Shown: one piece after another, positions 1 to 58,395 of the stretch
How positions within the stretch are numbered: position 1 is the first letter of the stretch
Layout: each line of letters starts with the position of its first letter
Virus record (IMG/VR): IMGVR_UViG_3300031772_000043
Location: 1 to 58,395 of that record
Direction: 5' to 3' (one strand)
DNA: 58,395 bases
Origin: a virus
Taxonomy: Duplodnaviria > Caudoviricetes
Notes under the pieces: generated by a model
Databases searched by the model: none
Seen by the model: the letters and a program-made list of their open reading frames with translations, nothing else
What the model was told of the DNA's origin: nothing
Translations under genes and position numbers: made by a program

Positions 1-109
1 GTGGCAGGAGCCGGCCGAGACCTTCGAGAAGGCTATCGACGCGTGCTACAAAGCGTACCCGATCGTAGCCCCGCGCATCGCTAAGCGCTTTCCTCTCCCC
101 CGCAGGTAA
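1..109 (+). CDS. 3' end of a hypothetical protein (partial)
   Basis: Frame from nt 2 is open (WQEPAETFEKAIDACYKAYP...) to TAA at 107-109. Confidence 0.5.
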   Translation, partial: WQEPAETFEKAIDACYKAYPIVAPRIAKRFPLPRR

Positions 110-119
110 CTCTCCCCTC

Positions 120-1274
120 CTATAAATGGCCCTTCCCATCACGACGCGCGGTGTCTTTCTTGAAGATTACGTTCTGGGTCAGGGTTGATTCAATTCTGCG
201 TGTCAGCTCTTTCTCAGCTTCCGCGATCCAGAGAACAATCTTTTCCTTCAGGTCAGGAGGTGCCGAATCCCACCTAGCTCTAGCTTCCTCCCCTTTAAGA
301 TCTATAGCGCGAGAAAAAGCTTCTGGGAGAATCGGTTCTCCCGGCTTCGGTTCTCTCTTGGGGGCAATAGGCTGAGCTTTCGGTTTGCTAGATTTGTCCT
401 CTGCCTGCTGATTCTTTTCTGCGGCTGCAGGCTCTGACTGCTTAGCAATTTGGTTTAGCGGAAGTCCAGAGTCCGGTCCTCCCGATTCGTCGGCAATTAC
501 CCGAATAGTTTTCCAGTTGTTCTTGAGACTTGTCTTGAACATGCCACTAGTGCCCAAGTTGAAATCAAGCTCTCCAAGCTTGTCCGCTGCCCATTCTTTG
601 GTTGGAAACATGCGGCGAATCTTGGTCCCGTCTTCCAGGAAAAACTTAAAGTGGGAATCACGGGACTTGTAGCTTTTGAAGAACGCTTTGTCATGACCAA
701 CGGGTATTGCGTTGAACAGGTCGAATCCAGCTAAGCCCCCACGTGCATTGGGCTGCAGAATGTAACGCACCTGGACTTGCTTAGATTCCTGTTGCTTGCT
801 CAAGCGCTGAGCCTCTTCTGCGATGATTCGGCCCGAGGTAAAGACTTTCGTGCTGAAAAACGAAGCGGAGCCATCGGCTAGGATGGCCATGTGTTTCTTC
901 ATCGCAGTGAAGTACTGAATCCAGAGGTTGGCCGCCTCCCTCACATCACTCGGTGTTGTCTTGCCTTCAGCTATGGCTTTTAGCTTGGGCACAAAATCGT
1001 TTTCCCACCGAATCTTCTTGTCCTTGGACTTTGGGTCCATCAGTTTTTTGGCGACGGTTACCAGCTCTCTTATCGAGAGAAACGCGTAGCGGTTCACGTC
1101 GCCTACGCCCCGGCCTCGGATACCAGACAAAAACTCAACCACGTTCTTGAACGTAGTAATTAGAGCTACATCAGGAGGCACGGATACAGGCTCAGCATCC
1201 GCAGTACGCAGCCGAGAGAAACAGGCGACCAGCCATTGAGCCCTAGCCAGCTTCCTCAGAATTATTCCATGCAT
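120..1274 (-). CDS. hypothetical protein with basic N-terminal leader, candidate virion-internal protein
   Basis: ~385-aa ORF; GGAG upstream; N-terminus MHGIILRKLARA...RLRTA. Confidence 0.7.
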   Translation of the reverse strand: MHGIILRKLARAQWLVACFSRLRTADAEPVSVPPDVALITTFKNVVEFLSGIRGRGVGDVNRYAFLSIRELVTVAKKLMDPKSKDKKIRWENDFVPKLKAIAEGKTTPSDVREAANLWIQYFTAMKKHMAILADGSASFFSTKVFTSGRIIAEEAQRLSKQQESKQVQVRYILQPNARGGLAGFDLFNAIPVGHDKAFFKSYKSRDSHFKFFLEDGTKIRRMFPTKEWAADKLGELDFNLGTSGMFKTSLKNNWKTIRVIADESGGPDSGLPLNQIAKQSEPAAAEKNQQAEDKSSKPKAQPIAPKREPKPGEPILPEAFSRAIDLKGEEARARWDSAPPDLKEKIVLWIAEAEKELTRRIESTLTQNVIFKKDTARRDGKGHL

Positions 1275-1294
1275 CACCGAAGATAACTCCCTAT

Positions 1295-1309
1295 TTAGTT
1301 TGAAACTAA
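1295..1309. promoter_or_regulatory. perfect palindrome TTAGTTT-G-AAACTAA in a divergent intergenic region
   Basis: 7-bp arms with 1-nt centre, read directly; operator role is inferred. Confidence 0.4.
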
Positions 1310-1404
1310 GGTTCTACGGGCCCAAAAACCGGGTTGGAATGGTAAAGAAATCCAGCTCCGGAAATTTTGGGCGGCCAAGGGTTTAATTGAGAAGGGTTTA
1401 ACGT

Positions 1405-1593
1405 ATGCCTAGCGAAGTATTCGAGGCTCTGGTTTTAGCCGCGTCTGCTGACGACATCGACCACACGCCTCCGTATGAATTGCCCCTCTTGATGAGCGCG
1501 GAGCAAATGGCGGCGTTGAAGCGGGGTGAAAGTATTCCGATAGAGTACATTTCGATCTTTAACCCTAGAAAACTCACTAAGATCGAAGAGTAG
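1405..1593 (+). CDS. hypothetical protein
   Basis: 62-aa ORF, first gene of the + strand cluster. Confidence 0.55.
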   Translation: MPSEVFEALVLAASADDIDHTPPYELPLLMSAEQMAALKRGESIPIEYISIFNPRKLTKIEE

Positions 1594-1658
1594 GACTCGT
1601 AAATCTGTAAAACGTCTCTCTGAGATACCCGATTCCAGGACTGAACGAGGAGTAGAAG

Positions 1659-2114
1659 ATGGCGAAGAAGACAACGAAGAAGTCCCAGGCAGAAAAGCCC
1701 AAGTTCAAGTTCCACGAGGAAAACGAGTCCTGTGACGAAGATGTTCTCAGCACTGGACTAGTAGACCTGTTTCGAAGTGTTGAACTGAAAAAGTCGGGGA
1801 TAGAAAGTCTGACGGCAGCGTTAGATGTGCTGACTGCGGGGCTAACGGAGTGGACCGTCGAAGAAACTGACTTCCACCTTTATCCCAGCAAGTCTCCAGG
1901 ATCTTACGAACTAGAGGGCTGGTTTTCTCTCCGGGGTTCTCGCCTCGCTACAGAAGAAGAAAAGGCTAAAGCTCGTACGGTCTGTGAGCAGGACGATTTG
2001 CTCCGTGCGAAGAATCGGGCAAAGTCCGACCTGGCAGTGCTAAAGGATATCAAAAACAGAAATCCAGAGCTGTTTGCAAAGGTGCTCAAATCTGTGCGGG
2101 GCGTAAACGAGTGA
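1659..2114 (+). CDS. hypothetical protein
   Basis: 151 aa; GAGGAG RBS; stop overlaps next start. Confidence 0.75.
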   Translation: MAKKTTKKSQAEKPKFKFHEENESCDEDVLSTGLVDLFRSVELKKSGIESLTAALDVLTAGLTEWTVEETDFHLYPSKSPGSYELEGWFSLRGSRLATEEEKAKARTVCEQDDLLRAKNRAKSDLAVLKDIKNRNPELFAKVLKSVRGVNE

Positions 2115-2308
2115 CCCCCGAGGGAAACTGGAACCCGTGGTTTCGATATGTGGGAGCCATGATGATTGTTGGCACCGGATTTCTCCTCACTCACTCCGAG
2201 TGCTTGGAGATTGTCGGCGGCGTGATTTTCCTGGTTGCGATGCTCGCGTATCTGGCTAGATGGCTGCTCTGGGTAAAGAAGCTCTGGGTAAAGAAGTTCC
2301 ACTCCTAA
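2111..2308 (+). CDS. small membrane protein
   Basis: Two hydrophobic segments; GTGA overlap with upstream gene. Confidence 0.6.
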   Translation: MTPEGNWNPWFRYVGAMMIVGTGFLLTHSECLEIVGGVIFLVAMLAYLARWLLWVKKLWVKKFHS

Positions 2309-2428
2309 TTCCGTTCTGAGTTGTTCGGCATTTCCGAACACTTGCCTCACATGCACAATATCCCTTTCCCTGTTTTCGCCTAGAAAACAGGGTATGGGTG
2401 TTTTTACGGGTACCTTGTTCCACGGGCC

Positions 2429-2445
2429 GAACCCTGCCGATAGTA
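2429..2445 (+). promoter_or_regulatory. conserved 17-bp motif copy 1 (GAACCCTGCCGATAGTA), putative phage promoter
   Basis: One of six near-identical copies; followed by AGGAGG and ATG at 2464. Confidence 0.7.
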
Positions 2446-2463
2446 CAGGGAAAGGAGGTTCAA

Positions 2464-2712
2464 ATGTCGCAAGATCGCGTTTATGCACCGCATAGCTTTG
2501 AGCCTTGGCGTTTGAAGGACTTCGACTTCTGCAACGTGTGTTCGCTGCCCAGGCACAAACACGAGCAGATGTATGAGCCCAACGTAACAGCCACATTGTG
2601 TAATGAGCCTATTGAGGGCTTTGACGACACGGTTTGCGACAAACCAAAGAACCACAAAGAATATGACAATCCGTCGGAGCACACCTGTTCCGGAATCAGA
2701 GGCAACGCATGA
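2464..2712 (+). CDS. hypothetical Cys/His-rich protein
   Basis: AGGAGG RBS before ATG 2464; CxxC and H motifs. Confidence 0.65.
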   Translation: MSQDRVYAPHSFEPWRLKDFDFCNVCSLPRHKHEQMYEPNVTATLCNEPIEGFDDTVCDKPKNHKEYDNPSEHTCSGIRGNA

Positions 2713-3440
2713 CGATAGCTAAGTGTCCTCCGCACCGATTTGCACTTCGTCAGACAACAGGTCGCGAGACATGTATTGATTGTTTTGCGGAGGAGGAGGA
2801 GGAGGAAGACTACGGACCCTACGTAGCAGGCAAAGTTCAGGCAAACAGTGCCGACCGTGTAAGAAAAGCATATTCAGAACTGGGGGCAGCGGTTGAGGCC
2901 TGTGCCAGTGAACTGGAGCGCATGGGTTTTTCGTACAACGATTTATTGAGCCGTCAGGCTGCGCTGGTCGCTACTACACAGGTAGAGACTCGTGTGCGGA
3001 CTATTCGAGAGCTTGCACATGGTCTAGACTCAAGAGCAACCTACGCCGAAGACGGAACGCGGCGTACAAGTGTCCCTTTGCACTCTGTGCAAAGTCTAAC
3101 AGCTTTAGCGGATAGCGTGGAGAAGGGAACTGGGCGCTTGGGTTACAGTCCCGACTACATTAGGACCTTAGAAGCCGTTCTCGTGTCCATTCGGGGCTCA
3201 GGTGCGTGGGCAGCTATAGAGGCAACCGATTCAATCGGTCTTGGCTGTCAGGCAGATGGGCGTGCGGAGTTGCGTGAACACCTGGCTTCTTTGCCCGCAG
3301 ATCTAGAGATCCGAGTCAGAGCGAAGATGTTCAAGCTCGCAGCAGAAGCTTTGTTGTCAGCGCCCCCGGGTCCCGATACCAAAGAACATCATTACGCTTT
3401 CCTTTGTGCTCTCGCAGACAGGCTGGAGCAGAAAACCTGA
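2709..3440 (+). CDS. hypothetical protein
   Basis: 243 aa; ATGA overlap. Confidence 0.7.
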   Translation: MTIAKCPPHRFALRQTTGRETCIDCFAEEEEEEDYGPYVAGKVQANSADRVRKAYSELGAAVEACASELERMGFSYNDLLSRQAALVATTQVETRVRTIRELAHGLDSRATYAEDGTRRTSVPLHSVQSLTALADSVEKGTGRLGYSPDYIRTLEAVLVSIRGSGAWAAIEATDSIGLGCQADGRAELREHLASLPADLEIRVRAKMFKLAAEALLSAPPGPDTKEHHYAFLCALADRLEQKT

Positions 3441-3856
3441 TGTACTCCGAAGACGAATTGATTCAGCAGGTACGCGAGCTTGTGGCTATCGCTGTAGAAA
3501 CGGGAAGAGATCAGGAGCGCCTAAAGACCAAGTTCAACGTGGCCGCGTTCTTTGACAACAAAGCTGCCTGGTCCTCCGCTACATTCGGTCCTGGTGACCG
3601 CTATCAAGGGGTATGCAACCATATCCGAAAAGAGCTTCAAGAAATTGAATCAGACCCCTCCGATCTGACCGAATGGGTAGATGTTGTTCTGCTCGCCATG
3701 GATGGCGCGTGGAGGGCGGCGGGCGCAGACGGAGAGGCTTTCGTTAGGGCCCTCATCGCCAAAGACGAAAAGAACCGCAGCAGAACCTGGTCTGACTGGA
3801 GGACACTTGCTCCAGATGCTGTAAGCGAACATGTGCGAGAGGGAAAAGAGCGATGA
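3440..3856 (+). CDS. DUF550 / MazG-like all-alpha dNTP pyrophosphohydrolase
   Basis: WSSATFG...HIRKELQEI...DLTEWVDVVLLAMDGAWR matches the DUF550 pattern. Confidence 0.75.
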   Translation: MYSEDELIQQVRELVAIAVETGRDQERLKTKFNVAAFFDNKAAWSSATFGPGDRYQGVCNHIRKELQEIESDPSDLTEWVDVVLLAMDGAWRAAGADGEAFVRALIAKDEKNRSRTWSDWRTLAPDAVSEHVREGKER

Positions 3857-4083
3857 ACTTCGAAGCGTTAGCGGACCTCATGGGAGGTAAAATCGAAACC
3901 GAAGGCGAAAAAGACCGTACGATATTTGTCGTGATCGGCACACCAGATAGGAAGGTGCTCTTCCTTCAACGAGAGTGGAACGGTAAAACCGCCTATCTTG
4001 CAAACCCGTCCAAAAAGGAACTTGCGCGAGCGAAGCGAAAGCCCTTTGACATGTTCTCAGAACTACCCAAGAGATTGATGTGA
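3853..4083 (+). CDS. hypothetical protein
   Basis: Translationally coupled 76-aa ORF. Confidence 0.6.
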   Translation: MNFEALADLMGGKIETEGEKDRTIFVVIGTPDRKVLFLQREWNGKTAYLANPSKKELARAKRKPFDMFSELPKRLM

Positions 4084-4316
4084 CCGATACGGAATTTGAT
4101 CCTACCACCTGTGTAACCGCAGGCTCCTTACGTCTAGCAGGGCTGAAGGTCCCGGAAGCGATTCCAGACTGTGCCTGGGTTCCTCGTCACGCAATCTCTC
4201 TTCAGTTATCGGAAGTTGAGACAGCAAATACTGGAGAATTCCGTTTCAAGATCTTCGCTACTTTGAGGGAACCCCTTCGGTGGCTACAAGTAAATTGGCA
4301 CATTGATTTTGGGTGA
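4080..4316 (+). CDS. hypothetical protein
   Basis: Coupled 78-aa ORF. Confidence 0.6.
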   Translation: MTDTEFDPTTCVTAGSLRLAGLKVPEAIPDCAWVPRHAISLQLSEVETANTGEFRFKIFATLREPLRWLQVNWHIDFG

Positions 4317-4328
4317 GGAAGAAAAGCT

Positions 4329-4595
4329 ATGTACCGTGATTCCGATTCCGACACACCCATCAGTGCGTGGATAACTCACACGAGTTCTGGTCACGAAATT
4401 CACATGACCAATGTCAATTCCAAGTTGGGAGACGTTGTAGTATTCCCATTACGCCTTTCGGACGGAGAGTCTCAGCGTCTTCTCTCCGATTTCTATCAGA
4501 TGCTTCGCGGTCAGATGATCTTGCGACTTGGGCTCTTCCCCGCGCCGAAGCGGCCCACGTTCCTCGAACGTCTTCGTTGGCTCTTTTTCGGGTGA
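4329..4595 (+). CDS. hypothetical protein
   Basis: 88 aa; GAGGA upstream. Confidence 0.6.
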   Translation: MYRDSDSDTPISAWITHTSSGHEIHMTNVNSKLGDVVVFPLRLSDGESQRLLSDFYQMLRGQMILRLGLFPAPKRPTFLERLRWLFFG

Positions 4596-4601
4596 ACAAG
4601 T

Positions 4602-4835
4602 ATGGAGCAAGAAAAAGAGTCTCTAACTATCGAAAGAGCGAAGCGTGTCTTGGAACGCGCTGAACGCCGACTAGACTACCATCTTCGTATAGGGGACGCT
4701 CTGGAAGACGAGGCCCGAGACCTGTACTACACGAATATAGATTCTCCCGAAGGAAAGAAGTGGGGTCAGCTGAAAACGAAAGCTTGGCGCCATTTTGTGA
4801 TCGCCGGAGAACTCAGTGGAATTATCAGGAGGTAG
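4602..4835 (+). CDS. hypothetical protein
   Basis: 77 aa, tiles with neighbours. Confidence 0.6.
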   Translation: MEQEKESLTIERAKRVLERAERRLDYHLRIGDALEDEARDLYYTNIDSPEGKKWGQLKTKAWRHFVIAGELSGIIRR

Positions 4836-4838
4836 CGG

Positions 4839-5159
4839 ATGGGAATGAGTGTCGAAGAGTACGAAAAGTGGAAGTCAGCGCATCCTCGCGTAGTGGTAAC
4901 TGAGAACCCTAATGGTGGATGCGTTCTTACTGTTGATGGCGACGAAGTGTGGAGAGACTACACTAGTGAGCCAGAGGACATGTGTCTTACACGCGACCTC
5001 AGTGTTTTCGTGTACACCCTACGCTCCGCGATAGACGAGGCAGAGGTTAGAGGGGCGGACTGGGCTCTCAACGCCCTGGCTCGCAATAGAGGCAGCGTAC
5101 TGCCAGACGGTAAGTTAGCTACGGGTGAAAACGTTTGCCTCATGTACCGCTCAAAATAG
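4839..5159 (+). CDS. hypothetical protein
   Basis: 106 aa; AGGAGG RBS. Confidence 0.65.
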   Translation: MGMSVEEYEKWKSAHPRVVVTENPNGGCVLTVDGDEVWRDYTSEPEDMCLTRDLSVFVYTLRSAIDEAEVRGADWALNALARNRGSVLPDGKLATGENVCLMYRSK

Positions 5160-5169
5160 AAAGCCCCCT

Positions 5170-5850
5170 ATGCAAATTACAGAGGGTAGCTGGGTTCGAA
5201 TTTGTGCAATGGGTGAACCGCGAAGTTCTTTGGCCGGAAGACTGAAGGTGGGCAGTGTGTGGTTGGTTCGTGCGGTCCACGAAGCAAGCTACTCTATTTC
5301 CGGCTCATTGAATGGTTACGTTTACTCCGTTCCAGAGAGTTTAGTACGGCCCTGGATTCCTCGCGCTGACGAGATGGTTCTGATAGGCACGCCTCTATGG
5401 CCGAGAATGTTGGCCTCCGTACACAACCCCAAAGGGACGTGGATGGTCACCTACTACGGGGAACAGCGCACCTTATTTTCTGTGCCCCTTGCTGAAACAA
5501 TCCCCTATCTGGGTCTGGGGAGGATGCCCATAGAAGTTCCGAAAGAGACTCGCGCCGCAGCGGAAGCCCTCAGCAAACAAGTACGCTTTCCCACGGTTTC
5601 CCACTTCCCTTCAACTTGTTTGCGGTGTGGTGCTCCTGCGTACGAAGGGCTCTTTTCTGCCGAGTGTTCTAGGAAGTTCTTGTGCGGAGTCCGTTCCCCT
5701 ACGACAACTCCACAAGTCCGCAAACTCTTGAAAAAGACTCCAATGGGAGCACTGGAAATAGTTTACCAAGCGGAGTTACCCGGCGAACCTCCTCAGGTTC
5801 ACCCAACACGTGAAGGAGCTATTGCTCTATGGCACGAGAGAAACTCATGA
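5170..5850 (+). CDS. hypothetical protein with C-terminal zinc ribbon
   Basis: CLRCG...ECS..LC; start placed at ATG 5170. Confidence 0.6.
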   Translation: MQITEGSWVRICAMGEPRSSLAGRLKVGSVWLVRAVHEASYSISGSLNGYVYSVPESLVRPWIPRADEMVLIGTPLWPRMLASVHNPKGTWMVTYYGEQRTLFSVPLAETIPYLGLGRMPIEVPKETRAAAEALSKQVRFPTVSHFPSTCLRCGAPAYEGLFSAECSRKFLCGVRSPTTTPQVRKLLKKTPMGALEIVYQAELPGEPPQVHPTREGAIALWHERNS

Positions 5851-6212
5851 AACGTACCGCAGTTCTTGAGGAGGCGGCTAATGTTTGTGAGCGCATGGTC
5901 ATTGGTGGTCGTGCGTGGACTGAAGAGCAGTCGATAGCTGCCGCCGCTCTATTTGCAGCGGCAGGTGAAATACGTGCCCTGCCAACTGACAATGAGGACC
6001 CCATGATTGCAACGCTGACTTTCAACCTCCCCGAAGAGCAGGAAGCCTTCGATGCCGCTATGGAAGGACAGGGGGCACGGATCGCTCTTTCTGAGATACG
6101 AACCCATCTTCGAAATAGACTCAAGTACGGAGAGATTAGTGAGGAGGTAAGCAATGAACTTAGAGAGGTTCAGACTCTACTGTTTGATTCTACCGAAGGT
6201 TTAGACCTATGA
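5847..6212 (+). CDS. hypothetical protein
   Basis: ATGA-coupled ORF. Confidence 0.6.
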   Translation: MKRTAVLEEAANVCERMVIGGRAWTEEQSIAAAALFAAAGEIRALPTDNEDPMIATLTFNLPEEQEAFDAAMEGQGARIALSEIRTHLRNRLKYGEISEEVSNELREVQTLLFDSTEGLDL

Positions 6213-6589
6213 TGAAACTAGGGATTAACCCTGACGCGGGCCCTCCGTACGCAGGCTGGGATTTCTCCAAGGGGAACTTGGCTGTGGTAGCCAGTCGCAA
6301 TGGATACGGTTCCGTCCTGTGGTGGGTGGGTCTGGACATAGACCTACAGATCTCAGAATACGGAGCCCACGACCTAGGTGACCTGGGTCTGGACGACGCT
6401 CCAGACGGAATCCACGTCTGGCAAGGAAACTATATCTGGTCTAGTGGGGTAAACTACGAAGGAATAGATGAAGGAGGTGACGCTGAACCGAGAGGGGTCT
6501 TTCGCCCTCCAACCACTGAAGAGTGGGCTTTGATACAGAAAAACGAATGTCCTTGGAACATCGAAGACTGGAAGGTGAAGGATGAGTGA
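6209..6589 (+). CDS. hypothetical protein
   Basis: 126 aa, coupled. Confidence 0.65.
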   Translation: MMKLGINPDAGPPYAGWDFSKGNLAVVASRNGYGSVLWWVGLDIDLQISEYGAHDLGDLGLDDAPDGIHVWQGNYIWSSGVNYEGIDEGGDAEPRGVFRPPTTEEWALIQKNECPWNIEDWKVKDE

Positions 6590-7055
6590 CCAACCTGCTA
6601 TGTCGCCGGAAGAGGCGGTAGTCCGCACCACAGTGGTCCTTACCGACCTACTCGCCTTCAGTGCGCCTGTCGCCTCCGCTGCCGAGACCAAGGCCTTAGC
6701 GTCTATTCTTGAGACTCTCAAGATAATTGCGGAGAGGCCCGACATGGTCTTGGGTCCTGACGCAAGTCAGAAGTTCGTCCAACACCAGAATAAAGAGAAG
6801 GCGTCGCTTCTCTACGTGCTGCAGAACACGGTCATCGAACAGGCTCACATCCTGGACGCCGCAGTCAAGACCTCCAGTGAAATGGGGTGGGACATGCTGA
6901 GTCAAAAGGGAATGATCTCTGCTTTTCGTTGGGTGAGCGAGTTGCTGAAAGCGGTTGCCGTGGACCTGGCTCCAGACCTGAAGGTCGACCGCGTCGATAT
7001 CGAAGAATATCGAAAGGGGCGCGAAAAAGATGGCCCCCCTCCTGCACAAATCTAA
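6582..7055 (+). CDS. hypothetical protein
   Basis: 157 aa, coupled. Confidence 0.65.
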   Translation: MSDQPAMSPEEAVVRTTVVLTDLLAFSAPVASAAETKALASILETLKIIAERPDMVLGPDASQKFVQHQNKEKASLLYVLQNTVIEQAHILDAAVKTSSEMGWDMLSQKGMISAFRWVSELLKAVAVDLAPDLKVDRVDIEEYRKGREKDGPPPAQI

Positions 7056-7431
7056 AGGCCTATTTGAGTATCGTGTAGTAGACGGGTATCATCGCCTAGT
7101 TGTTCTAGTGGACCCAGAACTGCACCGGTACCTTAGAGCCTTAGTTCCTAGAGGAGCGACGTGCAATCGCCCGAGATACGCTCCTCACATCACAGTTGTT
7201 CGAGGAGAGGTCCCTCCTCGGCTAGACCTATGGGGTAAACTTGAAGGTCAGGAAGTAGAATTTGAGTACTCTGATTTTATCCACCACGACGGTACGTACT
7301 GGTGGATAAACTGCTTCAGTTCGACGCTAATTGATGTGCGTCTGGAACTGGGTTTACCGTCTAGCTATCGTCTAACTAGGCCTCCTGACGGCACCGAGTG
7401 CTTTCATTCTACTATCGGAAATTCGAAGTAA
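7030..7431 (+). CDS. 2H phosphoesterase family protein
   Basis: Two HxT motifs (PHITVV and FHSTIG) about 70 aa apart. Confidence 0.7.
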   Translation: MAPLLHKSKGLFEYRVVDGYHRLVVLVDPELHRYLRALVPRGATCNRPRYAPHITVVRGEVPPRLDLWGKLEGQEVEFEYSDFIHHDGTYWWINCFSSTLIDVRLELGLPSSYRLTRPPDGTECFHSTIGNSK

Positions 7432-7455
7432 ACCCTCACGGGTTATTTGCGTTTC

Positions 7456-7797
7456 ATGTATACGTACCTAGCTCGTTTGGTGAAGGTTGTAGATGGGGAT
7501 ACAATCGACATAGACATTTCGCTCGGATTCCGCATCACCATAATGCAGCGTTGCCGTCTTCGTGGGATAAACACACCTGAGACTCGTGGTGCTTCTAGAG
7601 AGGCAGGGCTGAAAGCTAGCGAGTTCACCAAAGCCTGGCTAGCCGGAGTAGAGCAGCTAACTATTCATTCGTTCAAACCATACGGTGACGACAAGTTTGG
7701 CCGCTTTCTAGTGCAGGTGTTTAAGACGCCTACCGAGCCCTCCTTGAACGATGCTCTTTTGGCTTCAGGCAATGCAGTACCGTTCATGGTGGATTGA
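7456..7797 (+). CDS. thermonuclease (SNase-like) family nuclease
   Basis: VVDGDT, RLRGINTPE and DKFGR motifs. Confidence 0.85.
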   Translation: MYTYLARLVKVVDGDTIDIDISLGFRITIMQRCRLRGINTPETRGASREAGLKASEFTKAWLAGVEQLTIHSFKPYGDDKFGRFLVQVFKTPTEPSLNDALLASGNAVPFMVD

Positions 7798-7812
7798 ACC
7801 CTGCTGATAGTA
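7796..7812 (+). promoter_or_regulatory. conserved 17-bp motif copy 2 (GAACCCTGCTGATAGTA)
   Basis: Overlaps the SNase stop codon; precedes the next gene cluster. Confidence 0.7.
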
Positions 7813-7871
7813 CTGAAAACATCCGTTGCCGCTTTCTCCCCAAATGCTATTTAGTAGCTAGGAGGTGCGCT

Positions 7872-8000
7872 ATGGATTGGATTCATATCCTCGCTTTGCT
7901 TTACTTCTTGCTGCTGACGCCTCTGGCTTTTGTGGGGTCCTTGTCCCTTTATTTACTGGCGGCAGCGCTTTGGCCGGGCGAAGACACCGATCGCAAATAG
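7872..8000 (+). CDS. small membrane protein
   Basis: GGAGG RBS; hydrophobic 42-aa peptide. Confidence 0.55.
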   Translation: MDWIHILALLYFLLLTPLAFVGSLSLYLLAAALWPGEDTDRK

Positions 8001-8008
8001 GCAAAGCT

Positions 8009-8419
8009 GTGAGCGAAGAAGACGACCCCTTTGGTCCGTGGGTTCCTACATTCAAAGTGTGGAACCTAAAGAGAAAAGGAACTGCCTCTCCGCCCAAGGA
8101 TGCCGTATATGTCGGGCGCCCCTCAAAGTGGGGTAACCCGTTTCCTTTGAACGCCGAGGCCGACAGGGAGACCGTTCTCGCGCAGTACGAAGACTGGCTC
8201 TTGCGCCAGCCTGTCTTGCTCGCCGCTGTGCGCTCGGAACTGCGGGGCAAACATCTAAGTTGTTGGTGTGCCCCTAAATTATGCCACGCAGACGTTCTTC
8301 TACGAATTGCCAATACAGACCTGCAGGAATCAATTTATGAGCATGTCCAGAGCACAGAGGGAAGCCGCCAGGGCTTCCATGGACGCACGCCGCGCAAACG
8401 CAGCGGCACACCGGAATAG
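8009..8419 (+). CDS. DUF4326 domain protein
   Basis: VYVGRPSKWGNPF...LRGKHLSCWCAP..CHADVL. Confidence 0.8.
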   Translation: MSEEDDPFGPWVPTFKVWNLKRKGTASPPKDAVYVGRPSKWGNPFPLNAEADRETVLAQYEDWLLRQPVLLAAVRSELRGKHLSCWCAPKLCHADVLLRIANTDLQESIYEHVQSTEGSRQGFHGRTPRKRSGTPE

Positions 8420-9632
8420 CCAGGCTGTCAGCGCCGCACAAAAAGATGCGGATGTTAGGCAGGCCCTGGAAAGGAGTCGGACCCGAGAGGGAACTGAGGT
8501 AAACGAGATTCTCAGCACAGGTATGCACCACGCTTTCTTTCTCCGTCTCAGGGGTCAACCCGGATGGCAAGCTACTCTTTCTTTTCCGCGCGACAAGCTC
8601 GCCTCCTTGTTGGCAGTCGTTGAGAAGAAGGCCCCTAAACTCATGATTCAGGATTATGGCGGTGCCATGTACCACATTGCAACGCAACCTTGGATCCGTG
8701 CAATGGAAACGTGGGCACCTCAGGGAAAGGGTAAAGACACTCAGTTCCGATCCCTGTGCACTCACCTCTTTGCGAAGTTTCCTACGCCGGTATTTCTCTG
8801 GTCTGGCTTCTTCGAAAGCAACAGCCTAGTGTTTGCGCCCATCATCGCTAGTATCGCAGCGGGAGGGAGCCTATACGACCACGTAAAGACGGGTGCGTTG
8901 AAGGTGCCCCTCACTCGAAAGATGTGCCACGAGTTCCTGCGGAACACCGCGGATGTTGGTTTTATGGAAGCCATCCGAGGCGTGCAGGTAAGGGCCGCAA
9001 ACGGGGACCGCAAGTTACTTCGGGCGTGGATGTCCAGTACTCCTGGACGCTCTCTTCAGGGAGAGGACGAGGCGTTCTGGGCTACCGTGCTTCATTGGCT
9101 GTCTCAACAGTCTATGTTGGACATGAGCCGAGTGGGACCGCTCTGCGATTACATCGCCTTCAGGAGACGCCAGGATGCGACCTTCAGCATGAAGGGGCGA
9201 GGGGCACTGGCAACCCTGCGCAGTATGGAAGAATGGCACGGAAATCTGCAACGCGTAAAGGCGTCCGGGCACACTGTCTTCGCTCCTTCGGGATACAAGA
9301 CGGGATTCTTTGACCTGACACGTCCCAAAGCAACTCGGGACATTTGGCATGTTACGGAGATTCTCACGGCCAAAGAATTGGCGGATGAGGGTCGCTTGAT
9401 GCGGCATTGTGTTTATTCCTATCAGTGGGCAATCGAGAAGGGATCGACCTCCATCTGGGTTGTGACTAATGAGGATGACACCGGACACTGGCGTAAGCTG
9501 ACGGTTGAAGTTCGAAATGACCTCAAGAGAATCGTCCAAGTACGAGGATCCCTGAATCGAATGCCCGAAGCCCGAGAACTGAACCTGCTAACTAATTGGG
9601 CCGGTCAGAACGGGTTGACAGTTTCTGTGTAG
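8337..9632 (+). CDS. PcfJ domain protein
   Basis: C-terminal ELADEGRLMRHCV...TVEV...QVRGSLN. Confidence 0.8.
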   Translation: MSMSRAQREAARASMDARRANAAAHRNSQAVSAAQKDADVRQALERSRTREGTEVNEILSTGMHHAFFLRLRGQPGWQATLSFPRDKLASLLAVVEKKAPKLMIQDYGGAMYHIATQPWIRAMETWAPQGKGKDTQFRSLCTHLFAKFPTPVFLWSGFFESNSLVFAPIIASIAAGGSLYDHVKTGALKVPLTRKMCHEFLRNTADVGFMEAIRGVQVRAANGDRKLLRAWMSSTPGRSLQGEDEAFWATVLHWLSQQSMLDMSRVGPLCDYIAFRRRQDATFSMKGRGALATLRSMEEWHGNLQRVKASGHTVFAPSGYKTGFFDLTRPKATRDIWHVTEILTAKELADEGRLMRHCVYSYQWAIEKGSTSIWVVTNEDDTGHWRKLTVEVRNDLKRIVQVRGSLNRMPEARELNLLTNWAGQNGLTVSV

Positions 9633-9662
9633 AAAACAGAAGCAAGCCGGTAAAAGAGGCGC

Positions 9663-9974
9663 ATGTGGACACCTGAAAGTATCGCGCAACTTCTTGCCGA
9701 AGAAAACCCTGATGCTCTTCTGGCCGAAGGGTTTGAAGACGCTTTCCTAGGAGTTGTACGTCGTTGTGGCCAGCCCAGCGTTGCTGCTTATTCCTACGAA
9801 CTAGGAGTGGCGACGTTGGTAGCGAGGGAGAAGATGACGTACGAAGAAGCCGAGGAGTGGATGGAGTTCAACGTAGTTGGGGCCTGGATGGGTCCGGGCA
9901 CTCCGGCCTGGATTTGCTCGGGAGACCTTTCTGCGGTAGCTACTTCTCCCTCTAAGAAGGATAAAAGGAATTGA
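9663..9974 (+). CDS. conserved phage hypothetical protein
   Basis: GFEDAFLG...EEAEEWMEFNVVGAWMGPGTP, a pattern recalled from phage proteins. Confidence 0.7.
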   Translation: MWTPESIAQLLAEENPDALLAEGFEDAFLGVVRRCGQPSVAAYSYELGVATLVAREKMTYEEAEEWMEFNVVGAWMGPGTPAWICSGDLSAVATSPSKKDKRN

Positions 9975-9975
9975 A

Positions 9976-10179
9976 ATGATTGATGACCGTCCCTCTTCCC
10001 CTCCGGCTCCGACGGGAGCCGCCAGCGTCCTGTGGACTCTAGTATTTCGTTTTCGTAGCATGTTGGCCGACTACCTGAGAGAAAACCCTCAAGAGGCGTT
10101 GCACCCAACTGTGCGAGCTGAACTGGGTAGAACACAGGTTCTCTTGGACACGTTGCGCGCTTTACCTGATTCAAAGTAA
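9976..10179 (+). CDS. hypothetical protein
   Basis: 67 aa; AAGGA upstream. Confidence 0.55.
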   Translation: MIDDRPSSPPAPTGAASVLWTLVFRFRSMLADYLRENPQEALHPTVRAELGRTQVLLDTLRALPDSK

Positions 10180-10184
10180 AGCTT

Positions 10185-10649
10185 ATGGCAACTTGCACAG
10201 CCTGCGGAGCCCCGAGTGCTTACAATTCTGGATTCTCTCTGGAATGCGTAAACAAGCAGTGCTCTTTCTTTTCTCAAAGACAGTGGGATGACACTGTCGG
10301 CAAAGAGCCTTTTTCTGTGCTGACGTTTGGTTCAAACGACTTGCGAGTCACGTCGGTCAAGGACGTAAACTACATACTGCTAACCGTGAAATCGGGAACA
10401 GTGAACGTAAGAGTTGAGCAGGCAGATGAAGACGAATGGCGGCACACCTGTCAGGCAGCAGATGTCGTTCGTTCCACCTCCTCCGGAAAGCCCTTTCACC
10501 TCTATGTAGGAATGTGGAATCCAGAGTCTCCTGAATCTCACGAAGTTTTAGTGGAAATGCTGGACTCACTAGGAATATGCCTGTACTCTAACTCTCACAT
10601 TCTTCGCCGAGGACTTTCTCTTTCTAATCTCGCATTCAGCACTATCTAA
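10185..10649 (+). CDS. hypothetical protein with N-terminal zinc ribbon
   Basis: CTACG...ECVNKQC. Confidence 0.6.
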   Translation: MATCTACGAPSAYNSGFSLECVNKQCSFFSQRQWDDTVGKEPFSVLTFGSNDLRVTSVKDVNYILLTVKSGTVNVRVEQADEDEWRHTCQAADVVRSTSSGKPFHLYVGMWNPESPESHEVLVEMLDSLGICLYSNSHILRRGLSLSNLAFSTI

Positions 10650-10688
10650 TAGCACCCGACTTCTATCTGGACTCGCTAGGAGGTAGCT

Positions 10689-10901
10689 ATGACAATTCAC
10701 ATGAATGCGCGATGTGACTTTGACCGCTGCAAGACAATTCAGCCTTTTTCCTTGGACTCTGCTGCGGAAACCGGGGACATAATTTTGAATGGTCTTCGTC
10801 AAGGAGGATGGAAAGTGGAAGGGACTTTCAATGGAACTCCGGGCGGAGTGAAGTTGACGTGCCCCTTCTGCATGAAGCAGGCGAAGCTGCCTACTCCCTG
10901 A
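10689..10901 (+). CDS. small zinc-finger protein
   Basis: AGGAGG RBS; CDFDRC...CPFC. Confidence 0.65.
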   Translation: MTIHMNARCDFDRCKTIQPFSLDSAAETGDIILNGLRQGGWKVEGTFNGTPGGVKLTCPFCMKQAKLPTP

Positions 10902-10941
10902 GTTCCTCCTGTAAAACACTCAGAGAAACCAAAGGCACCCC

Positions 10942-11211
10942 GTGACCAAAGTTCTGTTTTTCACCGCATCCTGGTGTCAGCCGTGCTTGGCCGTGAAGCG
11001 GATTCTCAAAGAGAATCCGGAAATCGCCGATAGGATAGAAGTAGTAGATATCGAAGAAAACGCGCTGCTGGCTAAGCAACACAGCATCCGAGGAGTTCCG
11101 ACTTTCGTCAAACCTGACGGAACTCGACACCTAGGCGCGCTTTCCAAAAAAGACTTGCTCGCGTTTGTTGGCGCGGCACCAAAGAAGGAAGAGAAACCCC
11201 ATGAACCCTGA
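10942..11211 (+). CDS. thioredoxin family protein
   Basis: FTASWCQPC active site and IRGVPT cis-Pro motif. Confidence 0.9.
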   Translation: MTKVLFFTASWCQPCLAVKRILKENPEIADRIEVVDIEENALLAKQHSIRGVPTFVKPDGTRHLGALSKKDLLAFVGAAPKKEEKPHEP

Positions 11212-11647
11212 GACGACGAACAATTCTGTTGGGATGGCTGCCACTGAGAAGGATGGCGAGTGGATCGGAGAGGCCATGGAAGGAGTACTTCCTTCAGAAA
11301 TGGACTCCAGGGTCTGGCTGCAGGAAGAGGCTACCGAAGTGTCTCCCGGCCGTCTAGCAAATAAGTTTCGAGAGCTTGGGCACAACCTGGTGGTGCTTGC
11401 TTCTGTGGCCCCCATTCACGTGCATGGGTCCGAAGAGAAGAAGGTCAGCTACCACGTTATCGCATATCGGGCCGAGGGGGACAAGGTCAAGAAGCCTAAC
11501 GAGGCAGACATCTCTCGTGTGCGAAAGACCTTTTTCTGCCGTGATCTGACCTCGGAAGAAAGAGTCTACGAAGGCTCGGTCGGCGAATCTAAGGCCTACC
11601 ACTTCATGACGGTATTCAAGCAGCCTTCCATCATTCTTGAGGACTGA
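11201..11647 (+). CDS. hypothetical protein
   Basis: Coupled ORF. Confidence 0.65.
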   Translation: MNPETTNNSVGMAATEKDGEWIGEAMEGVLPSEMDSRVWLQEEATEVSPGRLANKFRELGHNLVVLASVAPIHVHGSEEKKVSYHVIAYRAEGDKVKKPNEADISRVRKTFFCRDLTSEERVYEGSVGESKAYHFMTVFKQPSIILED

Positions 11648-11994
11648 TGTCAGACATTCATCCCAAGACTCCTACTGAATTGGTGGCGCAGATCTGGTGC
11701 GAGCCTAAAAACTCACATACGGAAATGAACCCCAATCTCGCGGAGAGCATGGTTACTCTATTGGAAAGAGAGCAGCGTCACACCGACGCCTGGGTGGATA
11801 CCGCTGCTTTTCACTGCCGGAATGAAGAATTCTACCGAGGAATTTGTCAGAAGGTAGGAGAAATACTGGGCGAAGCCGCTTACACCTCCGACGACGGTTC
11901 CAAACAGGACAACGTACTGGCCCTCAAATTACCGGAGCTAGTGCGCGCACTGAAGGAGAGTACCAGTGCATTCAAAGCCAATGGCGGATTCTGA
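11647..11994 (+). CDS. hypothetical protein
   Basis: TGATG overlap, 115 aa. Confidence 0.65.
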   Translation: MSDIHPKTPTELVAQIWCEPKNSHTEMNPNLAESMVTLLEREQRHTDAWVDTAAFHCRNEEFYRGICQKVGEILGEAAYTSDDGSKQDNVLALKLPELVRALKESTSAFKANGGF

Positions 11995-12166
11995 GGGAGT
12001 ATTCTCCTCTCCGGAGACAAAGAGATACGTCTGCCATAAGTGCAAGCAAGAGACGGCCACATGCAGGGTCTGGGAGTCCTCCTGTGGCGGGTATGAAGAC
12101 TACAAGTACGAATGCCAGAACTCAAATTGTAGGCATTCTTGGTGGGTAGACGGCATCGACTCATAG
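11981..12166 (+). CDS. small zinc-ribbon protein
   Basis: CHKCK...YECQNSNCRHSW. Confidence 0.6.
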   Translation: MADSEGVFSSPETKRYVCHKCKQETATCRVWESSCGGYEDYKYECQNSNCRHSWWVDGIDS

Positions 12167-12192
12167 ATTAGTTATGGGTTCATGAGGGCCCC

Positions 12193-12714
12193 ATGCCAGA
12201 CGAAAAAGAGAAAGACCACAAGATCATCACCATTGGAAAATGGGCTGGTGCTATTGCGGGCATAATTGGTCTTGTCGCAACCGCCTGGACCGGAATCTCC
12301 AGGGCCAGCACCCTAATCGAGAAGGTCGAAACTACTGCTGCCACCATCGATCATTTGAAGGAGGCACAAGAAAGTCTGGCATCCTCGTTGCGAACGGGAG
12401 ACGAGAATTCCGTTAGAACGTGTCATGATGAACTAACGGTAGTCGTTGCTTCCATGCGCGCGAGAGCAGAACGCGACGGGGAGATAATTACTCAGCTTCG
12501 CATCGCCATTGCGTCCATAGAGTCTGCTAGAGGTGGGACTCGGGCGCGTATCTCTGCTTCCTTGGCGGCGCTGCCGGTGGCCGGACACCCTGCTCCGTCT
12601 CCGCCTTCTTTGGGGGACACCAGTCGGGCTCTAGGGCGTGTGGAAGCCCTGGAGATGGACGATCCTCTTGCAGACCTAAGTGCGGATTTCTCCCCAATAT
12701 CATCTGGGATGTAA
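12193..12714 (+). CDS. membrane-anchored coiled-coil protein
   Basis: One N-terminal hydrophobic helix followed by a helical/heptad region. Confidence 0.6.
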   Translation: MPDEKEKDHKIITIGKWAGAIAGIIGLVATAWTGISRASTLIEKVETTAATIDHLKEAQESLASSLRTGDENSVRTCHDELTVVVASMRARAERDGEIITQLRIAIASIESARGGTRARISASLAALPVAGHPAPSPPSLGDTSRALGRVEALEMDDPLADLSADFSPISSGM

Positions 12715-12715
12715 C

Positions 12716-12732
12716 GAACCCTGCCGATAGTA
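12716..12732 (+). promoter_or_regulatory. conserved 17-bp motif copy 3 (GAACCCTGCCGATAGTA)
   Basis: Intergenic; GAGG RBS and ATG 12749 follow. Confidence 0.7.
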
Positions 12733-12748
12733 GAGGGTAGGTGAGGTC

Positions 12749-13222
12749 ATGGGAAAAACCTATCATGGTACGCGGAAAAAGTTCGCTGTGGTGAAAACAC
12801 AAAAGCATAAGGACCGCGCAAAGTGGAAGGGTCAGAATGGAACGAGATTGCGGTCACTCGCTTCTGACCTAGCAGATTTCAAGGCAGCGGGCGGGGATGC
12901 CATCCTGCACACCCCTCGGCCGTTTACGGCCTTTAGCCCCCCTCCCCCGATTGCGGTGCCAGAGCCTGCGGTCCAAGGCTCTGGAGGCAATTCCCACGTC
13001 CATCTTTTCACCAAGTACAGCCTCGCAGAGCTAGAATCCCACAAGGATTACGCAGCTCGACAAGTTTCGCACCTCACTAAGCTGCTGAAGTGTCTAAGAG
13101 CTACAGACCCTTCAGCTCCGGCTCTGCGGCACTACGAGAGCCAGAAAAAGAAGTGGGACAGGCAGACAGGTATTCTAGGGTCTGTTTTGTTCGAGGCGAC
13201 TCAGAATCCTAAGTGGCGATGA
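12749..13222 (+). CDS. hypothetical basic protein
   Basis: 157 aa; GAGGT RBS. Confidence 0.65.
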   Translation: MGKTYHGTRKKFAVVKTQKHKDRAKWKGQNGTRLRSLASDLADFKAAGGDAILHTPRPFTAFSPPPPIAVPEPAVQGSGGNSHVHLFTKYSLAELESHKDYAARQVSHLTKLLKCLRATDPSAPALRHYESQKKKWDRQTGILGSVLFEATQNPKWR

Positions 13223-13755
13223 ACACTCGTATTTACTTTCCTCTGCCGCAGTGGGCTGTAGAATTCCCTCGTTTCCTATCTAAGGACGGAGCCTTCGGCG
13301 CGGTACGAAAGCACGATATCCACACGGGTGTTGACCTATACACGGCTGAGGGAGCGCCTGTGCTAGCGATGGAGGACGGGCATGTAATCGCCGTGGTCCC
13401 CTTCACAGGGCCACCGGAGTCTCCTTGGTGGCTACCTACCCTGGCAGTCCTGATTGCCGGGGCTAGTGGAGTTCTTTGCTACGGAGAAGTAGTTACTGTT
13501 CTTCGCGAGGGCGATGACGTAAGGGGAGGGGAACCTATTGCCAACGTCATCCCTGTTCTCGCTGAAGGTAAGGCCAACCCTGAAATTTATGGACACTCCA
13601 GGGCAATGCTGCATCTGGAGTTGTACACGGCCTCAACACGCTCTCCCGTCTGGTGGAAGCTGAATGAGCCGTGCCCCGATTGTCTGAAAGATCCCATGCC
13701 TCTTCTAGTCCGGGCGTGGAACGAGAGGAGTGTCCATGGCGAAAAAGACTGCTGA
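13219..13755 (+). CDS. M23 family metallopeptidase (peptidoglycan hydrolase-like)
   Basis: HTGVD (HxxxD) and MLHLE motifs. Confidence 0.8.
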   Translation: MNTRIYFPLPQWAVEFPRFLSKDGAFGAVRKHDIHTGVDLYTAEGAPVLAMEDGHVIAVVPFTGPPESPWWLPTLAVLIAGASGVLCYGEVVTVLREGDDVRGGEPIANVIPVLAEGKANPEIYGHSRAMLHLELYTASTRSPVWWKLNEPCPDCLKDPMPLLVRAWNERSVHGEKDC

Positions 13756-14053
13756 AAAGAAGACTGCTGAAAAGAAGAGTGAATACTTTACGTGCGAGCG
13801 TCTCAACTGTACACTGCGTGAAGAGGTGTGCGGGAAACGTTGGCGAATTGCGTCGATGGCTGGCCCTAAGCGAGAACGTGTGTCGTCACTCGTACAGCAA
13901 TACATGTCGTGCCACGGATGTCCTATCGGACAGGAGAATGCACGCAAGGTGAAGGCCCCTGAGTTGTTTACTCTCCGTCTAGGGCATGTCGTAGCGCAGG
14001 GAGCTAAAGCGTCTAAGGCTTCTCGTGCTAAGGCCAAAGCAACGGCAGGATAA
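13736..14053 (+). CDS. hypothetical Cys-containing protein
   Basis: GAGGAG RBS; CERL..C...CHGCP. Confidence 0.6.
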   Translation: MAKKTAEKKTAEKKSEYFTCERLNCTLREEVCGKRWRIASMAGPKRERVSSLVQQYMSCHGCPIGQENARKVKAPELFTLRLGHVVAQGAKASKASRAKAKATAG

Positions 14054-14054
14054 A

Positions 14055-14231
14055 ATGAACTACCGGATATCAGCCAGAGAGTATTGCGAGTGCGCAGGGT
14101 GCCACGCCCAGTTTCCCCGAACTGAGATGCGAGAAGGGACCACCACCTTCTGGTGTGCTAGTTGTTGGGAGACTGGATTACAGCGTCTCCTAGCACTGGG
14201 TCTTTCCTCGCTCAGCGGAGGACGATGGTGA
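14055..14231 (+). CDS. small zinc-finger protein
   Basis: CAGC...CASC; AGGA upstream. Confidence 0.55.
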   Translation: MNYRISAREYCECAGCHAQFPRTEMREGTTTFWCASCWETGLQRLLALGLSSLSGGRW

Positions 14232-14611
14232 GTATCTTGGAGTCTACAGGAGTTTCAAGTTCCGACTTCAGGACCCGACCCCTGATATGTAGTTCTACTT
14301 CGCACGCAATTCGTATTGTGAAGAGAAGTGGGGAGTATAAGGCTCTGGTTCTCCGGCTATCTCACGACCCAGAATCCTGCTCGCAGCTTTTAGATGAAGT
14401 GCAGGCCACCCTAGAGGAGCACAGGGAACCGGGCTTCGCCAACCCTTACGATGTCACTCTCTTTGCTTGCTTGTTAGCATTCGAAGAGTTAGGGTTGAGT
14501 CTCTGCGTATGGGACACGATGCGTGCAAGGCTCAGAGAGGAACTGAACTGGTCGCGCCTAGCCGCTGTTTCGCAGGCGTCCGTTCTGGTCTCGGTAAAGA
14601 ACTTTAGTTGA
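14225..14611 (+). CDS. hypothetical protein
   Basis: GGAGG RBS before ATG 14225. Confidence 0.6.
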   Translation: MVSILESTGVSSSDFRTRPLICSSTSHAIRIVKRSGEYKALVLRLSHDPESCSQLLDEVQATLEEHREPGFANPYDVTLFACLLAFEELGLSLCVWDTMRARLREELNWSRLAAVSQASVLVSVKNFS

Positions 14612-14747
14612 CAGCAGATACGAGATATGGTCCCAGATCTTCCAGGTCCTGTGGCCGTTCTGCAATCCGACAACGATATCCCCATCCCGTAAATCCTGAC
14701 GAGCTACTAGCCGCCTAATGGCGGCAATAAGACGGCTGTCTATCGGG

Positions 14748-14945
14748 TTAGGGACCACCGCCGCCTCCTGCTCCGTCGCCGCCCGCTCCTGCGTCTCCTC
14801 CAACACCTGGAGTAACATCCAGACCGTCAGCGGGGGAGCCTGCGTAGTCCTTACGCTTCTTATGCTTCTTACGCTTGGCTACCAATGCAAGAGCGACCTT
14901 TTCAAGCCGTAAGGAAAGTTCTAGGATACTAGGGTTTGTTCGCAT
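14748..14945 (-). CDS. small basic/Gly-rich protein with RLEKVA leader
   Basis: MRTNPSILELSLRLEKVALA shares the leader seen in other - strand genes; KRKKHKKRK patch. Confidence 0.55.
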   Translation of the reverse strand: MRTNPSILELSLRLEKVALALVAKRKKHKKRKDYAGSPADGLDVTPGVGGDAGAGGDGAGGGGGP

Positions 14946-15021
14946 AGATTGCTCTTCTGTAAATAGCAGTGTAGGCTTTCTTGTAGAAGTCTGAATCTAT
15001 TTTCTGAAGTCAGAGGGCAAC

Positions 15022-15390
15022 ATGGCAACTGAAAGTGTCTATCTAGATAGTCTCAACGATCCAGAGCTTTACCTGGACTCTCCGCTTCCCCTGGAGATCT
15101 CAGGAGGGTCTGGAAACTTTGTAGCCTCCTGGATGGAAACCCGTATCGAAGGAGAGGGCCCTACAAAGGATGCGGCAGTAGACGATGTCCGGAGAGCCAT
15201 CCTGGCTCGTTACCGCATCATCGAGAAGAAGCTGAAGGCGGGAGAGCGCGTCCGAGACCCTGATGAGACCGTATGGATTTCCATGTGCCACTACGTGGCC
15301 AATGTGACCCGAGGCCGTATTCGTCAGGGAGAAGAGCAGCAGCTTCAGAGTCCAACGGACCCGGATTACAAGGGTCCTGTGTTCGGGTGA
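15022..15390 (+). CDS. hypothetical protein, HicB-like N-terminal fold
   Basis: FVASW....EGEGPTKDAAVDDVRRAI resembles the HicB GxTxEEA pattern. Confidence 0.5.
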   Translation: MATESVYLDSLNDPELYLDSPLPLEISGGSGNFVASWMETRIEGEGPTKDAAVDDVRRAILARYRIIEKKLKAGERVRDPDETVWISMCHYVANVTRGRIRQGEEQQLQSPTDPDYKGPVFG

Positions 15391-15391
15391 A

Positions 15392-15772
15392 CTAATTCTT
15401 ACGCGTAGGTCGGTCCGGGGCTGGTTTCTCTTGCGAGGACTCCAGGTCCCGGACTTTTCTTTTGTACATCTTGGACTTTACCTGGGGCGCCCGGTCTCCG
15501 AACGAAAGCTTTCCAGTTGCGTACAAAGCGTCCAGCGTACGCAGAACTTCCAGCGCGCTGTCCAGCTTTGTCTTGACCTTTTCAAGGCGTTTTTGGGCGC
15601 CTTGGTTATTCGAGCGTTCCAGTAAACTCAACACAGATTCCAGGTCTTCAGAAGCCTCCAGCAGACCTAGATGTGCGTTTACGGTGTCTGCCACGAAGCG
15701 GTCAAAGTGAATCTTTGACCCTGCAACATGTAGAGCGACTTGAAGCAGCCTTTCAGAAATTGCTAAACGCAT
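15392..15772 (-). CDS. hypothetical protein with RLLQVA leader
   Basis: 126 aa; MRLAISERLLQVALHVA. Confidence 0.65.
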   Translation of the reverse strand: MRLAISERLLQVALHVAGSKIHFDRFVADTVNAHLGLLEASEDLESVLSLLERSNNQGAQKRLEKVKTKLDSALEVLRTLDALYATGKLSFGDRAPQVKSKMYKRKVRDLESSQEKPAPDRPTRKN

Positions 15773-15866
15773 GTTCGTAGATAACCAAACTCAGACCTGT
15801 CTCCTTTTAGTTAGGGAGTCAAACCGGACTGGTTATTTGTACGTGTTAGACGCATCTTGGTTCTCC

Positions 15867-15883
15867 GAACCCTGCTGATAGTA
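15867..15883 (+). promoter_or_regulatory. conserved 17-bp motif copy 4 (GAACCCTGCTGATAGTA)
   Basis: In the divergent intergenic region before the 15965 cluster. Confidence 0.7.
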
Positions 15884-15964
15884 GGCCAGGAGAAAGACCC
15901 GATTCCTGTCGGGCGACTGAGATGCGTTTTGCTTCTCGAAGAGTAGCAAACCGGAGGTACCTGA

Positions 15965-16351
15965 GTGAGCACGGATAGAAAGCAAGTCGAAAAGGAACTT
16001 CACCTCATCGACGACATTTGGTCCAAGACTCGACCTGGTAAACGCGTGTGTGGAGGAGACCGAGATGGAAATTCTTGTGTGTTCCCCGTAGAGGATATTC
16101 GATCTGTACTAGGTCGATTTGAGAGTCCGTCTGAGGCCGAAGCCTACGCTCTAAGTGCGGGGCATATCGAGCGGCTTGCGGAACTTGTAAAGAAACTGCT
16201 GGACGAGCGCGACGAAGCGCGACTAGCCCTTCATGAGATTTCTCAAGTTGCAGACCCGGCTTATGAAGCGTTCAACGAGCAAAAGCCGGTTGACATGGCA
16301 ACCGTATTGAGGACTACTCATAGATGGAGTCACTTCGTCCTAAGACCCTGA
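15965..16351 (+). CDS. hypothetical protein
   Basis: GGAGG RBS, GTG start. Confidence 0.65.
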   Translation: MSTDRKQVEKELHLIDDIWSKTRPGKRVCGGDRDGNSCVFPVEDIRSVLGRFESPSEAEAYALSAGHIERLAELVKKLLDERDEARLALHEISQVADPAYEAFNEQKPVDMATVLRTTHRWSHFVLRP

Positions 16352-16596
16352 AATTCCTTCTTATCGCCGTATGCCCGTACGACGAAGCAGAAGAGGTCTG
16401 GATACCGTATTGGTTGGAAGCTACTTCGTTTGAAACCGCCCAGGTTGAAGCGAAACAGATAGCTTTCCACCTCTACACGGCCAGCACCCAACAACTTGAT
16501 AGATTTAGATTCAAGTTGTTTCGTATGGATTTTCCGCTTCCGACAGACCATCAAGACAGGTGGCTTTCGGAGTTTCGTAAACAAGCTCCAACTTAA
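16324..16596 (+). CDS. hypothetical protein
   Basis: 90-aa ORF tiling the gap. Confidence 0.55.
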   Translation: MESLRPKTLKFLLIAVCPYDEAEEVWIPYWLEATSFETAQVEAKQIAFHLYTASTQQLDRFRFKLFRMDFPLPTDHQDRWLSEFRKQAPT

Positions 16597-16620
16597 ACAA
16601 CTTACCAAACCGAGCCTCTA

Positions 16621-17883
16621 ATGACGTCTAACTGGTGGCACACTCCCAACACCCCGGCCCCAAGCCGATCCGACATAAATGAATGGATTTATCAGTGGGC
16701 GCTGCAGGCGCTGACGTTGAAGGCTCTGAAAGAAGGCGGGCCGCCTCCACTCCGAGTGGGCGCTCTTGGTCCAGTCTCTGACCCTGACGTGTACCTGAAG
16801 CTTGTGGCGTTGTTAGACGCCCATAAGGCGGTGGTGGCAGAGGAATCGCTGTACGTCTGGGACGATGATTTCGAAGAAGTCCGTGCCTGGGATACTGGGG
16901 CGGCTTTCATTGCGACTACTGATAATGGGACAAGATTGGGGGTAAACGCGGTAACGACAGATCCAGAATTCCTGGAGGAAATTCGTGCGTTTCTCCACAC
17001 AAACATCTTGAAGAAGGCCCCCACTCATCAGGGTAAGGTATACGTCCTTACGCAGGGACCTGACGGTATCTCTCCCTCTTCTCTGGGTTTCGCAGCCGTG
17101 CCTTTAGAGTTGGACAATTACGAGCCCTCCATTCAGCCTTTAATTTCTCAGGCTGTTCTGGATCTGGCTACACAATGGCCGGATGGGCGTCTGACAATCC
17201 TAGAAGGTCCTCCAGGATGCGGGAAAACCTTCCTAATCCGGTCACTGGTTCACGCAGTTCCCAAGGCCAAGTTCATCTTCGTACCTCCGGCTCTGGTTCC
17301 GAGTCTGGGAGATCCCTCGCTAGCTTCGGCTTTGCTGTCTTTGCGCGATCACGATGACTCCGAAGACCGGGTCTATCATGGGCCGACGATTCTGATCTGC
17401 GAGGACGCTGACTCCATTCTGGTTACTCGTGCCATTGACAACATGCCAGCTATTTCCTCTGTCCTGAACTTGACAAGTGGACTTTTAGGTGACGTGATCG
17501 ACATGCGGGTGATTGCCACGACCAATGCTCCTCGCACAAAGATTGAACCTGCCTTGCTCAGAAATGGGCGACTGGCTCACTACATTCAGGTTGCTCCGCT
17601 GAGCCAGAGTCAAGCATCTTCAGTCCTGGACCGTTTGTTGGGAGAGAAGCAGGTTGTAGATAGCTGGCCACACGCCCAAGTTCCTAAGCATTCCGGTGGG
17701 ATGGGATTCTCCACAGATTCAGTTCAAGAACTTCCAGACAAGGTTCTTCTCGCGGATGTCTTCAAAGAAGCTAAAAAGCGCGGGTGGAGGCCAGACAGGG
17801 GCAGCCGCACTTCAGATTTGCACAAGGTCGTAGTACGACGACCTAGGTCGTACGCAGTTTCATCCACCAAAGTTACGAGCTGA
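16621..17883 (+). CDS. AAA+ family ATPase
   Basis: Walker A GPPGCGKT, Walker B-like ILICEDAD, ATTN and ALLRNGRL second region of homology. Confidence 0.85.
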   Translation: MTSNWWHTPNTPAPSRSDINEWIYQWALQALTLKALKEGGPPPLRVGALGPVSDPDVYLKLVALLDAHKAVVAEESLYVWDDDFEEVRAWDTGAAFIATTDNGTRLGVNAVTTDPEFLEEIRAFLHTNILKKAPTHQGKVYVLTQGPDGISPSSLGFAAVPLELDNYEPSIQPLISQAVLDLATQWPDGRLTILEGPPGCGKTFLIRSLVHAVPKAKFIFVPPALVPSLGDPSLASALLSLRDHDDSEDRVYHGPTILICEDADSILVTRAIDNMPAISSVLNLTSGLLGDVIDMRVIATTNAPRTKIEPALLRNGRLAHYIQVAPLSQSQASSVLDRLLGEKQVVDSWPHAQVPKHSGGMGFSTDSVQELPDKVLLADVFKEAKKRGWRPDRGSRTSDLHKVVVRRPRSYAVSSTKVTS

Positions 17884-17885
17884 AA

Positions 17886-18317
17886 ATGAAAACAAAGCCT
17901 AGATGGTTCTGGTACCAAGTTGTTGGGTCACTGTTGGCGGTGCTTCCTGCATTGGCGTGCTTCGTAGCGTCTATCTATATTCTAGAAGAATCGGAGCTTG
18001 AGACTCCTTTTCTTGCCTACCTCACAGTATCCGTAGTAACCCTCCTGACAGGATATTCTATGGCCCGACAGGGAGAGCGGCAGGAGGAGGACGAACGTCT
18101 TCGTAAACTGATTAGGGAGGTGCTGCAGGAAGAAGGAGCTATCAAACGACCGTCACCATTTTATGTGCCCCCTCCAACTCCAGCGCTCATATCGGCCGGG
18201 CAGCTTAGCGCGGAGAAGAAGACCCCTACTTCTCCGGCAGCAACTCCTCCGGCAATACCTTCAACCAACGGGCAAAATGGAAAGACATCTTCTGTTGTGG
18301 AAGCGGACGTAGACTAA
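17886..18317 (+). CDS. membrane protein
   Basis: Two hydrophobic helices and a Pro-rich tail. Confidence 0.65.
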   Translation: MKTKPRWFWYQVVGSLLAVLPALACFVASIYILEESELETPFLAYLTVSVVTLLTGYSMARQGERQEEDERLRKLIREVLQEEGAIKRPSPFYVPPPTPALISAGQLSAEKKTPTSPAATPPAIPSTNGQNGKTSSVVEADVD

Positions 18318-18637
18318 TGTTACTCGTTGATATTGCAGTAGGGGACGCCTACGGCGCTGGTTTTGAATTTAAGGACGATGAACTCATCAGGGCGTATAAT
18401 ACAGGCTTCGCCTTTTTGCCTCATGCGCTCTCCGCTAAAGGACCCGGCTGCTATACCGATGACACTCAAATGTCTATCGCAATTGCGGAGGTGGTCCTAG
18501 CTAATCGAGAAAGCCCGTCAGATCTCCGGCCCATTGATTTTGCACAGGCATTTGGCTTCTGTTTTTTGGTGGAATTGAGCCAGAAATTGGCTATTCCGCC
18601 TTGCGGATGGACCCCATTCCGAGAGTCTTTGATCTAA
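18317..18637 (+). pseudogene. truncated ADP-ribosylglycohydrolase (N-terminal third only)
   Basis: IAVGDAYGAGFEF and YTDDTQM motifs present; only 106 aa versus about 300 typical for the family. Confidence 0.65.
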
Positions 18638-18651
18638 CTAAGGGCGAAAAT

Positions 18652-19938
18652 ATGCGAAAAATCCATGTTATCGGCGGCGGAACTAACTATCATGTTAGGC
18701 CTCATTTGGCCCTTTCTGCCCCTGCAGGAGGCACTACGGCACGCAGGTTAGAATCTATGATCTGCTACTGGCCTAATGAGCTGTTTGCGAACTACGATGT
18801 GCATCTCCATCTGACAAAGATGGCAGGAGGCAAAGCCCCGCTGGACACCAATGCCGATGTGGAAAAGTTGGTTGACTCTATCATCGCCGACCCCGAGTCT
18901 AAGATGGTGTTCTTTACTGCCGCTTTGTGCGACTTTGAAGGCCACATTATGGAGGCTATGCCAAACCAGCCTGGTCTGGTCCATGACACCCCATCGGGCA
19001 AGGACCAGCCACGACTTCGCACCCAGAACCCGACTGGATACGTGGGATACGGGATGAACATCTATCCTGCTCCGAAGATCATCAGCAAGATCCGCGAGAC
19101 CAGGAAGGACATTTTCCTCATCGGGTTCAAGACGACTGCGGGTGCGACGGAGGACGAGCAATTCGATGCGGGACTCAAGCTGTGCAAGGAATCTCATTGC
19201 AACCTGGTGGTCGCGAACGACCTGCACACTAGGTTGAACATGATCATCACGCCCGAACAGGCCAGATACTCAGTTACAACCGATCGGGACCGCCTCCTCA
19301 CAGACCTGGTCGAGATGGCGGGCCATCGCTCTCAGGGTACTTTTGCTCGGTGTGACGTGAGGGACGGCGAGCTAGTAGAATTCAACTCTCCGGAAGTTCC
19401 GGATAGTCTGCGCACGGTTGTTCAGTCGTGCGTGGACAAGGGGGCTTACCTCCCGTTCAACGGCAAGTGCGTGGGACACTTTGCTTTTAAGCGACCTGAC
19501 GGTTCGGTGCTTTGTAGTATTCGCAGGTCGAACTACAACACGGGTATCAAGATGGTCAAGATGATCACGCTCAACGAGCGAGAGACCATCGCGTACGGAG
19601 CACGTCCAAGCGCAGGCAGTCGGTCACAATGGATCATGTTCAACAAGAACCCGAACCTAGACTGTGTTGTTCACTTTCACTGCCCTCTCAAGCCCGGAAA
19701 GCACGTGAGCGTTCGCCCACAGAAACTTAGGGAATGTGGGTCAAACGAATGCGGAGAAAACACTGCAGCTGGATTGGTGCCTGTGTCAGACGACAACGAA
19801 ATCTATGCAGTGATGCTGGACAACCACGGCCCCAATATCCTCTTCAACTCAAAAGTGGACCCCGCCAGAGTTTGGGCTTTCATCGAAGAGAACTTCGATC
19901 TAACAAAGACGACTCGCGGATACAGCACGGATAAGTGA
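18652..19938 (+). CDS. CoaB/DFP (phosphopantothenoylcysteine synthetase)-like domain fused to class II aldolase-like domain
   Basis: GGGT, AALCDF, PKII, LIGFKTT and VVANDL (CoaB-like); C-terminal VHFHC and NHG (aldolase II-like metal His). Confidence 0.7.
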   Translation: MRKIHVIGGGTNYHVRPHLALSAPAGGTTARRLESMICYWPNELFANYDVHLHLTKMAGGKAPLDTNADVEKLVDSIIADPESKMVFFTAALCDFEGHIMEAMPNQPGLVHDTPSGKDQPRLRTQNPTGYVGYGMNIYPAPKIISKIRETRKDIFLIGFKTTAGATEDEQFDAGLKLCKESHCNLVVANDLHTRLNMIITPEQARYSVTTDRDRLLTDLVEMAGHRSQGTFARCDVRDGELVEFNSPEVPDSLRTVVQSCVDKGAYLPFNGKCVGHFAFKRPDGSVLCSIRRSNYNTGIKMVKMITLNERETIAYGARPSAGSRSQWIMFNKNPNLDCVVHFHCPLKPGKHVSVRPQKLRECGSNECGENTAAGLVPVSDDNEIYAVMLDNHGPNILFNSKVDPARVWAFIEENFDLTKTTRGYSTDK

Positions 19939-19950
19939 GCGAGAAGAGCC

Positions 19951-20304
19951 ATGAAGATTGTTCACGACCCTGGTGACTTGGTTTACTACGAGGGTAAGCC
20001 CGTCACTATACTTGGGCCTGTGGTGCGCGTGGACGGCGTTCCTGGGCACCACGTCAAGCACCAGAACGGCGACTTGGCTTTGGTTCCGGCTGTAGTGCTC
20101 CTGACTGTCGAGGCTTTCCTGCTTCAGGAATGCACACGAGTTATGCTCTTGCACGAACAGTGGGAGTCCGATCTAATCGTCAATGACGAAAACACCTTCC
20201 TAGAGACGCTAGACGCGGAAAGCTACAAGAGTCTCCTGGCGTTGCAAAACCAGAGGCACGAGGTACTGCAGCAAGTTGCTGCGCTAGCTAAAAAGAAGAA
20301 CTGA
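19951..20304 (+). CDS. hypothetical protein
   Basis: 117-aa ORF. Confidence 0.6.
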   Translation: MKIVHDPGDLVYYEGKPVTILGPVVRVDGVPGHHVKHQNGDLALVPAVVLLTVEAFLLQECTRVMLLHEQWESDLIVNDENTFLETLDAESYKSLLALQNQRHEVLQQVAALAKKKN

Positions 20305-20370
20305 TGAGTAACTGAAAGATAGCTTCTCAGCAGGGCTGAGAAAATCCTTTGTTGGTGTTTATATAGGGCT

Positions 20371-21321
20371 GTGCGCCGACTTACGGAACTAGAATTTCTG
20401 GCAAAGCTAGAGAAAGCTAGGGACAATATTTGCCCTGAGGAGGCCTATGAAAACACTCGAACCAAAATGGGAGTCCGGTGTATTCGTTGCGGCCACCGAT
20501 GGAAAGCTGTCCCCTCCAGCTTGTTGCGCGGCGTGGGATGCCCGGAATGCGGAAAAGTAAAAGCAAGGGGCGTACCTAAGCATCCGCAGGCCGCCGAGCG
20601 TTTCGCTCAACGCCTTCTAGGCGGGACGGTAAACGTCCTGACCGAATATCGAGGCGCAATAATGCCAATCAGGGCTAAGTGCCAAGTGTGTGACCACGAA
20701 TGGACTACTACGCCGCTACGTCTTCAAAAGAATGGGTGCCTTCCTTGCAGCCGTAAAGCCCACGGTGTTAGCGCCCGAAAGAGTCCTCTAGACTTTGAGC
20801 AACAGGTAGTCGCTATTCATGGATCTCTGATCCGAATGTGTGGGACCTATACTACCGGCAAGGAACGCATCCAAACTGAGTGCACCAAATGTGGATATCA
20901 CTGGACTCCTGTAGCGGGACGATTAGTGCGGGCCGACGCCAGGGGCTGCCCAGGATGCAATGCATCCAAGGGTGAAAGACATATTAGGCAGCTTCTCACC
21001 CGTCACGACGTTCTGTTTACCCAAGAGCACACATTTCCAGACTTGGTCAGTCTCGATGGAGGTCGCTTGCGCTTTGACTTCGCGGTATGGACCGCTCCAA
21101 GTATTCTAAGTCACTTGATTGAGTACGACGGCGTTCACCACTTTCGTCCTCTGAAGCACAGAGGAGGTATGAAGCGCTTTCGTAAGCAACAACGAAATGA
21201 TAAACTAAAAGATGTCTATTGCTCGGATAAGGGCATCCCACTAGTGCGTATTCGCAGCCTAAAATTGAGTGACGTTAATATCGAGGAGGTCCAGTGTCCA
21301 TCACCAAACAAGTTCTTGTAA
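20371..21321 (+). mobile_element. free-standing homing-endonuclease-like gene (zinc-ribbon repeats plus PD-(D/E)xK/Vsr-like nuclease)
   Basis: Three CxxCxHxW...GCxxC repeats; LRFDF...IEYDGVHH...NDKLK..YC...IPLVRI C-terminus. Confidence 0.75.
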
Positions 21322-21719
21322 TACGCACAAAGTATCCAGATGGAAAGGGAGGGTTTTTTAAACCTCGGACAGGTAAACTCATTGCTCAGGGCGCGCACGC
21401 TTCGCTGAAGGTGTTGCTCGACCTCATGAGCGCATGGCGAGACACTGACGCCGTGACGCGAGCTCTTACCGTCGAGTCTGGAAGTGCCATCCAGGATTGG
21501 CTAGATGGGTCTTTCACGAAGATCTGCGTGAGCGTCGACTCCGAAGAAGAACTACTGGAAATCTATGAGAAGGCAAAGAAGGCCCTAGTCCCCTGCGCTT
21601 TAATCCAGGATAGCGGACGAACTGAATTCCATGGCGTGCCTACTAAAACCGTAGTTGCGGTAGGGCCCGCATGGTCTGACGAAATAGACCTCATTACTGG
21701 AGGTCTACCTCTGCTATGA
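21294..21719 (+). CDS. pth2: peptidyl-tRNA hydrolase 2
   Basis: KQVLVIR, GKLIAQGAHAS, KICV, IQDSGRTE...T..AVGP, ITGGLPLL. Confidence 0.9.
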   Translation: MSITKQVLVIRTKYPDGKGGFFKPRTGKLIAQGAHASLKVLLDLMSAWRDTDAVTRALTVESGSAIQDWLDGSFTKICVSVDSEEELLEIYEKAKKALVPCALIQDSGRTEFHGVPTKTVVAVGPAWSDEIDLITGGLPLL

Positions 21720-22450
21720 AGACTAAAAGCGGTAGCGTCTGGACCAGCCAAGGAGACGCTTTTGATTGGCTGAGTCGCATCAAGGATGAGTCGGTGGACT
21801 TGGTCATCTCGGATTTTCCGTACGAATCCATGGAGAAGTACCGAGCTACGGGCACCACTACGAGGCTTTCAAAAAGCAAATCCTCAAACAATGAGTGGTT
21901 TGGAGTGGTACCTAACGATCGTCTCCCCTCCCTATGCGCTGAGCTATACCGCGTCCTGAAGCCAAAGACACACTGCTACCTGTTTTGTGACGACGAAACT
22001 TCAGATGTTCTGAAGCAGGCCGGGGTGCAGGCGGGCTTTTACTGTTGGAAAAGATTGGTTTGGGATAAGCAGGCGCTGGGAATGGGATACCATTACAGAG
22101 CGAAGTACGAATTCATTCTCTTCTTTGAGAAGGGAAAATCTGCATGGAAGCCGGAGCCGGGGAAGCTGTTTCACGGAACTAGGCAGCTCCACGACCGCTC
22201 GTTGCCCGACATCCTACAAGCGAAGAGGATCAAGAGTGACGAGGCATACCCGACAGAAAAACCGTTAGAGCTAGTGGAAGCTCTTCTACTCAACTCGTCC
22301 GATGAGGGGGATTTAGTTATCGACCCTTTCATGGGGTCTGGGGTAACTGGGGCTGCTGCCCTAAAGAATGGCCGCTACTTTTGGGGCTGCGATATTGCAC
22401 CTGAAAGCCTGAGGCGAACTGACGTCCTTCTACAGAATTACGGTGAGTGA
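21716..22450 (+). CDS. DNA N4/N6 methyltransferase, beta class
   Basis: Motif IV DFPY, YPTEKP, motif I DPFMGSG. Confidence 0.85.
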   Translation: MKTKSGSVWTSQGDAFDWLSRIKDESVDLVISDFPYESMEKYRATGTTTRLSKSKSSNNEWFGVVPNDRLPSLCAELYRVLKPKTHCYLFCDDETSDVLKQAGVQAGFYCWKRLVWDKQALGMGYHYRAKYEFILFFEKGKSAWKPEPGKLFHGTRQLHDRSLPDILQAKRIKSDEAYPTEKPLELVEALLLNSSDEGDLVIDPFMGSGVTGAAALKNGRYFWGCDIAPESLRRTDVLLQNYGE

Positions 22451-22452
22451 GA

Positions 22453-22890
22453 ATGCGAAAGAAGAAGTTGAATCCAGGTACCATCTCTGACATTCAGAGA
22501 GCAATGGATTCAGAAGATCTTATCGGAGTTGTAGTCTTCTTCAAAGAAGGAAACTCTGTGGTATGCCTGGGTGACGTGGCCGGAACAGGGATTGCGCTAC
22601 AGGCTGACACTGTGTACGAGTCCATGCAGTCACTCGAAACTGTGGCACGAACTCTTGACCGGCAACTTGCAGAAGATTTTGGGTCTGAAGTAGTAGCTAT
22701 GGGCTTCAGTGAAGAAGAGGCGATAGCCAAAACAGCCGCCGTAGAAAGCCTCAGAGACTTCTTAGGCCAGAGGGTAGCCTCTGTCACTGAGACGCCCACG
22801 GCACTAGAAGTGACCCTATCCTCGGATTTGGAATATCCGGGCCCTTGGGAGTGGGAAGGTTTTGCAGTAAGGGTAAGGGCCAAACTGTGA
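22453..22890 (+). CDS. hypothetical protein
   Basis: ~145-aa ORF following the methyltransferase. Confidence 0.6.
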   Translation: MRKKKLNPGTISDIQRAMDSEDLIGVVVFFKEGNSVVCLGDVAGTGIALQADTVYESMQSLETVARTLDRQLAEDFGSEVVAMGFSEEEAIAKTAAVESLRDFLGQRVASVTETPTALEVTLSSDLEYPGPWEWEGFAVRVRAKL

Positions 22891-23134
22891 CCCCAACTAA
22901 CGGCGAAAAGCCTTTTCTGCGTCAGACACAAAGGCCTCATATGGCGTTTGGAGGCCACGACACCTATCCGGAACGCGTGGGATTCGCCGTAGACTCTTAC
23001 GAAGCGGAGACTAGAGCACCGCACTCGTTGCAGGCTACTAATACCAGACGTTGCCTGACCAGTTCATGTAAAAGAGCATGTGCAGAAAGACGCGCTGGTC
23101 GGGACGGTGATCTGGGATGGCTGCTCGGTCTCGA

Positions 23135-24487
23135 TCAAGCCTCGCGGTATCGAGCCTGAAGATACGCAGCGTTGACAGTATCTCGGCCTGTCTCTCCGAA
23201 CTCCCGATGCAGTGTGATGCGGTTCATGTCGCGCCCCGCCCGGTAGCCCACGTTCGCCGCCCATGCGTCTCGGGCTGCGAGCGTGCGGAAGGACTCAATC
23301 ACGCAGCCTCGCAACTCTTTTTTGACCGTATGATGGATGTGACCGCAGTACCAGAAGCGGTGTAAGGTGGAGCCCCAGTCCTCTGACCTTTCACTGGCCA
23401 TGATTGACTCCAGGTCTCCGTGCTTCTGGTTGTGTCCGTGGGTGACACCAATCAGGTTCTTCCCGAACCGGAACCAATGGAATCTACTCGGGCTCATGTC
23501 GATAGTGACTCTGGGTTCCTTGGTATAGTAGGCGTTTAGCGCCACACTCAGAAACACGGCAGAGTGGTCGTCGTGATTTCCGATTTCGTTGATGACGGTC
23601 ACCGTTTCGTGGTGAGCCAGCGCCTGGTCGATCATGTAGACCATGATCTCTAGCCCGACCTGAAGAACCTTCTGCCAGCGGCCATCCACGTCCAGCGGAT
23701 TTCCCGACCGTGCGGTCTTGTTGTCCTGGCTGTCGGAGTGGAAGAAATCGCCCAAATTTACTACCAGGGCTCGCTTAGTTCGTGGTCCGCGCAAGACCAA
23801 GTCTCGCATGGCGTCGCACATGATTCTCTGCGCCTTGGCTAGGTCGAAGCTCTCACCCGTCTCTGGTGCCCAGGACAGCATCCCGATATGAGGGTCACCC
23901 ATCGGGTAGACACCCAGTAAGTCGTCGGACACCACGCCGGGTGGGGAAGGAATACGACCTTCACGCGCAGGGACTTGCGCAGGTAGATCACGGATCAGTC
24001 GCTCTAGAATCTGCTCTCGGGTCTCGTACTCCTTCTTGGTCTTGACCCATTGCGCGAGAGTATGGCCGTCCCCTGACACGAGAGTGGACACGCCAGCAAT
24101 GGTGTGACCATCCGGAATTTGGTCGGTGAGTTCGCCCTTGGCCTGCGCTGTAGGAGCGTCAATCCACTGCTTGGTCACTGTCCCGAATTCATCTGTTTCA
24201 GAGGAAACTCTCTTGACGTAGTACCCGTCTGGAACAGCCGCCAGCGGCAATTTTTCTACGGGTCCTCGAATAGCCTTGCCTTCGGTCTTTTTTGCCGCCG
24301 CCATTGATCGGAGCAGTGACCATCCGTTACATGAGTCAACATCCGTTCGTGTAACTGCTCCGTTGCTTGCTTTCAGGAAGTCGTCCCTCATCATATCCTT
24401 GACGGAGATGCTAAGGCGTTCGCTGCATTCGATGAGCTGTTGCACCACCCATGCGACGTGTTTGGAAGTCCCTCGGTGCGGCTTCAT
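23135..24487 (-). CDS. calcineurin-like metallophosphoesterase
   Basis: DPH, GDFFH, GNHD, HGH and GHIH motifs. Confidence 0.85.
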   Translation of the reverse strand: MKPHRGTSKHVAWVVQQLIECSERLSISVKDMMRDDFLKASNGAVTRTDVDSCNGWSLLRSMAAAKKTEGKAIRGPVEKLPLAAVPDGYYVKRVSSETDEFGTVTKQWIDAPTAQAKGELTDQIPDGHTIAGVSTLVSGDGHTLAQWVKTKKEYETREQILERLIRDLPAQVPAREGRIPSPPGVVSDDLLGVYPMGDPHIGMLSWAPETGESFDLAKAQRIMCDAMRDLVLRGPRTKRALVVNLGDFFHSDSQDNKTARSGNPLDVDGRWQKVLQVGLEIMVYMIDQALAHHETVTVINEIGNHDDHSAVFLSVALNAYYTKEPRVTIDMSPSRFHWFRFGKNLIGVTHGHNQKHGDLESIMASERSEDWGSTLHRFWYCGHIHHTVKKELRGCVIESFRTLAARDAWAANVGYRAGRDMNRITLHREFGETGRDTVNAAYLQARYREA

Positions 24488-24620
24488 GCAATCCTTCTTT
24501 GTGCGAACTGCTGCGCGTTAGCTCCAGCGGTTACTCCACGTACATAAGCCTCTTTACAAGGGCTTCTAAGCACGAGAGTGCCTGGAGCAGAAGTGCAGTC
24601 CCCCTCTTTTACAGAAGAAG

Positions 24621-25751
24621 TTACGCGCCGAAGAAATCGCTGAAGGTGCCCTTGGGGATCCCGCGCTCCTTGTCCGGCTCGGTTTTCTTGGGACTCTTCT
24701 TCAGCGCTCTCAGGTATCCTACGATTACATCTTTGCGCTTCTGGAGAATCTGTTGCGCCTTCATGACCAGCTCCTGCGCCTTCGGACTCTTCATGACCAG
24801 CTCAGGCTGCTTCTGCGCGAACTGCATTACGCCCAGAGCGCGAGCCGCCATAACGAAGGAACGGTAAGACAGATAGAGAGCTTTCTTCGACTTGGAGTCC
24901 AGGAACTCCCCCAGGTCTAGCTTCTGGGATCCTAGCTCCAAATGCAGAGCTTCCTGGTAGAACTCCTTATTTCGGTTCAATTCAGGATTGATTTTTCGCT
25001 TGCTGTACAGTGCCATGATGTTGTCTTCGAGCGCGCCGGACAACTCAGAGGTAGTACCAAACAGCTCACCGGCCTTGGCCACGAGTAGTCTGCTGATTTG
25101 GTCTACAACTCCTCGCATCTCACGTTCAGCTTCGTTCAGTTGTTGCTGAACTGCTTCAAGCGCAGAAGAGTCTGCTGCCGGGGCTGCTTCTGGAGGAGCC
25201 TCAACCGGAACCTGGGACTGTGCTTTCTGTAGCGCGGCTTGTACCTGGGGGATGACCTTTGCAAGCTGTTCCATGGCTTTGTAAAGGCGATCTCGATAGC
25301 GAGGATCGTTCTTCGCGCTTTCTACCCACTCGTGATTCTGCAGCCGAGAGCCTAGCATCGCCACGGTCAGAAAACGTTCAAACGCCATGAAGAAGTACAT
25401 GGCGGCAGTGCTGCCGCGAGAGGATTGACTCAGCGTCTTCCAGAGCGCTTCGGAGTCTGACTTTACGGTGTCTAGGGCCTCGGTGTCTACGACCCCCGAA
25501 TCCGTAACTACGCGTGCTATCTGTTCACTGATCGCGTTCAGCGCTTTTTGTCCTTCTTCTGGCAGAGAAGGGAGAAGAGCCTTGAACGCACGGGTGAATT
25601 TCCCCCGGACGTCTAGCAGGACCTTCTTAGAACGCTCGGCCATTCGGTCGATCATCTCTTCTTCAGTAGCCAGGGCTACCTTACGGAGACGCTCAACCAA
25701 ACTCATTTTTTGCGCGACCTTACGGAGACGCCGATCTAGGTCTTTTCGCAT
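24621..25751 (-). CDS. helical hypothetical protein with duplicated RLRKVA leader
   Basis: MRKDLDRRLRKVAQKMSLVERLRKVALA. Confidence 0.7.
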   Translation of the reverse strand: MRKDLDRRLRKVAQKMSLVERLRKVALATEEEMIDRMAERSKKVLLDVRGKFTRAFKALLPSLPEEGQKALNAISEQIARVVTDSGVVDTEALDTVKSDSEALWKTLSQSSRGSTAAMYFFMAFERFLTVAMLGSRLQNHEWVESAKNDPRYRDRLYKAMEQLAKVIPQVQAALQKAQSQVPVEAPPEAAPAADSSALEAVQQQLNEAEREMRGVVDQISRLLVAKAGELFGTTSELSGALEDNIMALYSKRKINPELNRNKEFYQEALHLELGSQKLDLGEFLDSKSKKALYLSYRSFVMAARALGVMQFAQKQPELVMKSPKAQELVMKAQQILQKRKDVIVGYLRALKKSPKKTEPDKERGIPKGTFSDFFGA

Positions 25752-25774
25752 CAGAAAATCCTGGTCAGGAGACG

Positions 25775-26248
25775 GTGATGAGGCTAGATAACCCCAACAC
25801 AAACCTCTATAATAGCATTGAAACTGTTGCTTTTACCGGCACCCAAAAAGGGATGACTGAGGCTCAGTGTCGGAAGATAAGGGAATTGCTTCAGAAAATG
25901 AAGCCAAGGGTGTTGATACATGGTGATTGTGTGGGCGCCGACGCTGTTGCGCACGAAATTGCCCAAGATCTCGGTATTGAGGTCCACATACGGCCAGGTA
26001 ACCTGAAAAACAAAAGAGCGTTCACTTCAGGTGCCAAACTTCTGGCCCCTCCTGAAAACCCGTTGGATAGGAATCCAAAGATGGTGGACGCGGCGCAGGC
26101 CCTGATAGCGTGTCCTTCGGGCAAAGAGCAGGAACTGAGGTCTGGAACCTGGGCCACCATTCGGTACGCCAAAAAAGTGGATACCTTACATTGGATAGTG
26201 TACCCTGACGGAGAAATGGCGGGTCCTTGGGGTTTCGAACCCTTCTGA
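25775..26248 (+). CDS. SLOG-superfamily (YspA/DprA-like) protein
   Basis: AFTGT, HGDCVGAD, RN..MV and SGTWATIRYA. Confidence 0.75.
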   Translation: MMRLDNPNTNLYNSIETVAFTGTQKGMTEAQCRKIRELLQKMKPRVLIHGDCVGADAVAHEIAQDLGIEVHIRPGNLKNKRAFTSGAKLLAPPENPLDRNPKMVDAAQALIACPSGKEQELRSGTWATIRYAKKVDTLHWIVYPDGEMAGPWGFEPF

Positions 26249-26253
26249 TAGTA
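26237..26253 (+). promoter_or_regulatory. conserved 17-bp motif copy 5 (GAACCCTTCTGATAGTA)
   Basis: Overlaps the SLOG stop codon; heads the replication gene block. Confidence 0.65.
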
Positions 26254-26293
26254 CAGTCCCAGCAGTCTCTTTGCGGAGACAGAAAGAGCTATC

Positions 26294-26635
26294 ATGCGTG
26301 ACTTCAATGGAAAGATCAAAGCAGTAAGTAGGAGAATCGCACACTTGCGTTCCCGCGTTACTGACAACAATGTCAGTGAAAAGTCTGCCGCATATGACAG
26401 GGCTGAAGTTACAGCCCTTTCTGACTTACTTCGTGTGGCCGCTGTGTACAATGACGCCAGAGGACCTGAAGGCTCTCACGTAGAGAACACGCTATACATG
26501 GTTCAGGACGTTATCAGTACCACCCTGGCCAGCACCCAAGACGCACCTACCAAGGAGCGTCTCCAAGAGGCGTGGAATCGGTGCAGTGAGAGCCTAAGAG
26601 TCATCCGAAAAATGGCGGACGATGAAAAGACTTGA
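26294..26635 (+). CDS. hypothetical protein
   Basis: 113-aa ORF. Confidence 0.65.
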   Translation: MRDFNGKIKAVSRRIAHLRSRVTDNNVSEKSAAYDRAEVTALSDLLRVAAVYNDARGPEGSHVENTLYMVQDVISTTLASTQDAPTKERLQEAWNRCSESLRVIRKMADDEKT

Positions 26636-27485
26636 GAGTGTAAGACCCCGATACGTAGTGGTCGATTTCCAGAACACACTCTGGAAATCCTGGATGGTAA
26701 AACCTGCAGCAGGCGAAGACCTCCTCAGGTCCGACGGGTATCCAACAGGACACGTATTTCGTTTCTTTCGCACTATTCACAAGTGGAAACGAGATTTCGC
26801 TGGGCACCTTGTGTTTTGCTACGAGGGAGGGGAACGCTATCGCTACGAGCTATTCCCTGGGTATAAGGCCGGGCGCAAGGACAAAAGTCAAGACTTTGAC
26901 CCCGCACCAGATGTGGTCAAGCTGCTGAGCCTGGTCCGGTGTACTGAGCTAAAACCCGTAGAGGCCGAAGCTGACGACGCTATAGCTGCCTTTGTCTCCA
27001 GGCACCCCGAAGCCAACCATCTAATTTTGAGTTCGGACAAGGACCTGTGGACCTGCAGGGGACCCAACGTTGAGATCGTTTCGTTTCAGGAAATTCTGTC
27101 TGAGAAAGACATCGAAAAATCCTGCGAAAAGCATTTTGGAGTTTTGCCTCACTCTATCACCTTAGCGAAGGCGTTGTTTGGAGATAAGAGCGACGGGTTA
27201 CCCGGAGTCCCCCGACTGCTGAAGAAACACGTGGCAGACGTGCTAAAAACAGCAGAGAGCCCCGACGACTTCTACAAATCCATCGCCAAAGTACCTGCGT
27301 CTACTCGGGATAAGCTGTGGGCCCACGAAGAGCAAGTCAGGAACATGCATCAAGTTGTGCAGCTGCGACGGGACGTAAAACTACGAAAGCGGGAACGTGA
27401 AGGGGATGAAAGCGCTCTGCGCCGGTTCCTGACCACCTTCGAATGTGCTTCGTTGGTGCCTCACGCTAAGTTTATGTGCACGTAG
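26622..27485 (+). CDS. 5'-3' exonuclease / flap endonuclease (PolI N-terminal / T4 RNase H-like)
   Basis: YKAGR, EADD, SSDKDL and GDKSDGLPGV. Confidence 0.9.
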   Translation: MKRLESVRPRYVVVDFQNTLWKSWMVKPAAGEDLLRSDGYPTGHVFRFFRTIHKWKRDFAGHLVFCYEGGERYRYELFPGYKAGRKDKSQDFDPAPDVVKLLSLVRCTELKPVEAEADDAIAAFVSRHPEANHLILSSDKDLWTCRGPNVEIVSFQEILSEKDIEKSCEKHFGVLPHSITLAKALFGDKSDGLPGVPRLLKKHVADVLKTAESPDDFYKSIAKVPASTRDKLWAHEEQVRNMHQVVQLRRDVKLRKREREGDESALRRFLTTFECASLVPHAKFMCT

Positions 27486-27507
27486 ACTTGTCCTGTAAAA
27501 CAGCGCT

Positions 27508-27807
27508 ATGGCGACTGCTGTAGAGTTCCAAAACGTGCTAGAATTAGTCCAGCACCTTTGCGAGGAGTTGGTGGATGATCCCGATTCTGTAGAGGTAGTT
27601 GGGGCATACGTGGGAGTGACTGGAGCCATCCAGATCACGGGGCCCACCAGTGAGATCGCCAAGATCATCGGTTCCAACAAGGCCAGAATTTCAGCAATAG
27701 AGTCCATAGTCGGTGCAGTATCGGCTAAGTATGGATTTCGCGTCTTGCTGAACGTGTTGAACAACGAGAAAAAGCGTGCGCTAGAAGAGGGTCACGAAGA
27801 TGTCTAA
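27508..27807 (+). CDS. KH-domain protein, KhpA-like
   Basis: LVDDPDSVEV...AKIIG...AIESIV matches KhpA layout and size. Confidence 0.7.
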   Translation: MATAVEFQNVLELVQHLCEELVDDPDSVEVVGAYVGVTGAIQITGPTSEIAKIIGSNKARISAIESIVGAVSAKYGFRVLLNVLNNEKKRALEEGHEDV

Positions 27808-28249
27808 GAGGGAAAGTACCGCAACGATAGTCAAGTTTCAGCGTTTGAACCCAGATGCCGTCATTCCTGAGAAGGCATCTTTAGGCGCCGCAGGCTTCGA
27901 CCTTGTCTCTGTGGAAGACGCCACCATCAAACCCATGGATCGCGCCGTCATCAGCACCGGTATCGCAATGGAGGTTCCGCCTGGGTTCGAGGCGCAGGTG
28001 CGCCCCCGCAGTGGCCTAGCTGCCAAGTATGGGGTAACCGTGCTGAATTCTCCAGGCACCATCGATTCAGACTACAGGGGCGAGGTCAAGGTCATCCTGC
28101 AGAACTTCGGACCTACGTTTGTTGTCAAGAAGGGCGAACGAATTGCCCAAGTGGTAATTCAGCGCGTACCTTCCATCCAATTCGAGACCGTCGAAGAGCT
28201 TACCGATACAACCCGAGGTACTGGCGGTTTAGGCAGTACAGGACGATAA
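27800..28249 (+). CDS. dut: trimeric dUTPase
   Basis: AGFDL, RPRSGLA, GTIDSDYRGE, RIAQ and RGTGGLGSTG. Confidence 0.95.
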   Translation: MSKRESTATIVKFQRLNPDAVIPEKASLGAAGFDLVSVEDATIKPMDRAVISTGIAMEVPPGFEAQVRPRSGLAAKYGVTVLNSPGTIDSDYRGEVKVILQNFGPTFVVKKGERIAQVVIQRVPSIQFETVEELTDTTRGTGGLGSTGR

Positions 28250-30975
28250 TGGGCGACAGCCCAGAGAAGACGAAGCTCTGCGTTCTGAATAACGTTCTGT
28301 GGGTCCCCACCCAGTACGTAGATCAAGACGTAAAAGAAGAGTTTACTTACCGATTCGAAGAGATCGAATACCAACCCATGTTGGACCTCCCCCAGAAGTG
28401 CGCTAATTGCGAACTTTGGGGTAAAAAGTGGAGACCAGGTTCGATGACGTGTGCCCAGAAGGGATACACGCTAGAGGATATCTGCAAGAGCTTCAGCCAC
28501 AAGAAAATGCCGGTTTCCAAGGAAATCGTACTCAAGACGTACCGAGAGCGCCACGACGGATGGACTCAGTTTGCCCGCGGAGACCTGGGAAAAATTCGAA
28601 GGTGTTTCCGGGAACTTGGGATTGATGATCAACGAGTTGCGCCGGAATTGGGGTTTGACCTGACCTGTCACCGGGCGCTGTATGAGGAGCAACAGCAGGT
28701 AGCGGAGGCCTGGCTCAAGAAGGGCTACGGACTTATTCAGGCTCCGACGGCATGGGGGAAGTGTCTCGGACGCGGTACTCCTGTACTAATGTACGATGGC
28801 AGCACCAAGGCTGCCGAAGACGTCCAAAAGAACGACCTTCTGATGGGCCCAGACAGCCTGCCACGTCGAATTGTTTCCACGGTGCAAGGGAGAGAACCCA
28901 TGTACCGTGTGACGCCAAAAAAGGGTGATCCATACGTAGTTAACGAGTCACACATATTGTCTCTGAAACTGAGTAAATCCAAAGGTTCAGACAGTGTCGA
29001 CTTAGTAAACATCAGCGTAAAAGACTACCTGAAGAAAAACAAGTGGTTTAAGCACCGCGCTAAGGGCTGGAGAGCCGCTATAGATTTCCAGTCGGGCGCT
29101 CCACTGCACCCTGATCTTCCTCCTTACTTGTTGGGAATATGGCTAGGTGATGGAGCTTCAAAGTTACCGGCTGTCACCTCCGCAGACCCTGAAATTGTGG
29201 AGATGTTGCAAGAGTATGCGAGTACACGTGGTCTAAGTCTTCGTGTGGATGCATCGGGTGGTAGGTGTCCGACATATCACGTCACGACCAAGTCAGTAGG
29301 GCGGGCGTATCGAGCCAATGCCCTGGTGAACGCACTCAAGGACCTTGGACTGTGGGCCAACAAGCACATTCCTCACCAGTACAAGACAGCGTCTAGAAAT
29401 GATAGGCTACAGCTTCTGGCGGGGCTAATAGACTCTGACGGGCATTTGAAACTTGGTGGGGGTTACGATTTCATATCCAAAAATGAGTCGCTTGCTGACG
29501 CTTTGTGCTTCGTAGCTAGGTCGTTAGGCCTGGCTGCGTACAAACAGGAATGCCGTAAACGGTGTACTAACAACGGCGTGGAGGGAACCTACTATAGAGT
29601 GGGCCTGTCCGGAAACGTAGGTATCATACCGTGTCGAGTTTCCCGGAAGACGTCTGTTATCCCGAGAACTACTAAGAAAGACCCCCTTGTCGTGGGGATC
29701 AAAGTAGAACCTATTGGAGATGGTGACTATTTTGGTTTCGAAATAGAGGGACCTGACCGACTATTCCTTCTAGGTGACTTCACTGTCACTCACAACACTG
29801 TCGTGTGGGCGTGGTTAGTCGCACGCCTAGGCTATCGAGTGATTCTACTTGCTCAGGAAGTACGACATCTCATGGTCGGCTTCGAAGGACTATACGAACA
29901 CACGAATATCGCAGAGCTAGAGGAAGCCCACGGAGAACACCTGATCGGGGTCCTCAACAAAGACTGGTCTTGGGGCAAGGATCAGGATGGGACCCGAATA
30001 CGTAAGTTCGTGGACCGACCCGGCAAGTATTATCCGATTACGTTTGCCACCTTCCAATCATTGGCGTCCAAGCGCGGCGTGAAGATGCGGAAGAAGTTGA
30101 AGAATTACTTCGGACTGGTTTGGTGTGAAGAGTGTCACCATGAGTCCGCGCCTACCTTTCACGCTGCCACTAAGTCATTCAACGCCAAGTATCGTGGGGG
30201 TCAGACGGCTACCCCTTCGCGCAAGGACCAAACTCATGTTGCCATCTTCGATACCCTGGGCCCGGTTACAGCCCGTGGGCACAAGGAGCAACTAACTCCG
30301 ATCGTGAAATTTCACGCCACGAACATCCATGTTCCAGACAGCGTATTTCGTGGTCGATACATCATACCGATGCTGGTCAACTTCTTAGCCCGAAACGCCC
30401 ACTACCAGGATTGTCTCTACGAAGAGATCATGAAGGAATGCGAAGAGGGTCGAAAGATTCTGGTCGTCACCGAACGCCGAAACCAGGCGATGAGACTACG
30501 GCAGAAAATCAAACTCCAAGGCCATGGGTGTGAACTCATGATTGGCGGCCAGAAGCTCAAGGAACAGAACTGGTACGCGGAAGAACTTATGTCGGGAAGG
30601 CTGAGTGTCATCATAGGTACTCAGGTGATCAACGAGAACGTGAACATCCCGCCTCTTGACTCCATCCACCAGCCCTTCCCGAACTTTGGCAAAGAGCGAG
30701 AAGAGCAACGAGTGGGAAGAATTAGAAGACCTCTTTCTTCCTCAAACCTCGCCTACCTTCAAGACAACAACATCGTGTGGGAGAAGCCACAGCCTAGAGT
30801 ACACGTCTACACGTGGTATTCGGGGCACAATATGGCGGGCTCCGCAGTTGGGTTTCGAGAGAAACTCTACAAGAAGTGGGGGTTCACCTTTGACCAGCCG
30901 GTGGAAGAACTTCCAAAAAAGCGACGCGCCAAGACCATGAAGGACTGGCTAGAAGAGTTCAAGGGCGATGAGTAA
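28249..30975 (+). CDS. SF2 (UvsW/Rad25-like) helicase containing an intein
   Basis: APTAWGK/T Walker A, EECHH motif II, TATP motif III, QRVGRIRR motif VI. Confidence 0.85.
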   Translation: MGDSPEKTKLCVLNNVLWVPTQYVDQDVKEEFTYRFEEIEYQPMLDLPQKCANCELWGKKWRPGSMTCAQKGYTLEDICKSFSHKKMPVSKEIVLKTYRERHDGWTQFARGDLGKIRRCFRELGIDDQRVAPELGFDLTCHRALYEEQQQVAEAWLKKGYGLIQAPTAWGKCLGRGTPVLMYDGSTKAAEDVQKNDLLMGPDSLPRRIVSTVQGREPMYRVTPKKGDPYVVNESHILSLKLSKSKGSDSVDLVNISVKDYLKKNKWFKHRAKGWRAAIDFQSGAPLHPDLPPYLLGIWLGDGASKLPAVTSADPEIVEMLQEYASTRGLSLRVDASGGRCPTYHVTTKSVGRAYRANALVNALKDLGLWANKHIPHQYKTASRNDRLQLLAGLIDSDGHLKLGGGYDFISKNESLADALCFVARSLGLAAYKQECRKRCTNNGVEGTYYRVGLSGNVGIIPCRVSRKTSVIPRTTKKDPLVVGIKVEPIGDGDYFGFEIEGPDRLFLLGDFTVTHNTVVWAWLVARLGYRVILLAQEVRHLMVGFEGLYEHTNIAELEEAHGEHLIGVLNKDWSWGKDQDGTRIRKFVDRPGKYYPITFATFQSLASKRGVKMRKKLKNYFGLVWCEECHHESAPTFHAATKSFNAKYRGGQTATPSRKDQTHVAIFDTLGPVTARGHKEQLTPIVKFHATNIHVPDSVFRGRYIIPMLVNFLARNAHYQDCLYEEIMKECEEGRKILVVTERRNQAMRLRQKIKLQGHGCELMIGGQKLKEQNWYAEELMSGRLSVIIGTQVINENVNIPPLDSIHQPFPNFGKEREEQRVGRIRRPLSSSNLAYLQDNNIVWEKPQPRVHVYTWYSGHNMAGSAVGFREKLYKKWGFTFDQPVEELPKKRRAKTMKDWLEEFKGDE
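28762..29796 (+). mobile_element. intein with LAGLIDADG homing endonuclease (345 aa)
   Basis: Starts CLGRGTPVLMYDG, ends VTHN followed by Thr; internal LLGIWLGDG and LAGLIDSDG. Confidence 0.95.
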
Positions 30976-31123
30976 CGATGCGTTGTGGTTCACCCTCAGG
31001 TGGACAGGGTCTGGGTACATAGTCGGCGTGGGGTTGATGTGTACGGACTACTTCTATCTGCAGACTGCGGGCTGGTGCCTGTTAGTAGCGGCGTCGGTGG
31101 CGTTTCTAGCTCGGACAAAATAG
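30968..31123 (+). CDS. small membrane protein
   Basis: 51-aa hydrophobic ORF (MSNDALWFTL...) filling the gap; not in the supplied ORF track. Confidence 0.5.
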   Translation: MSNDALWFTLRWTGSGYIVGVGLMCTDYFYLQTAGWCLLVAASVAFLARTK

Positions 31124-31132
31124 GAGTGTAAG

Positions 31133-31780
31133 ATGAGCCGCAAGAGCAGCAAGGAAGTTTTCTTTAGCCTCGACATAGAGGCAGATGGGCCCATTCCAGT
31201 TAGAAACTCGATGCTATCTCTGGGGGCCGTAGCTTTTGACGAGACCGGAGCCGAGGTCGGATACTGGGAAGCCAACCTGGCCCCCTTACCCGGGGCGGCG
31301 CAAGATGAGCGCACGATGCGTGATTTTTGGAACAAGAACCCTGAGGCCTGGGCGTACTGCACATCCAACGTTCAGGACCCGGCTGTAGCCCTTCCCGCCT
31401 TTGTGCAGTGGGTGAATTCAGTCGGAGCCGACAAGCAAAAAGTAGCGGTAGCTTTTCCCTCGGGCTTTGATTTCACGTGGATCTACATGTACTTGATGAT
31501 GTTCGGAGGGCAGAGTCCCTTTAGTTTCTCGTGTATCGACATCAAGTCTTACGTGTCCGCCATGAGGCGTGCTCCTTACCGTGATTGTAGTAAGCGTACC
31601 TGGCCCGCGCGCTGGTTCGAACCCAAGTTGAAGCACACGCACAAGGCCGTGGACGACGCCAGAGAGCAGGGTCTCTCCTTCATGAAGATGAGAGCCGAAA
31701 ATCTGTCTCCGTCTACAGACGGGATCGTTTATGAGATCGGTCTCGTGTCCAACAATTTCTGGGACAGCCAAAAGCCATGA
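31133..31780 (+). CDS. DEDDh 3'-5' exonuclease
   Basis: DIEADG, FD and HKAVDDA motifs. Confidence 0.85.
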   Translation: MSRKSSKEVFFSLDIEADGPIPVRNSMLSLGAVAFDETGAEVGYWEANLAPLPGAAQDERTMRDFWNKNPEAWAYCTSNVQDPAVALPAFVQWVNSVGADKQKVAVAFPSGFDFTWIYMYLMMFGGQSPFSFSCIDIKSYVSAMRRAPYRDCSKRTWPARWFEPKLKHTHKAVDDAREQGLSFMKMRAENLSPSTDGIVYEIGLVSNNFWDSQKP

Positions 31781-32343
31781 GGTCGGGCCGTAGAACACAA
31801 GACTACCATCTGATCAAGACACAAGCTGACGCTCTGTTCTATGCAGCAGACATCCCGTCAACTGCCTGGGGTCCGCTCCTTACGGAGGAACCTCGATTCA
31901 AGCTAGTTGTGTTAGACGACAACAACGTCTCCCCGAAAACGCAGGCTGAGTGGTTTGCCCGGCTCAGGGAAAAGGAGTTTTTCAGCCATCCCTACCTTAT
32001 CCTTATCTCTTCGGATGTGGACGACTCGCTCTCCACCGGCATCGGCTACGACATCATGAAGAGAGCGTTGTCCAAAGAGATCAGAGTTCAGATTACGGAG
32101 TCGTCCCGGATTTCTACGGAGGTCGTAAACGAGGAAACCGTGTTCATGCTTACAAACCTGACTGATGAGGCTCCGCCCGAGCGCATCCAGTCAGCGCGAG
32201 ACTGGTGCTATCGACACCAAACTTGCTTTCGTTTGATTTGCGCTACCGGGGACCCAGCTAGTCTTCTGCGCCGAATGAAACTCAAGTTCAACGCAGCTTT
32301 TTACTTGGACTCTAGGATAGTCGTAGAGAAAACACTCGCATGA
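31777..32343 (+). CDS. hypothetical protein (possible degenerate helicase loader)
   Basis: Coupled to dnaB; no intact Walker A, so the loader idea is positional only. Confidence 0.5.
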   Translation: MRSGRRTQDYHLIKTQADALFYAADIPSTAWGPLLTEEPRFKLVVLDDNNVSPKTQAEWFARLREKEFFSHPYLILISSDVDDSLSTGIGYDIMKRALSKEIRVQITESSRISTEVVNEETVFMLTNLTDEAPPERIQSARDWCYRHQTCFRLICATGDPASLLRRMKLKFNAAFYLDSRIVVEKTLA

Positions 32344-33671
32344 AGATCATTCGTCCCAAGTCAGAAACAAAAGCTATTCTCTCCTGTCTCCAGAGCAATA
32401 ATAAGGTAAAGACAGAATTGCTGGGCAGGCTGTCGCCAGACCACTTTGGTTACCGGCCCATGAACAACGCGTTCCGTATCATCGAAAAGATGATGACGCA
32501 TTCGGCCCTGGACCTGCCCTCCATGGAGACCTTCCTAGAGTCTCCAGAACTAGATCAAGAGACAGCAGACCTCCTCAAGGCGCCCACCGTCAGCCCCATC
32601 CAGAAGCCTGATGATGCTCGTCGCCTAGTAGACATCCTGGAGCACTACCGGGTTGTCAGAAGGTTTTACCAGTTTAGTCAGGGAACCATATCAGAGCTGA
32701 AGCAAGCGACAACTGTCGATTTGTCTGCCCTGATGGGAGACATGGAATCGTGCTTGAGCGATATGAGGTCAGACGCTGACGAAGCGCCGTTGTACCACGT
32801 CGGAAAGGGTGCAGAGGATGCGGACTCAGACCTGCTGATGGAGGAAGTGTTTTCGAACGATGTGGTCAAAATCATCCCGAGTACCTTCGGCAACTTTGAT
32901 CGCATCGCGGGCGGGTTTGGTCTAACAGACCTGTTCATCCCTGCCTCACACAAGAAAGGGGGTAAATCAATCCTGACGCTAAACATGACGGCAAACATGT
33001 ACACGCTCAACAACGTGGACGTGATCTACATCCCTCTTGAAATGAGCAAGCAGGAGACGGCAGAGCGACTTATTTCTCGCCTGTCTGGAGTGGAGCATAC
33101 CCGCATCCGCACGAAGACTACATCTTCTACGGAAATAAGCATCATGCAGAAGGCATGGCGCAGGTTCAAGGCGCATGGCCAAAAACATGGATGCCGGTTC
33201 ACTGTTTGGCCTGCGTCACACGTCACGATCCCCCACCTTCGACTAAAGCTGAAGCCGTTCAAGTACAAAGTCATTGTCATTGACTACATCAATCTTCTCG
33301 ACCATCCTCACGCAGACAAGCTTCAGGAGTGGCAGAAGCTCAACGAGCTTGCACGAGAACTGAAGCTCCTTACCAAAGACCTGGAGGCGCTCATCATAGC
33401 TCCTACCCAGATGAATGAGGACGGGTCTTTGCGCTACGCTAGAGGCCTTGCAGAGCACGCAAACACTGTGTGGACCTGGAAATACGGCGAAGAAGAACAG
33501 GGAACTCACATTATTACGATTGACCAGCCTGCAGTACGAGGCTGGGCACCCTTCAAGTTTCAGCTTCTAGAAGACTTTTCTAGAATGGCTATTTCGGACC
33601 ACCACGGGGGAGACCCCGATTTTGATATGGGCAAGAAAACAAAGGTAGACACTATGAAAGGAATTCGTTGA
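32340..33671 (+). CDS. dnaB: DnaB-like replicative helicase
   Basis: GGKS Walker A, LEMS, IVIDYINL, LK.L.K.L...II..TQMN. Confidence 0.85.
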   Translation: MKIIRPKSETKAILSCLQSNNKVKTELLGRLSPDHFGYRPMNNAFRIIEKMMTHSALDLPSMETFLESPELDQETADLLKAPTVSPIQKPDDARRLVDILEHYRVVRRFYQFSQGTISELKQATTVDLSALMGDMESCLSDMRSDADEAPLYHVGKGAEDADSDLLMEEVFSNDVVKIIPSTFGNFDRIAGGFGLTDLFIPASHKKGGKSILTLNMTANMYTLNNVDVIYIPLEMSKQETAERLISRLSGVEHTRIRTKTTSSTEISIMQKAWRRFKAHGQKHGCRFTVWPASHVTIPHLRLKLKPFKYKVIVIDYINLLDHPHADKLQEWQKLNELARELKLLTKDLEALIIAPTQMNEDGSLRYARGLAEHANTVWTWKYGEEEQGTHIITIDQPAVRGWAPFKFQLLEDFSRMAISDHHGGDPDFDMGKKTKVDTMKGIR

Positions 33672-33672
33672 G

Positions 33673-33891
33673 ATGCCGAAGGACTCACACGTTCAGATCA
33701 CTGGGACTATCAGTGACGTTCATCCTGGAGGGCAGTTCGCTGTTACTCTGGAGACAGGGATTAGTGTAACTGCCCGTCTCTGTGGGAAGATGCGCAAAAA
33801 CAGAATCCGGGTTATCTTGGGAGACACAGTGGAGGTTTCACTATCTCCATATGACCTAACCCACGGAATTGTAACATTTCGGCATAAGTAA
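33673..33891 (+). CDS. infA: translation initiation factor IF-1
   Basis: GKMRKNRIRVILGD.V.V.LSPYDLT.G.VTFR, 72 aa. Confidence 0.95.
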   Translation: MPKDSHVQITGTISDVHPGGQFAVTLETGISVTARLCGKMRKNRIRVILGDTVEVSLSPYDLTHGIVTFRHK

Positions 33892-34112
33892 TGCGACCCA
33901 CCCTCGCTCATTGCGGCAAATGCAACGCTCAGGTGTCTATCCTTTCTAAGGAAAGGGCGCCGACTACTTGTCCCCTATGCAAGCAGTCGTTGAGGTTTGA
34001 GACATTCGGCGTCTGTGCTTCCTGTCAGTGTAAAGTGGGCAAGGGTGTCATAAAGTGTGAAGCGTGTAAACTGACTACAGACCCGTCCTATGCGGGAAAA
34101 CCTCCCAGGTGA
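33891..34112 (+). CDS. Cys-rich zinc-ribbon protein
   Basis: Four CxxC pairs. Confidence 0.65.
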   Translation: MRPTLAHCGKCNAQVSILSKERAPTTCPLCKQSLRFETFGVCASCQCKVGKGVIKCEACKLTTDPSYAGKPPR

Positions 34113-34115
34113 GTC

Positions 34116-34361
34116 ATGCAGGTACAGTGTAAAAACTGCGGTTTCAACGGTTCGTTTGTAGGCGGCGTAGGCGAGCGGCCAACAACGTGTCCCGTTTGTC
34201 GTACAGCCTCTTTGGCCTATCCCGTGCCCACAACTGCTTGCCTCCAGTGTAATACGAATTTCCCTACGCCTGACCCTACGTGCCCTGCGTGCGGTGTAGA
34301 CCGGCTAACTAGAGGGCGTTCCGTAGAAAACCCGACGGCTGCCCCTCAGCCTATCAAGTAG
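34116..34361 (+). CDS. Cys-rich zinc-ribbon protein
   Basis: Four CxxC pairs. Confidence 0.65.
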   Translation: MQVQCKNCGFNGSFVGGVGERPTTCPVCRTASLAYPVPTTACLQCNTNFPTPDPTCPACGVDRLTRGRSVENPTAAPQPIK

Positions 34362-34366
34362 GTTTC

Positions 34367-34756
34367 ATGCCAAATTTTGTGTCTCCGTCTCAGTTACTTC
34401 GCAAGAAGTACGAAGTGCGCAAGCATGACATCGTAAAGGCAGCGCCGATTCCCGTAAGCGAGATATGTAATTCTTGCTGGTACAGGGACATGTGCATCTT
34501 TAGGACTCTTTTACGCCAACCTCCTAGGACATGCTGCGTATACGAGCTTTTCGGGGACCAAGGCAAGCAAGAGACCACCATTGAAGAGCTTGTAAAGTTC
34601 ACATGCGATAATCGTTGCGTAACCCGCAGGACATGGGTAGGGGACCCGTGCCCTCACGACGCTAGCTACTGTGAAAATCACTGCCCCGTCTCGAAGCACA
34701 TCATGGGAACAGGGCCCTCAAAGGCAGATGATGTGCCTTACGAAAGCTTCGGATGA
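34367..34756 (+). CDS. Cys-rich hypothetical protein
   Basis: Ten Cys in two clusters. Confidence 0.6.
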   Translation: MPNFVSPSQLLRKKYEVRKHDIVKAAPIPVSEICNSCWYRDMCIFRTLLRQPPRTCCVYELFGDQGKQETTIEELVKFTCDNRCVTRRTWVGDPCPHDASYCENHCPVSKHIMGTGPSKADDVPYESFG

Positions 34757-35211
34757 CCCATTTCTTTCCAGTTCGACAGAGTTACGACTTTGTACAGCCC
34801 AACATTGCGATGGGTGGGGCAGTGTTAGACTCTACCGCACTGTTTGAGGAGTTTGACATTATCGTGATGTGCGCTGGCGAGTGGCAGCCCACCCTTACGT
34901 TGCCGGAAGACCGCACAAAACGGGTCATTCGCCTACCATTTGACGACACCTATGAGGCTCTCATTCCTAGCGTCCTTCGTTCGCTCCACCTAACGGCAAA
35001 CGAGTTGGTGGCGCAGCACAAGACCGGAAAAAGAATCCTCATCACGTGTATGGCAGGCCGAAATAGAAGCGGAATTCTAGCAGGGCTAGTGCTCATGAAA
35101 CGATTTGGCATGTCAGGCGATGAAGCCATTCTAGTGATCCGAGATGCGCGTGGGCCTGCTGCTCTGTCAAACCCCTCTTTCTCCTCCTACCTCCAGAGTC
35201 TTCACCTATGA
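34753..35211 (+). CDS. dual-specificity (CX5R) phosphatase
   Basis: ILITCMAGRNRSG. Confidence 0.85.
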   Translation: MTHFFPVRQSYDFVQPNIAMGGAVLDSTALFEEFDIIVMCAGEWQPTLTLPEDRTKRVIRLPFDDTYEALIPSVLRSLHLTANELVAQHKTGKRILITCMAGRNRSGILAGLVLMKRFGMSGDEAILVIRDARGPAALSNPSFSSYLQSLHL

Positions 35212-36284
35212 AAATTACACTAGAAGGTCCCGCGTTTAGGGATGCCATGAAGACTGCCGCCGTCCTCTTTGACGCGGAGATTGAGGTACTCGTAACGGCA
35301 GACGCGGCTGCCGGGACGCTGGTCCTGGAATCCGGTCGAAATGGTGTGTACTGCAAACAGAGTATTGAAGCAGACGTGGAAGAAGAAGGAGCTATAGTTC
35401 TGTCTTGTGCTCACTTCTCAACCTTAGCGTTTCAGGAACAGTTGTATCTCGAATCCGACGGCAAGCACATCGAGTTTCGGTCGGGCAAGTTCAAGGGCAC
35501 CGTGGCTGGCAGCGCGGATGGAGGGGCCATCGAGGCGCAGCGTCCGGAAAAGCTGTTCAAGGTGACCGCAACCCTCCCTACTGACATTTTCAGGTCCGCT
35601 GTCGCTCGCGTAGCTTTCGGGTCTGCGCTCCCCGGTGCGCAGGCTGGAATTAGGGTTCAGGCCGCAGACAAGCTGACGGTCTCCACCACAGACCAATACC
35701 GAGCCACTCTCTACAAAGAAGACCTGGCTGTGCATCAGGCTGAGTTCGATATTCTGCTGCAGCCCGTGTTCCTGAATACAATCTTGGGCAGGATTCAGGA
35801 CATGGAGGTAGGACTCGGAGCCTCCAGAGGTACGTTTAGAATTCGCACCTTGGGGTTAGATGTGTTCCACCCAGCGATCCAATCCAAGCCCGAAGACATC
35901 GAAGAGTGGATTACCAACGGCATCGACCACAGTAAACGAATCTGTGCGGTGACCTCTACGGCAGAGGAGTTCGCGCAGGCCCTAAGAGAGGTGTCTTCCA
36001 TCCACATGGGGGCGCTGTCCTATGACACGCATGTTGACTGCATGATCAAAGGCGACAAAATTCATATGAGATGCACGGCGGACCACGGCAGTGTTACCAC
36101 CTCTCTTGCGCTGCAGAAATCAGACGCGGAGAAGTTTTTGACGAAGCTGTCTTCCCGCTACACAATGGAACTAATGAACCTGATCAAAGCTGGACCTATT
36201 GAAATCGAATTCTGGGCAGACTTTATCCTTGTTTCTGGGCTCTCAGGAAAATTCAAGGGTCTAATCCCCACGGTCGCCGCCTGA
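35208..36284 (+). CDS. DNA sliding clamp (DnaN/beta-like)
   Basis: 358 aa with three-domain size; VSTTDQYR resembles the beta-clamp ATDGHR; C-terminal LIP; replication context. Confidence 0.65.
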   Translation: MKITLEGPAFRDAMKTAAVLFDAEIEVLVTADAAAGTLVLESGRNGVYCKQSIEADVEEEGAIVLSCAHFSTLAFQEQLYLESDGKHIEFRSGKFKGTVAGSADGGAIEAQRPEKLFKVTATLPTDIFRSAVARVAFGSALPGAQAGIRVQAADKLTVSTTDQYRATLYKEDLAVHQAEFDILLQPVFLNTILGRIQDMEVGLGASRGTFRIRTLGLDVFHPAIQSKPEDIEEWITNGIDHSKRICAVTSTAEEFAQALREVSSIHMGALSYDTHVDCMIKGDKIHMRCTADHGSVTTSLALQKSDAEKFLTKLSSRYTMELMNLIKAGPIEIEFWADFILVSGLSGKFKGLIPTVAA

Positions 36285-36688
36285 TGCTAAAAGATCTATC
36301 CATACCTTGGAACACGCTTCCCGAGGGTAAGGTCGTCTGTCAGACGCCTTTGCTCTGGGTTGTGCGTACCGGCGTGGTAGTGAACAAGCCTAAGAGACAG
36401 AAGAAGTTCGAAGACGGAAACATTCTGCTATCTCTGATGGAGGGCGAGACGAACTCTGTTTTAGGCTATGTCCTGCAGCCTAAAAAAGAGTTTCATGCGG
36501 TATTCTGTCAGGAGTCTTACGTGTCCTTCCTGGCTGAAGTGGAGGGGCACACAACTCCTAAAGTCCTATACAAGGATCAAAAGGTATACCTCTACCGATT
36601 CAACTCGAACAAGGCACCCAGTTACTGGTTCTTGGTGCGCAACAGGATCACAGCTATTCCGGCCACTCCAGAAGTAGAACAGAGTTAA
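36284..36688 (+). CDS. hypothetical protein
   Basis: TGATG-coupled, 134 aa. Confidence 0.65.
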   Translation: MLKDLSIPWNTLPEGKVVCQTPLLWVVRTGVVVNKPKRQKKFEDGNILLSLMEGETNSVLGYVLQPKKEFHAVFCQESYVSFLAEVEGHTTPKVLYKDQKVYLYRFNSNKAPSYWFLVRNRITAIPATPEVEQS

Positions 36689-36690
36689 AC

Positions 36691-37434
36691 ATGCCTAAGA
36701 AATGTATTGTGCTGGATATCGAGTCAGTTCCGGCACATGCTGCAGTGTTAGACGAAAAGGGTCACGACTTCGCCCTCCCTATCTTTCACCGCATTGTATG
36801 TCTGTCCTACGCAGTTCTGGATGGGTCTTTCAAGGTGACTGAAGTGGGTACGTTGGGCCTGAACCGGCAGTCAGAAGAAGACGCTATCCGCCACCTGTCG
36901 TCCTTGATCGACAAAGACACGATGATTGTAACGTGGTCGGGACGCAGGTTCGACATGCCGGTATTTCTTTACCGGGCACTTGCCTACGGCATCCCGTGCC
37001 CGTGGTACTTCAAGAATGAATTCGACAAGAGATTCACTCTAACAGGACATTTCGACCTGCAGGACAACATGATGCTGTTCGGGGCTGCGGATAAAATTCG
37101 GCTAGACCACGCTGCTGCCGTTATAGGGTTGCCAGGGAAGATGGACGTAGCTGGCGCTGACGTAGCAGACTTGTGGGCCCGAAATAGATTTTTGACCATT
37201 GGTACCTACTGCGTAACCGACGTAATTCAAACTGCAATCCTGTTTATACGCTGGGCTTTTCTTCGCGGGCTAGCTACTGCAGACGAAGTTAACGGGGCGC
37301 TAAACTCAATTGCGTCTTATCCCTCTACGACTTATCTACCAACTGACGCCGCTTCACTCGTGTCTGTCGCAGAAGGCATCAAAAAAGTAGTTAGTAATTG
37401 CGACTGGGACTCTCTCAAGATCGTCAAGAGATAG
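36691..37434 (+). CDS. PolB-related stand-alone 3'-5' exonuclease (DEDDy)
   Basis: LDIES, WSGRRFD, HFDL, LPGK and YCVTDV. Confidence 0.8.
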   Translation: MPKKCIVLDIESVPAHAAVLDEKGHDFALPIFHRIVCLSYAVLDGSFKVTEVGTLGLNRQSEEDAIRHLSSLIDKDTMIVTWSGRRFDMPVFLYRALAYGIPCPWYFKNEFDKRFTLTGHFDLQDNMMLFGAADKIRLDHAAAVIGLPGKMDVAGADVADLWARNRFLTIGTYCVTDVIQTAILFIRWAFLRGLATADEVNGALNSIASYPSTTYLPTDAASLVSVAEGIKKVVSNCDWDSLKIVKR

Positions 37435-37452
37435 ACCCGACCGAGGAAATAA

Positions 37453-37962
37453 ATGTCCATCTCCTGGGACGAGAATCAACTCCCCGCCCTAATCAGCTGG
37501 ATCGAGAGTCAACTTCCCCTACAGCAGGGAGAGTTGGCCGTCCTGTCCATGGACATTCCAGAGAATTGCTTTGCAGGTCAAGTTGACCTAGAGGAAAAAG
37601 AGTTCCAAGTTTTCACTAACATCAATAGCCCTATGACCGACACCACAGTGAATGTCGTCTTGGCTTACATTGTAACCATGGCTTTTGATAAGAACGGATG
37701 GGAACCAGCTCCGGCCTCCGAAGTTTTGTTTGACTGCCATCGCCAGGTGTGTCAGACTCTTTTGGAGTTCAACGAAGATTTCTCAAAGCACGTAGAAGAG
37801 TGCTGGGATATTCTTGAAGCTTGGCACACGACACACGCGAGCCCCGATGCGACACCTACGACAACGACAGCCCCAGCAACAGACTCAGAAAGTCTAGTTG
37901 AAGAGATGGGTGCGTCTTTGTTCAGGTTGAACCCTGCCGATAGTAAGGGTTACGTCAACTAG
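37453..37962 (+). CDS. hypothetical acidic protein
   Basis: GAGG RBS, 169 aa. Confidence 0.65.
   Translation: MSISWDENQLPALISWIESQLPLQQGELAVLSMDIPENCFAGQVDLEEKEFQVFTNINSPMTDTTVNVVLAYIVTMAFDKNGWEPAPASEVLFDCHRQVCQTLLEFNEDFSKHVEECWDILEAWHTTHASPDATPTTTTAPATDSESLVEEMGASLFRLNPADSKGYVN
37929..37945 (+). promoter_or_regulatory. conserved 17-bp motif copy 6 (GAACCCTGCCGATAGTA)
   Basis: Inside the 3' end of the upstream CDS, 40 nt before tRNA-Gln. Confidence 0.7.
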
Positions 37963-37985
37963 GCAGAGATGCCCCCCGAAGTTGA

Positions 37986-38056
37986 TCGGGGCTCGTCCAA
38001 TGGCAGGACAGTGGACTTTGGATCCATGAATGGGGGTTCGATTCCCTCGCCCCGAA
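37986..38056 (+). tRNA. tRNA-Gln(UUG)
   Basis: Acceptor TCGGGGC/GCCCCGA; anticodon arm GTGGA-CT-TTG-GA-TCCAT; GTTCGATT T-loop; no encoded CCA. Confidence 0.92.
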
Positions 38057-38072
38057 TGTTGATTATGACTAT

Positions 38073-38143
38073 TCCGGGATCGTCTAATGGTAGGACGGCG
38101 GACTCTGACTCCGCTAATGTTGGTTCGATCCCAGCTCCCGGAA
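38073..38143 (+). tRNA. tRNA-Gln(CUG)
   Basis: Acceptor TCCGGGA/TCCCGGA; anticodon arm GCGGA-CT-CTG-AC-TCCGC; GTTCGATC; no encoded CCA. Confidence 0.92.
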
Positions 38144-38197
38144 TGCTTTGTCCTTGGATCACGTGCGCGCGGGTAGCGCCCGCACGTGGAGGACAAA

Positions 38198-38395
38198 ATG
38201 GCAAACTACAAAAATCGAAAGCCCAAGTCGTACTAGGGTTGCTGTGGAATGTGTTGTCTAAGAACAACAGATGGCAGGCGAAACGGCCGAATTTTGACCT
38301 GCCAGGAACGTCGAGCCCAGGTCACTGAGCGCGAAGAAAGAACCGAGTATGAGTTGGGAAGACGGACGCTTGAACCTGAGTCCGGAAGAGACTAA
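38198..38395 (+). pseudogene. small basic Cys-motif ORF interrupted by in-frame TAG (pseudogene or readthrough gene)
   Basis: GGAGGA RBS plus ATG; MANYKNRKPKSY*GCCGMCCLR... frame open to TAA 38393-38395. Confidence 0.5.
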
Positions 38396-38693
38396 GTACC
38401 AAGAGGCTGTGCGTCAGTATCAGGTGGACCTCAGTAAGTATGAGACCGATGCCCGAGCATACCAGGCGCGTTTGCTTGCTCTTTCCGAGGACGAGGCACG
38501 GCCATCGAGACCCATTCCGCCAACCCCACCAATTAGACCCCTCAAGTTTGATTTTGGACCTTCATCAGAAATCCCGGGCCCTATAAACGAAACCGACGAG
38601 TTCAACCGCGGGGTTGAGACCGTAGCTTTGGCAGTAGAGAAACTGGTACAAGATTTCGAACTCGTGGCATACATTCGAAAGCTCAAGCGATGA
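38349..38693 (+). CDS. hypothetical protein
   Basis: 114-aa ORF coupled to the next gene. Confidence 0.65.
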   Translation: MSWEDGRLNLSPEETKYQEAVRQYQVDLSKYETDARAYQARLLALSEDEARPSRPIPPTPPIRPLKFDFGPSSEIPGPINETDEFNRGVETVALAVEKLVQDFELVAYIRKLKR

Positions 38694-39385
38694 AGCCGAC
38701 TGACTATGACCCCAAGCACCCTCCAAAACTAAGAGAAGTCAAAATCTGTTGTATATCGGATACCCACACTGAGACAAATAATCTCAGTATTCCGCAGTGC
38801 GACATCGTGATCCACGCAGGTGATATCACCTATAGAGGTGAACTAGACAAGCTCTCTCGCTTTGACGAGTGGGGAGGAAGACTTCCTCTTCCTACTGAGA
38901 GGAAAATTGTAATCGCAGGAAACCACGACATCACGTTAGAACGCGAGCACGAGGTCGCTGAAGCGCATCTCACACAGTGGACCTACCTACGCGATAGCGC
39001 TGTAACTGTGCTCGGGTTGAAGGTATACGGGACTCCTTGGAGCCCCTCCTTCTACCCCGAGAGCTGGGTCTTTAACCAAGACCGCGGAGAACCGGCCCGA
39101 CAGAGGTGGGAACAAATCCCCACAGACACAGATATCCTGGTAGTACACGGACCTCCTTACGGATACGGGGACGCGGTACGTGGGGTCAACGTGGGTTGCG
39201 TAGACCTCACAAACCGTCTAAACTTGATTCGTCCCCGATTGACAGTGTGCGGTCACATCCACGAAGGCTATGGAATTTTTGCTGCCCCTTGGGGCACAGT
39301 TGTAAACGCTTCTGTAATGACAGGCGGGTACAAGCCAAAAAATAAACCCATCGTTATTACCGTGACGGTTCCGACGGAGTCTTGA
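38690..39385 (+). CDS. metallophosphoesterase (239FB/MPPED-like)
   Basis: SDTH, HAGD, AGNHD, HGPP and GHIHE. Confidence 0.9.
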   Translation: MKPTDYDPKHPPKLREVKICCISDTHTETNNLSIPQCDIVIHAGDITYRGELDKLSRFDEWGGRLPLPTERKIVIAGNHDITLEREHEVAEAHLTQWTYLRDSAVTVLGLKVYGTPWSPSFYPESWVFNQDRGEPARQRWEQIPTDTDILVVHGPPYGYGDAVRGVNVGCVDLTNRLNLIRPRLTVCGHIHEGYGIFAAPWGTVVNASVMTGGYKPKNKPIVITVTVPTES

Positions 39386-39437
39386 AGTACTGAAGATTGA
39401 TTTTCATCGCCTTATCTAGGATTGTGGGTCAATCTTT

Positions 39438-39524
39438 AGAGGGTTGGCCGAGTGGTCTAAGGCGGCGGTTTTGAAAACCGCTGAACCCTAACGGGTTCCG
39501 GGGGTTCGAATCCCTCACCCTCTG
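39438..39524 (+). tRNA. tRNA-Ser(UGA)
   Basis: Acceptor AGAGGGT/ACCCTCT, G73, anticodon arm GCGGT-TT-TGA-AA-ACCGC, long variable arm, GTTCGAATC. Confidence 0.92.
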
Positions 39525-39542
39525 TTAGAATGGAGTCCCAAG

Positions 39543-39782
39543 ATGTTCGGAAACAGTGCGTTGTTCCACGATGAGTTCCGCTTGCTTCTAAAAGAGCAGC
39601 TAGGTTTTGACGAGGTTGCGGGGCCTGACCCCACCAAGCTAGCCTCGTTCTCTAGGCTTGCGTGTGTACACTCTGTTGTAGTAGACTCTTGGGTGAGAGG
39701 ACTGGGACGTCCCACGCCTCCACAGGAACGAACACTGATCGCTATGATGAAATCAGTGATGCTACATTCTCAGACCCTATGA
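39543..39782 (+). CDS. hypothetical protein
   Basis: GGAG RBS, 79 aa. Confidence 0.55.
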   Translation: MFGNSALFHDEFRLLLKEQLGFDEVAGPDPTKLASFSRLACVHSVVVDSWVRGLGRPTPPQERTLIAMMKSVMLHSQTL

Positions 39783-39955
39783 AGTTTCTAAGTCTTGAAA
39801 CCGCCGAGGCCGTCGCTAAGCGGGTAAACCACCAACTTAAAGAGTGGGACATCCCCATCTCGGCCCGACCTAATTTTATCATTCTGGTAGCCTTAGTGGT
39901 CCGAGAGCTTCGCGCAGAAGCCAGGAGCCAGAAGCCAACCTCCACCGACGAATAG
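39779..39955 (+). CDS. hypothetical protein
   Basis: ATGA-coupled, 58 aa. Confidence 0.55.
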   Translation: MKFLSLETAEAVAKRVNHQLKEWDIPISARPNFIILVALVVRELRAEARSQKPTSTDE

Positions 39956-39964
39956 TTTCTTGCC

Positions 39965-39986
39965 AAGCCCCCATCCGGGGGCTTTT
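39965..39986 (+). terminator. Rho-independent terminator
   Basis: AAGCCCCC-ATCC-GGGGGCTT stem ending in a T-run. Confidence 0.75.
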
Positions 39987-40015
39987 GTCGTTAACCCATA
40001 ATCGAACCAGGAATC

Positions 40016-40228
40016 ATGAAAATCGCAATCGCAGAACTCGAAAACCAGTTTGAAACCTCTTTAGACGCCTACTGCCACAGTCTAGAGCACGGCGACGAAG
40101 AACGAGCACGGGAAGAAGCGTATAGAGCCGGAGATTATCTAGACGCCATCAAAGTCCTGAAGACCCCAGATGCTGCCAGAGTTCTGAAGCATCGTAGGTT
40201 TATGGAAGCAGTGATGGCGGCTGGCTGA
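40016..40228 (+). CDS. hypothetical protein
   Basis: AGGA RBS, 70 aa; last + strand gene before the convergent strand switch. Confidence 0.65.
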   Translation: MKIAIAELENQFETSLDAYCHSLEHGDEERAREEAYRAGDYLDAIKVLKTPDAARVLKHRRFMEAVMAAG

Positions 40229-40232
40229 ACTG

Positions 40233-40793
40233 TTAGCTCTTAGTGCTCCCCTTGGAGGGAAACACACCAGCTTCTCTCAGGCGTCTTAGTGCCGAGGCGG
40301 CTCCTGTCTTAGACCACCTGTCGTAAAGCCTTACAATATCCTGAGGGGTCTTCAGATCGGTAAGTTCACGGACTTCGTCTAGTATGCGGACGTAGTCGTT
40401 GAATCCGTCTGACAGATTCAAATAGACGTGAGTCAATCCATCTGGAGACAAAGGGGCTGCGCTTTGGTAAGCCCGCTCTCCTAACTGGACGACGTAATGA
40501 CGCGTTATGCCCTTACGGCTCACGTGCTCTGCGAAGAACCCGGTCAGGAATAGCGCTGCGTCTCCTGCACGGCGCAGACGCATAAAGCGCTCGTGTGAAT
40601 CCTTGGATTCCAGAGCCTGTCCCAGTTGCAGAACAATGGGGGTTGAGTAATCTGCTGGCTGGTTTACCTGACGAATTAGCAAGTTCACCAGGTAAAACTC
40701 AGTCCACTGTTCTATTTTGAGGTGTAAGCGGCTAGAGGCTTCTGCTATTGCCTCGTAAAAGAAGAGTTGAAGGTCTTCGCTTTTGAATGCCAC
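40233..40793 (-). CDS. conserved hypothetical protein resembling a bacterial family
   Basis: YLVNLL...RRAGDAALFLTGFF...G.RAY...RLYDRWSKTG; family recalled, not searched. Confidence 0.65.
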   Translation of the reverse strand: MAFKSEDLQLFFYEAIAEASSRLHLKIEQWTEFYLVNLLIRQVNQPADYSTPIVLQLGQALESKDSHERFMRLRRAGDAALFLTGFFAEHVSRKGITRHYVVQLGERAYQSAAPLSPDGLTHVYLNLSDGFNDYVRILDEVRELTDLKTPQDIVRLYDRWSKTGAASALRRLREAGVFPSKGSTKS

Positions 40794-41060
40794 TTACCTG
40801 CGCTGATCCAGCACGGTAGCGTTGGCCATTGACGCCTTCCATGCCTTTTCGACTAACGTATTAACCTGAGTTAGGCCCTCTACCATCTCAGGGTCTTTCG
40901 CTACCTTCCTCAGCTTAGAAACTGCTAATGCAATTTGCATGAGTAGGCCGGAAGCAGGCCCACCCATCATCGCGTTATTGCCCGCAGCCCGCTCCTGGAC
41001 TTTCAGCTTCTTGAGGGTTCTAGCCGCTCGGAGTAGTCGTTTTTGTAGGTCTGAACGCAT
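40794..41060 (-). CDS. small protein with RLLRAA leader
   Basis: MRSDLQKRLLRAARTL; internal KLRKVA. Confidence 0.65.
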   Translation of the reverse strand: MRSDLQKRLLRAARTLKKLKVQERAAGNNAMMGGPASGLLMQIALAVSKLRKVAKDPEMVEGLTQVNTLVEKAWKASMANATVLDQRR

Positions 41061-41073
41061 TGTACTGCCTATC

Positions 41074-44000
41074 CTATATCCCACTCAGATCTATATCCAG
41101 ATCTTCGCTGTTGATTGCGTCCAACGCCGTTTGTACTCTAGGCATGATTGTCTCGTAGAGAGACAGCAGGTCCGGACGCTTCTTTTGTAGAAGAAGCTTG
41201 AAGGCTAGAGCCGAGGGCGAATTGTTCTTCGTGCAGAACTCGATGGCCTTCTCGTACAGGGCGTGTAGAGCAGCCTTGTCAGGCTTTGGACGTGGTGTTA
41301 CGGGCGTTGCAGGGGCGGAGACTGCCGGGGCCGCTGTCGGGGGCTTAGGCGCGTCTACGGTCTCCTCTACAAACGGGACCTCATCCAGAAGCCGCTGCTT
41401 CTCTTTCGGCGGCAGGGGGAGAGCCTCTATGACCGTCTTGAGTTCCTCTGGAGTATATGCGCGCAAGGACACTATCGCCCGGACTCGCTTAAGGCGACGT
41501 ATACTGTCATCCTTGTCCTGAGTCAGAAGACCTTTCAGATTCTCCAGGCGACTGGGCTTAGAAGGAGGAGCGGGCGGGGCCTCTTCAAGCGCCTTTTTCA
41601 GCGCGTTGATGGCGTCTGAAGCCTCGCCCTTTGTCCACGGCGGGGCCCCCAGGTCGGTTACCTTGGGGCGTCCCAGCTTCTTCAGCTCGGCTTCAAGTTC
41701 CTGTACCTTAGCCGTCTGCTTTTCAGTAGCCGGATCGCTACGCCACTCGCCCTTGGGACGTGCAGGTGCAGCAACCGGAGGCGCGATAGCACCCAGAGGG
41801 TCTTGTCCCGCCTGAACCTGTCTAAGATAATTGGCAAGTCCCTGTAGGTACTTGATAAAGCCCTGCTTAGCGGTGGAGGACAGATCCTTGGACTTGATTG
41901 CCTTAGCTACTTCGCTATAGGTCAACCCCTTCAGCCCTGTCTCAAGCTCTCCGTTGAGAGTGAGCAGTTCTTCGGGCGTCAGACCCGCCTGCCTTGTCAC
42001 GTAGTCTAGGATTTCTTCCGTGACCTGAATATTGCCCAATTCCTTTGGCAGTCGACCCCTGGGCTTCTGTTCTGAAGGTGCGGGAGCCACTGCGGGCGCA
42101 GGCGCAGCGACCGGTGCAGGCATCCGGAGAATTTTACCCAGTGCTAGAATAGACCCGTCTTTGGCCACAGGGACGAAAGCTAGGTCTTCTGCCTGGATAT
42201 CTTTCTTTACCTGCAATGAGATGTAGCCCGCATCCGCTGCCTGAAGAAGGGCATTCTTAGCGGCATCCGGAGACACTTTTCCTTCAAGACCCTGTACCAC
42301 GTCAGCAACGTTGAACCCGCTCTTGGTCTCATTTGCCTTCACTGCATCAAGGACCTGAACCACAACAGCTTGGTCAACCTTTTTTCGGATGGTCGGAGGA
42401 GGCCCCTTGGGCTTTTTCTCTTCCTTAGGCACGCTCTTTGGTTCGGCAGCCGTTGGTTCTGGCAACTGGATACCCGGGATATCCGCGTCCTGCAGACCAT
42501 TTTCGTGCATGTACTGAATCAGGTCATCAAACAGAACTGCTGCAGGTCCCTTCAACGGGGCCCTAACCTTCTGAAGTCCGCTCTTCTGCACTGTCCGCAA
42601 TAGCGACAGGGCGGTACTAGAATCCTCGGCGTCCAGTTCGAACTCCGTAGACATCATGTTCCAGATGTTCCGCTGCAGTCGGGCCTTGGCGGTATCGCGC
42701 TGCGCGGGTTCCTCTTCGTCGTCCGGAGTGACCTCGTCCGACGTAAGGAAATCCACCGCTTGCTGCAACTCAGGAGAGAACGTCTTTCCTCGTCCTCTTA
42801 GGGTGTCTGTAAGCTCTTCTTCCTCTTCTTCGGAGACGGAAGCGGGTTCCGGCATATCTGCCGCTAGCTCGTCTGCGTTGAAGTCGGGCTCGTTTTCTTC
42901 TACAGCCTTTAGATTTGGAGTTCCATCCTTGGCAAAGTAGGACTCACGACCCCCTAGAGGTGGAATAGATACTCCACGGAAATCTGGCAAATGATCTGCG
43001 TTTACGAGACCCTTCTCCAGGAAGAATTCCGCGATGATTTCAACCACATTTTGAAGGACGGTGTCTTGAGTCTTTGCGGATGCTTGCTCCAGCGAAATGC
43101 TTTTTAGAACGCGAACTGCGTCCGCAAACATGTTCTTCTGGTCGTCATCCAGCTCGTACTCCTTTGCCATCTCATCAAAGATCGTACTACGTAGTTCTTT
43201 ACGCTCCGCCTCTTCTGGAACCGGAGGCTTGGCCTCTAGAATTTCCTGCAGCGATGGAACGGCTTCCACCGGGGCTTCTTTCGCTTGCGCCGGATGGCTG
43301 AATTCAATCCCAGTCAAAGAACTGAAGTCGGGGTGCCCAGGAACACCAGAATCGAATTCTGCCCTGTTCTTGCCCAGGTGTACGAGAATCTTCTTTACGA
43401 GAGGCGTGTATGCGGGACGCTTATCCAGTAGGGCCTGAAAGATAGAGGCCGCAGTTCTGCCCTCTTCCATGTGAAGCTGAACGCTGACCATGATCTTGTA
43501 GGCAGTCTCTGCCTCGGACCTATTCAATCCCAGGGCCTTGACCATTACCTCGAAACTAGGAGTTCGCTCACCCGCTGCTGGCGAAATTTCTTCCTTCTGT
43601 TTCTCTGTGGCTGGCTTGATTTCATCCTGCTGCGTCGGAGAGGCGGGGGGAGCGCCTTCGCCGAACACCTTGTCGAGCCCGTAATTGTCTCGCATGTTCG
43701 CGAGACCCTTAGTCCTGTTCAGCCGATTCAGATAGTTCTTCATCTGCTGGAAGAGGTAGGTGAGGCTGTAGGGCTTTGCGTTCTTCTTATCCAGGGCAGA
43801 GAACTCTTCACCCATGGCGTCCAAGTCCTTACCGCTTTCGGCAAGGTCAGACATGCGTACAAGCATGTCTAGAACACGCTGTTCCGTGGCGGATACGGGC
43901 TCAATGCCGCCTTCAGTCCCCGCCTCCTCCTGCATCTGCTCTTGCAGAGAGCGGATGAACGGAGTCATCTGCTGTTCGAGAGGCTTTGTGTTGTCGAACT

Positions 44001-47000
44001 CTTTGGTTGTCGGAAACTTATGTGACCCATCGTAGAGGGACACGAGATTCCACTTGCCGTTTTCGGTCTTCAGATCGGAGTGCAACGAAAGGAAGAACGC
44101 CAAGCGCTTTGCCAGACTGAGAGCGGACGAGGCGTCTTCGCTCTTAGACGCCTTCAGTCCCTTCAGGATCTCGGGCATGGTCTTGCCACGGAGCATGACA
44201 CGAATGATATCGTGAAGGGTTTTGGCAGCTTCTTTGTTTCCCAAAGAAGGTTGAGCGTTTAGAAGGGACTCGACCGCCGAATCGTTGCTCGACAGATCCA
44301 GAGTCTTCTTCAGAATCTCTACCGGTTTGACGATAGAAACTCGATTCATATTTGTCAGGTCCCAGACTTCTGGAGATACCTTGATGTCCTCTCCATTGTC
44401 GATCAGGAACTCAGCAATAGACCGAATGACCTCGTTCTGGTCGGGAAGCGTCTGAGTCTCCGAGAAACCCGGCTTGAAGTCATGGATACTTTTACCCGCA
44501 GCAAAGTGCTTTCTTAGCGCCGACAGTAAGAGACCGAAGTTTTCAACGCGCTTCTGCCAGGCCTTCTTGGACTCTTCGGGATCCAGATGCAGCGAAACTG
44601 ACTGAAGCTCTTCAGCAAGCGTGCGCTCAGTATTTGTGGACAGCTCTGTTCCTTGGGGCTTGAATCGTACCTTGTCCCTCATATCCGCAATTTCGTCTGC
44701 GGACAAATCGGAAGTAACCTTATCGGCCTTCCCGCTGGGTGGTTTGATTCTGGTACTGTCGGGTTTCGACTCGATCGGTGCAGGTTCTGCCTTGGGCTTA
44801 GGAGCGAACTTTTCCGGAGCAGGCTGGTAAGGCTTGCGCGTGTCCTTTTCAACTCCTGGTCCCCACTCCACGCTCTCTTCTCCGGGCTTAAGAGAGCGGG
44901 GCGGCGAGTACCCGGGTCCTTTGACGTCGTCCTTACTCGGCAGTTCGAACATGTTTTCGACTGCGTAGCTGCCATCCCCACGAACCAAGTCGTCTCGATC
45001 CTGAAGGAAATTTCTTACGTTTTGGAGCAGACCCAACTCCTTGTTGGAGTTGTGATTCTTTAGGTGCTGTTCTAGCTTTTGCTGAAGAGGCTCAATCTTA
45101 GATTTGAGTTCTTCGCGCTTGGTGTCAACCGCGTCCTCTTGCTTGCGCAGAAGCTCCGTGAACTGTTGCTGCTGCTTGCGGATTTCCTCGATCTTTTGCT
45201 TTAGCTGCCGAAGGCCTTTGCGCACTTCCGCTTCAGCTTGGCCAACGATCTTTTCTCTCAAAGATCTCAGAGAGTCACGAGCTTCTTTGGACTCGGCCTC
45301 CAGGTCGGCGTAAGCCTCGTCAAGGTCTGCTCCCTTAGCGTCCTTCAAATACGCGTAGTTCTGAAGCTTCTCTTCTTTCCAGATGGCGTCAGCGCGCTCA
45401 GCAGGATCTTCAATCGCATCCACGTCTTCGGTATCGAAGACGTCAGAGATAGAACCCGACTTGATTGCAGCTAGCAACTCTCCGAGAAGCTTAGTCTCCT
45501 TCAGCTTCAGGGCCAGCTCTTGCGCACTTTCAGGTCCCGCCTGAGAAATAGCCTGGTCTCTTAGCTCTTCGCGGGCTTGTAGTGCGTCTTTACCGCTCTT
45601 CTGCAGTGTTTGAATCTGGGCCTTGGTGTTGGAGAGCGACTCTTTTAGTGCGTCCAATTCTGCGCGCAGACCGACCGATTTCTCGTCCAGGAGCTTGACG
45701 CCCTTTTCTGCTACGCGGTCTACATCCTTCTGCCTCTGATTGACGAGATCGTGAATTGAGCCTCCGGACTTGGCTGTGGATTCCAACTCCGTCATCAAGG
45801 CTTTGAGGAGTTCAGGATCTGCTTTGGGGAAACTCTTCTGTATCTGCTGGAAGAGAGGCACCTTAGGAGGTTCGACTCTAGGCTTCTTAGGCGTGAGAGC
45901 TTCGTTTCTCTCCATCGCACTAAGTTCGTCCCTAAAAGACGACTTCCCCACATGTTTTGTGTTGTACGCGACAAAGTCAGGGTACTTAGACTCGTAGAAG
46001 CTCTTGCGCTTCTCCAGGTCTGCATCAAACGCCGTCTCGAACTTCTTTAGGGCTCGCTCGTAGACTTTACGTATTACTGCCATAGCCTCTGGGGCAATTT
46101 GTCCATCTTCATCCACTTCAACGCCGAACTCGTCGGCTGCAATTTCCTGTAGACGTGCCCCGAGTGAAGACGCAGGGCGTTGACCTTCCGGAAGAATGTC
46201 GTGACTCTTATCCTCGTCGTCCTGGTCTCTACGCAGGTTTCCGGGGATGGCCCACATCCATCGCAGAATGTTTTCCTCGTCTTGAGGGAACTTAGACCTA
46301 TTAGCTCCCAGCAGACCGTTAAGGACGTGTTGAAACCCTGCTGCGTTTTCTTCCGACGCCTGATTTAGGTAGGATAGGAACTTGTCTTGAGCAAGGCCCT
46401 TTTCTCCCTTGCCTAGAAGCACCGCACTAAAGGGGTTTAGCATCCGACTCAGACCCTTGTCTGTTTCGGCCTTTTCCTTCAAAATTTCGACTAGGGTGTT
46501 TTGGGCCTTTTCCTGCTTGACCTTCAGAGCATTCATTTGGCTCTTGTATACTTTTGGGTCTTCCTTGCTGTAAGAGAAGGGGGGTCGAGCGGCGATCTCC
46601 TGGATAGAAAGACGCTTGCCCTCGGCGCCCACACCCATAATTCCTTCCAGAATGGTGCGCTCTTCTTCGTTCAGTCTGGGGTCATCCTCTACGGTTAGAA
46701 CTTCTCCCACCACGTCCAAGAGCTTGTCAATGTTTTCCTGGGCCAGGGCCTGCTCGGCGATAGACTCTGGATCCGCCCCTTCTTGGGCTGCCAGATCCAT
46801 AGGAGACAGGGCCTCTTCACCCTCCTCCGAGTCGGAGCCCGGAGCCGACGGGCTCACAAATCTCTTAGACCGAATTGTCTGGGTATAGCGAACCGTGACC
46901 GTGTCTCCTCCATTTTGAGGAGAGAACTCCAGGGTTCCTCCGAAAGGGTTAGCTCTATATTGGTTTTTCCCTACAACGCTCTGGCTTTCCAGTCCTGGTG

Positions 47001-48987
47001 CTTCGATTAGAAATGTCTTGTCGAGATTTTCCCTACTAAACCAGATGTTTCCAGAAGAAGTCGCAAAAAGAAATGAATTGGGATCCTTGGCGACTTTTGC
47101 TTTCGTTTCGACACTCCACTTGCCTTCAACCCTGTTTAGCTTGACGCCTGTTTCTGGATCCGTAACTGAGATTTGAGCGGTGGGGTGTGCCTTTTTGAGG
47201 GGGATCAAGACGTGTTTGCTTTTGTTCTCGACTTGGCCCTCTTTGTTTTTAGGGAGTCTCGTCTTGAACGCGATACCGCGGGCTGACGTAAAGTCATGTC
47301 CTGCTGAGTCTTGCACTTTTAGGTCTTCAAGTCTGAACCCTGTTACACGTTCTCCTCCTGAGACCAGCTCAACGAGACCTCCGTCTTCAGGGATTGTGAT
47401 GCTACTGACTCCCGCCCTTGAGACGTTTTCTACCTGCTGTTCTCTTTTGTACTTATCAAAGACGCTCTTAAGAGCGTTTGTCACGCGTCGATACACGGTG
47501 GGAGCCGCGAACACCCGAAAATCCTTGGGGTCAGGTGTCTCTTGCTTATTCCTTTTGTCGCGGTCGAACTCCAGAATGGCTTGTCGAAATGCATCAAGCG
47601 CCACAGTCTGTAGGTCTGCAATTCCAACACCCGCTTTTTCGAACACATCACGGACAGCCCGGAATGGTACAGGCTTCCCGGAGAAGTACGAAGCTCCGTC
47701 AAGAATCCATTTGTTCAATAGTCCCGTGTAGTACTTAGAAAAGTCTACAATTTCTCGGTCTAGTTCGTTGGCCCCCTGGCGGACCTTTTTGATGTACTGA
47801 AGAGTAGGCCGATCTAGACTTCGGCCCCCTGCTTCTCCAAACTCAGGAAAATCTTCGTCTTGTGCCTCCGACTGCATTTCGTAGACACGTTCAGAAATCA
47901 AGCTAGCCAGCGGATAAAGCCGCCCCAGTTTAGGGGCTAACTCAGCTTCTACGAAGTCCCGAGCCAAGCTCCTGTTGTCGGGGCTGTCGTCAGCTTCTCT
48001 CTTGGCCAGAAGGTGCTCCAACTTCATAAAGTCACTAGCATCTGGGAGATTAGAGGAATCCGACTTGCTCTCTTCGAGTTCAGCAACTTCGTCCTCGATT
48101 AGAGGAACGATAGTCTCCGATACGAACGCGGGATTTGGGTGGTCCAAAATCGCTGTCCAGAGATTTTGTGCTCGCGCCTTTAGCCCCTCTACGGCCTGAT
48201 ACTCTGCCTTTGGATCTTTTTCCAGGGTAAGTTTCTTCGTATTCTTTCCAGGAATGAAGTACTCGACACGATAAGTGTTTCCGCTGGCAGAAGCGTCTCC
48301 AAAGTGCAGGAAGCCATCAGCGTAGCTGTATGCAACTTCGCCCGGCCCAGGCAGATTCGTGGGCTTTTCGTTCTTTAGGCTGGTGAGCTTTGTTCGAAGC
48401 TCTTTCCCTGTCTTAGAGTTGGTGACCTTCAACCCCTGCGTCAGATCAACACCCTTCTCCAATTTAGCACGGAGCGAGTTGTTGACGGAAACCTCTTTTA
48501 CGAGGGGCTTCCACTTGAACCAGGCTTCGTTCAAGTGCCAGAGACTTTCCTTGCTTTCCATAGGACGCTTAGGTGCGGCCTTGGGGCTTTCCTCGTCCCC
48601 GTCCTCGTCGTCCTCACCTTCTGCTTCGGATTCTTCATCCTCGTCATCCGGAGGGGCCTCCAGCCACAGGTAGTCGATCTTGACGCGCCGCCCTACGTCT
48701 TCTGGCGAGAAGAAGACTGTGTTCTCCAAGACGAAAAAGTGTGACTTGCCAAAGGTCTGGTCCTCGGACCGGGCAAACTCTTCATGAGTCTTTAGCTCAG
48801 AGATATCCAAGGAGTCAGGCAGAACGTTTGGGTTCTGCAGCTGCACCTCGCCGCCTTCGGGGATGACAACCTTTTCTGTCTCTTTTTGCGGAGCGCTTAA
48901 CGACTCAGTCGCCAGCTTTGTGAAGTCTGGATACTGCTGAGTGTATCGGGTCACTCGAACAATTCGATTGGCAATTTTGCGGGGCAT
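41074..48987 (-). CDS. giant 2637-aa multidomain protein with sigma70-like regions, beta-repeat modules and long coiled coil
   Basis: Uninterrupted ORF; region-2-like and two region-4-like segments recognised by eye. Confidence 0.75.
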   Translation of the reverse strand: MPRKIANRIVRVTRYTQQYPDFTKLATESLSAPQKETEKVVIPEGGEVQLQNPNVLPDSLDISELKTHEEFARSEDQTFGKSHFFVLENTVFFSPEDVGRRVKIDYLWLEAPPDDEDEESEAEGEDDEDGDEESPKAAPKRPMESKESLWHLNEAWFKWKPLVKEVSVNNSLRAKLEKGVDLTQGLKVTNSKTGKELRTKLTSLKNEKPTNLPGPGEVAYSYADGFLHFGDASASGNTYRVEYFIPGKNTKKLTLEKDPKAEYQAVEGLKARAQNLWTAILDHPNPAFVSETIVPLIEDEVAELEESKSDSSNLPDASDFMKLEHLLAKREADDSPDNRSLARDFVEAELAPKLGRLYPLASLISERVYEMQSEAQDEDFPEFGEAGGRSLDRPTLQYIKKVRQGANELDREIVDFSKYYTGLLNKWILDGASYFSGKPVPFRAVRDVFEKAGVGIADLQTVALDAFRQAILEFDRDKRNKQETPDPKDFRVFAAPTVYRRVTNALKSVFDKYKREQQVENVSRAGVSSITIPEDGGLVELVSGGERVTGFRLEDLKVQDSAGHDFTSARGIAFKTRLPKNKEGQVENKSKHVLIPLKKAHPTAQISVTDPETGVKLNRVEGKWSVETKAKVAKDPNSFLFATSSGNIWFSRENLDKTFLIEAPGLESQSVVGKNQYRANPFGGTLEFSPQNGGDTVTVRYTQTIRSKRFVSPSAPGSDSEEGEEALSPMDLAAQEGADPESIAEQALAQENIDKLLDVVGEVLTVEDDPRLNEEERTILEGIMGVGAEGKRLSIQEIAARPPFSYSKEDPKVYKSQMNALKVKQEKAQNTLVEILKEKAETDKGLSRMLNPFSAVLLGKGEKGLAQDKFLSYLNQASEENAAGFQHVLNGLLGANRSKFPQDEENILRWMWAIPGNLRRDQDDEDKSHDILPEGQRPASSLGARLQEIAADEFGVEVDEDGQIAPEAMAVIRKVYERALKKFETAFDADLEKRKSFYESKYPDFVAYNTKHVGKSSFRDELSAMERNEALTPKKPRVEPPKVPLFQQIQKSFPKADPELLKALMTELESTAKSGGSIHDLVNQRQKDVDRVAEKGVKLLDEKSVGLRAELDALKESLSNTKAQIQTLQKSGKDALQAREELRDQAISQAGPESAQELALKLKETKLLGELLAAIKSGSISDVFDTEDVDAIEDPAERADAIWKEEKLQNYAYLKDAKGADLDEAYADLEAESKEARDSLRSLREKIVGQAEAEVRKGLRQLKQKIEEIRKQQQQFTELLRKQEDAVDTKREELKSKIEPLQQKLEQHLKNHNSNKELGLLQNVRNFLQDRDDLVRGDGSYAVENMFELPSKDDVKGPGYSPPRSLKPGEESVEWGPGVEKDTRKPYQPAPEKFAPKPKAEPAPIESKPDSTRIKPPSGKADKVTSDLSADEIADMRDKVRFKPQGTELSTNTERTLAEELQSVSLHLDPEESKKAWQKRVENFGLLLSALRKHFAAGKSIHDFKPGFSETQTLPDQNEVIRSIAEFLIDNGEDIKVSPEVWDLTNMNRVSIVKPVEILKKTLDLSSNDSAVESLLNAQPSLGNKEAAKTLHDIIRVMLRGKTMPEILKGLKASKSEDASSALSLAKRLAFFLSLHSDLKTENGKWNLVSLYDGSHKFPTTKEFDNTKPLEQQMTPFIRSLQEQMQEEAGTEGGIEPVSATEQRVLDMLVRMSDLAESGKDLDAMGEEFSALDKKNAKPYSLTYLFQQMKNYLNRLNRTKGLANMRDNYGLDKVFGEGAPPASPTQQDEIKPATEKQKEEISPAAGERTPSFEVMVKALGLNRSEAETAYKIMVSVQLHMEEGRTAASIFQALLDKRPAYTPLVKKILVHLGKNRAEFDSGVPGHPDFSSLTGIEFSHPAQAKEAPVEAVPSLQEILEAKPPVPEEAERKELRSTIFDEMAKEYELDDDQKNMFADAVRVLKSISLEQASAKTQDTVLQNVVEIIAEFFLEKGLVNADHLPDFRGVSIPPLGGRESYFAKDGTPNLKAVEENEPDFNADELAADMPEPASVSEEEEEELTDTLRGRGKTFSPELQQAVDFLTSDEVTPDDEEEPAQRDTAKARLQRNIWNMMSTEFELDAEDSSTALSLLRTVQKSGLQKVRAPLKGPAAVLFDDLIQYMHENGLQDADIPGIQLPEPTAAEPKSVPKEEKKPKGPPPTIRKKVDQAVVVQVLDAVKANETKSGFNVADVVQGLEGKVSPDAAKNALLQAADAGYISLQVKKDIQAEDLAFVPVAKDGSILALGKILRMPAPVAAPAPAVAPAPSEQKPRGRLPKELGNIQVTEEILDYVTRQAGLTPEELLTLNGELETGLKGLTYSEVAKAIKSKDLSSTAKQGFIKYLQGLANYLRQVQAGQDPLGAIAPPVAAPARPKGEWRSDPATEKQTAKVQELEAELKKLGRPKVTDLGAPPWTKGEASDAINALKKALEEAPPAPPSKPSRLENLKGLLTQDKDDSIRRLKRVRAIVSLRAYTPEELKTVIEALPLPPKEKQRLLDEVPFVEETVDAPKPPTAAPAVSAPATPVTPRPKPDKAALHALYEKAIEFCTKNNSPSALAFKLLLQKKRPDLLSLYETIMPRVQTALDAINSEDLDIDLSGI

Positions 48988-49004
48988 TTACTGAGCCTCA
49001 GATA

Positions 49005-49628
49005 TCAGACGTTTGAAAGATCGGGGATAGAGGTGCTGCCTGGTTTTGTTTTGTCTGGAATCTCACCTGGCAGCTCTGGCTCTGTGCCGATGCCCTCTTC
49101 TTCCTTCTTTTTCTTCTTGCCTACGTCCTTGGACGGAAGCTCATGCTTGACGGGACTCGTCTTTTCTTCTTTGTGTGCTTTACCTGCCAGAGTTCCTAGA
49201 ATCTTGGTCAGGTCTTGCATGTCGGAGAGCTTGGACTTTTCTGCCCCAAGCTGGGTGGCGAAATCCGACAACGCACTTACTTGGGTGCCGGGGAGGGCTT
49301 CCTCTCCGCCTTGAAGCAGCTTTTGTAGCTCTTCGCTGGATTCGGTCAACTTAGTCCCCAGTTTGTCCACAAGGGACTGCATCTCGCCGAACATCTCTTT
49401 CAGCTTATGCTTTTTAGGGAGCGTACGCATAAGAGCTAGAAAAGAGTCCGAATTGTCCTGAAGAATGGATAGTGCGGTAGTTTCGGGCTTGACTGTTTCC
49501 AGGATCGGAGACCCTACACCCTGAGGGTCTGAGTTTGAGATCGCTTCGATAACACGATAAATCCTCGGCTGCATTAGCAGCGGAGCATTTGCGTGCACGA
49601 AGCGGAGTTTCCGAATTGCAGAATCCAT
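49005..49628 (-). CDS. hypothetical protein
   Basis: 207 aa; MDSAIRKLRFVHA leader-like start. Confidence 0.7.
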   Translation of the reverse strand: MDSAIRKLRFVHANAPLLMQPRIYRVIEAISNSDPQGVGSPILETVKPETTALSILQDNSDSFLALMRTLPKKHKLKEMFGEMQSLVDKLGTKLTESSEELQKLLQGGEEALPGTQVSALSDFATQLGAEKSKLSDMQDLTKILGTLAGKAHKEEKTSPVKHELPSKDVGKKKKKEEEGIGTEPELPGEIPDKTKPGSTSIPDLSNV

Positions 49629-52549
49629 TACCGGCCCTTAGGAATGTCACGAACCTGCTGAACTAGCTGGTCTCCCATTGGGGGTGGACCACTCACCTGG
49701 TCCAAATAAGGACCTGGAGGGTATTCTCGACTGGGAGGTTTACCATTTTGCGGTCGGTTTGGCAGCGGATTTACCAAGCTGTCGGCCTGTACGTCGGAGG
49801 CATCTTCTGCCCCCTCCCCGCTTTTGCCCGAAGACATTTCTACGTCTTTGGCACTCATGTGGGTGTACAGAGAGTCGTGCAGAGGTGCCAAAATAACCTC
49901 AAATCCATTTACGGAACTTGGGGCCTCTTCCTTCATAGCGCGAGGCATTGTTGAGTGTAGGTAGAGCACGGGCTTTCCCTTTGAACTCAAATCGCGACGC
50001 ACATCCTTGATTCTCGGGTCTCCCTTAAACATAGACCGAAGCTTTGCGACTGCTTCGTCTACTTCGGCCTCATCCGCTCCCGAGGGAGCAACAGGGTCGC
50101 GGGGAAGATTGTTGAATTTCAGGCCGGGCTTGGTCTTTTTGTGCACATCGTCAAGTATCTCCTGCTCCGAAAAGTCCACCGCAGGCGTGATGGGCTTAGA
50201 CTGATCAGGATTTACCAGAAATACTTCTTCGGTCTGCACGACTGGGCCATGGTCCTCGACGACGGGCGGCTGACCGTCGAGTACAGGCAGGGGGAAGGGA
50301 GCATTACCGCCCGCGGGAGGAAAAGGGAGGCTGCTGTCTCCCGGAGGCGCCACACGAGGCGGCACCTTCAACGTTACATCTCCAGGAAAACGGCCGAAGG
50401 GCGTAGCAGGAGGCGGCATCAGTGCAGGCGGTGGCGCCATCTCAACTGGAGCGGGGGCGGAGGTTTCTTTCGGAACTTGAACGATGTAGAAGACTTCGTC
50501 TTCGCCAATCACGTGACCAAAGGGAAGGTCAGGGGGCGGCGGAGGCCCCTCCACAGGACCCGGAAGAGCCATGGGCATGGGTACGGGCGTCAGGCCAGGC
50601 ATCATGCCCGGTTCACCACAAGCTTCGCGTGAAGGGGTAATCCAGGGACGATTGAGGGTGATCTCTTTGCCGTTATCGATGCGTCGAACCTTGTACTTCG
50701 GCATCGAGGTACCGTGCTTAGACCGGACAGCCTGGACCATTTCGACCATGGTCTGGTCCCCTGAGTCGGGGTCCTTGGCCATCCAGCGAGTTCCTGGCTC
50801 AGGAATCAGACCAATAGCCCCGTTTGCGTAGCGAATTAGATCGGTTTCCACCGCCACCAGGATATTACTTCCGGTGCGGAGACGAGACGCCATGTGAGCT
50901 ACCCGCGCTCGGAGCGGATGTGTTTCAGGCAGATTGTTCGCAACGTCCACCAGCTTTTCGGCGCCTGTGAGGGTAAGCGTTCCCTGCCTAACGCTCGCTG
51001 CGGTTCGAGCCTTGGCTCTTGGGATGTAGGTCATCGCGAGACGAAAGGCCGCAGACCGAGAGATCGGAAAATCGGTATACCGGTATACGCCGAAGTCCTT
51101 CGCGACAAATTCATCCGCATCTTCCATGATCTGGAAGATTTCCACCTTGTAGTTGAACTCGCTTCGAATCTCGGACAGGAAGAAGTTAATTTCCTCCTCG
51201 CGATCGAACGGCACTTCATAGGTGAAGTGTCCTGCCTTACGGGCATTCTTCTTTCGAAGGAAATCACGAAATTGTGGGTCTCGTACGGCGTTGGCCGTAA
51301 AGGTGACCCGCATAACGGGTCCCGCAATTCGCAGTGTTGAGGCTTGCTTCGGCATTCTCTCACCCTCACCGATAGTCTCCAGCAGTGTTTTATCTGCTGC
51401 GACTGCAAAGTTTCCGCTGACTAAAACCGGCTCATTAGCAATCATGTAGACCCGGTATTGAAATTCTCCCCTTCGATTTGATTGGGGAAACTGTTCGAGC
51501 ATCTGCTCTAACCGCTCATCAATAACCTTCCCGCAGAATAGTTCTCCGGATCTGCGGTCAGACTCCACGAACAACATCCTCACGAACGGGTCAGTTTCCG
51601 CGATAAGCTGCAGCTGTTCAATGAAATCTTTGTCAGCTAAAACTTCAACTTTTTCAAGTAGACTGGCTTCTTTGACGCGTACAAAGCTCTTGCACCTAAC
51701 ATAAGAGCCCTGGCTCCAGTCAAAAGAAGGACACGCATTTCCGTTCTTACGACAAAAAGCAAAGCGGTCTGTAAGCGCCGTGTGCATCTCTGGAAGTCGC
51801 TTGTCGGGACAATCGTCCTTAGACACCTTCCAATTGCCCTTCGCACCCATGTAGGCAGGGATAAGCCCAAGCTCTTCCACGTGGTAGTTTTTGACACGAT
51901 CCAGGGCGTCAGAAACCCGCTGGGCTGTTAGATGAGAGGACCTCTTTTTCAGGAGGTTTTCGACTCTAATCAAAACTCCATGAGGAGAAGGCACAGATCC
52001 TAAACGAAGGGTCGAAGACGTCTCTTGCAATGCAGGACCCGTCTCTTCGAAGTATTGATTCCATCGTCCTAGAATTGACTCCCTCTCGGAGGGCCAAAAT
52101 TCATCAATGTAATTCCAGTAACTACGAACCTTCTCTACAAAAGCTTCTTTAGGGGGACGCTTAGAGTTGACCTTGATCGTATTGATCGTGTCTGCTTCCA
52201 GCTTAGCGTACCTGGTGTACCCGCGTTCTAGCCCCTCCATGGTGGAGTCCAGAAGCTCAATGACTTCGTCTGGCTCTAGATTTTCGTCCTCGACAACGGA
52301 CGAGATCCCTACTCTAATTTTATCCAGCAAGTTCAGCTGTGCGTCAATCTTAGGGGGAAGACTTAGTTCTTTCACCTCGATAAAAAACTTGCTAGCACCT
52401 TCCAGGTCGTCCTGGTACGCGAGAGCTAGAGGAATCAGGTTAGTAAGGTGATGCGCTACGCCGCTTTTGACGAGAGCCTCCCACTCCGCTTCTGATATCT
52501 CCAGAAACGCCTTGGACAAGTCTTTCGGAGAACCGCTCTGTTCAGCCAT
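49628..52549 (-). CDS. large hypothetical protein with Pro-rich region
   Basis: ~973 aa; TAATG overlap with the downstream gene. Confidence 0.75.
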   Translation of the reverse strand: MAEQSGSPKDLSKAFLEISEAEWEALVKSGVAHHLTNLIPLALAYQDDLEGASKFFIEVKELSLPPKIDAQLNLLDKIRVGISSVVEDENLEPDEVIELLDSTMEGLERGYTRYAKLEADTINTIKVNSKRPPKEAFVEKVRSYWNYIDEFWPSERESILGRWNQYFEETGPALQETSSTLRLGSVPSPHGVLIRVENLLKKRSSHLTAQRVSDALDRVKNYHVEELGLIPAYMGAKGNWKVSKDDCPDKRLPEMHTALTDRFAFCRKNGNACPSFDWSQGSYVRCKSFVRVKEASLLEKVEVLADKDFIEQLQLIAETDPFVRMLFVESDRRSGELFCGKVIDERLEQMLEQFPQSNRRGEFQYRVYMIANEPVLVSGNFAVAADKTLLETIGEGERMPKQASTLRIAGPVMRVTFTANAVRDPQFRDFLRKKNARKAGHFTYEVPFDREEEINFFLSEIRSEFNYKVEIFQIMEDADEFVAKDFGVYRYTDFPISRSAAFRLAMTYIPRAKARTAASVRQGTLTLTGAEKLVDVANNLPETHPLRARVAHMASRLRTGSNILVAVETDLIRYANGAIGLIPEPGTRWMAKDPDSGDQTMVEMVQAVRSKHGTSMPKYKVRRIDNGKEITLNRPWITPSREACGEPGMMPGLTPVPMPMALPGPVEGPPPPPDLPFGHVIGEDEVFYIVQVPKETSAPAPVEMAPPPALMPPPATPFGRFPGDVTLKVPPRVAPPGDSSLPFPPAGGNAPFPLPVLDGQPPVVEDHGPVVQTEEVFLVNPDQSKPITPAVDFSEQEILDDVHKKTKPGLKFNNLPRDPVAPSGADEAEVDEAVAKLRSMFKGDPRIKDVRRDLSSKGKPVLYLHSTMPRAMKEEAPSSVNGFEVILAPLHDSLYTHMSAKDVEMSSGKSGEGAEDASDVQADSLVNPLPNRPQNGKPPSREYPPGPYLDQVSGPPPMGDQLVQQVRDIPKGR

Positions 52550-53540
52550 TAGAAACCGACTCAATGATGTGAAGGAAGGCGGCGTCTAGATTTCTAGAGG
52601 AGACCATCTCCATCAAAGGGCTCTCCAGATTTGTCTGGATTTGCGTGCCGCCTTCAGCAAGGATCTGGATATCGCGATAAAGACTGGCAGCACACCTTAG
52701 GGCCTGCCGTTCTACCTTAGGTTCTCTGGCCGTCTGTGCCCTAGCCGCAAGAGTCATGAAACCTCTTCGTAGCCCTTGCAGTTGTGCAATCTTCTGACTA
52801 GGGACCAACGCAGCGCTAGCAACCCTGCGCAAGATTGAATTAGCTAGGCCCCTGGTATCGATGATCAGGTCGATATGGTCAGTGACGCATTCATTGAGGC
52901 GCTTCTCAAGGTCTGAGCCCCTCATGCCCTTTAGAAGTTCGGCGTCAGCCCCCATTTCTTTCAGAATTGCAGTGGAGAGCGCTTCTCGAAGTTGCCGAAC
53001 TTCGGGTCTGGCGTGCAGTTTAAGCTTTCGGAAAACCTTTTCCATCTTGCGCCTAAACTCATCCCAGTCCTGTCCCCCTGCGAGACGCAGCAACTCTTCG
53101 GATTCCTCCGCGCACCCAGCTTGTCGGATGTCTCTTGCTAGACTTGTGATCATAGTAGATTGTGCCTGCCCGCTAGGTATCCCTACATAACTCAAATTAC
53201 CCGTAGATCCGGGCTCGGACCCTTGGTTTTTCTGCGCACGAGCCTTGTCTCTCGCCTTGTCTCTAAGCTCAGATACTTGCCTCTTTTGTCCCTTAGGCCA
53301 CAGTTCACAAACTATCTGTGTCGCGTCCGGGTCTTTAACCAGCTTCTTGTACTGAATTCCGTTTTCGTTTAGGTCGTCAAAGAAGGCTTTGGGAGAGGCA
53401 TCTTTGTCTCTTCTGAACTTCAGGACAATGACGTCTGTACCCGTCAACGGATCTTTAACAGTCCGCATGTCAATGTATCGAAGTCGGTGCGACTTCAATA
53501 GCTTGACTGCAATACCCCTTATGTCGGCAGAACCGGGCAT
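52542..53540 (-). CDS. hypothetical protein
   Basis: 332 aa, tightly packed operon. Confidence 0.7.
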   Translation of the reverse strand: MPGSADIRGIAVKLLKSHRLRYIDMRTVKDPLTGTDVIVLKFRRDKDASPKAFFDDLNENGIQYKKLVKDPDATQIVCELWPKGQKRQVSELRDKARDKARAQKNQGSEPGSTGNLSYVGIPSGQAQSTMITSLARDIRQAGCAEESEELLRLAGGQDWDEFRRKMEKVFRKLKLHARPEVRQLREALSTAILKEMGADAELLKGMRGSDLEKRLNECVTDHIDLIIDTRGLANSILRRVASAALVPSQKIAQLQGLRRGFMTLAARAQTAREPKVERQALRCAASLYRDIQILAEGGTQIQTNLESPLMEMVSSRNLDAAFLHIIESVSNG

Positions 53541-53542
53541 AG

Positions 53543-53920
53543 CTATCTCCGACGTGTACGATTAAACAATTCGGAAAGACGTCGAAGGCGTTCTGCTTCT
53601 TCGGGTATCGCCTTGATCTCTTCGACCTCTTGCTGCACGGCATGTTCTTCCGTGCGTGCTACCGCAATCGTGGCTTCGGCTTCTGCGTGAACCTTGGTCA
53701 GGTCTTCTCGCAGCTGAACCTCTTTGGCCGCAATTTCAGGGTCTGGCTCTGGAGCGGGACGCTTGCGTTGCGCTATAAGGAATACCACGCCCCCAATAGC
53801 ACCAGCCGCCGCCAGGATATATCCCCAGTACTTTTTAGCCAGGTCAGGCTTCAGCCACGCCAAGAGCAATAAGGCTCCAGCCGCCAGAATTCCAATTAGG
53901 ATTAGGTAGAACTGTTCCAT
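53543..53920 (-). CDS. membrane protein with C-terminal coiled coil
   Basis: Two N-terminal hydrophobic helices followed by a charged helical tail. Confidence 0.65.
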   Translation of the reverse strand: MEQFYLILIGILAAGALLLLAWLKPDLAKKYWGYILAAAGAIGGVVFLIAQRKRPAPEPDPEIAAKEVQLREDLTKVHAEAEATIAVARTEEHAVQQEVEEIKAIPEEAERLRRLSELFNRTRRR

Positions 53921-53926
53921 AAGACC

Positions 53927-54349
53927 TCAGATGATGATAGGTTCAAATGTGGGGAGAACGTGAAGACTTTCCTCGAACTGTCCCTCAACCCACATTTCCA
54001 AAATTACGTCCGAGGTGGCACCTGTAATCTGCAACATCACTGTGTGGTAGATTAGACCTTCTCCTAGGAAGGTTACAGGGAACACATGCCATAGAAGCTC
54101 GTTAGGAGCGATTACCTCATCCACCATTACGGTGAGGAAAGAGCCCGATAGGAGCGGATCGTCACTCACTCCAAGGTTCAAAACTTGGGTAATAACAACA
54201 CGCAAAGAATCTGAACTGGACGTATTCCGAAAGAAAATCTTAGGCTGCAGAATGGGTGCAACTGGAAGATTTGTTTCAAGTGTCTCCGTCCGCGTCTGGT
54301 TCGGTGCCGTCATCCGAACTGGGTACAACTGGCGTACTGGGATTAGCAT
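53927..54349 (-). CDS. hypothetical beta-rich protein (putative virion protein)
   Basis: 140 aa with alternating hydrophobic pattern. Confidence 0.6.
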   Translation of the reverse strand: MLIPVRQLYPVRMTAPNQTRTETLETNLPVAPILQPKIFFRNTSSSDSLRVVITQVLNLGVSDDPLLSGSFLTVMVDEVIAPNELLWHVFPVTFLGEGLIYHTVMLQITGATSDVILEMWVEGQFEESLHVLPTFEPIII

Positions 54350-54588
54350 CCTAGGTTCCTCGCAATCCGTTCTAGGCGCACTGCCATGGCAGTCAAAGTA
54401 TCGTAGGGCTCAATCTTCTTGAGAGAACATATCCTCTCGAAATGGGCCTTAGCTCGGCGCCATTGCTCTACCAGCAGTTTAGACTCGTAGATATCACTAG
54501 AATAGTGCTTCACTACCCAGCGCCACACAGAATCGGCAGCAGGGTTCATAGCATCAGGTCCATTTTTGTACGAAGGAGATGGCTTCAT
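54343..54588 (-). CDS. hypothetical protein sharing a domain with 57110-57928
   Basis: VWRWV...EQWRRAKAHFERIC....EPY. Confidence 0.6.
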   Translation of the reverse strand: MKPSPSYKNGPDAMNPAADSVWRWVVKHYSSDIYESKLLVEQWRRAKAHFERICSLKKIEPYDTLTAMAVRLERIARNLGC

Positions 54589-55046
54589 AGTCCCTCCTCC
54601 AGTCTCAGCTTAGACCGAAGTTCGTTGTTGGCGTCAGGCCCCGTATCCAACTGCTCAGTAAGAGGGATGTAAGGGTCGTCAGCCCGGGTAACAGGCACGG
54701 TTCTAGATAGCGACCCGAGTAAATTTGGGTGCCCAGGAATAGGATCGGTTTGAACCTCTACTCGGATCCGCATGTCGGTTTGAACTGGAGGGTGACTGAA
54801 CTGGAAGACAAAATCTCCTTCACTGCTCTCCCCGTTGCCAAATCTTCGGTCGAAGTCTATCGTCAACAGCACCTGATTGCGGTATAGGAGAGAACAGGTA
54901 CCTTCTCTGACGTAACCCGGAAAACCAAGCTCTTGGTCGGGATCCAACACGTATACAGCGACCAATACCGTATCTCCGTCCGCGATATACTCGGCGCGGG
55001 CGTCCAAGACCAGCTTGGCTGGGACAGGTATGGTGGGAGGGGCCAT
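54585..55046 (-). CDS. hypothetical beta-rich protein (putative virion protein)
   Basis: 153 aa, coupled. Confidence 0.6.
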   Translation of the reverse strand: MAPPTIPVPAKLVLDARAEYIADGDTVLVAVYVLDPDQELGFPGYVREGTCSLLYRNQVLLTIDFDRRFGNGESSEGDFVFQFSHPPVQTDMRIRVEVQTDPIPGHPNLLGSLSRTVPVTRADDPYIPLTEQLDTGPDANNELRSKLRLEEGL

Positions 55047-55460
55047 TTATAGGATGGGAGTAGGGGCACGGAACGTAGTTCCCTGGGACCCTGTGGTTAC
55101 GTTTCTGTTCCGGTAAGTCACTGTCAGGGGATCGCTGATCAAGAGAGTCACATGTTCTACTTGCGTGGCAGCAGCGGCATCGTAGGAGAACGTAACTGTC
55201 AACTCGTACTGCGCAAAGGCAGCCGGTGTCAGGTCAAGTGCGCCTGTGTACAAGAAGGAACTGCCCGGGGCCAAGGCCAGAAAAATCTCTCCCAAGTTTC
55301 CTAGCGCGAGGTCTTTAGCTAGGGCCCCCGTAGTCGGATCGACTCTGAATATTTCACATAGGGGATTTGAGTCTGGTGTTACCAATGTGCCATTCGTTCG
55401 TTTGGAAACGAGGCTAACTGCCACAAACTGCTGGTCGCGATGTGCTAAAATTTGGGGCAT
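55047..55460 (-). CDS. hypothetical beta-rich (Ig-like?) protein
   Basis: 137 aa, coupled. Confidence 0.6.
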   Translation of the reverse strand: MPQILAHRDQQFVAVSLVSKRTNGTLVTPDSNPLCEIFRVDPTTGALAKDLALGNLGEIFLALAPGSSFLYTGALDLTPAAFAQYELTVTFSYDAAAATQVEHVTLLISDPLTVTYRNRNVTTGSQGTTFRAPTPIL

Positions 55461-57109
55461 TAGACTGCCTCCTCAAGGGTCGTAGGTAGTTCGTCATCAT
55501 CGATACTGCGATTAAAGCTGCGGCTCAGAGATACTCGCTGCTCCATCTTATCGATTAGAGAATTCACATTCTCAATAGCCTTTTCGATGTCGCTTCGGGC
55601 TTTGATGACTCTAGGCAAACTGGCGGGTTTCGGAAAGTACAGAGCAGCTCCAGTTTTGGTCTTCATGACTTCCGGAGTCTGTCCCATTGCTGCCGCAAAA
55701 GAGGACTTCTTGGACGATAGAATCATGACCAGGTGGTCTCTAAAAGAGACACCGTTCTCGTCTTGCTGGTCGTCACCAGGTGCGTTAGCCCATAGAATGA
55801 TCATACGGTATTTGTCATCGAACTCCACAAAACCGGAAAATCTGGACTTACGGATCAGTTCTAGCGTCAGCCGAGCAATATGCTTTCCAATGAACTCGTC
55901 CTCCTTTAGCTCCACCGAAGGAAACGCGTCATCAATCTGATCTGGGGCGAAAGGAAGGCGCACGAGCCGTACGATACTTGTGTCGTTTTCGCCGGGCTGG
56001 GACACACTTTCTAGTGCTGCCTGCTCCGCCTCATACTGCTCTGCACCTCTTCCAACTCGTACCAATCCAGCTTGGGCCTGAAATAGCTCTTCTAGCCTCT
56101 GGGCAGCTCTTTCTAGCTTTTTCCGATCCGTGGAGATAAGTGTCGCCTTGCTGCCCTCCAGCGACCCGCTGACTACTCCATGAGTCTTCTCTTGTATCCG
56201 CTTCAAAACGTGGGTCCACGTCCCTGGTGTGCCGCCCCCAACATTTGACTCGTCGAATACCAGGTTTATTTGGTAAGATTCTGGTGTAGTCAGGATGTTA
56301 GCTGGATACTCGTACTTGGTGTTGTCTTCCATCTTCCAGTCAGGCCGCACACCTGTTACGGCTCTGACCAGGGCAGGAACGTCGGATTCCGCGAGTGCGT
56401 ACCACCGCTCTCCATCTACGGAAGGCGAATGGAGGTGGTACAATGAAATTCGTGGACCCTCGGCTGCCGTTCCGGTGGAACGGTTAAACAGAGACGCTAC
56501 TTCGTCGTAACGCTTGTTCAAAAACTCGGTCTGCTGTGTGCCTGCTCGGGCTTCGTCGTTCCCCACTTCATAGTGGGCTCCCTCTGTAGCGGTCTTCTTG
56601 ACAGCCGAAATCAAGTCTTCAACAAGACGCACTAACTCCGCACCTGTGTGCTGCGTGACTACCCTTCCCAGGTTGTCTCGAATGTGCTCTGAGTCATGAA
56701 GACGCAGCTCATACATCTTCTCACGTAGACGACGCAAAGGCTTGTCTAGAGCTTGCGCCTCTCCACCAGAGAATCCTGGGTCATTGTTCTCAAAGGACCC
56801 TCCGCTAGTGTTCTTGACCCAATCATAACGCTTGCGAAAGCTGGGTAGCTTAAATCCTCTCGACTCAAGTCCGCTGCGCAATTGGTCTAGAAGATGTACC
56901 GGATTCTCCGTAACTGGCAGGGATTCGGACACTAGATTGTTGTGGGAGTACAAAATAGAGACGAGGGTACTCATGTCCCTATCGAAAAGGGAGGGATCCC
57001 CGACTACGTTCTCCAAGGCGGATAGGCGCACCTTTGGATTCGTCAGAACCTCATAGGCAAGCTTCTGAAGGAAAATAGCACGCTTCTCAAGTAAAACTCG
57101 GGCTGACAT
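55460..57109 (-). CDS. hypothetical protein
   Basis: 549 aa, coupled. Confidence 0.7.
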   Translation of the reverse strand: MSARVLLEKRAIFLQKLAYEVLTNPKVRLSALENVVGDPSLFDRDMSTLVSILYSHNNLVSESLPVTENPVHLLDQLRSGLESRGFKLPSFRKRYDWVKNTSGGSFENNDPGFSGGEAQALDKPLRRLREKMYELRLHDSEHIRDNLGRVVTQHTGAELVRLVEDLISAVKKTATEGAHYEVGNDEARAGTQQTEFLNKRYDEVASLFNRSTGTAAEGPRISLYHLHSPSVDGERWYALAESDVPALVRAVTGVRPDWKMEDNTKYEYPANILTTPESYQINLVFDESNVGGGTPGTWTHVLKRIQEKTHGVVSGSLEGSKATLISTDRKKLERAAQRLEELFQAQAGLVRVGRGAEQYEAEQAALESVSQPGENDTSIVRLVRLPFAPDQIDDAFPSVELKEDEFIGKHIARLTLELIRKSRFSGFVEFDDKYRMIILWANAPGDDQQDENGVSFRDHLVMILSSKKSSFAAAMGQTPEVMKTKTGAALYFPKPASLPRVIKARSDIEKAIENVNSLIDKMEQRVSLSRSFNRSIDDDELPTTLEEAV

Positions 57110-57928
57110 TTATGGCCTCTTGGGTTTCTTGGGGCGCACCGTAGTCCAGGCTCCCAAATCGTATCCGTCTGAACACAGCTGGTCAAACAGCTTGCGCAAC
57201 AGGCGAGAGGCGGGCTTAGACATAGTGTAGCCGTCGTAGCACAAGGAATTGTGTAGTTCGCGTACAGACCGCTGTAGGGAGGTCTTAGCGTGAAGTGAGG
57301 AGGAGCTAGCATTGGACTTGTACGCGGGCACGTCTTGTCGCGCACACTCACTTAGCCAGAATTTAAGAGCCAGGGCCCATTGATCTTCAATTCCCTTGGG
57401 GGCTAGGATAGTGTCACGACGTTTAGGGTCACGAAGAACCCTGTTCCATAACCGAATAGCCTCAGGTGAGGCTCCTTCTGGGGGCTTGTTCAGCTTAGGG
57501 GACGCTCCGTTTGCTTGGCGTGCTAACCGCAACTTGGTCGCTGCAGACACAGTCGAGGCGGCTGCAATGACCTGTTTTACTTCTGCCTGAAGGTTCAGTG
57601 GCATCAAGGGTCGATTCAAAAAGCCTTTTTCTTTGAGAAAAGACGTAGAATCTTCGAGGTCCTGGGGCTTCCAAACCAGAGCTATTGCCTCTTGCAGGTG
57701 GTCTAGGCGCACCTTGTTCTTGACGTAAACTTTGGCCATATTGCGCACTTGATCGTCATTAGTAGTGCCGATAGTACGCAATCTACCCAAGAATTGAGTG
57801 TAGTATTCTTGTGGCAGAACACTGAAAATCTTCAGCCAGCCCTGGTCTTCCTCAAGAATATCCCAAAGGAGATGCTTGGGAGCGTATAGGATCGCCTTCT
57901 TTTGCTGGTCTAGAGGTAGGATATCCAT
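57110..57928 (-). CDS. hypothetical protein
   Basis: 272 aa, coupled. Confidence 0.7.
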   Translation of the reverse strand: MDILPLDQQKKAILYAPKHLLWDILEEDQGWLKIFSVLPQEYYTQFLGRLRTIGTTNDDQVRNMAKVYVKNKVRLDHLQEAIALVWKPQDLEDSTSFLKEKGFLNRPLMPLNLQAEVKQVIAAASTVSAATKLRLARQANGASPKLNKPPEGASPEAIRLWNRVLRDPKRRDTILAPKGIEDQWALALKFWLSECARQDVPAYKSNASSSSLHAKTSLQRSVRELHNSLCYDGYTMSKPASRLLRKLFDQLCSDGYDLGAWTTVRPKKPKRP

Positions 57929-58332
57929 TAGATGAACTCCCTGAGAACCTGGAGTTCCGCACGTGCCTCTTCGACCTGTGCCAAAGCGGTGGCGAGTGCC
58001 GCATTAGGCTTGGCGTGTAGGAGACTTGCGGCCTGCACGATAGTGGCTGCCCCTATCTTGGAGCCGCCCTTCTCTAGAATTCTGGAGATCTCGTTTCGGG
58101 TAGAGGTTTGGCTCTTACCGGTGGCAACAACGTGGGCCACCTTCTGCGCAAGAGATACCGCCGTATGGTCTGGTAGGGTAGTAACCAGACTACGAATCTC
58201 CGCGCCGAGCATGTGAAGCAGCTTCCGGGACGGTGGAGCCATCACACGTTCAAGGTCTGCTTGTACCACCTGTCGCATCCGACGGGCAGCAAGGAGCATC
58301 TGCTTCTCTGCGTTAGTAAGGGTAGAGGTCAT
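57928..58332 (-). CDS. hypothetical Ala/Arg-rich protein
   Basis: 134 aa, first visible gene of the - strand block. Confidence 0.65.
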   Translation of the reverse strand: MTSTLTNAEKQMLLAARRMRQVVQADLERVMAPPSRKLLHMLGAEIRSLVTTLPDHTAVSLAQKVAHVVATGKSQTSTRNEISRILEKGGSKIGAATIVQAASLLHAKPNAALATALAQVEEARAELQVLREFI

Positions 58333-58351
58333 CAGATTCTCTCGTGTAGTG

Positions 58352-58379
58352 GAAGGCCCTTTGAAAATTGGGGGCCTTC
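58352..58379. promoter_or_regulatory. hairpin GAAGGCCC...GGGCCTTC upstream of the - strand block
   Basis: 8-bp inverted repeat read directly; function unknown. Confidence 0.35.
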
Positions 58380-58395
58380 AACAATAACCTGGGTT

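Follow-up and report, generated by a model that had tools for sequence, protein, structure and literature searches.

Related amphipathic helices at the N-termini of unrelated proteins of an uncultured jumbo phage: a possible tag for loading into the head

The capsid-targeting sequence (CTS) of phage T4 is described as being about 10–20 residues long, is thought to act by binding the prohead core, and is removed by gp21; the T4 scaffold is likewise described as degraded (PMC7411985). For the DarB protein of phage P1, an N-terminal stretch of about 30 residues is reported as sufficient for capsid targeting (PMC9024508). The scaffolds of P22 (gp8) and 80alpha have a helical capsid-binding element at the C-terminal end, and CpmB of SaPI1 uses the same site on the capsid (PMC7552001). 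In the phiKZ-like phage SPN3US, where a prohead protease is present, many head proteins are described with N-terminal extensions, two of which are short at 20 and 24 residues (PMC10052503).

The DNA analysed here, referred to as the window, is 58.4 kb long and makes up an entire record, which is approximately 15% of the genome of an uncultured jumbo phage of about 390 kb. Its curated gene set contains 86 proteins (18,569 aa), with 20 encoded on the minus strand and 66 on the plus strand. PHROGs and Pfam scans of 22 minus strand ORFs returned a single family match, a nuclease, the remaining Pfam rows being below the curated cut-offs. Orthologues of window proteins in relatives are mostly 30–80% identical. 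The head module lies outside the window, therefore the link to a scaffold made below rests on relatives, among them a complete genome of 392 kb (G002; six-frame translation 547,597 aa).

A shared helix at the N-termini of four window proteins

Four minus strand proteins have a helix of consensus M-R-x-D-L-x-x-R-L-x-[KRQ]-V-A. The longest of these, P3 (24621..25751), is an all-helical protein of 376 aa in which the tag occurs twice in tandem at the start (MRKDLDRRLRKVAQKMSLVERLRKVALA). Copy a, LDRRLRKVA, is at residues 5–13 (25713..25739) and copy b, LVERLRKVA, is at residues 18–26 (25674..25700). A helical protein of 126 aa (15392..15772) carries ISERLLQVA at residues 5–13 (15734-15760). In a protein of 65 aa (14748..14945) the tag is LSLRLEKVA at residues 10–18 (14892-14918), followed by poly-Lys and then a Gly/Asp-rich tail. 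The fourth carrier is a protein of 88 aa (40794..41060), starting MRSDLQKRLLRAARTLK, which is encoded directly after the giant gene and has its tag at 41022-41048. The motif begins at residue 5 in all of these except the 65-aa protein, where it begins at residue 10.

Translated in six frames, the window contains four matches to the strict pattern [LI]xxRLx[RKQ]VA, namely the two copies in P3 and those in the 65-aa and 126-aa proteins, all on the minus strand and 10–44 codons past the preceding stop. A looser pattern adds just the 88-aa protein and 48949-48975 in the giant gene. Within the 86 proteins the strict pattern matches four times N-terminally and nowhere else (0.018 expected from 2000 shuffles) and the loose pattern six times N-terminally and nowhere else (0.25 expected), however this test is circular because the patterns were derived from the matches themselves. 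A position-locked comparison of residues 2–17 of the 86 N-termini is free of this bias. Its best pair is P3 and the 88-aa protein, which is the best match to P3, with a score of 32 against a null 95th percentile of 27–28 and null maxima of 31 and 38, and its three best pairs link P3, the 88-aa protein and the 126-aa protein to one another.

The original prediction, made from the window alone, had described an N-terminal leader on minus strand proteins with unrelated bodies and none on the plus strand enzymes. The tag is present on 4 of the 20 minus strand genes and 0 of the 66 plus strand genes (Fisher p=0.0023), which gives the carriers the orientation of the structural genes, and neither BLASTP nor family scans connect the bodies of the carriers, in agreement with that description. 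Five weaker instances that it had included are not confirmed by a motif HMM and are rejected as carriers on its scores. The genes at 120-1274 and 57928-58332 score -1.8 and -0.4 bits, and the HMM matches listed, which go down to a score of -2.0, include neither those at 49005 and 55460 nor the giant protein. The giant protein (41074..48987, minus strand, 2637 aa) also has its motif-like sequence from residue 5, yet this N-terminus, IANRIVRVT, fits the loose pattern only and it is therefore not counted as a carrier. Its G002 orthologue starts MALNTAKRIMRKAS.

Duplication of the leader at the DNA level in the P3 gene, also part of the original prediction, is borne out by an exact 15-nt repeat, ACCTTACGGAGACGC, at 25717-25731 within copy a and 25678-25692 within copy b. 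Exact copies of this 15-mer occur only inside P3; three other matches carry three mismatches each, and the total of five is within chance (1.6 expected, with 4 of 100 shuffles reaching 5). The element GTTATCTA precedes two of the tagged genes on the minus strand: at 25785..25792 it lies 34 nt ahead of the P3 start codon, and at 15778..15785 it lies 5 nt ahead of that of the 126-aa protein. It was the only element to emerge when a common late promoter was sought, and it is absent upstream of the capsid, portal and other head genes examined.

Regular expressions written post hoc, together with an upstream element common to two carriers, speak for a reading without any common protein function, in which ordinary amphipathic N-terminal helices resemble one another by chance or composition, or in which the motif is the imprint of a DNA or RNA element where genes begin. 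This explanation is already disfavoured and is considered unlikely. The codons of the conserved residues vary among the copies, with CGT, CGG or AGG for Arg and CTC, CTT or CTG for Leu, and because of these differences the idea that the motif arose from a repeated DNA sequence or a promoter is rejected.

Conservation and surroundings of the tagged proteins

The P3 family has 23 members of 34–100% identity, in which conservation is 90% or higher at M1, R8, L9, L22, K24 and A26. In a nine-sequence alignment of the family of the 126-aa protein, M1, R8 and L9 are three of the nine invariant columns. These conserved residues indicate that the tag is under selection, and the invariance or near invariance of R8 and L9 in two families down to 32–34% identity is a further argument against chance likeness. 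Across the P3 alignment, conservation of the tag resembles that of the body, unlike that of a disposable propeptide. In the AF2 models the tag is predicted as a separate helix of lower confidence, with a short break before the body. The P3 tag is modelled as one helix at residues 3–27 (pLDDT 54–75, body 86–95), and that of the 126-aa protein as a helix at residues 2–18 (pLDDT 64–69), with a break at 19–22 and a core hairpin of pLDDT 85–89.

A fold search with the P3 model found nothing at E ≤ 0.001 in PDB or BFVD, the best rows being generic helical rods, and tblastn with P3 and with a 549-aa protein had no match in GenBank phages. An exhaustive protein search with the 126-aa protein found seven relatives at E ≤ 1e-10; its counterpart in G002 is a 35-codon ORF, and no related loci were found in viral contigs. 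A first protein-database search for homologues of the 126-aa and 88-aa proteins had returned only the query itself, which says little because the same search missed a 50%-identical orthologue in a second relative, G001. No orthologue of the 88-aa protein was found in G002 or the protein database, and the G001 gene at 59058 was ruled out as one, being the post-capsid gene for a 117-aa protein. The 65-aa ORF and its architecture are kept in both G001 (L002 760-1017) and G002 (335228-335506; BLASTP E 2e-4). Downstream of this gene and overlapping it on the same strand is a small ORF (14558..14758) that is winged-helix-like by eye and has no family match in PHROGs or Pfam. An AAA ATPase gene (16621-17883) is situated near the genes for the 65-aa and 126-aa proteins.

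Downstream of P3 on the minus strand is the gene for an Mre11/SbcD-like DNA repair exonuclease (23135..24487; phrog_704, E 1.1e-98), which is without the tag, and the two sit among replication genes. The P3 family has a conserved C-terminal peptide, GIPKGTFSDFF. This genomic setting and the FSDFF peptide are as compatible with an adaptor for the replisome or for repair as with a cargo protein. Hydrophobic residues in the P3 alignment have a 3–4 spacing, which is read here as compatible with a coiled coil.

It is possible, if rather doubtful, that the helix serves as a module for docking on, or oligomerising with, a partner other than the capsid, such as DNA, a chaperone, an AAA+ unfoldase, a hub of replication or repair, or a second copy of itself through homotypic coiled-coil pairing. 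Co-transcription of P3 with the nuclease in a replication block and the FSDFF peptide point in this direction, as do the hydrophobic spacing and the closeness of the AAA ATPase gene. Nucleic-acid binding is suggested by the poly-Lys that follows the tag in the 65-aa protein and in a 220-aa protein encoded past the capsid gene in relatives. Should the tag dock on such a hub, it would still define a small undescribed interaction network.

The tag in the head modules of relatives

An HMM built solely from the five window copies was scanned over the six frames of G002. After the two copies in the P3 orthologue, the best matches are three non-orthologous ORFs, all with the match at the N-terminus: 285037 (12.5 bits), 284778 (11.1) and 273774 (10.3), where the maximum of the reversed-sequence null is 8.6. 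Genes 284778 and 285037, and 285389, which is also tagged, come after the gene for the major head protein (phrog_2522, E 4.8e-60). Three consecutive genes immediately past the major capsid protein gene bear the tag in relatives, and the tagged gene 273750 abuts that of the large terminase (phrog_17415). The peptide is common to otherwise unrelated proteins, four in the window and at least four further G002 families (273750, 284778, 285037 and 285389), and on the non-orthologous tagged proteins of relatives it is always N-terminal. The six-frame translations of 11 capsid-gene loci (152,100 aa) contain nine matches above 6.5 bits, the null having a top score of 6.4. All nine are on the strand of the capsid gene; eight are 3–8 residues from a Met and one is the C-terminus of a scaffold-like protein. 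Docking on a non-capsid partner leaves unexplained this clustering of non-orthologous carriers beside the capsid and terminase genes.

Scored by a plain PSSM, the new instances in G002, three in number, reach 16.0–17.5 and the scaffold-like tail 15.1, the reversed-sequence maxima being 16.7 and 16.4. These scores, at most about equal to the maxima, speak for a chance likeness, and the significance of the new instances therefore stems from their position rather than their score. The top three non-orthologous matches among 110,528 positions are all in the first 10 residues, where approximately 5.5% of positions lie, which by our own arithmetic gives a probability of roughly 2e-4 and counts against chance. 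A genome-wide position-locked test of N-termini in G002 was not significant (30 pairs against 20.8 ± 5.2), as chance likeness would predict, however the occurrence of the motif at a C-terminus as well is at odds with it.

Structural proteins in this phage group are mostly without a known family match. In relatives, a gene for a head maturation protease (phrog_18299, E 3.5e-55) is flanked by those of the portal and of the scaffold-like protein, the latter (280079-281197 in G002) being encoded between the protease and capsid genes. The scaffold-like protein is presumed to be a scaffold from its gene position and helical composition only. No family was found for it in PHROGs, Pfam or the ESM Atlas, where structural rows have TM ≤ 0.28 by query. 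Six scaffold-like proteins, 21–29% identical, have 8 of their 18 invariant columns in the last 19 residues, as R-L-x-x-V-x-K...L-x-Y-L, and no part of the protein is as well conserved as the core RLxKV at its C-terminus. The scaffold-like proteins of the relatives thus end in a conserved helical element. When an HMM made solely from N-terminal copies is run against 605 C-termini, the last 40 aa of the G002 protein come first with 10.3 bits, the runner-up having 5.2, a ranking that docking on a non-capsid partner again does not explain. The original prediction had suggested looking for the motif on the capsid or scaffold protein, and it is this tail that has the same core.

The head maturation protease of the clade brings in another reading, in which the tag is a degron or recognition signal for timed proteolysis or unfolding, read either by the head protease or by an AAA+ machine of host or phage, and common to the scaffold, which has to be cleared, and short-lived regulators. 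Phages with such a protease degrade their scaffolds, and the fixed distance of the motif from Met1 suggests that a free N-terminus is read. The motif is C-terminal rather than N-terminal on the scaffold-like protein, however, and to our knowledge no degron has the sequence of the tag, so that this reading is thought improbable. No conserved cleavage site past the tag was seen by eye in the P3 and 126-aa family alignments or the capsid loci. Cleavage after [RK]xA, as first envisaged, is not supported; the head proteases described in PMC10052503 and PMC7411985 cut after Glu.

A possible role and comparison with described systems

The motif is confined to termini, conserved, carried by unrelated bodies, enriched in the head module and common to the scaffold-like tail. 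The modular tag of the original prediction is upheld by its conservation in orthologues and its N-terminal recurrence on non-orthologous proteins of relatives, while for capsid targeting the tagged genes beside those of the capsid and terminase and the core in the scaffold-like tail provide circumstantial support. The reading tentatively favoured, from sequence, is that the motif may be a portable head-loading address tag that copies the tail of the scaffold, with packaging as its prediction. A short basic amphipathic helix, usually locked to residues 5–13, would act as the address, the clade of approximately 390-kb phages using in it the helix core R-L-x-K-V-[AS] of the scaffold-like tail. 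By analogy with P22 and 80alpha, this tail would bind either the inward-facing side of the major capsid protein or the scaffold core. Proteins with an N-terminal copy of the helix would bind likewise, co-assemble into the procapsid and be packaged; the head maturation protease might then remove the tag, and the proteins might be delivered into the host.

Such a tag would provide a sequence rule predicting which proteins an uncultured giant phage brings into its host, and genes scattered among replication genes may be part of the virion programme. Copying of a scaffold docking helix would be a simple mechanism that may explain the varied cargo of large phages, and the short portable peptide could be used to load foreign proteins into capsids. 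A stronger version, in which an N-terminal copy of the C-terminal capsid-binding helix of the scaffold at residues 5–13 loads any protein into the procapsid, is a more doubtful proposition. If it held, the packaged and possibly injected proteome would be readable from sequence alone, with P3 in it as an adaptor associated with DNA repair, the 65-aa protein as a poly-Lys coat for DNA, and small helical proteins, this small helical cargo being encoded far from the head genes with its own promoter-like element, GTTATCTA.

Of the systems described in the sources cited above, the T4 CTS (IPI-III, Alt) is similar in being a short N-terminal peptide on unrelated proteins of a large phage that has a scaffold core as well as a prohead protease. 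It differs in that its sequence is unrelated and that it is cut by gp21, whereas no cleavage site is evident here. In addition, the tag here copies the C-terminal tail of a scaffold-like protein, some of its carriers are among replication genes, and packaging is predicted. The DarB signal of P1 is comparable in length to the double tag of P3, although in P1 one protein is involved rather than a motif across several families.

The capsid-binding element of P22 gp8 is basic. P22, 80alpha and CpmB have in common with the phages studied here a helical element at the scaffold C-terminus, for which capsid binding is here proposed, and a second, different protein that shares it. As described, this element is C-terminal in both proteins, while the putative cargo copies here are N-terminal and on at least seven families, and the scaffold-like protein is without sequence or family match to the P22 and 80alpha scaffolds by PHROGs, Pfam and the Atlas. 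SPN3US and the phiKZ-like phages are likewise jumbo phages with N-terminal extensions on head proteins and a prohead protease. Their propeptides are described as defined by cleavage sites ending in Glu, whereas here it is a shared sequence that defines the group.

The tag and its carriers

In the six-frame translation of the window the strict pattern [LI]xxRLx[RKQ]VA has four matches, all on the minus strand: two in the gene at 24621–25751, which encodes the 376-aa all-helical protein P3, and one each in the genes at 15392–15772 and 14748–14945. Each lies 10–44 codons past a stop. A looser pattern adds the gene at 40794–41060 and the gene of the giant protein, with no further matches in the six frames. 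Among the 86 curated proteins there are 4 strict and 6 loose N-terminal matches and 0 elsewhere, against 0.018 and 0.25 in residue shuffles, a count that is circular taken alone because both patterns were derived from the matches themselves. An unbiased, position-locked comparison of residues 2–17 of all 86 N-termini of the window gave 24621 and 40794 as the best pair, with a score of 32 (null 95th percentile 27–28, null maxima 31 and 38), and 24621, 40794 and 15392, each paired with the other two, make up its three top-scoring pairs. Four proteins have the motif from residue 5 onward, and the consensus counted from Met1 is M-R-x-D-L-x-x-R-L-x-[KRQ]-V-A.

The original prediction of an N-terminal leader shared by minus-strand proteins holds for 24621, 15392, 14748 and 40794, and so does the strand enrichment (carriers are 4 of the 20 minus-strand genes versus 0 of the 66 plus-strand genes, p = 0.0023). 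The weaker cases it included are not upheld. HMM scores for 120–1274 and 57928 are -1.8 and -0.4 bits, and the list of matches, whose lowest score is -2.0 bits, contains neither 49005 nor 55460 nor the giant protein. A 15-nt DNA repeat within 24621 is exact. The conserved Arg and Leu are encoded by different codons from gene to gene, so the constraint acts at the protein level; this argues against a nucleic-acid footprint, and we consider either such a footprint or a chance likeness an improbable source of the tag.

P3 has 23 homologues, with identity down to 34%. Conservation in this family reaches 90% or more at M1, R8, L9, L22, K24 and A26, and every full-length member starts MRxDLxxRL or a near variant. 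A word-based homologue search for 15392 returned the query only; an exhaustive profile search found 7 relatives at E ≤ 1e-10, and M1, R8 and L9 are 3 of the 9 invariant columns in the nine-sequence alignment. The layout of 14748, with the tag followed by poly-Lys and a Gly/Asp tail, is kept in the related genomes G001 and G002. For 40794 no orthologue was found in G002 or in the protein database. In the AF2 models the P3 tag is a helix at residues 3–27 (pLDDT 54–75; body 86–95) and the 15392 tag a helix at residues 2–18 (pLDDT 64–69) with a break at 19–22 before a core hairpin (85–89). The tag is thus modelled as a separate helix, at a confidence below that of the body. A degradation or unfolding tag is a further reading of the element, and an improbable one.

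Within the 14748 gene region (14558–14945, minus strand) the ORF of the tagged 65-aa protein shares a GC-rich stretch with a second ORF that is read in a different frame; this stretch is Gly/Asp-rich in one reading and Glu-rich in the alternative one. The second ORF, downstream, resembles a winged helix by eye and probably starts at a GTG near 14758. The corresponding two ORFs in G001 overlap by 4 nt.

Genome setting and upstream element

The 58,395 bases of the window are the complete stored record. At its CheckV completeness of 15% the full genome would measure about 390 kb, and G002 is a complete IMG/VR relative of 392,328 bp. The window is collinear with 287.5–351 kb of G002 in inverted orientation, with orthologues mostly 30–80% identical. 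Its plus strand carries nucleotide-metabolism and replication genes, namely those of a dUTPase, a 5'-3' exonuclease, a DnaB-like helicase, a PolB-exonuclease-like protein, an N6/N4 methylase, an AAA ATPase and a ResIII/Helicase_C helicase (28249–30975) with an inserted intein of Hint and LAGLIDADG homing-endonuclease type. The G002 orthologue of this helicase has 561 aa and aligns in two blocks either side of the intein. Three plus-strand tRNA genes (Gln-TTG, Gln-CTG and Ser-TGA) are located at 37986–38144 and 39437–39525; ORF 37969–38328 of the mechanical ORF list is a spurious translation of tRNA genes. An ADP-ribosylglycohydrolase-like ORF (18317–18637, plus strand) has just 106 aa and aligns with its 299-aa G002 counterpart over the first 79 residues only. 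The copy in the window is possibly a truncated or broken one.

The minus-strand block at 40233–58332 and the few lone minus-strand genes have almost no family matches. An Mre11/SbcD-like nuclease (23135–24487; phrog_704) is the sole PHROGs match among the 22 minus-strand ORFs, none of which has a Pfam match above curated cut-offs. In G002 this block runs on directly from the head module, which identifies it as the structural strand. The giant protein (41074–48987) has 2637 aa and is 45% identical to its 2813-aa G002 counterpart (296869–305310); its only family matches are helical ones below threshold. G002 lacks the tagged 88-aa gene located after the giant gene in the window.

The exact 8-mer GTTATCTA is found twice on the minus strand of the window (25785–25792 and 15778–15785) and seven times in the 392-kb G002, at 115925, 321038 and 332338 on the plus strand and 268330, 258382, 159110 and 15871 on the minus strand. 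In those instances with a recognisable gene or ATG, the element precedes a co-oriented start by 3–48 nt, and in four cases the arrangement GTTATCTA-N3-5-ATGCGT looks like that of a leaderless mRNA. None of the head genes examined, those of the capsid and portal among them, has it upstream. The 8-mer may act as a phage promoter for the lone opposite-strand genes.

Recurrence beside the head genes of relatives

PHROGs identifies in G002 the large terminase (274072–276114; phrog_17415, E 5e-116), portal (276959–279319; phrog_16240), head maturation protease (279319–280050; phrog_18299, E 3.5e-55), a virion structural protein (282257–282964; phrog_16710) and the major head protein (283548–284678; phrog_2522, E 4.8e-60). 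An HMM built from only the five tag copies of the window was scanned against all six G002 frames (547,597 aa). After the two copies in the P3 orthologue, the next three matches are in non-orthologous ORFs, each matched N-terminally: 285037 (MRPDLEKRFLKVA, 12.5 bits), 284778 (MRPELKTRILRVA, 11.1 bits) and 273774 (…ELQRRLIRVA, 10.3 bits), with a reversed-sequence maximum of 8.6 bits. In a PSSM without composition correction the same three rank 3–5 of 110,528 positions, with scores (16.0–17.5) no higher than equal to the reversed maxima (16.7 and 16.4), and their significance therefore comes from location and not from score. About 5.5% of positions are within the first ten residues, which by our own arithmetic makes 3 out of 3 there roughly a 2e-4 event. 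A G002-wide N-terminal similarity test was not significant (30 pairs versus 20.8 ± 5.2); the carriers are a small set rather than a proteome-wide habit.

The tagged gene 273750 (112 aa) adjoins the G002 terminase gene, and the first three genes past the capsid gene (89, 119 and 220 aa) each start with the tag, which in the 220-aa protein is followed by poly-Lys. Tagged genes have the same placement in G001. Across 11 capsid-gene loci (152,100 aa, six frames) there are 9 matches above 6.5 bits (null top 6.4). All 9 are on the capsid strand, 8 of them 3–8 residues past a Met and one C-terminal.

Insertions are seen in several relatives. In L034, L035, L036 and L039 a gene of about 550 aa, homing-endonuclease-like by eye, parts the capsid gene from the small tagged ones (about 7200–8900), and in L041/L042 (4754–7169) inserted ORFs split the capsid gene itself. 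A second helical head-module protein of about 310–330 aa (G002 281269–282234; L034 3491–4444; L035 3687–4679; L037 2080–3009) has a conserved N-terminus, MAK-x-[DN]-A-x-ALRAAR-x-KR[LI]A, which is basic and helical and does not fit the tag.

The scaffold-like tail and known systems

The interval from the protease gene to the capsid gene encodes a helical protein of 372–599 aa without a family match, called scaffold-like purely on the grounds of gene position and composition. Its C-terminal sequence is …KRLRRVAKRIVLLAYLRSKSL in G002, …KRLNKVSKRVLLLAYLRRKSL in G001 and …ERLRKVSKTLVTLRYL… in L037. In six of these proteins, 21–29% identical, 8 of the 18 invariant columns (R, L, V, K, L, Y, L, S) are within the last 19 residues. 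With an HMM of N-terminal copies only, the G002 tail, with 10.3 bits, outranks all other C-termini among the 605 of G002 (next 5.2); tails of relatives score 12.3, 7.4, 7.4, 5.8 and 3.1 bits. In L043, a distant locus whose capsid protein is 48% identical, a 561-aa protein occupies the scaffold position; its C-terminus scores -2.2 bits, and no tagged N-terminus was found at this locus. The tail comparison was made after the tail had been seen and is not blind, and the correspondence of tag and tail is a lead with good numbers.

The scaffold was one place where the same motif was to be sought, and in relatives the scaffold-like protein has a matching tail. This and the recurrence by head genes favour part of the proposal of a modular packaging tag; cleavage at [RK]xA is unsupported, with no conserved site seen after the tag. 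The cleavage sites listed in the portion available for phage SPN3US end in Glu (e.g. ASE-20, AVE-75, ALE-111). By analogy with the phage signals described below, the RLxKVA helix would be the capsid- or core-docking element of this clade, carried C-terminally by the scaffold-like protein and N-terminally by cargo proteins, a reading that we infer tentatively.

Other readings are retained because the P3 gene lies beside a nuclease among replication genes, the P3 tag is conserved to the same degree as the rest of P3, two carriers are dispensable in G002, and the window itself has no head genes. The P3 C-terminal peptide G-[IV]-P-K-G-T-F-S-D-F-F (24621–24680) is kept across the family, and several homologues have a second copy. 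A docking role is possible for this peptide, which may resemble clamp-binding peptides or boxes. Taken with the gene context, it suits a repair or replisome adaptor no less than it suits cargo. These features of P3 favour docking of the tag on another shared partner, which we consider rather unlikely, and less probable than docking on the capsid or core.

In the available parts of the sources, the T4 internal proteins and Alt have an N-terminal capsid targeting sequence of 10–20 residues, which interacts with the prohead core and is removed by gp21 (PMC7411985), and the first 30 residues of P1 DarB are enough to bring a reporter into the capsid (PMC9024508). No shared motif of the present kind was found described in the literature covered on capsid targeting, scaffolding C-terminal helices and jumbo-phage propeptides, subscription journals being outside that coverage. 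The tag is likened to the T4 and P1 signals; it is known here from sequence alone and is therefore not classed as one, and it is unrelated in sequence to those signals as these parts of the sources describe them (PMC7411985, PMC9024508). What may be new is its fixed register from Met1, its spread over at least seven families and its identity with the scaffold-like tail.

Follow-up and report, generated by a model that had tools for sequence, protein, structure and literature searches.

A 17-base motif, GAACCCTKCYGATAGTA, stands at the head of gene clusters in this DNA and is, on balance, probably the promoter of one gene class, read by the host RNA polymerase core together with the phage's own sigma factor. 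The window, i.e., the whole stretch of 58,395 nucleotides analyzed here, is a 58-kb piece representing about 15% of a giant phage genome. The promoter would serve accessory genes, tRNAs and some of the replication genes in a clade of uncultured phages of about 390-420 kb from sediment and estuary samples. A phage-specific promoter class appears well-supported by the comparison of genomes, but it would not be unusual in kind. The available text of PMC7598289 and PMC13282480 indicates that few promoters have been defined for giant phages that lack a polymerase, and the present class was defined from sequence alone. The finding is useful rather than surprising. The motif supplies an operon map for annotation, and three natural specificity variants are provided (GAACCCTGcCGATAnTA, AAAGTCCGnCGATRnTA and CAACCCTGGcCAYACTA) that bear on how a sigma-type promoter can dispense with a -35 box. 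The 17-mers are also compact candidates for orthogonal promoters.

Copies of the 17-mer in the window and in related genomes

A pattern scan of both strands of the window gave exact matches to GAACCCTKCYGATAGTA at 2429, 7796, 12716, 15867, 26237 and 37929, all on the + strand, while none of 100 shuffles contained any match; the six copies in one orientation described by the first-pass annotation are hence borne out. The same holds for its count of 15 invariant positions out of 17, variation being confined to positions 8 (G/T) and 10 (C/T). When up to three mismatches were allowed, no further copy was found on either strand of the window (shuffles: mean 0.46, largest 3), including the - strand block from which the motif had been reported absent. 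The flanks of the window copies are unrelated, apart from a weakly kept C/T one base before the motif and purine-rich bases after it. A weight matrix built from the copies of G001, a relative of 392 kb rated complete, scored the six copies at 21.2-31.8 bits. The next-best match in the window, on the - strand, reached 10.0 bits, which is within the shuffle noise (0-3 matches of at least 8 bits per shuffle, 20 shuffles). The features concerned are as follows.

2368..2392, + strand: terminator-like hairpin with a 10-bp stem and a trailing T-run, 36 nt before copy 1
2429..2445, + strand: motif copy 1 (GAACCCTGCCGATAGTA), 28.6 bits, 18 nt before ATG 2464
ATG 2464, + strand: ORF after copy 1, 82 aa, Shine-Dalgarno sequence (SD) AAGGAGG
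7796..7812, + strand: motif copy 2, 27.0 bits, 59 nt before ATG 7872 (42-aa ORF); begins within the stop codon of the endonuclease-like ORF 7447-7797
12716..12732, + strand: motif copy 3, 31.5 bits, 16 nt before ATG 12749 (157-aa ORF); begins 1-2 nt past the end of ORF 12193-12714
15867..15883, + strand: motif copy 4, 29.4 bits, 81 nt before GTG 15965; heads a gene cluster containing an AAA ATPase (16621-17883)
26237..26253, + strand: motif copy 5 (GAACCCTTCTGATAGTA), 21.2 bits, 40 nt before ATG 26294; overlaps the final codons of ORF 25775-26248
26294..37962, + strand: replication gene block downstream of copy 5, with no other copy before 37929
37929..37945, + strand: motif copy 6, 31.8 bits, 40 nt before tRNA-Gln 37986; within the final 11 codons of ORF 37453-37962
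37986..38144, + strand: tRNA-Gln(UUG) and tRNA-Gln(CUG), the first genes past copy 6
41074-48987, - strand: giant protein of 2,637 aa heading the virion gene block, conserved in all relatives

The measured distances agree with the earlier description of copies at gene boundaries or upstream 3' ends, 16-81 nt before a start codon or tRNA. Copy 26237 sits directly past - strand genes and heads an 11.7-kb block encoding a 5'-3' exonuclease, a dUTPase, an intein-bearing helicase, DnaB and a PolB-type exonuclease, which presumably forms one long transcription unit. The hairpin at 2368-2392 (-22.3 kcal/mol, z -4.06, equally stable in 0 of 200 shuffles) and copy 1 would together form a terminator-then-promoter arrangement, in so far as the hairpin is terminator-like; no such hairpin precedes the other five copies.

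The window and G001 are syntenic, with 64-89% nucleotide identity. Strand bias in G001 was pronounced by every measure: 73 copies on one strand versus 1 on the other with a degenerate pattern (control 1/1), 72 versus 0 with the consensus, and 76 versus 3 with the weight matrix. G001 has four copies in the syntenic interval, and each pairs with a single window copy (four of the six) at an equivalent gene border, the flanks having diverged: 12716 with g1rc 51361, 15867 with g1rc 60057, 26237 with g1rc 71411 (4 mismatches) and 37929 with g1rc 83251, 21 nt before tRNA-Gln. For copy 7796, the comparison with G001 yielded no copy at the matching location. The G001 copies crowd one genome end, with 34 in 0-32 kb. 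Two more distant complete relatives carry 17-mers of their own, with letters changed relative to those of the window and G001, namely cAAAGTCCGnCGAT(A/G)nTA in G003 (49 versus 0 by strand; control 0/0) and cCAACCCTGGcCA(T/C)ACTA in G006 (49 versus 10; control 1/0).

An SD and a start lie within 60 nt downstream of 51 of the 72 G001 copies, compared with 22% of 2000 random positions. Copies in G001 are also located 14-22 nt before tRNA-Glu, tRNA-Gln and a tRNA with a CUA anticodon. Because the motif precedes protein genes and tRNA genes alike, it is more likely a transcription signal than a translation signal. Several copies in G001 and G003 follow a GC hairpin, a T-tract and CGTTTAAG by 5-11 nt, and a switch from - to + strand occurs both at copy 26237 and at G001 copy 122469. 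The scan of related phages and the placement test proposed in the first-pass annotation therefore favor its reading of a phage-specific promoter driving + strand clusters, the replication block and the tRNA-Gln pair, as far as comparative evidence reaches.

Architecture and predicted start

Positions 11-16 of the motif (GATAnT) would correspond to a -10 hexamer (-12 to -7) with the geometry of the sigma70 family. In G001, the A and the T of this hexamer are present in 72/72 copies each and the fifth base is free. Both bases are retained in 49/49 copies of G003 and 49/49 of G006, despite other changes. Conservation is highest at A-11 and T-7 and lowest at -8, the order of a sigma70-type -10 element, and A-11, T-7, A-6, G-15 and mostly C-13 are common to the motifs of all three lineages. 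G-15 and C-13 before the hexamer may act as an extended -10, while GAACCCT (-22 to -16) would be a lineage-specific upstream block in place of a -35 box. No -35 hexamer is conserved 16-18 bp upstream over the 72 G001 copies; the upstream columns carry at most 0.3 bits, except for the adjoining pyrimidine (0.68 bits), which is not at the -35 position. The first-pass annotation had judged the motif unlike a sigma70 -35/-10 pair. This stands for the -35 box, but not for the 3' part, in which GCCGATAnT is a -10-type element with invariant A-11 and T-7.

On this geometry, the predicted transcription start lies 6-8 nt past the motif (window p+22 to p+24), which would give leaders of 0-5 nt or short leaders with an SD, often with a 5' hairpin. 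ATGs that open ORFs of at least 50 aa (127 sites) number 0 at +5/+6, 6 at +7, 1 at +8 and 6 at +9, with a chance expectation of about 0.70 per offset. This abrupt onset of gene starts 7 bases past the motif would fit sigma-type geometry. A purine directly past the motif, found at 62/72 G001 copies, would also fit a transcription start at that base. In two G001 copies the SD begins just 3 nt past the motif, so a start at +7 would clip it off. The pyrimidine/purine signal at offsets 22-23 stems partly from a repeated leader, GGCGAGGAGG.

Candidate readers

Exactly one sigma70-family gene (Sigma70_r2) was found in G001, encoding 450 aa; the gene is absent from the window. Orthologs are present on eight IMG/VR records with regions 2.3-3.0 nearly invariant, and every searched relative covering that genome part has one sigma, the region 4 end of which is short or divergent. 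In the G001 protein, no region 4 is detected by Pfam and the alignment with SigA stops within region 4.2, while regions 2-3 resemble group 1/2 sigmas, with a WW pair where sigma28 has R80. Six-frame searches with PF00940 and PF00562 were empty in the window and G001 (the PF00940 control was also without a match). No member of a PHROG RNA polymerase family was found among 80 G001 ORFs of at least 330 aa (12 further ORFs being left out) or among 63 window ORFs. The relatives consequently show the combination associated with phage-sigma promoters, a sigma gene present and no RNA polymerase found. According to the available text of PMC7598289 and PMC13282480, jumbo phages without an RNA polymerase usually encode sigma homologues, thought to steer the host core to phage promoters. 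Host core polymerase with the sigma of the clade would be the most likely reader.

The location of the sigma gene should be considered. In G001 it lies in a long stretch with zero motif copies (g1rc 123-208 kb), in G003 (about 113 kb) it is flanked by copies at 52,439 and 172,719, and in G006 the nearest listed copy on its strand is about 36 kb upstream (10 opposite-strand copies not included). With its gene so far from the motif, the sigma needs another promoter, or delivery, before motif promoters can fire, and this prior need sits awkwardly with motif-headed genes that look early. Moreover, G001, G003 and G006 have nearly the same sigma regions 2.4 and 3.0, yet the -12 base and the 5' block differ, so sigma domains 2-3 alone cannot explain lineage specificity. 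No motif was found on six sigma-bearing records, namely the fragments G002, G005 and G007-G009 (two patterns) and G004 (window consensus only). Since the five fragments include the sigma neighborhood, which is motif-poor in G001, their lack of motif is uninformative.

It is rather unlikely that a host sigma (FliA/sigma28-type or housekeeping) reads the promoter, alone or with a small phage co-factor, leaving the phage sigma for other (late) genes. The -10 consensus of sigma28, as given in the available text of PMC12784957, is GCCGATAA at -15 to -8, and GCCGATAn in the window and G001 matches it in identical register. The motif also heads small accessory genes that are apparently expressed first and are dense at one G001 end, the phage sigma gene itself has no motif promoter, and a GTT(T)AAG box lies 3-11 nt upstream in a subset of copies in three lineages, at a variable distance but roughly at the -35 location. 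However, the match is partial in G003 (CGnCGATA) and absent in G006 (GGCCATAC), where CCATAC replaces CGATA and the CGA core of sigma28 sites is lost. No -35 is conserved across all copies; this includes the sigma28-class element (TCTAAAG/TAAAG-type, fixed spacing), sought upstream of the 72 G001 copies. The -12 base is G or C, unlike the T of housekeeping promoters, and the window shows no excess of E. coli-type -35/-10 pairs, with 8 counted where 10.2 were expected. Furthermore, the information-rich 7-bp upstream block varies by lineage, a feature for which a universal host sigma would have no need.

An unrecognised polymerase or factor, phage-encoded or virion-delivered and acting like a single-subunit T7/N4 enzyme, with a start at the purine after the 17-mer, is improbable. 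It would suit a contiguous non-palindromic block of 17 bp with lineage-specific 5' letters, a constant A/T-rich 3' end and then a purine, as well as the SD only 3 nt away in the two G001 copies. The candidate would be the conserved 2,637-aa protein of unknown function, whose nearest Atlas feature clusters are of the phage sigma70 family with a score of 0.82, a level often reached by shuffled proteins. Against this, the polymerase searches described above were empty; the giant protein has no match in Pfam, PHROG, NCBIfam, PDB or GenBank phages and no DxDGD motif, and its profile comparison with the sigma gave a probability of 0.2%. The invariant A-11 and T-7, the variable -8 and gene starts setting in at +7 would agree better with a sigma-type geometry. 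A still slimmer chance is given to a factor carried in the virion that reads motif promoters at time zero, whereby the 2,637-aa protein or the sigma would enter the cell along with the DNA and guide host polymerase to a 17-bp code whose -22 to -16 block differs between sister lineages. If true, such delivery would account for the absence of the promoter from the sigma gene and for its predominance at the genome end rich in small accessory genes.

Possible gene exchange and comparison with known systems

Under the preferred reading, a promoter read by host core and phage sigma, the 17-mers may double as joints for the exchange of gene cassettes between related phages, since numerous gene borders share these 17 bases. 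In run X3, strain contigs cease to match at 7794, 12733 and 15884, the edges of three of the four copies compared; the evidence consists of three single contigs from one run. ORF 12193-12714, adjacent to copy 12716, is an extra in the window without a counterpart in G001, and homing-type endonuclease genes lie near motif copies (7447-7797 and 20371-21321). The only RNA run found consists of short contigs on both strands.

That the motif is no promoter at all, but a signal for processing or antitermination in polycistronic RNA or a dedicated recombination or homing site marking cassette borders, is the least probable explanation: every copy is intergenic and on the sense strand, strain contigs and the comparison of the window with G001 break at or beside the motif and endonuclease genes are close by, but some copies stand past terminator-like hairpins, where little RNA would arrive, and others at - to + switches with no co-directional gene upstream, the 17-mer does not itself fold, it is spaced from start codons and tRNAs as a promoter would be, four of the six copies are stably inherited at orthologous borders, and breakpoints are expected anyway from homologous recombination at a common promoter, as in the promoter-early stem-loops (PeSLs) of T4.

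The closest comparison is with promoters read by phage sigmas. The T4 late promoter, TATAAATA, is read by gp55. Single-block sites are also described for phiEco32 gp36 (TAATGTATA) and phage 7-11 (tgTGATGTTATA) in the available text of PMC4331800. As in these systems, an uninterrupted phage-specific word surrounds -10, a -35 box is lacking, and the word is over-represented between genes on the coding strand of a phage with its own sigma and no polymerase found. It differs in length (17 bp here, 8-12 bp there), in reaching -22 with a lineage-specific block, and in standing before accessory, replication and tRNA genes instead of virion genes; the candidate sigma is of group 1/2 type with 450 aa, not small and ECF-like or gp55-like. 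Sigma28 (FliA/SigD/WhiG) promoters, which have a GC extended -10 in the available text of PMC12784957, share GCCGATAn in matching register with G-15, G-12 and A-11 of the window and G001. Unlike those sites, the motif has an invariant T-7, a position not conserved in sigma28 promoters, and lacks their -35 at fixed spacing; the CGA core is missing in G006 and the phage sigma keeps its WW pair.

Promoters of T7-like single-subunit polymerases are contiguous blocks of about 17 bp in which the upstream letters vary by lineage, the A/T-rich 3' end is constant and a purine comes next, and the 17-mer resembles them in each of these respects. In contrast, no single-subunit polymerase gene was found in the complete relative, and the invariant bases and +7 onset would fit a sigma -10.

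For the role in gene exchange, the counterpart is the PeSL cassette of T4-like phages, reportedly treated by Arbiol in 2010 (PMC2839356). These cassettes are also the subject of Comeau 2014, in the available text of which homologous recombination at the common promoter yields such breakpoints (PMC4122927). Here too, a terminator hairpin and a conserved promoter occur at the borders of variable genes, with the stem-loop directly upstream at window copy 1, and insertions or replacements between related genomes end at the element, as observed for the X3 contigs and ORF 12193-12714. The differences are another promoter sequence, probably with another reader (T4 early promoters use host sigma70), another phage clade of about 400 kb, and a hairpin at only one of six window copies. 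The 17-mers may accordingly offer an additional case, beyond the T4 group, of a common promoter marking the joints of gene exchange.

Motif copies in the window and in a complete relative

The repeats are real. The pattern GAACCCTKCYGATAGTA has exactly six matches in the window, at 2429, 7796, 12716, 15867, 26237 and 37929, all on the + strand, while 100 shuffles gave 0 matches, and no further copies with up to 3 mismatches were found on either strand. Anchored alignment of the six copies displays a sharp 17-bp island in otherwise unrelated flanks, beside which one pyrimidine on the 5' side and purine-rich bases on the 3' side are weakly kept. The next start codon or tRNA lies 18, 59, 16, 81, 40 and 40 nt from the motif, in copy order. 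The first-pass annotation, which described six + strand copies with spacings of 16-81 nt, is correct on every checkable point. A tRNA 3'-end or attachment-site reading, based on the T-arm-like GGTTCGAACCC, was dropped in view of the non-conserved upstream bases.

The window is an entire IMG/VR record, linear and rated 15% complete. No close GenBank phage was found for it, and positions 26000-46000 had no nucleotide match. Its DnaB is only 28-30% identical to those of Lu11, PaBG, RSL1 and similar phages; the annotated "promoter" of Lu11 is a joined multi-site feature and yielded no comparable sequence. Many of the + strand genes between about 2.4 and 40 kb are small ORFs that match no family, three tRNAs are present, and the - strand block at 40-58 kb, beginning with a 2,637-aa ORF, has almost no family matches.

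Genes of the window
About 2.4-40 kb, +: AAA ATPase, DNA methylase, 5'-3' exonuclease, dUTPase, intein-bearing helicase, DnaB, PolB-type exonuclease
Within 23135-25802, -: SbcD-like exonuclease, 450 aa, 71% identical to G001 (a complete relative)
Within 23135-25802, -: protein without assigned function, 393 aa
41074-48987, -: giant protein ORF, 2,637 aa, heading the virion gene block

The two - strand genes at 23135-25802, inside the + block, are real and have no motif copy; their promoter and that of the virion block are of another kind than the motif. The helicase gene (28249-30975, +, 908 aa) contains an intein that includes a homing endonuclease of LAGLIDADG type (Hint and Hom_end, residues 172-455). 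The best G001 segment matches only residues 517-908 of the window protein, so that G001 may lack the intein or have a different one.

An exact-pattern scan of IMG/VR returned 12 loci, five of them on the 392,328-bp relative G001 and the others singletons. With a looser pattern there were at least 123 loci, and among the 80 listed multiple matches occurred in G001 only. In G001, a search tolerating at most 3 mismatches gives strand counts of 73 versus 1 (reversed-pattern control, 1 and 1); the consensus gives 72 versus 0 and the weight matrix 76 versus 3. The consensus of the 72 copies is y-GAACCC-t-g-c-C-GATA-n-T-A-R, in which GAACCC, GATA and T hardly ever vary; upstream of the copies, no conserved box was found. 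The weight matrix built from the G001 copies scores the six window copies at 21-32 bits and the next window match at 10 bits, which is the shuffle level.

The window is collinear with 50.7-104 kb of G001 in reverse-complement coordinates (g1rc), at 64-89% nucleotide identity and with gene-by-gene protein matches. Within the syntenic interval, all four G001 copies map one-to-one to window copies, and the paired copies share their gene borders: 12716, 15867, 26237 and 37929 align with g1rc 51361, 60057, 71411 (a 4-mismatch copy) and 83251. These aligned copies stand out as islands amid many flanking substitutions and indels. For the part of the window that carries copies 2429 and 7796, hardly any counterpart exists in G001. 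Leader hairpins were observed at 15884-15930 and 26254-26293, with G001 equivalents at g1rc 60074-60110 and 71428-71465. Their stems display paired, compensatory-looking changes relative to G001 (CCCGA/TCGGG versus CCTGC/GCAGG; GTCTC/GAGAC versus CCTCC/GGAGG), and the hairpins after copies 15867 and 26237 are no stabler than shuffles (z 0.05 and -0.76).

Placement of the copies and probable cassette joints

A Shine-Dalgarno (SD) sequence with a start opening at least 35 codons follows within 60 nt in 51 of the 72 G001 copies, versus 22% of 2000 random positions. Other copies precede tRNA genes, namely the tRNA-Gln pair of the window and, at 14-22 nt, tRNA-Glu, tRNA-Gln(UUG) and a CUA-anticodon tRNA of G001; hence the signal is not linked to translation. 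The CUA-anticodon tRNA (locus L054:5653-5726, - strand of the locus; called Pyl by ARAGORN, amber-suppressor type) lies 22 nt 3' of a motif copy, inside a 20-kb stretch with 20 tRNA genes. Long G001 ORFs read normally under code 11, and general TAG recoding is not evident.

The distribution along G001 is uneven. Its first 32 kb, rich in small ORFs, is crowded with 34 copies. None was found on the - strand virion block or in the following interval:

g1rc 123-208 kb, copy-free: holds primase, ribonucleotide reductase, sigma gene, SSB, UvsX, baseplate/fibre genes, DNA polymerase

Some copies stand directly behind a GC hairpin, a T-tract and the box CGTTTAAG, and in the window a hairpin at 2368-2392 (z -4.06) precedes the first copy. 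The direction of transcription turns from - to + at copy 26237 and at G001 copy 122469.

Some copies coincide with probable joints between gene cassettes. Contigs of the DNA run X3, from a population 90-99% similar, cease to match the window at 7794, 12733 and 15884 and go on with other sequence. Four copies lie in the stretch compared, and the breakpoints coincide with the edges of three of them. Each breakpoint comes from a single contig among the loose ends listed, beyond which there were 28 more. An assembly artefact is unlikely, because the 17-bp motif is shorter than the 31-letter assembly words. Furthermore, an extra window ORF (12193-12714), absent from G001, ends 1 nt before copy 12716, and a 3.5-kb segment found only in G001 follows the first gene downstream of that copy. 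It is highly probable that the repeats represent a phage-specific promoter class.

Lineage variants and the predicted transcription start

Two further relatives were found by exonuclease-protein search and a third, G006, via the sigma protein. The window's own motif was not found in the two relatives from the exonuclease search. G003 (423,825 bp, terminal repeats, rated complete) has its own 17-mer, cAAAGTCCGnCGAT(A/G)nTA(R), with 49 versus 0 copies and a control of 0/0, and G006 (388,485 bp, rated complete) has cCAACCCTGGcCA(T/C)ACTA(R), with 49 forward, 10 reverse and a control of 1/0. The words of the three lineages (the window with G001, G003, G006) are equal in length and register and share A2-3, C6, G8, mostly C10, A12, T16 and A17, followed by a purine. 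When GATAnT is placed at -12 to -7, the kept positions include G-15, C-13, A-11, T-7 and A-6. According to passages of two papers, A-11 and T-7 are the two bases flipped out by sigma70-type factors (PMC7598289, PMC12784957). A sigma-type geometry of the promoter is likely.

De novo motif search in G002, a 164-kb fragment, gave nothing, and in the fragments G002, G005 and G007-G009 the motif patterns were either not enriched or without a match. These negatives are uninformative, because the fragments contain the surroundings of the sigma gene, a region poor in motif copies in G001. In G002 at 53898-54010 (L223), three to four 26-bp units, each with a motif-like CCCCACTGATGATAGTA, form a tandem array; it could be that lineage's motif variant or an unrelated repeat.

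In three lineages, GC-rich terminator hairpins are followed by the conserved box CGTTTAAG (in G006, GTTAAG), often 3-11 nt before a copy:

G001 g1rc 1222-32070; G003, reverse-complement coordinates (g3rc), 297-423485: CGTTTAAG box

Considered as a late promoter, it proved to be a terminator tail. Its conservation exceeds what such a tail needs, and it may be a weak -35-like element serving some of the promoters. By-eye candidates for a second, "late" motif (ATCTAAA-type) were not enriched. TCTAAA is strongly depleted in the whole of G003 (4 and 7 copies versus about 54 expected per strand), a depletion seen neither in G001 nor in G002.

For the transcription start, ATGs opening ORFs of at least 50 codons were counted by offset from the motif over 127 pooled sites (6 + 72 + 49). 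There were 0 at +5 and +6, 6 at +7, 1 at +8 and 6 at +9, and the counts rose again at +16 to +22, reaching 10 at +19, where the chance level is 0.70 per offset. Nearly all counted ATGs had short open frames upstream. The onset would fit initiation 7-9 nt beyond the T of GATAnT, some messages being leaderless or near-leaderless and many carrying short SD leaders. Three observations count against that start: the SD begins 3 nt after the motif in two G001 copies, a purine stands directly 3' of the motif in 62 of the 72, and a weak Y-R signal at offsets 22-23 is partly due to a repeated leader. The only metatranscriptome match, X15 (share 0.07), has eight pieces listed for positions 1-20000 (33-248 nt, both strands, depth 2-6), short contigs that are uninformative on starts, strand and expression.

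Candidate readers and known systems

Our best guess for the reader, held with slightly better than even confidence, is the clade's own sigma factor. G001 has exactly one sigma70-family gene (L061:6993-8345); its 450-aa product matches phrog_351 at 2.4e-20 and Sigma70_r2 at residues 242-307. Its alignment with SigA, SigB and RpoS runs from region 1.2/2 into the first half of region 4.2, where it stops, and region 4 was not found by Pfam. Seven other IMG/VR records carry orthologs, 40-68% identical. Across these proteins regions 2.3-3.0 hardly vary, SSNTWQHYAK is a fully invariant motif, and past ERLRQ the C-terminal end is in every case short or divergent. A sigma without the usual region 4 end would be consistent with a promoter lacking a -35. 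However, the sigma gene is without the motif in G001, G003 and G006, and regions 2.4 and 3.0 barely differ where the promoters differ (-12 and the 5' block). Either -22 to -16 is read by other parts of the sigma or by a second phage factor, or the motif has a different reader.

The giant protein is an unlikely candidate reader of the motif, one that the searches do not support. Its orthologs L266, L267, L268 and L269 are conserved along their length (2,440-3,283 aa, 24-51% identity), its conserved parts span residues of about 150-1140 and 1440-1910, and the protein has an acidic run at the N terminus and a coiled coil at about residues 1085-1315. Its neighbours in the Atlas, a protein feature-cluster resource, are phage sigma clusters, at only 0.82. 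Direct comparison with phage sigma was negative and the hhalign profile comparison gave 0.2% probability; Pfam, PHROG, NCBIfam, PDB and GenBank phages gave no match, and no DxDGD was found. As for a phage polymerase, six-frame search of G001 gave no PF00940 or PF00562 match (the PF00940 control was also without match), no PHROG polymerase family was found in the 80 G001 ORFs of at least 330 aa scanned, of 92 listed, and in the Atlas an 826-aa ORF of T7 polymerase size resembles a tail or tape-measure protein.

The kind of promoter is already known. A literature search with the motif letters gave no relevant match, and what was found on sigma promoters of jumbo phages consists of reviews and other systems only. 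PeSL cassettes of T4-like phages are reportedly the subject of Arbiol 2010 (PMC2839356). The breakpoints at the motif match the pattern described for these terminator-promoter cassettes in PMC4122927. A phage sigma without a polymerase agrees with what sections of reviews state on polymerase-less jumbo phages (PMC7598289, PMC13282480). Furthermore, the -10 consensus of sigma28, (-15)GCCGATAA(-8) as quoted in an excerpt of PMC12784957, equals GCCGATAn of the window and G001.

Follow-up and report, generated by a model that had tools for sequence, protein, structure and literature searches.

A predicted sigma-like module in a giant, putative head-module protein and a phage-specific promoter-like motif in a clade of uncultured jumbo phages

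Routes to first transcription and the clade analysed

The known routes to the first transcription of a phage genome are the use of host promoters, the injection of a whole polymerase (N4, phiKZ) and the injection of a modifier of the host polymerase (T4 Alt). The virion RNA polymerase (RNAP) of N4 and the virion RNAPs of phiKZ and AR9 consist of one or more giant virion proteins, which enter with the DNA and transcribe the early genes from phage-specific promoters. T4 gp55, SPO1 gp28 and phiEco32 gp36 redirect the host core RNAP to compact phage promoters, some of which have no −35 element, and in SPO1 and phiEco32 phage sigma factors made after infection act in cascades; to our knowledge gp55, gp28 and gp36 are all small, soluble and made after infection, and none of them resides in a virion protein. 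T4 MotA and AsiA are phage factors that assist the host sigma. For bacterial sigmas of the FliA type, the long −10 element is GCCGATAA.

Sigma-like proteins can also be hard to recognise. AR9 gp226 and phiKZ gp68 combine a sigma2-like fold with a sequence similarity to sigma that has almost vanished, and they also have sigma-finger and sigma4-helix elements (PMC9209446). Polyvalent proteins and T4 Alt are described in PMC5512222, in which the word ‘sigma’ is absent, as large multidomain proteins with genes near those of the head, presumably injected to give the infection an early start. ‘Group 2’ jumbo phages encode sigma factors and have no RNAP (PMC7824862).

The DNA studied here (the window) is the whole 58,395-nt stretch of IMG/VR record IMGVR_UViG_3300031772_000043, a fragment that corresponds to ∼15% of a T4-like jumbo phage genome. 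The clade to which it belongs consists of uncultured phages of 390–420 kb, and three complete relatives, G001, G002 and G008, formed the comparison set. The gene set of G001 is T4-like and includes rIIA/B, UvsX, a gp32-like SSB, the clamp loader and topoisomerase II. Contigs of metatranscriptome X1, which hold no 5′-end information and are silent on expression and habitat, contain 11 short pieces of a relative that are 90–99% alike.

Two compact motifs upstream of genes

The preliminary description had claimed a promoter-like motif in front of early gene clusters, and this was confirmed. The 17-nt motif GAACCCTGCYGATAGTA (class I) matches the window at six positions with at most 3 mismatches, and all six are on the plus strand (Table 1); only 0.14 matches are expected by chance, and none of 100 shuffles reached six. 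Every copy lies directly upstream of a plus-strand gene start or of the tRNA-Gln, and the targets behind the copies are early and replication genes and the tRNA cluster. The complete relatives carry many more sites of their class I versions, 68 in G001 and 54 in G002, in each case all on one strand, and 55 in G008, of which 46 share a strand and 9 are on the opposite one; reversed-pattern controls in these genomes returned 0 sites. A Shine–Dalgarno sequence (SD) and a start codon follow within 60 nt at 51 of the 68 sites in G001 and 38 of the 54 in G002, and the mode of the distance between class I and the SD is ∼6 nt at the sites of both genomes. Class I thus has what is expected of a phage-specific promoter: an excess of copies, strand specificity, positions ahead of gene starts and retention in relatives. 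It is a real, phage-specific, promoter-like element, whose promoter function and temporal class we infer.

Table 1. Coordinates of motif copies, ORFs and predicted domains in the window
Feature	Position	Strand	Remark
Class I copy	2429..2445	+	AGGAGG 8 nt downstream; ATG at 2464
Class I copy	7796..7812	+	DUF4326 ORF (start 7865) downstream
Class I copy	12716..12732	+	ATG at 12749, 17 nt further on
Class I copy	15867..15883	+	ORF at 15965 and AAA ATPase cluster downstream
Class I copy, 1 mismatch	26237..26253	+	heads FEN/dUTPase/helicase/DnaB block
Class I copy	37929..37945	+	tRNA-Gln (37986) 41 nt downstream
Class II motif CTGTAAA	27493..27499	+	ATG at 27508, 8 nt downstream
Further class II copies	1605, 10909, 14957	+	motif match
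Class II copy	24608–24614	−	precedes SbcD-like ORF
Minus-strand ORF block	40233..58332	−	tightly packed; no family match
Giant ORF, 2637 aa (P0001)	41074..48987	−	0 Cys; net charge −83
Predicted sigma-domain-2-like helical domain, aa ∼405–520	47428..47775	−	AlphaFold models
Predicted beta-sandwich, aa ∼521–706	46870..47427	−	between the sigma-like parts; Z up to 7.7
Predicted sigma-domain-4-like (region 3.2/4) segment, aa ∼731–852	46432..46797	−	larger model
Possible second helix-turn-helix-like segment, aa ∼867–1004	45976..46389	−	weak: single row 1xsv_B, Z 5.4

Class I is a single contiguous block that is near-identical at dozens of sites. A conserved upstream element was sought at 57 class I sites of G001 and none was found, nor was a −35 partner at the usual spacing, which sets class I apart from sigma-28-type promoters. 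The window and G001 have one and the same version of the motif, and the versions of G001, G002 and G008 differ at positions that are conserved inside each genome, the 5′ half being lineage-specific and the 3′ half conserved. All three versions share the skeleton nAAnnCnGnCnATAnTA, which is in line with a conserved reader of class I. The 3′ half, GCCGATAG, is similar to the long −10 element of the FliA type and departs from the canonical −10 hexamer at key positions. Moreover, canonical sigma-70-consensus promoters showed no enrichment in the three complete relatives.

A second motif, CTGTAAA (class II), is invariant across the clade, unlike class I. In G001 a CTGTAAA site heads the head module; G002 has kept this region, with a single-base difference in the motif (CTGTAAC). 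Both motifs are absent from the minus-strand ORF block at the end of the window. Two compact classes of putative promoters are now defined for this uncultured 390–420 kb phage clade.

A giant protein with a predicted sigma-like fold

The giant protein of the preliminary description was recovered as a single minus-strand ORF (Table 1) with 12 homologues at 40–54% identity. An exhaustive phmmer search of 1.84 billion representatives returned 16 family members including the query, and no other protein. The family is therefore small, with members of 2,400–2,800 aa; it is confined to the jumbo-phage clade of the window, and was found in all three complete clade genomes. No match to the giant was obtained by megablast or tblastn among 50,697 isolated phage records, and aa 1400–2637 had no usable match in the protein atlas. 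One homologue carries the precomputed label PF27067. A long stretch of the protein is coiled-coil-like, and linkers separate its many helical domains.

The giant had also been described as leader-tagged and as part of a late block. The latter stood by synteny only: the minus-strand block of the window corresponds in gene order to the 3′ end of the G001 head module, in which the giant lies downstream of the terminase, portal and major head protein genes on one strand, but the minus-strand ORFs of the window themselves match no family. The giant is thus probably encoded by a late, head-module gene, and its position in the G001 head module and its virion-type beta domain are contextual hints that it may be packaged in the virion. 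The leader was not confirmed: the N-terminus is conserved inside the family but common to no other ORF of the window, where the only likeness was one weak internal match to a 549-aa ORF (E 0.047). The prohead protease PF03420, sought with a cleavable leader in view, gave no match in a search that is unvalidated, as its positive control was also silent.

The sigma-like domains of the preliminary description reappeared in predicted structures at roughly the residues named, but escaped detection by sequence. Pfam Sigma70_r2, r4 and r4_2 had no match in the giant and its 12 homologues, a six-frame region-4 search of the window returned nothing, and a giant-family profile detected no sigma among all PDB sequences. 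Alignment of this profile by hhalign with the G001 sigma, with a sigma-family profile, and separately by sub-domain gave nothing significant; the best-scoring stretch placed sigma region 4.1 on aa ∼731–852 (E 0.008, probability 5%, non-significant). In an alignment made by eye, the tryptophan pair (WW) of region 2.3 in the ordinary sigma of the clade lies opposite P-T in the giant.

When a domain-only AlphaFold model of aa 330–525 (pLDDT 76) was compared by VIA-align with 48,161 PDB chains, ranks 1–17 (Z 6.4–8.1) were all sigma-2 or sigma-like chains except an engineered scaffold at rank 8, whose match has residue numbers identical to those of a sigma-2 entry; unrelated chains began at rank 18 (Z 5.9). 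The best match was sigma-28 6pmj_F (Z 8.1, rmsd 2.6 Å, 85 residues), and residues 188–268 of AR9 gp226 were among the top three. A larger AlphaFold model of the giant also has the sigma-2 fold, so that two independent models agree. In the larger model, aa ∼731–852 (model residues 332–453) gave 13 rows with Z 5.2–6.9, 12 of which were sigma-4 chains, and the order along the chain, sigma2-like and then sigma4-like, is the correct one for a sigma. The intervening beta-sandwich is similar to domains found in the neck, tail-tube and baseplate proteins of phages, a likeness that recurred as weak rows in further searches. Foldseek returned no match to the PDB at E ≤ 0.001 for either model, and the alignments behind the models comprised only 13–22 sequences. 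Judged from the models, the sigma-2 fold is well supported and the sigma-4-like fold moderately supported. A co-fold of aa 400–524 with residues 240–340 of E. coli β′ scored 0.00; it was run without controls and carries no weight either way. The sigma-like segments are 54–62% identical between the window and G001, and 23–41% identical across lineages with different class I versions.

In its sigma2-like fold and vanishing sequence similarity to sigma, the module of the giant is like AR9 gp226 and phiKZ gp68 (PMC9209446). However, gp226 and gp68 are ∼460–530 aa long, are not virion proteins and serve the phage's own multisubunit RNAP, whereas the giant is a 2637-aa, probably head-module protein of a phage for which no RNAP was found. 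Among the bacterial sigma-28 (FliA) and group 3/4 sigmas, sigma-28 is the best structural match, but the giant has no Pfam sigma HMM match, has a beta-sandwich replacing domain 3, and is approximately ten times larger. The virion proteins of N4 and phiKZ, with which the preliminary description drew a functional parallel, and those of AR9 are polymerases, whereas no polymerase domain was found in the giant, a putative virion protein. From polyvalent proteins it differs in that none of their catalogued domains was found in it. The predicted sigma-like module within a giant head-module protein is new.

Candidate readers of class I

The statement of the preliminary description that no RNAP subunit is visible in the window held as far as Pfam and PHROGs reach, both of which found no RNAP family there. 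PF00562 had no match in six-frame translations of G001 and G002, and no RNAP PHROG was found among 130 large ORFs of G001, a scan that left out seven ORFs of at least 280 aa outside 180–306 kb as well as ORFs spanning tile borders (e.g. 1687, 826 and 612 aa). A T7-type polymerase, an idea prompted by the contiguous motif, was set aside after PF00940 gave no match in six-frame translations of G001–G004, although the control genomes were silent too and this search is therefore unvalidated. A T4-like gene set without an RNAP agrees with the ‘group 2’ jumbo phages (PMC7824862).

Each of the three complete relatives has a gene for an ordinary protein of the sigma-70 family, which corresponds to phrog_351 (‘RNA polymerase sigma factor’), exceeds the Pfam cut-off for Sigma70_r2 in G001 and G002, and has 33 close homologues, some of them on contigs of 265–424 kb. 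Its DNA-reading core (regions 2.1–3.0) is almost invariant in G001, G002 and G008. The region-4 HMM had no match in this protein, in keeping with a promoter that lacks a −35 element. The ordinary sigma also fits the pattern of de novo phage sigmas such as T4 gp55, SPO1 gp28 and phiEco32 gp36. The sequence directly upstream of the sigma operon is coding, and contains neither a class I site nor a recognisable host-type promoter. For the proposal of the preliminary description, that a virion-delivered sigma-like protein directs host RNAP to a phage-specific promoter, the relatives cut both ways: no RNAP was found in G001 and G002, as it implied, but an ordinary sigma is present in three of three. 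Likewise, the giant and a version of the motif occur together in all three complete genomes, but so does the ordinary sigma, and hence co-occurrence cannot separate the two candidate readers.

We favour, with a probability of roughly 0.4 for the reading as a whole, that this type of phage, having no RNAP of its own, re-programmes the host core enzyme via phage-encoded sigma-type proteins, and that the ordinary sigma reads class I. Class I would be the main early/middle promoter, located ∼6 nt before the SD of the first gene of each cluster, and host core RNAP with the ordinary phage sigma is judged its most likely reader. This sigma would be encoded outside the window, and its synthesis would follow infection, in the way of the SPO1 and phiEco32 cascades. 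The giant would be a late product of the head module that contains a strongly diverged sigma2/beta-sandwich/sigma4 module, and this module may be an RNAP-core-binding device with a separate or accessory role. Which protein reads which motif is, however, something that we infer. Because the core of the ordinary sigma is near-invariant while the class I versions differ, the invariant CTGTAAA would fit this sigma better, and CTGTAAA may be its target. Moreover, because sigma-70-consensus promoters are not enriched, the first transcription of the ordinary sigma gene is unexplained, and the reading assigns no defined function to the giant's sigma-like module. The transcription programme of the clade is directly testable with defined templates and two candidate factors.

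It is somewhat unlikely that the giant itself is injected and that its sigma2/sigma4-like module takes host core RNAP to the lineage-specific class I promoters. The head-module operon would supply the protein late in infection, for packaging and for later ejection together with the DNA, with proteolytic processing possible, and the ordinary sigma would serve the CTGTAAA class including the head module, a two-sigma cascade with its first sigma in the virion. The full cycle, in which the virion-borne first sigma fires class I and the ordinary sigma then acts at CTGTAAA (late, partly leaderless) and re-expresses the giant, is rather doubtful. The sigma-specific ranks 1–17 among 48,161 chains and the C-terminal position of the sigma4-like segment, which is the correct order, argue for an injected sigma, but homology to sigma was found by no sequence method, and in our own alignment Pro-Thr takes the place of the two tryptophans of region 2.3. 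The AR9 gp226 match coincides exactly with the residues described as sigma2-like by its authors (PMC9209446), so that sequence-invisible sigma-like proteins do exist. The place of the giant behind terminase, portal and major head protein, the CTGTAAA at the head of this module in G001, the likeness of the beta domain to virion proteins, the lack of enrichment of host-type promoters and the presence of the giant in three of three complete clade genomes are all consistent with injection, but no shared leader was found and presence in the virion is itself conjectural. The sigma-like segments vary with the motif version (54–62% versus 23–41%) while the ordinary sigma core is nearly constant; this divergence also tracks phylogeny, however, and is not specific. 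Some 50–70 promoters, including those of replication and tRNA genes, would depend on a few injected copies of a 290-kDa protein, and there is no precedent. If it were true, injection of a promoter-specificity module alone would be a fourth strategy of first transcription. Even if injection fails, the sequence-invisible sigma-like module predicted in the giant joins gp226 and gp68.

It is unlikely that class I is read otherwise, by the host sigma with a small phage adaptor or activator after the fashion of T4 MotA/AsiA, or by an unrecognised phage factor or polymerase, in which case the module of the giant may bind RNAP for host shut-off (sigma competition) or for anchoring at the entering genome end. 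There is room for such a factor: most ORFs of the clade genomes have no family match, several small helix-turn-helix ORFs have sub-threshold region-4 matches, and some large ORFs of G001 (e.g. those of 1687, 826 and 612 aa) lie outside the PHROG scan. The lineage-specific 5′ half beside a conserved 3′ half also recalls an activator box next to a −10-like element. However, a contiguous, near-identical 17-nt block usually indicates a dedicated sigma or polymerase, and not an activator with host sigma, the 3′ half is unlike the canonical −10 hexamer at key positions, and the whole-genome six-frame searches returned no RNAP family match.

That the resemblance to sigma is a chance likeness of small helical bundles, and the giant a purely structural or fibrous virion protein without a role in transcription, is improbable: the moderate Z values of 5–8, which do not reach the level below which the tool itself advises caution with helical bundles, the missing Foldseek match, the alignments of only 13–22 sequences and the coiled-coil-like stretch with linker-separated helical domains would suit this explanation, but 16 of the 17 top chains are sigmas or the sigma2-like AR9 gp226 and the remaining scaffold was matched at the residue numbers of a sigma-2 entry, two distinct sigma domains were matched in the right order, two independent models concur, and the best, though non-significant, hhalign stretch falls on sigma region 4.1.

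Class I and class II motifs

A non-canonical promoter-like motif in front of early clusters had been proposed in the preliminary description, and this was borne out by class I, GAACCCTGCYGATAGTA, which has six copies at up to 3 mismatches in the window against 0.14 expected by chance. All six are on the + strand and directly precede an ORF or tRNA start, six copies were reached in none of 100 shuffles, and the flanks of the aligned copies showed no additional conservation. In G001, a related genome of 392,328 bp that is rated 100% complete and syntenic with the window, 57 copies at up to 2 mismatches all lie on the strand opposite the giant gene, with none on the other strand and none for a reversed-pattern control; with two positions freed, 68 copies were found, every one on that single strand. 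The logo of the 57 sites is a single compact block, T-GAACCC-tgcc-GATA-n-TA, with no conserved element upstream. A Shine-Dalgarno sequence and a start codon follow within 60 nt in 51 of the 68 sites, most commonly at about 6 nt and about 18 nt, respectively. The window-type GAACCCTGCYGATAGTA is absent from G002 (423,825 bp, complete, with terminal repeats), where a different version, AAAGTCCGnCGATAnTA, occupies 54 sites, all on one strand. A third version, CAACCCTGGCCATAnTA, is that of G008 (388,485 bp, complete), whose two strands have 46 and 9 sites; the controls gave 0 in both genomes. In L032, whose giant is 37% identical, the flank contains one window-type site. Class I is real and genome-wide, lies exclusively or predominantly on one strand, and has an architecture common to the clade with some lineage-specific positions; we infer that it is a putative promoter.

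The class II motif, CTGTAAA, is identical in sequence across all genomes examined and favors the transcribed strand, with 31 copies against 4 on the other strand in G001 (shuffles 14.9 +/- 2.7 per strand), 49 against 4 in G002 (9.3 +/- 1.8 per strand) and 37 against 13 in G008; taken by itself, the window's 4 against 1 (2.5 +/- 0.9 per strand) does not exceed chance. A start codon of an ORF of at least 50 aa lies 7-11 nt past 23-29% of sites, compared with 4-6% of random positions, and the following ATG is often at 8-10 nt, suggesting leaderless starts. One copy stands at the head of the G001 head module, and the aligned region of G002 is conserved but reads CTGTAAC. The motif is similar to the T4 late promoter, TATAAATA. 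Another short motif, GGTTATCT, the third, is repeatedly found directly upstream of ORFs, of which several are minority-strand ORFs. In G002, 8 of its 9 occurrences precede an ORF start by no more than 70 nt. It may be another promoter class.

Coordinates of motifs and genes in the window and in relatives
Feature	Position	Strand	Remark
Class I	2429	+	AGGAGG next, then ATG at 2464
Class I	7796	+	ORF start at 7865
Class I	12716	+	ATG at 12749
Class I	15867	+	ORF at 15965
Class I	26237	+	ATG at 26294
Class I	37929	+	tRNA-Gln at 37986
CTGTAAA	1605, 10909, 14957, 27493	+
CTGTAAA	24608-24614	-	precedes a - strand gene
GGTTATCT	15779-15786, 25786-25793	-
GGTTATCT	33810-33817	+
GGTTATCT, G001	237968, 306662, 321037
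Nucleotide-metabolism and replication genes	about 2.4 to 40 kb	+
HNH/homing-endonuclease-like ORF	20371-21321	+	among early genes
Helicase ORF	28249-30975	+	908 aa, with intein
Tightly packed ORF block	40.2 to 58.3 kb	-	no Pfam or PHROG family matched
Giant ORF	41074-48987	-	2637 aa
549-aa ORF	55460-57109	-
Ordinary sigma, L010	1069-2421	-	= G001 246993-248345; also L011 and L061

The giant protein and its predicted folds

The giant lacks Cys and carries a net charge of -83. It is present in three viral records in a profile search of viral contigs and in two more in a metagenome scan; word-based searching recovered 12 homologues, 2430-2813 aa long and 40-54% identical. When aa 400-1050 were compared exhaustively by phmmer with 1.84 billion representatives, 16 proteins passed E <= 0.001, query included, all of the same family and no sigma among them. 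In G001, the giant has 2813 aa and comes one ORF before the end of a + strand block that comprises, in order, large terminase (phrog_17415), portal (phrog_16240), a virion structural protein, major head protein (phrog_2522) and a dozen ORFs without known function that match the window's minus-strand ORFs by order and size (PHROG scan of 67 of the 146 ORFs of at least 110 aa at 180-345 kb, small and tile-border-spanning ORFs being left out). The tail and baseplate genes of G001 are separate from this block, at 200-240 kb and on the opposite strand. This head-gene synteny supports the earlier assignment of the giant to a late block, more exactly to the final part of the head module. Repeats of a KKAREKKKGRAS-type unit make up a tandem basic insertion in the G001 giant (P0005), in the loop that joins the first helices of its sigma2-like domain; no such insertion is present in the window's giant. 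The beta-rich N-terminal part of the latter (residues 9-120) weakly resembles residues 349-452 of the 549-aa ORF (30% identity over 118 aa, E 0.047), and the two may share a domain.

The sigma-like domains attributed to the giant were not recovered from sequence, and are upheld by predicted structure. The giant matched nothing in Pfam and PHROGs, and its family profile matched no sigma among all PDB sequences; hhalign against the clade's own sigma or the family profile of that sigma gave probabilities of 0.2-5%, and the best-scoring stretch (18 columns, E 0.008, non-significant probability) coincides with sigma region 4.1. A model of aa 400-1050 (13-sequence alignment, mean pLDDT 74) had no Foldseek match at E <= 0.001. 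Compared with 48,161 representative chains in VIA-align, its residues ~6-121 resemble sigma domain 2 chains (Z 5.3-6.7), residues 122-306 phage neck, tail-tube and baseplate domains (Z up to 7.7), and residues 332-453 sigma domain 4 chains (Z 5.2-6.9); at least 22 of 50 rows are sigma-factor or sigma-containing-complex chains, with titles and chain ranges read by eye. A second model, of aa 330-525 alone (mean pLDDT 76; 22-sequence alignment without the 443-aa fragment P0017 and the protein P0024), best matched sigma-28 (Z 8.1, rmsd 2.6 A, 85 residues). Ranks 1-17 also hold pro-sigma-K, AR9 gp226, sigma-B, SigE-NTD, SigI6, a WhiG complex, sigma-70 (rmsd 2.0 A), SigA-2, other sigma entries and an engineered scaffold whose matched residue numbers are those of the sigma-2 entry 3ugo; unrelated chains begin at rank 18 (Z 5.9). 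The matched range of gp226, 188-268, is the part its authors describe as sigma2-like (PMC9209446). Foldseek with this model was non-significant, with sigma-E N-terminal-domain chains at ranks 2, 3, 6 and 8. The sigma2-like fold is well supported for a prediction, the sigma4-like fold moderately supported, and the indication of a second HTH at aa ~867-1004 is weak. In a by-eye alignment, the region 2.3 tryptophan pair seems to be replaced.

Candidate readers of class I

RNAP subunits and ordinary sigma genes were sought beyond the window, as the preliminary description had proposed. No T7-type or beta-subunit RNAP was found by Pfam in the related genomes G001-G004, with no control responding in the T7-type search, and no RNAP PHROG among 67 + 63 large G001 ORFs (the second scan took in 63 of the 70 ORFs of at least 280 aa outside the 180-306 kb range, and the 7 left over span tile borders). 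G001 has a T4-like gene set (rIIA/B, UvsX, gp32-like SSB, clamp and clamp loader, topoisomerase II, SbcCD), in agreement with the published 'group 2' jumbo phages, which encode sigma factors and no RNAP (PMC7824862). An ordinary sigma of about 410-450 aa was found in both G001 and G002 (Sigma70_r2 above cut-off, phrog_351), its gene adjoining that of the gp32-like SSB; the window itself has no sigma gene. The family of this ordinary sigma has 33 close homologues, some from contigs of 265-424 kb (21 of 36 matches were taken into the alignment). The giant also occurs in four of the nine viral records with a close member, including all three rated complete; the remaining five are fragments rated 17-62% complete. 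The N-terminal extension of the ordinary sigma is long, and the protein stops soon past a region-4.1-like stretch; because it has no region-4 HMM match, a -35 element is probably not read by it. No additional sigma region-4 ORF scored above cut-off.

The leading reading, at a probability of roughly 0.40, is that a cascade through this ordinary sigma reads class I. Its regions 2.1-3.0 are nearly invariant in G001, G002 and G008, where overall identity falls to about 48%, whereas the giant's sigma-like segments diverge along the class I versions, with 54-62% identity for the pair that has a common version, the window and G001, and 23-41% between lineages with different versions. This contrast is compatible with a pairing of the ordinary sigma with class II and of the giant with class I, as is the non-enrichment of sigma-70-consensus promoters, which form no cluster in the three complete genomes (16 vs 17-37 in shuffles, 5 vs 7-19 and 12 vs 7-18), although the consensus may not be the host's and the scan would miss one or two weak host promoters. 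However, the divergence follows phylogeny, all class I versions keep one conserved skeleton, and a few injected copies of a 290-kDa protein would be an awkward fit to about 50-70 promoters. Class I being read by an injected sigma-like giant is possible but doubtful. No report of a virion-packaged sigma module was found in full-text literature, supplementary files excluded, and the word 'sigma' is absent from the text of a polyvalent-protein paper (PMC5512222). Recognition by another factor is unlikely. A chance fold as the source of the giant's sigma resemblance is improbable.

Gene content, putative mobile elements and tRNAs of the window

The window's 58,395 bp, which make up an entire viral record, were rated about 15% complete by CheckV and are therefore a jumbo-phage fragment. 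Genes on its + strand include dATP/dGTP pyrophosphohydrolase, DUF4326, AAA ATPase, DNA methylase, FEN, dUTPase, an intein-bearing helicase, DnaB and exonucleases. The intein has Hint and LAGLIDADG homing-endonuclease domains between ResIII and Helicase_C, and the G001 counterpart, at 561 aa, is apparently without it. For the HNH/homing-endonuclease-like ORF (phrog_559, treble-clef zinc finger), mobile insertion is the probable origin. The + strand part also carries three tRNAs, and a class I site precedes the cluster. The tRNA T-arm 10-mer GGTTCGAATC occurs 25 times in the whole genome of G001 and 18 times in that of G002, which suggests large tRNA sets.
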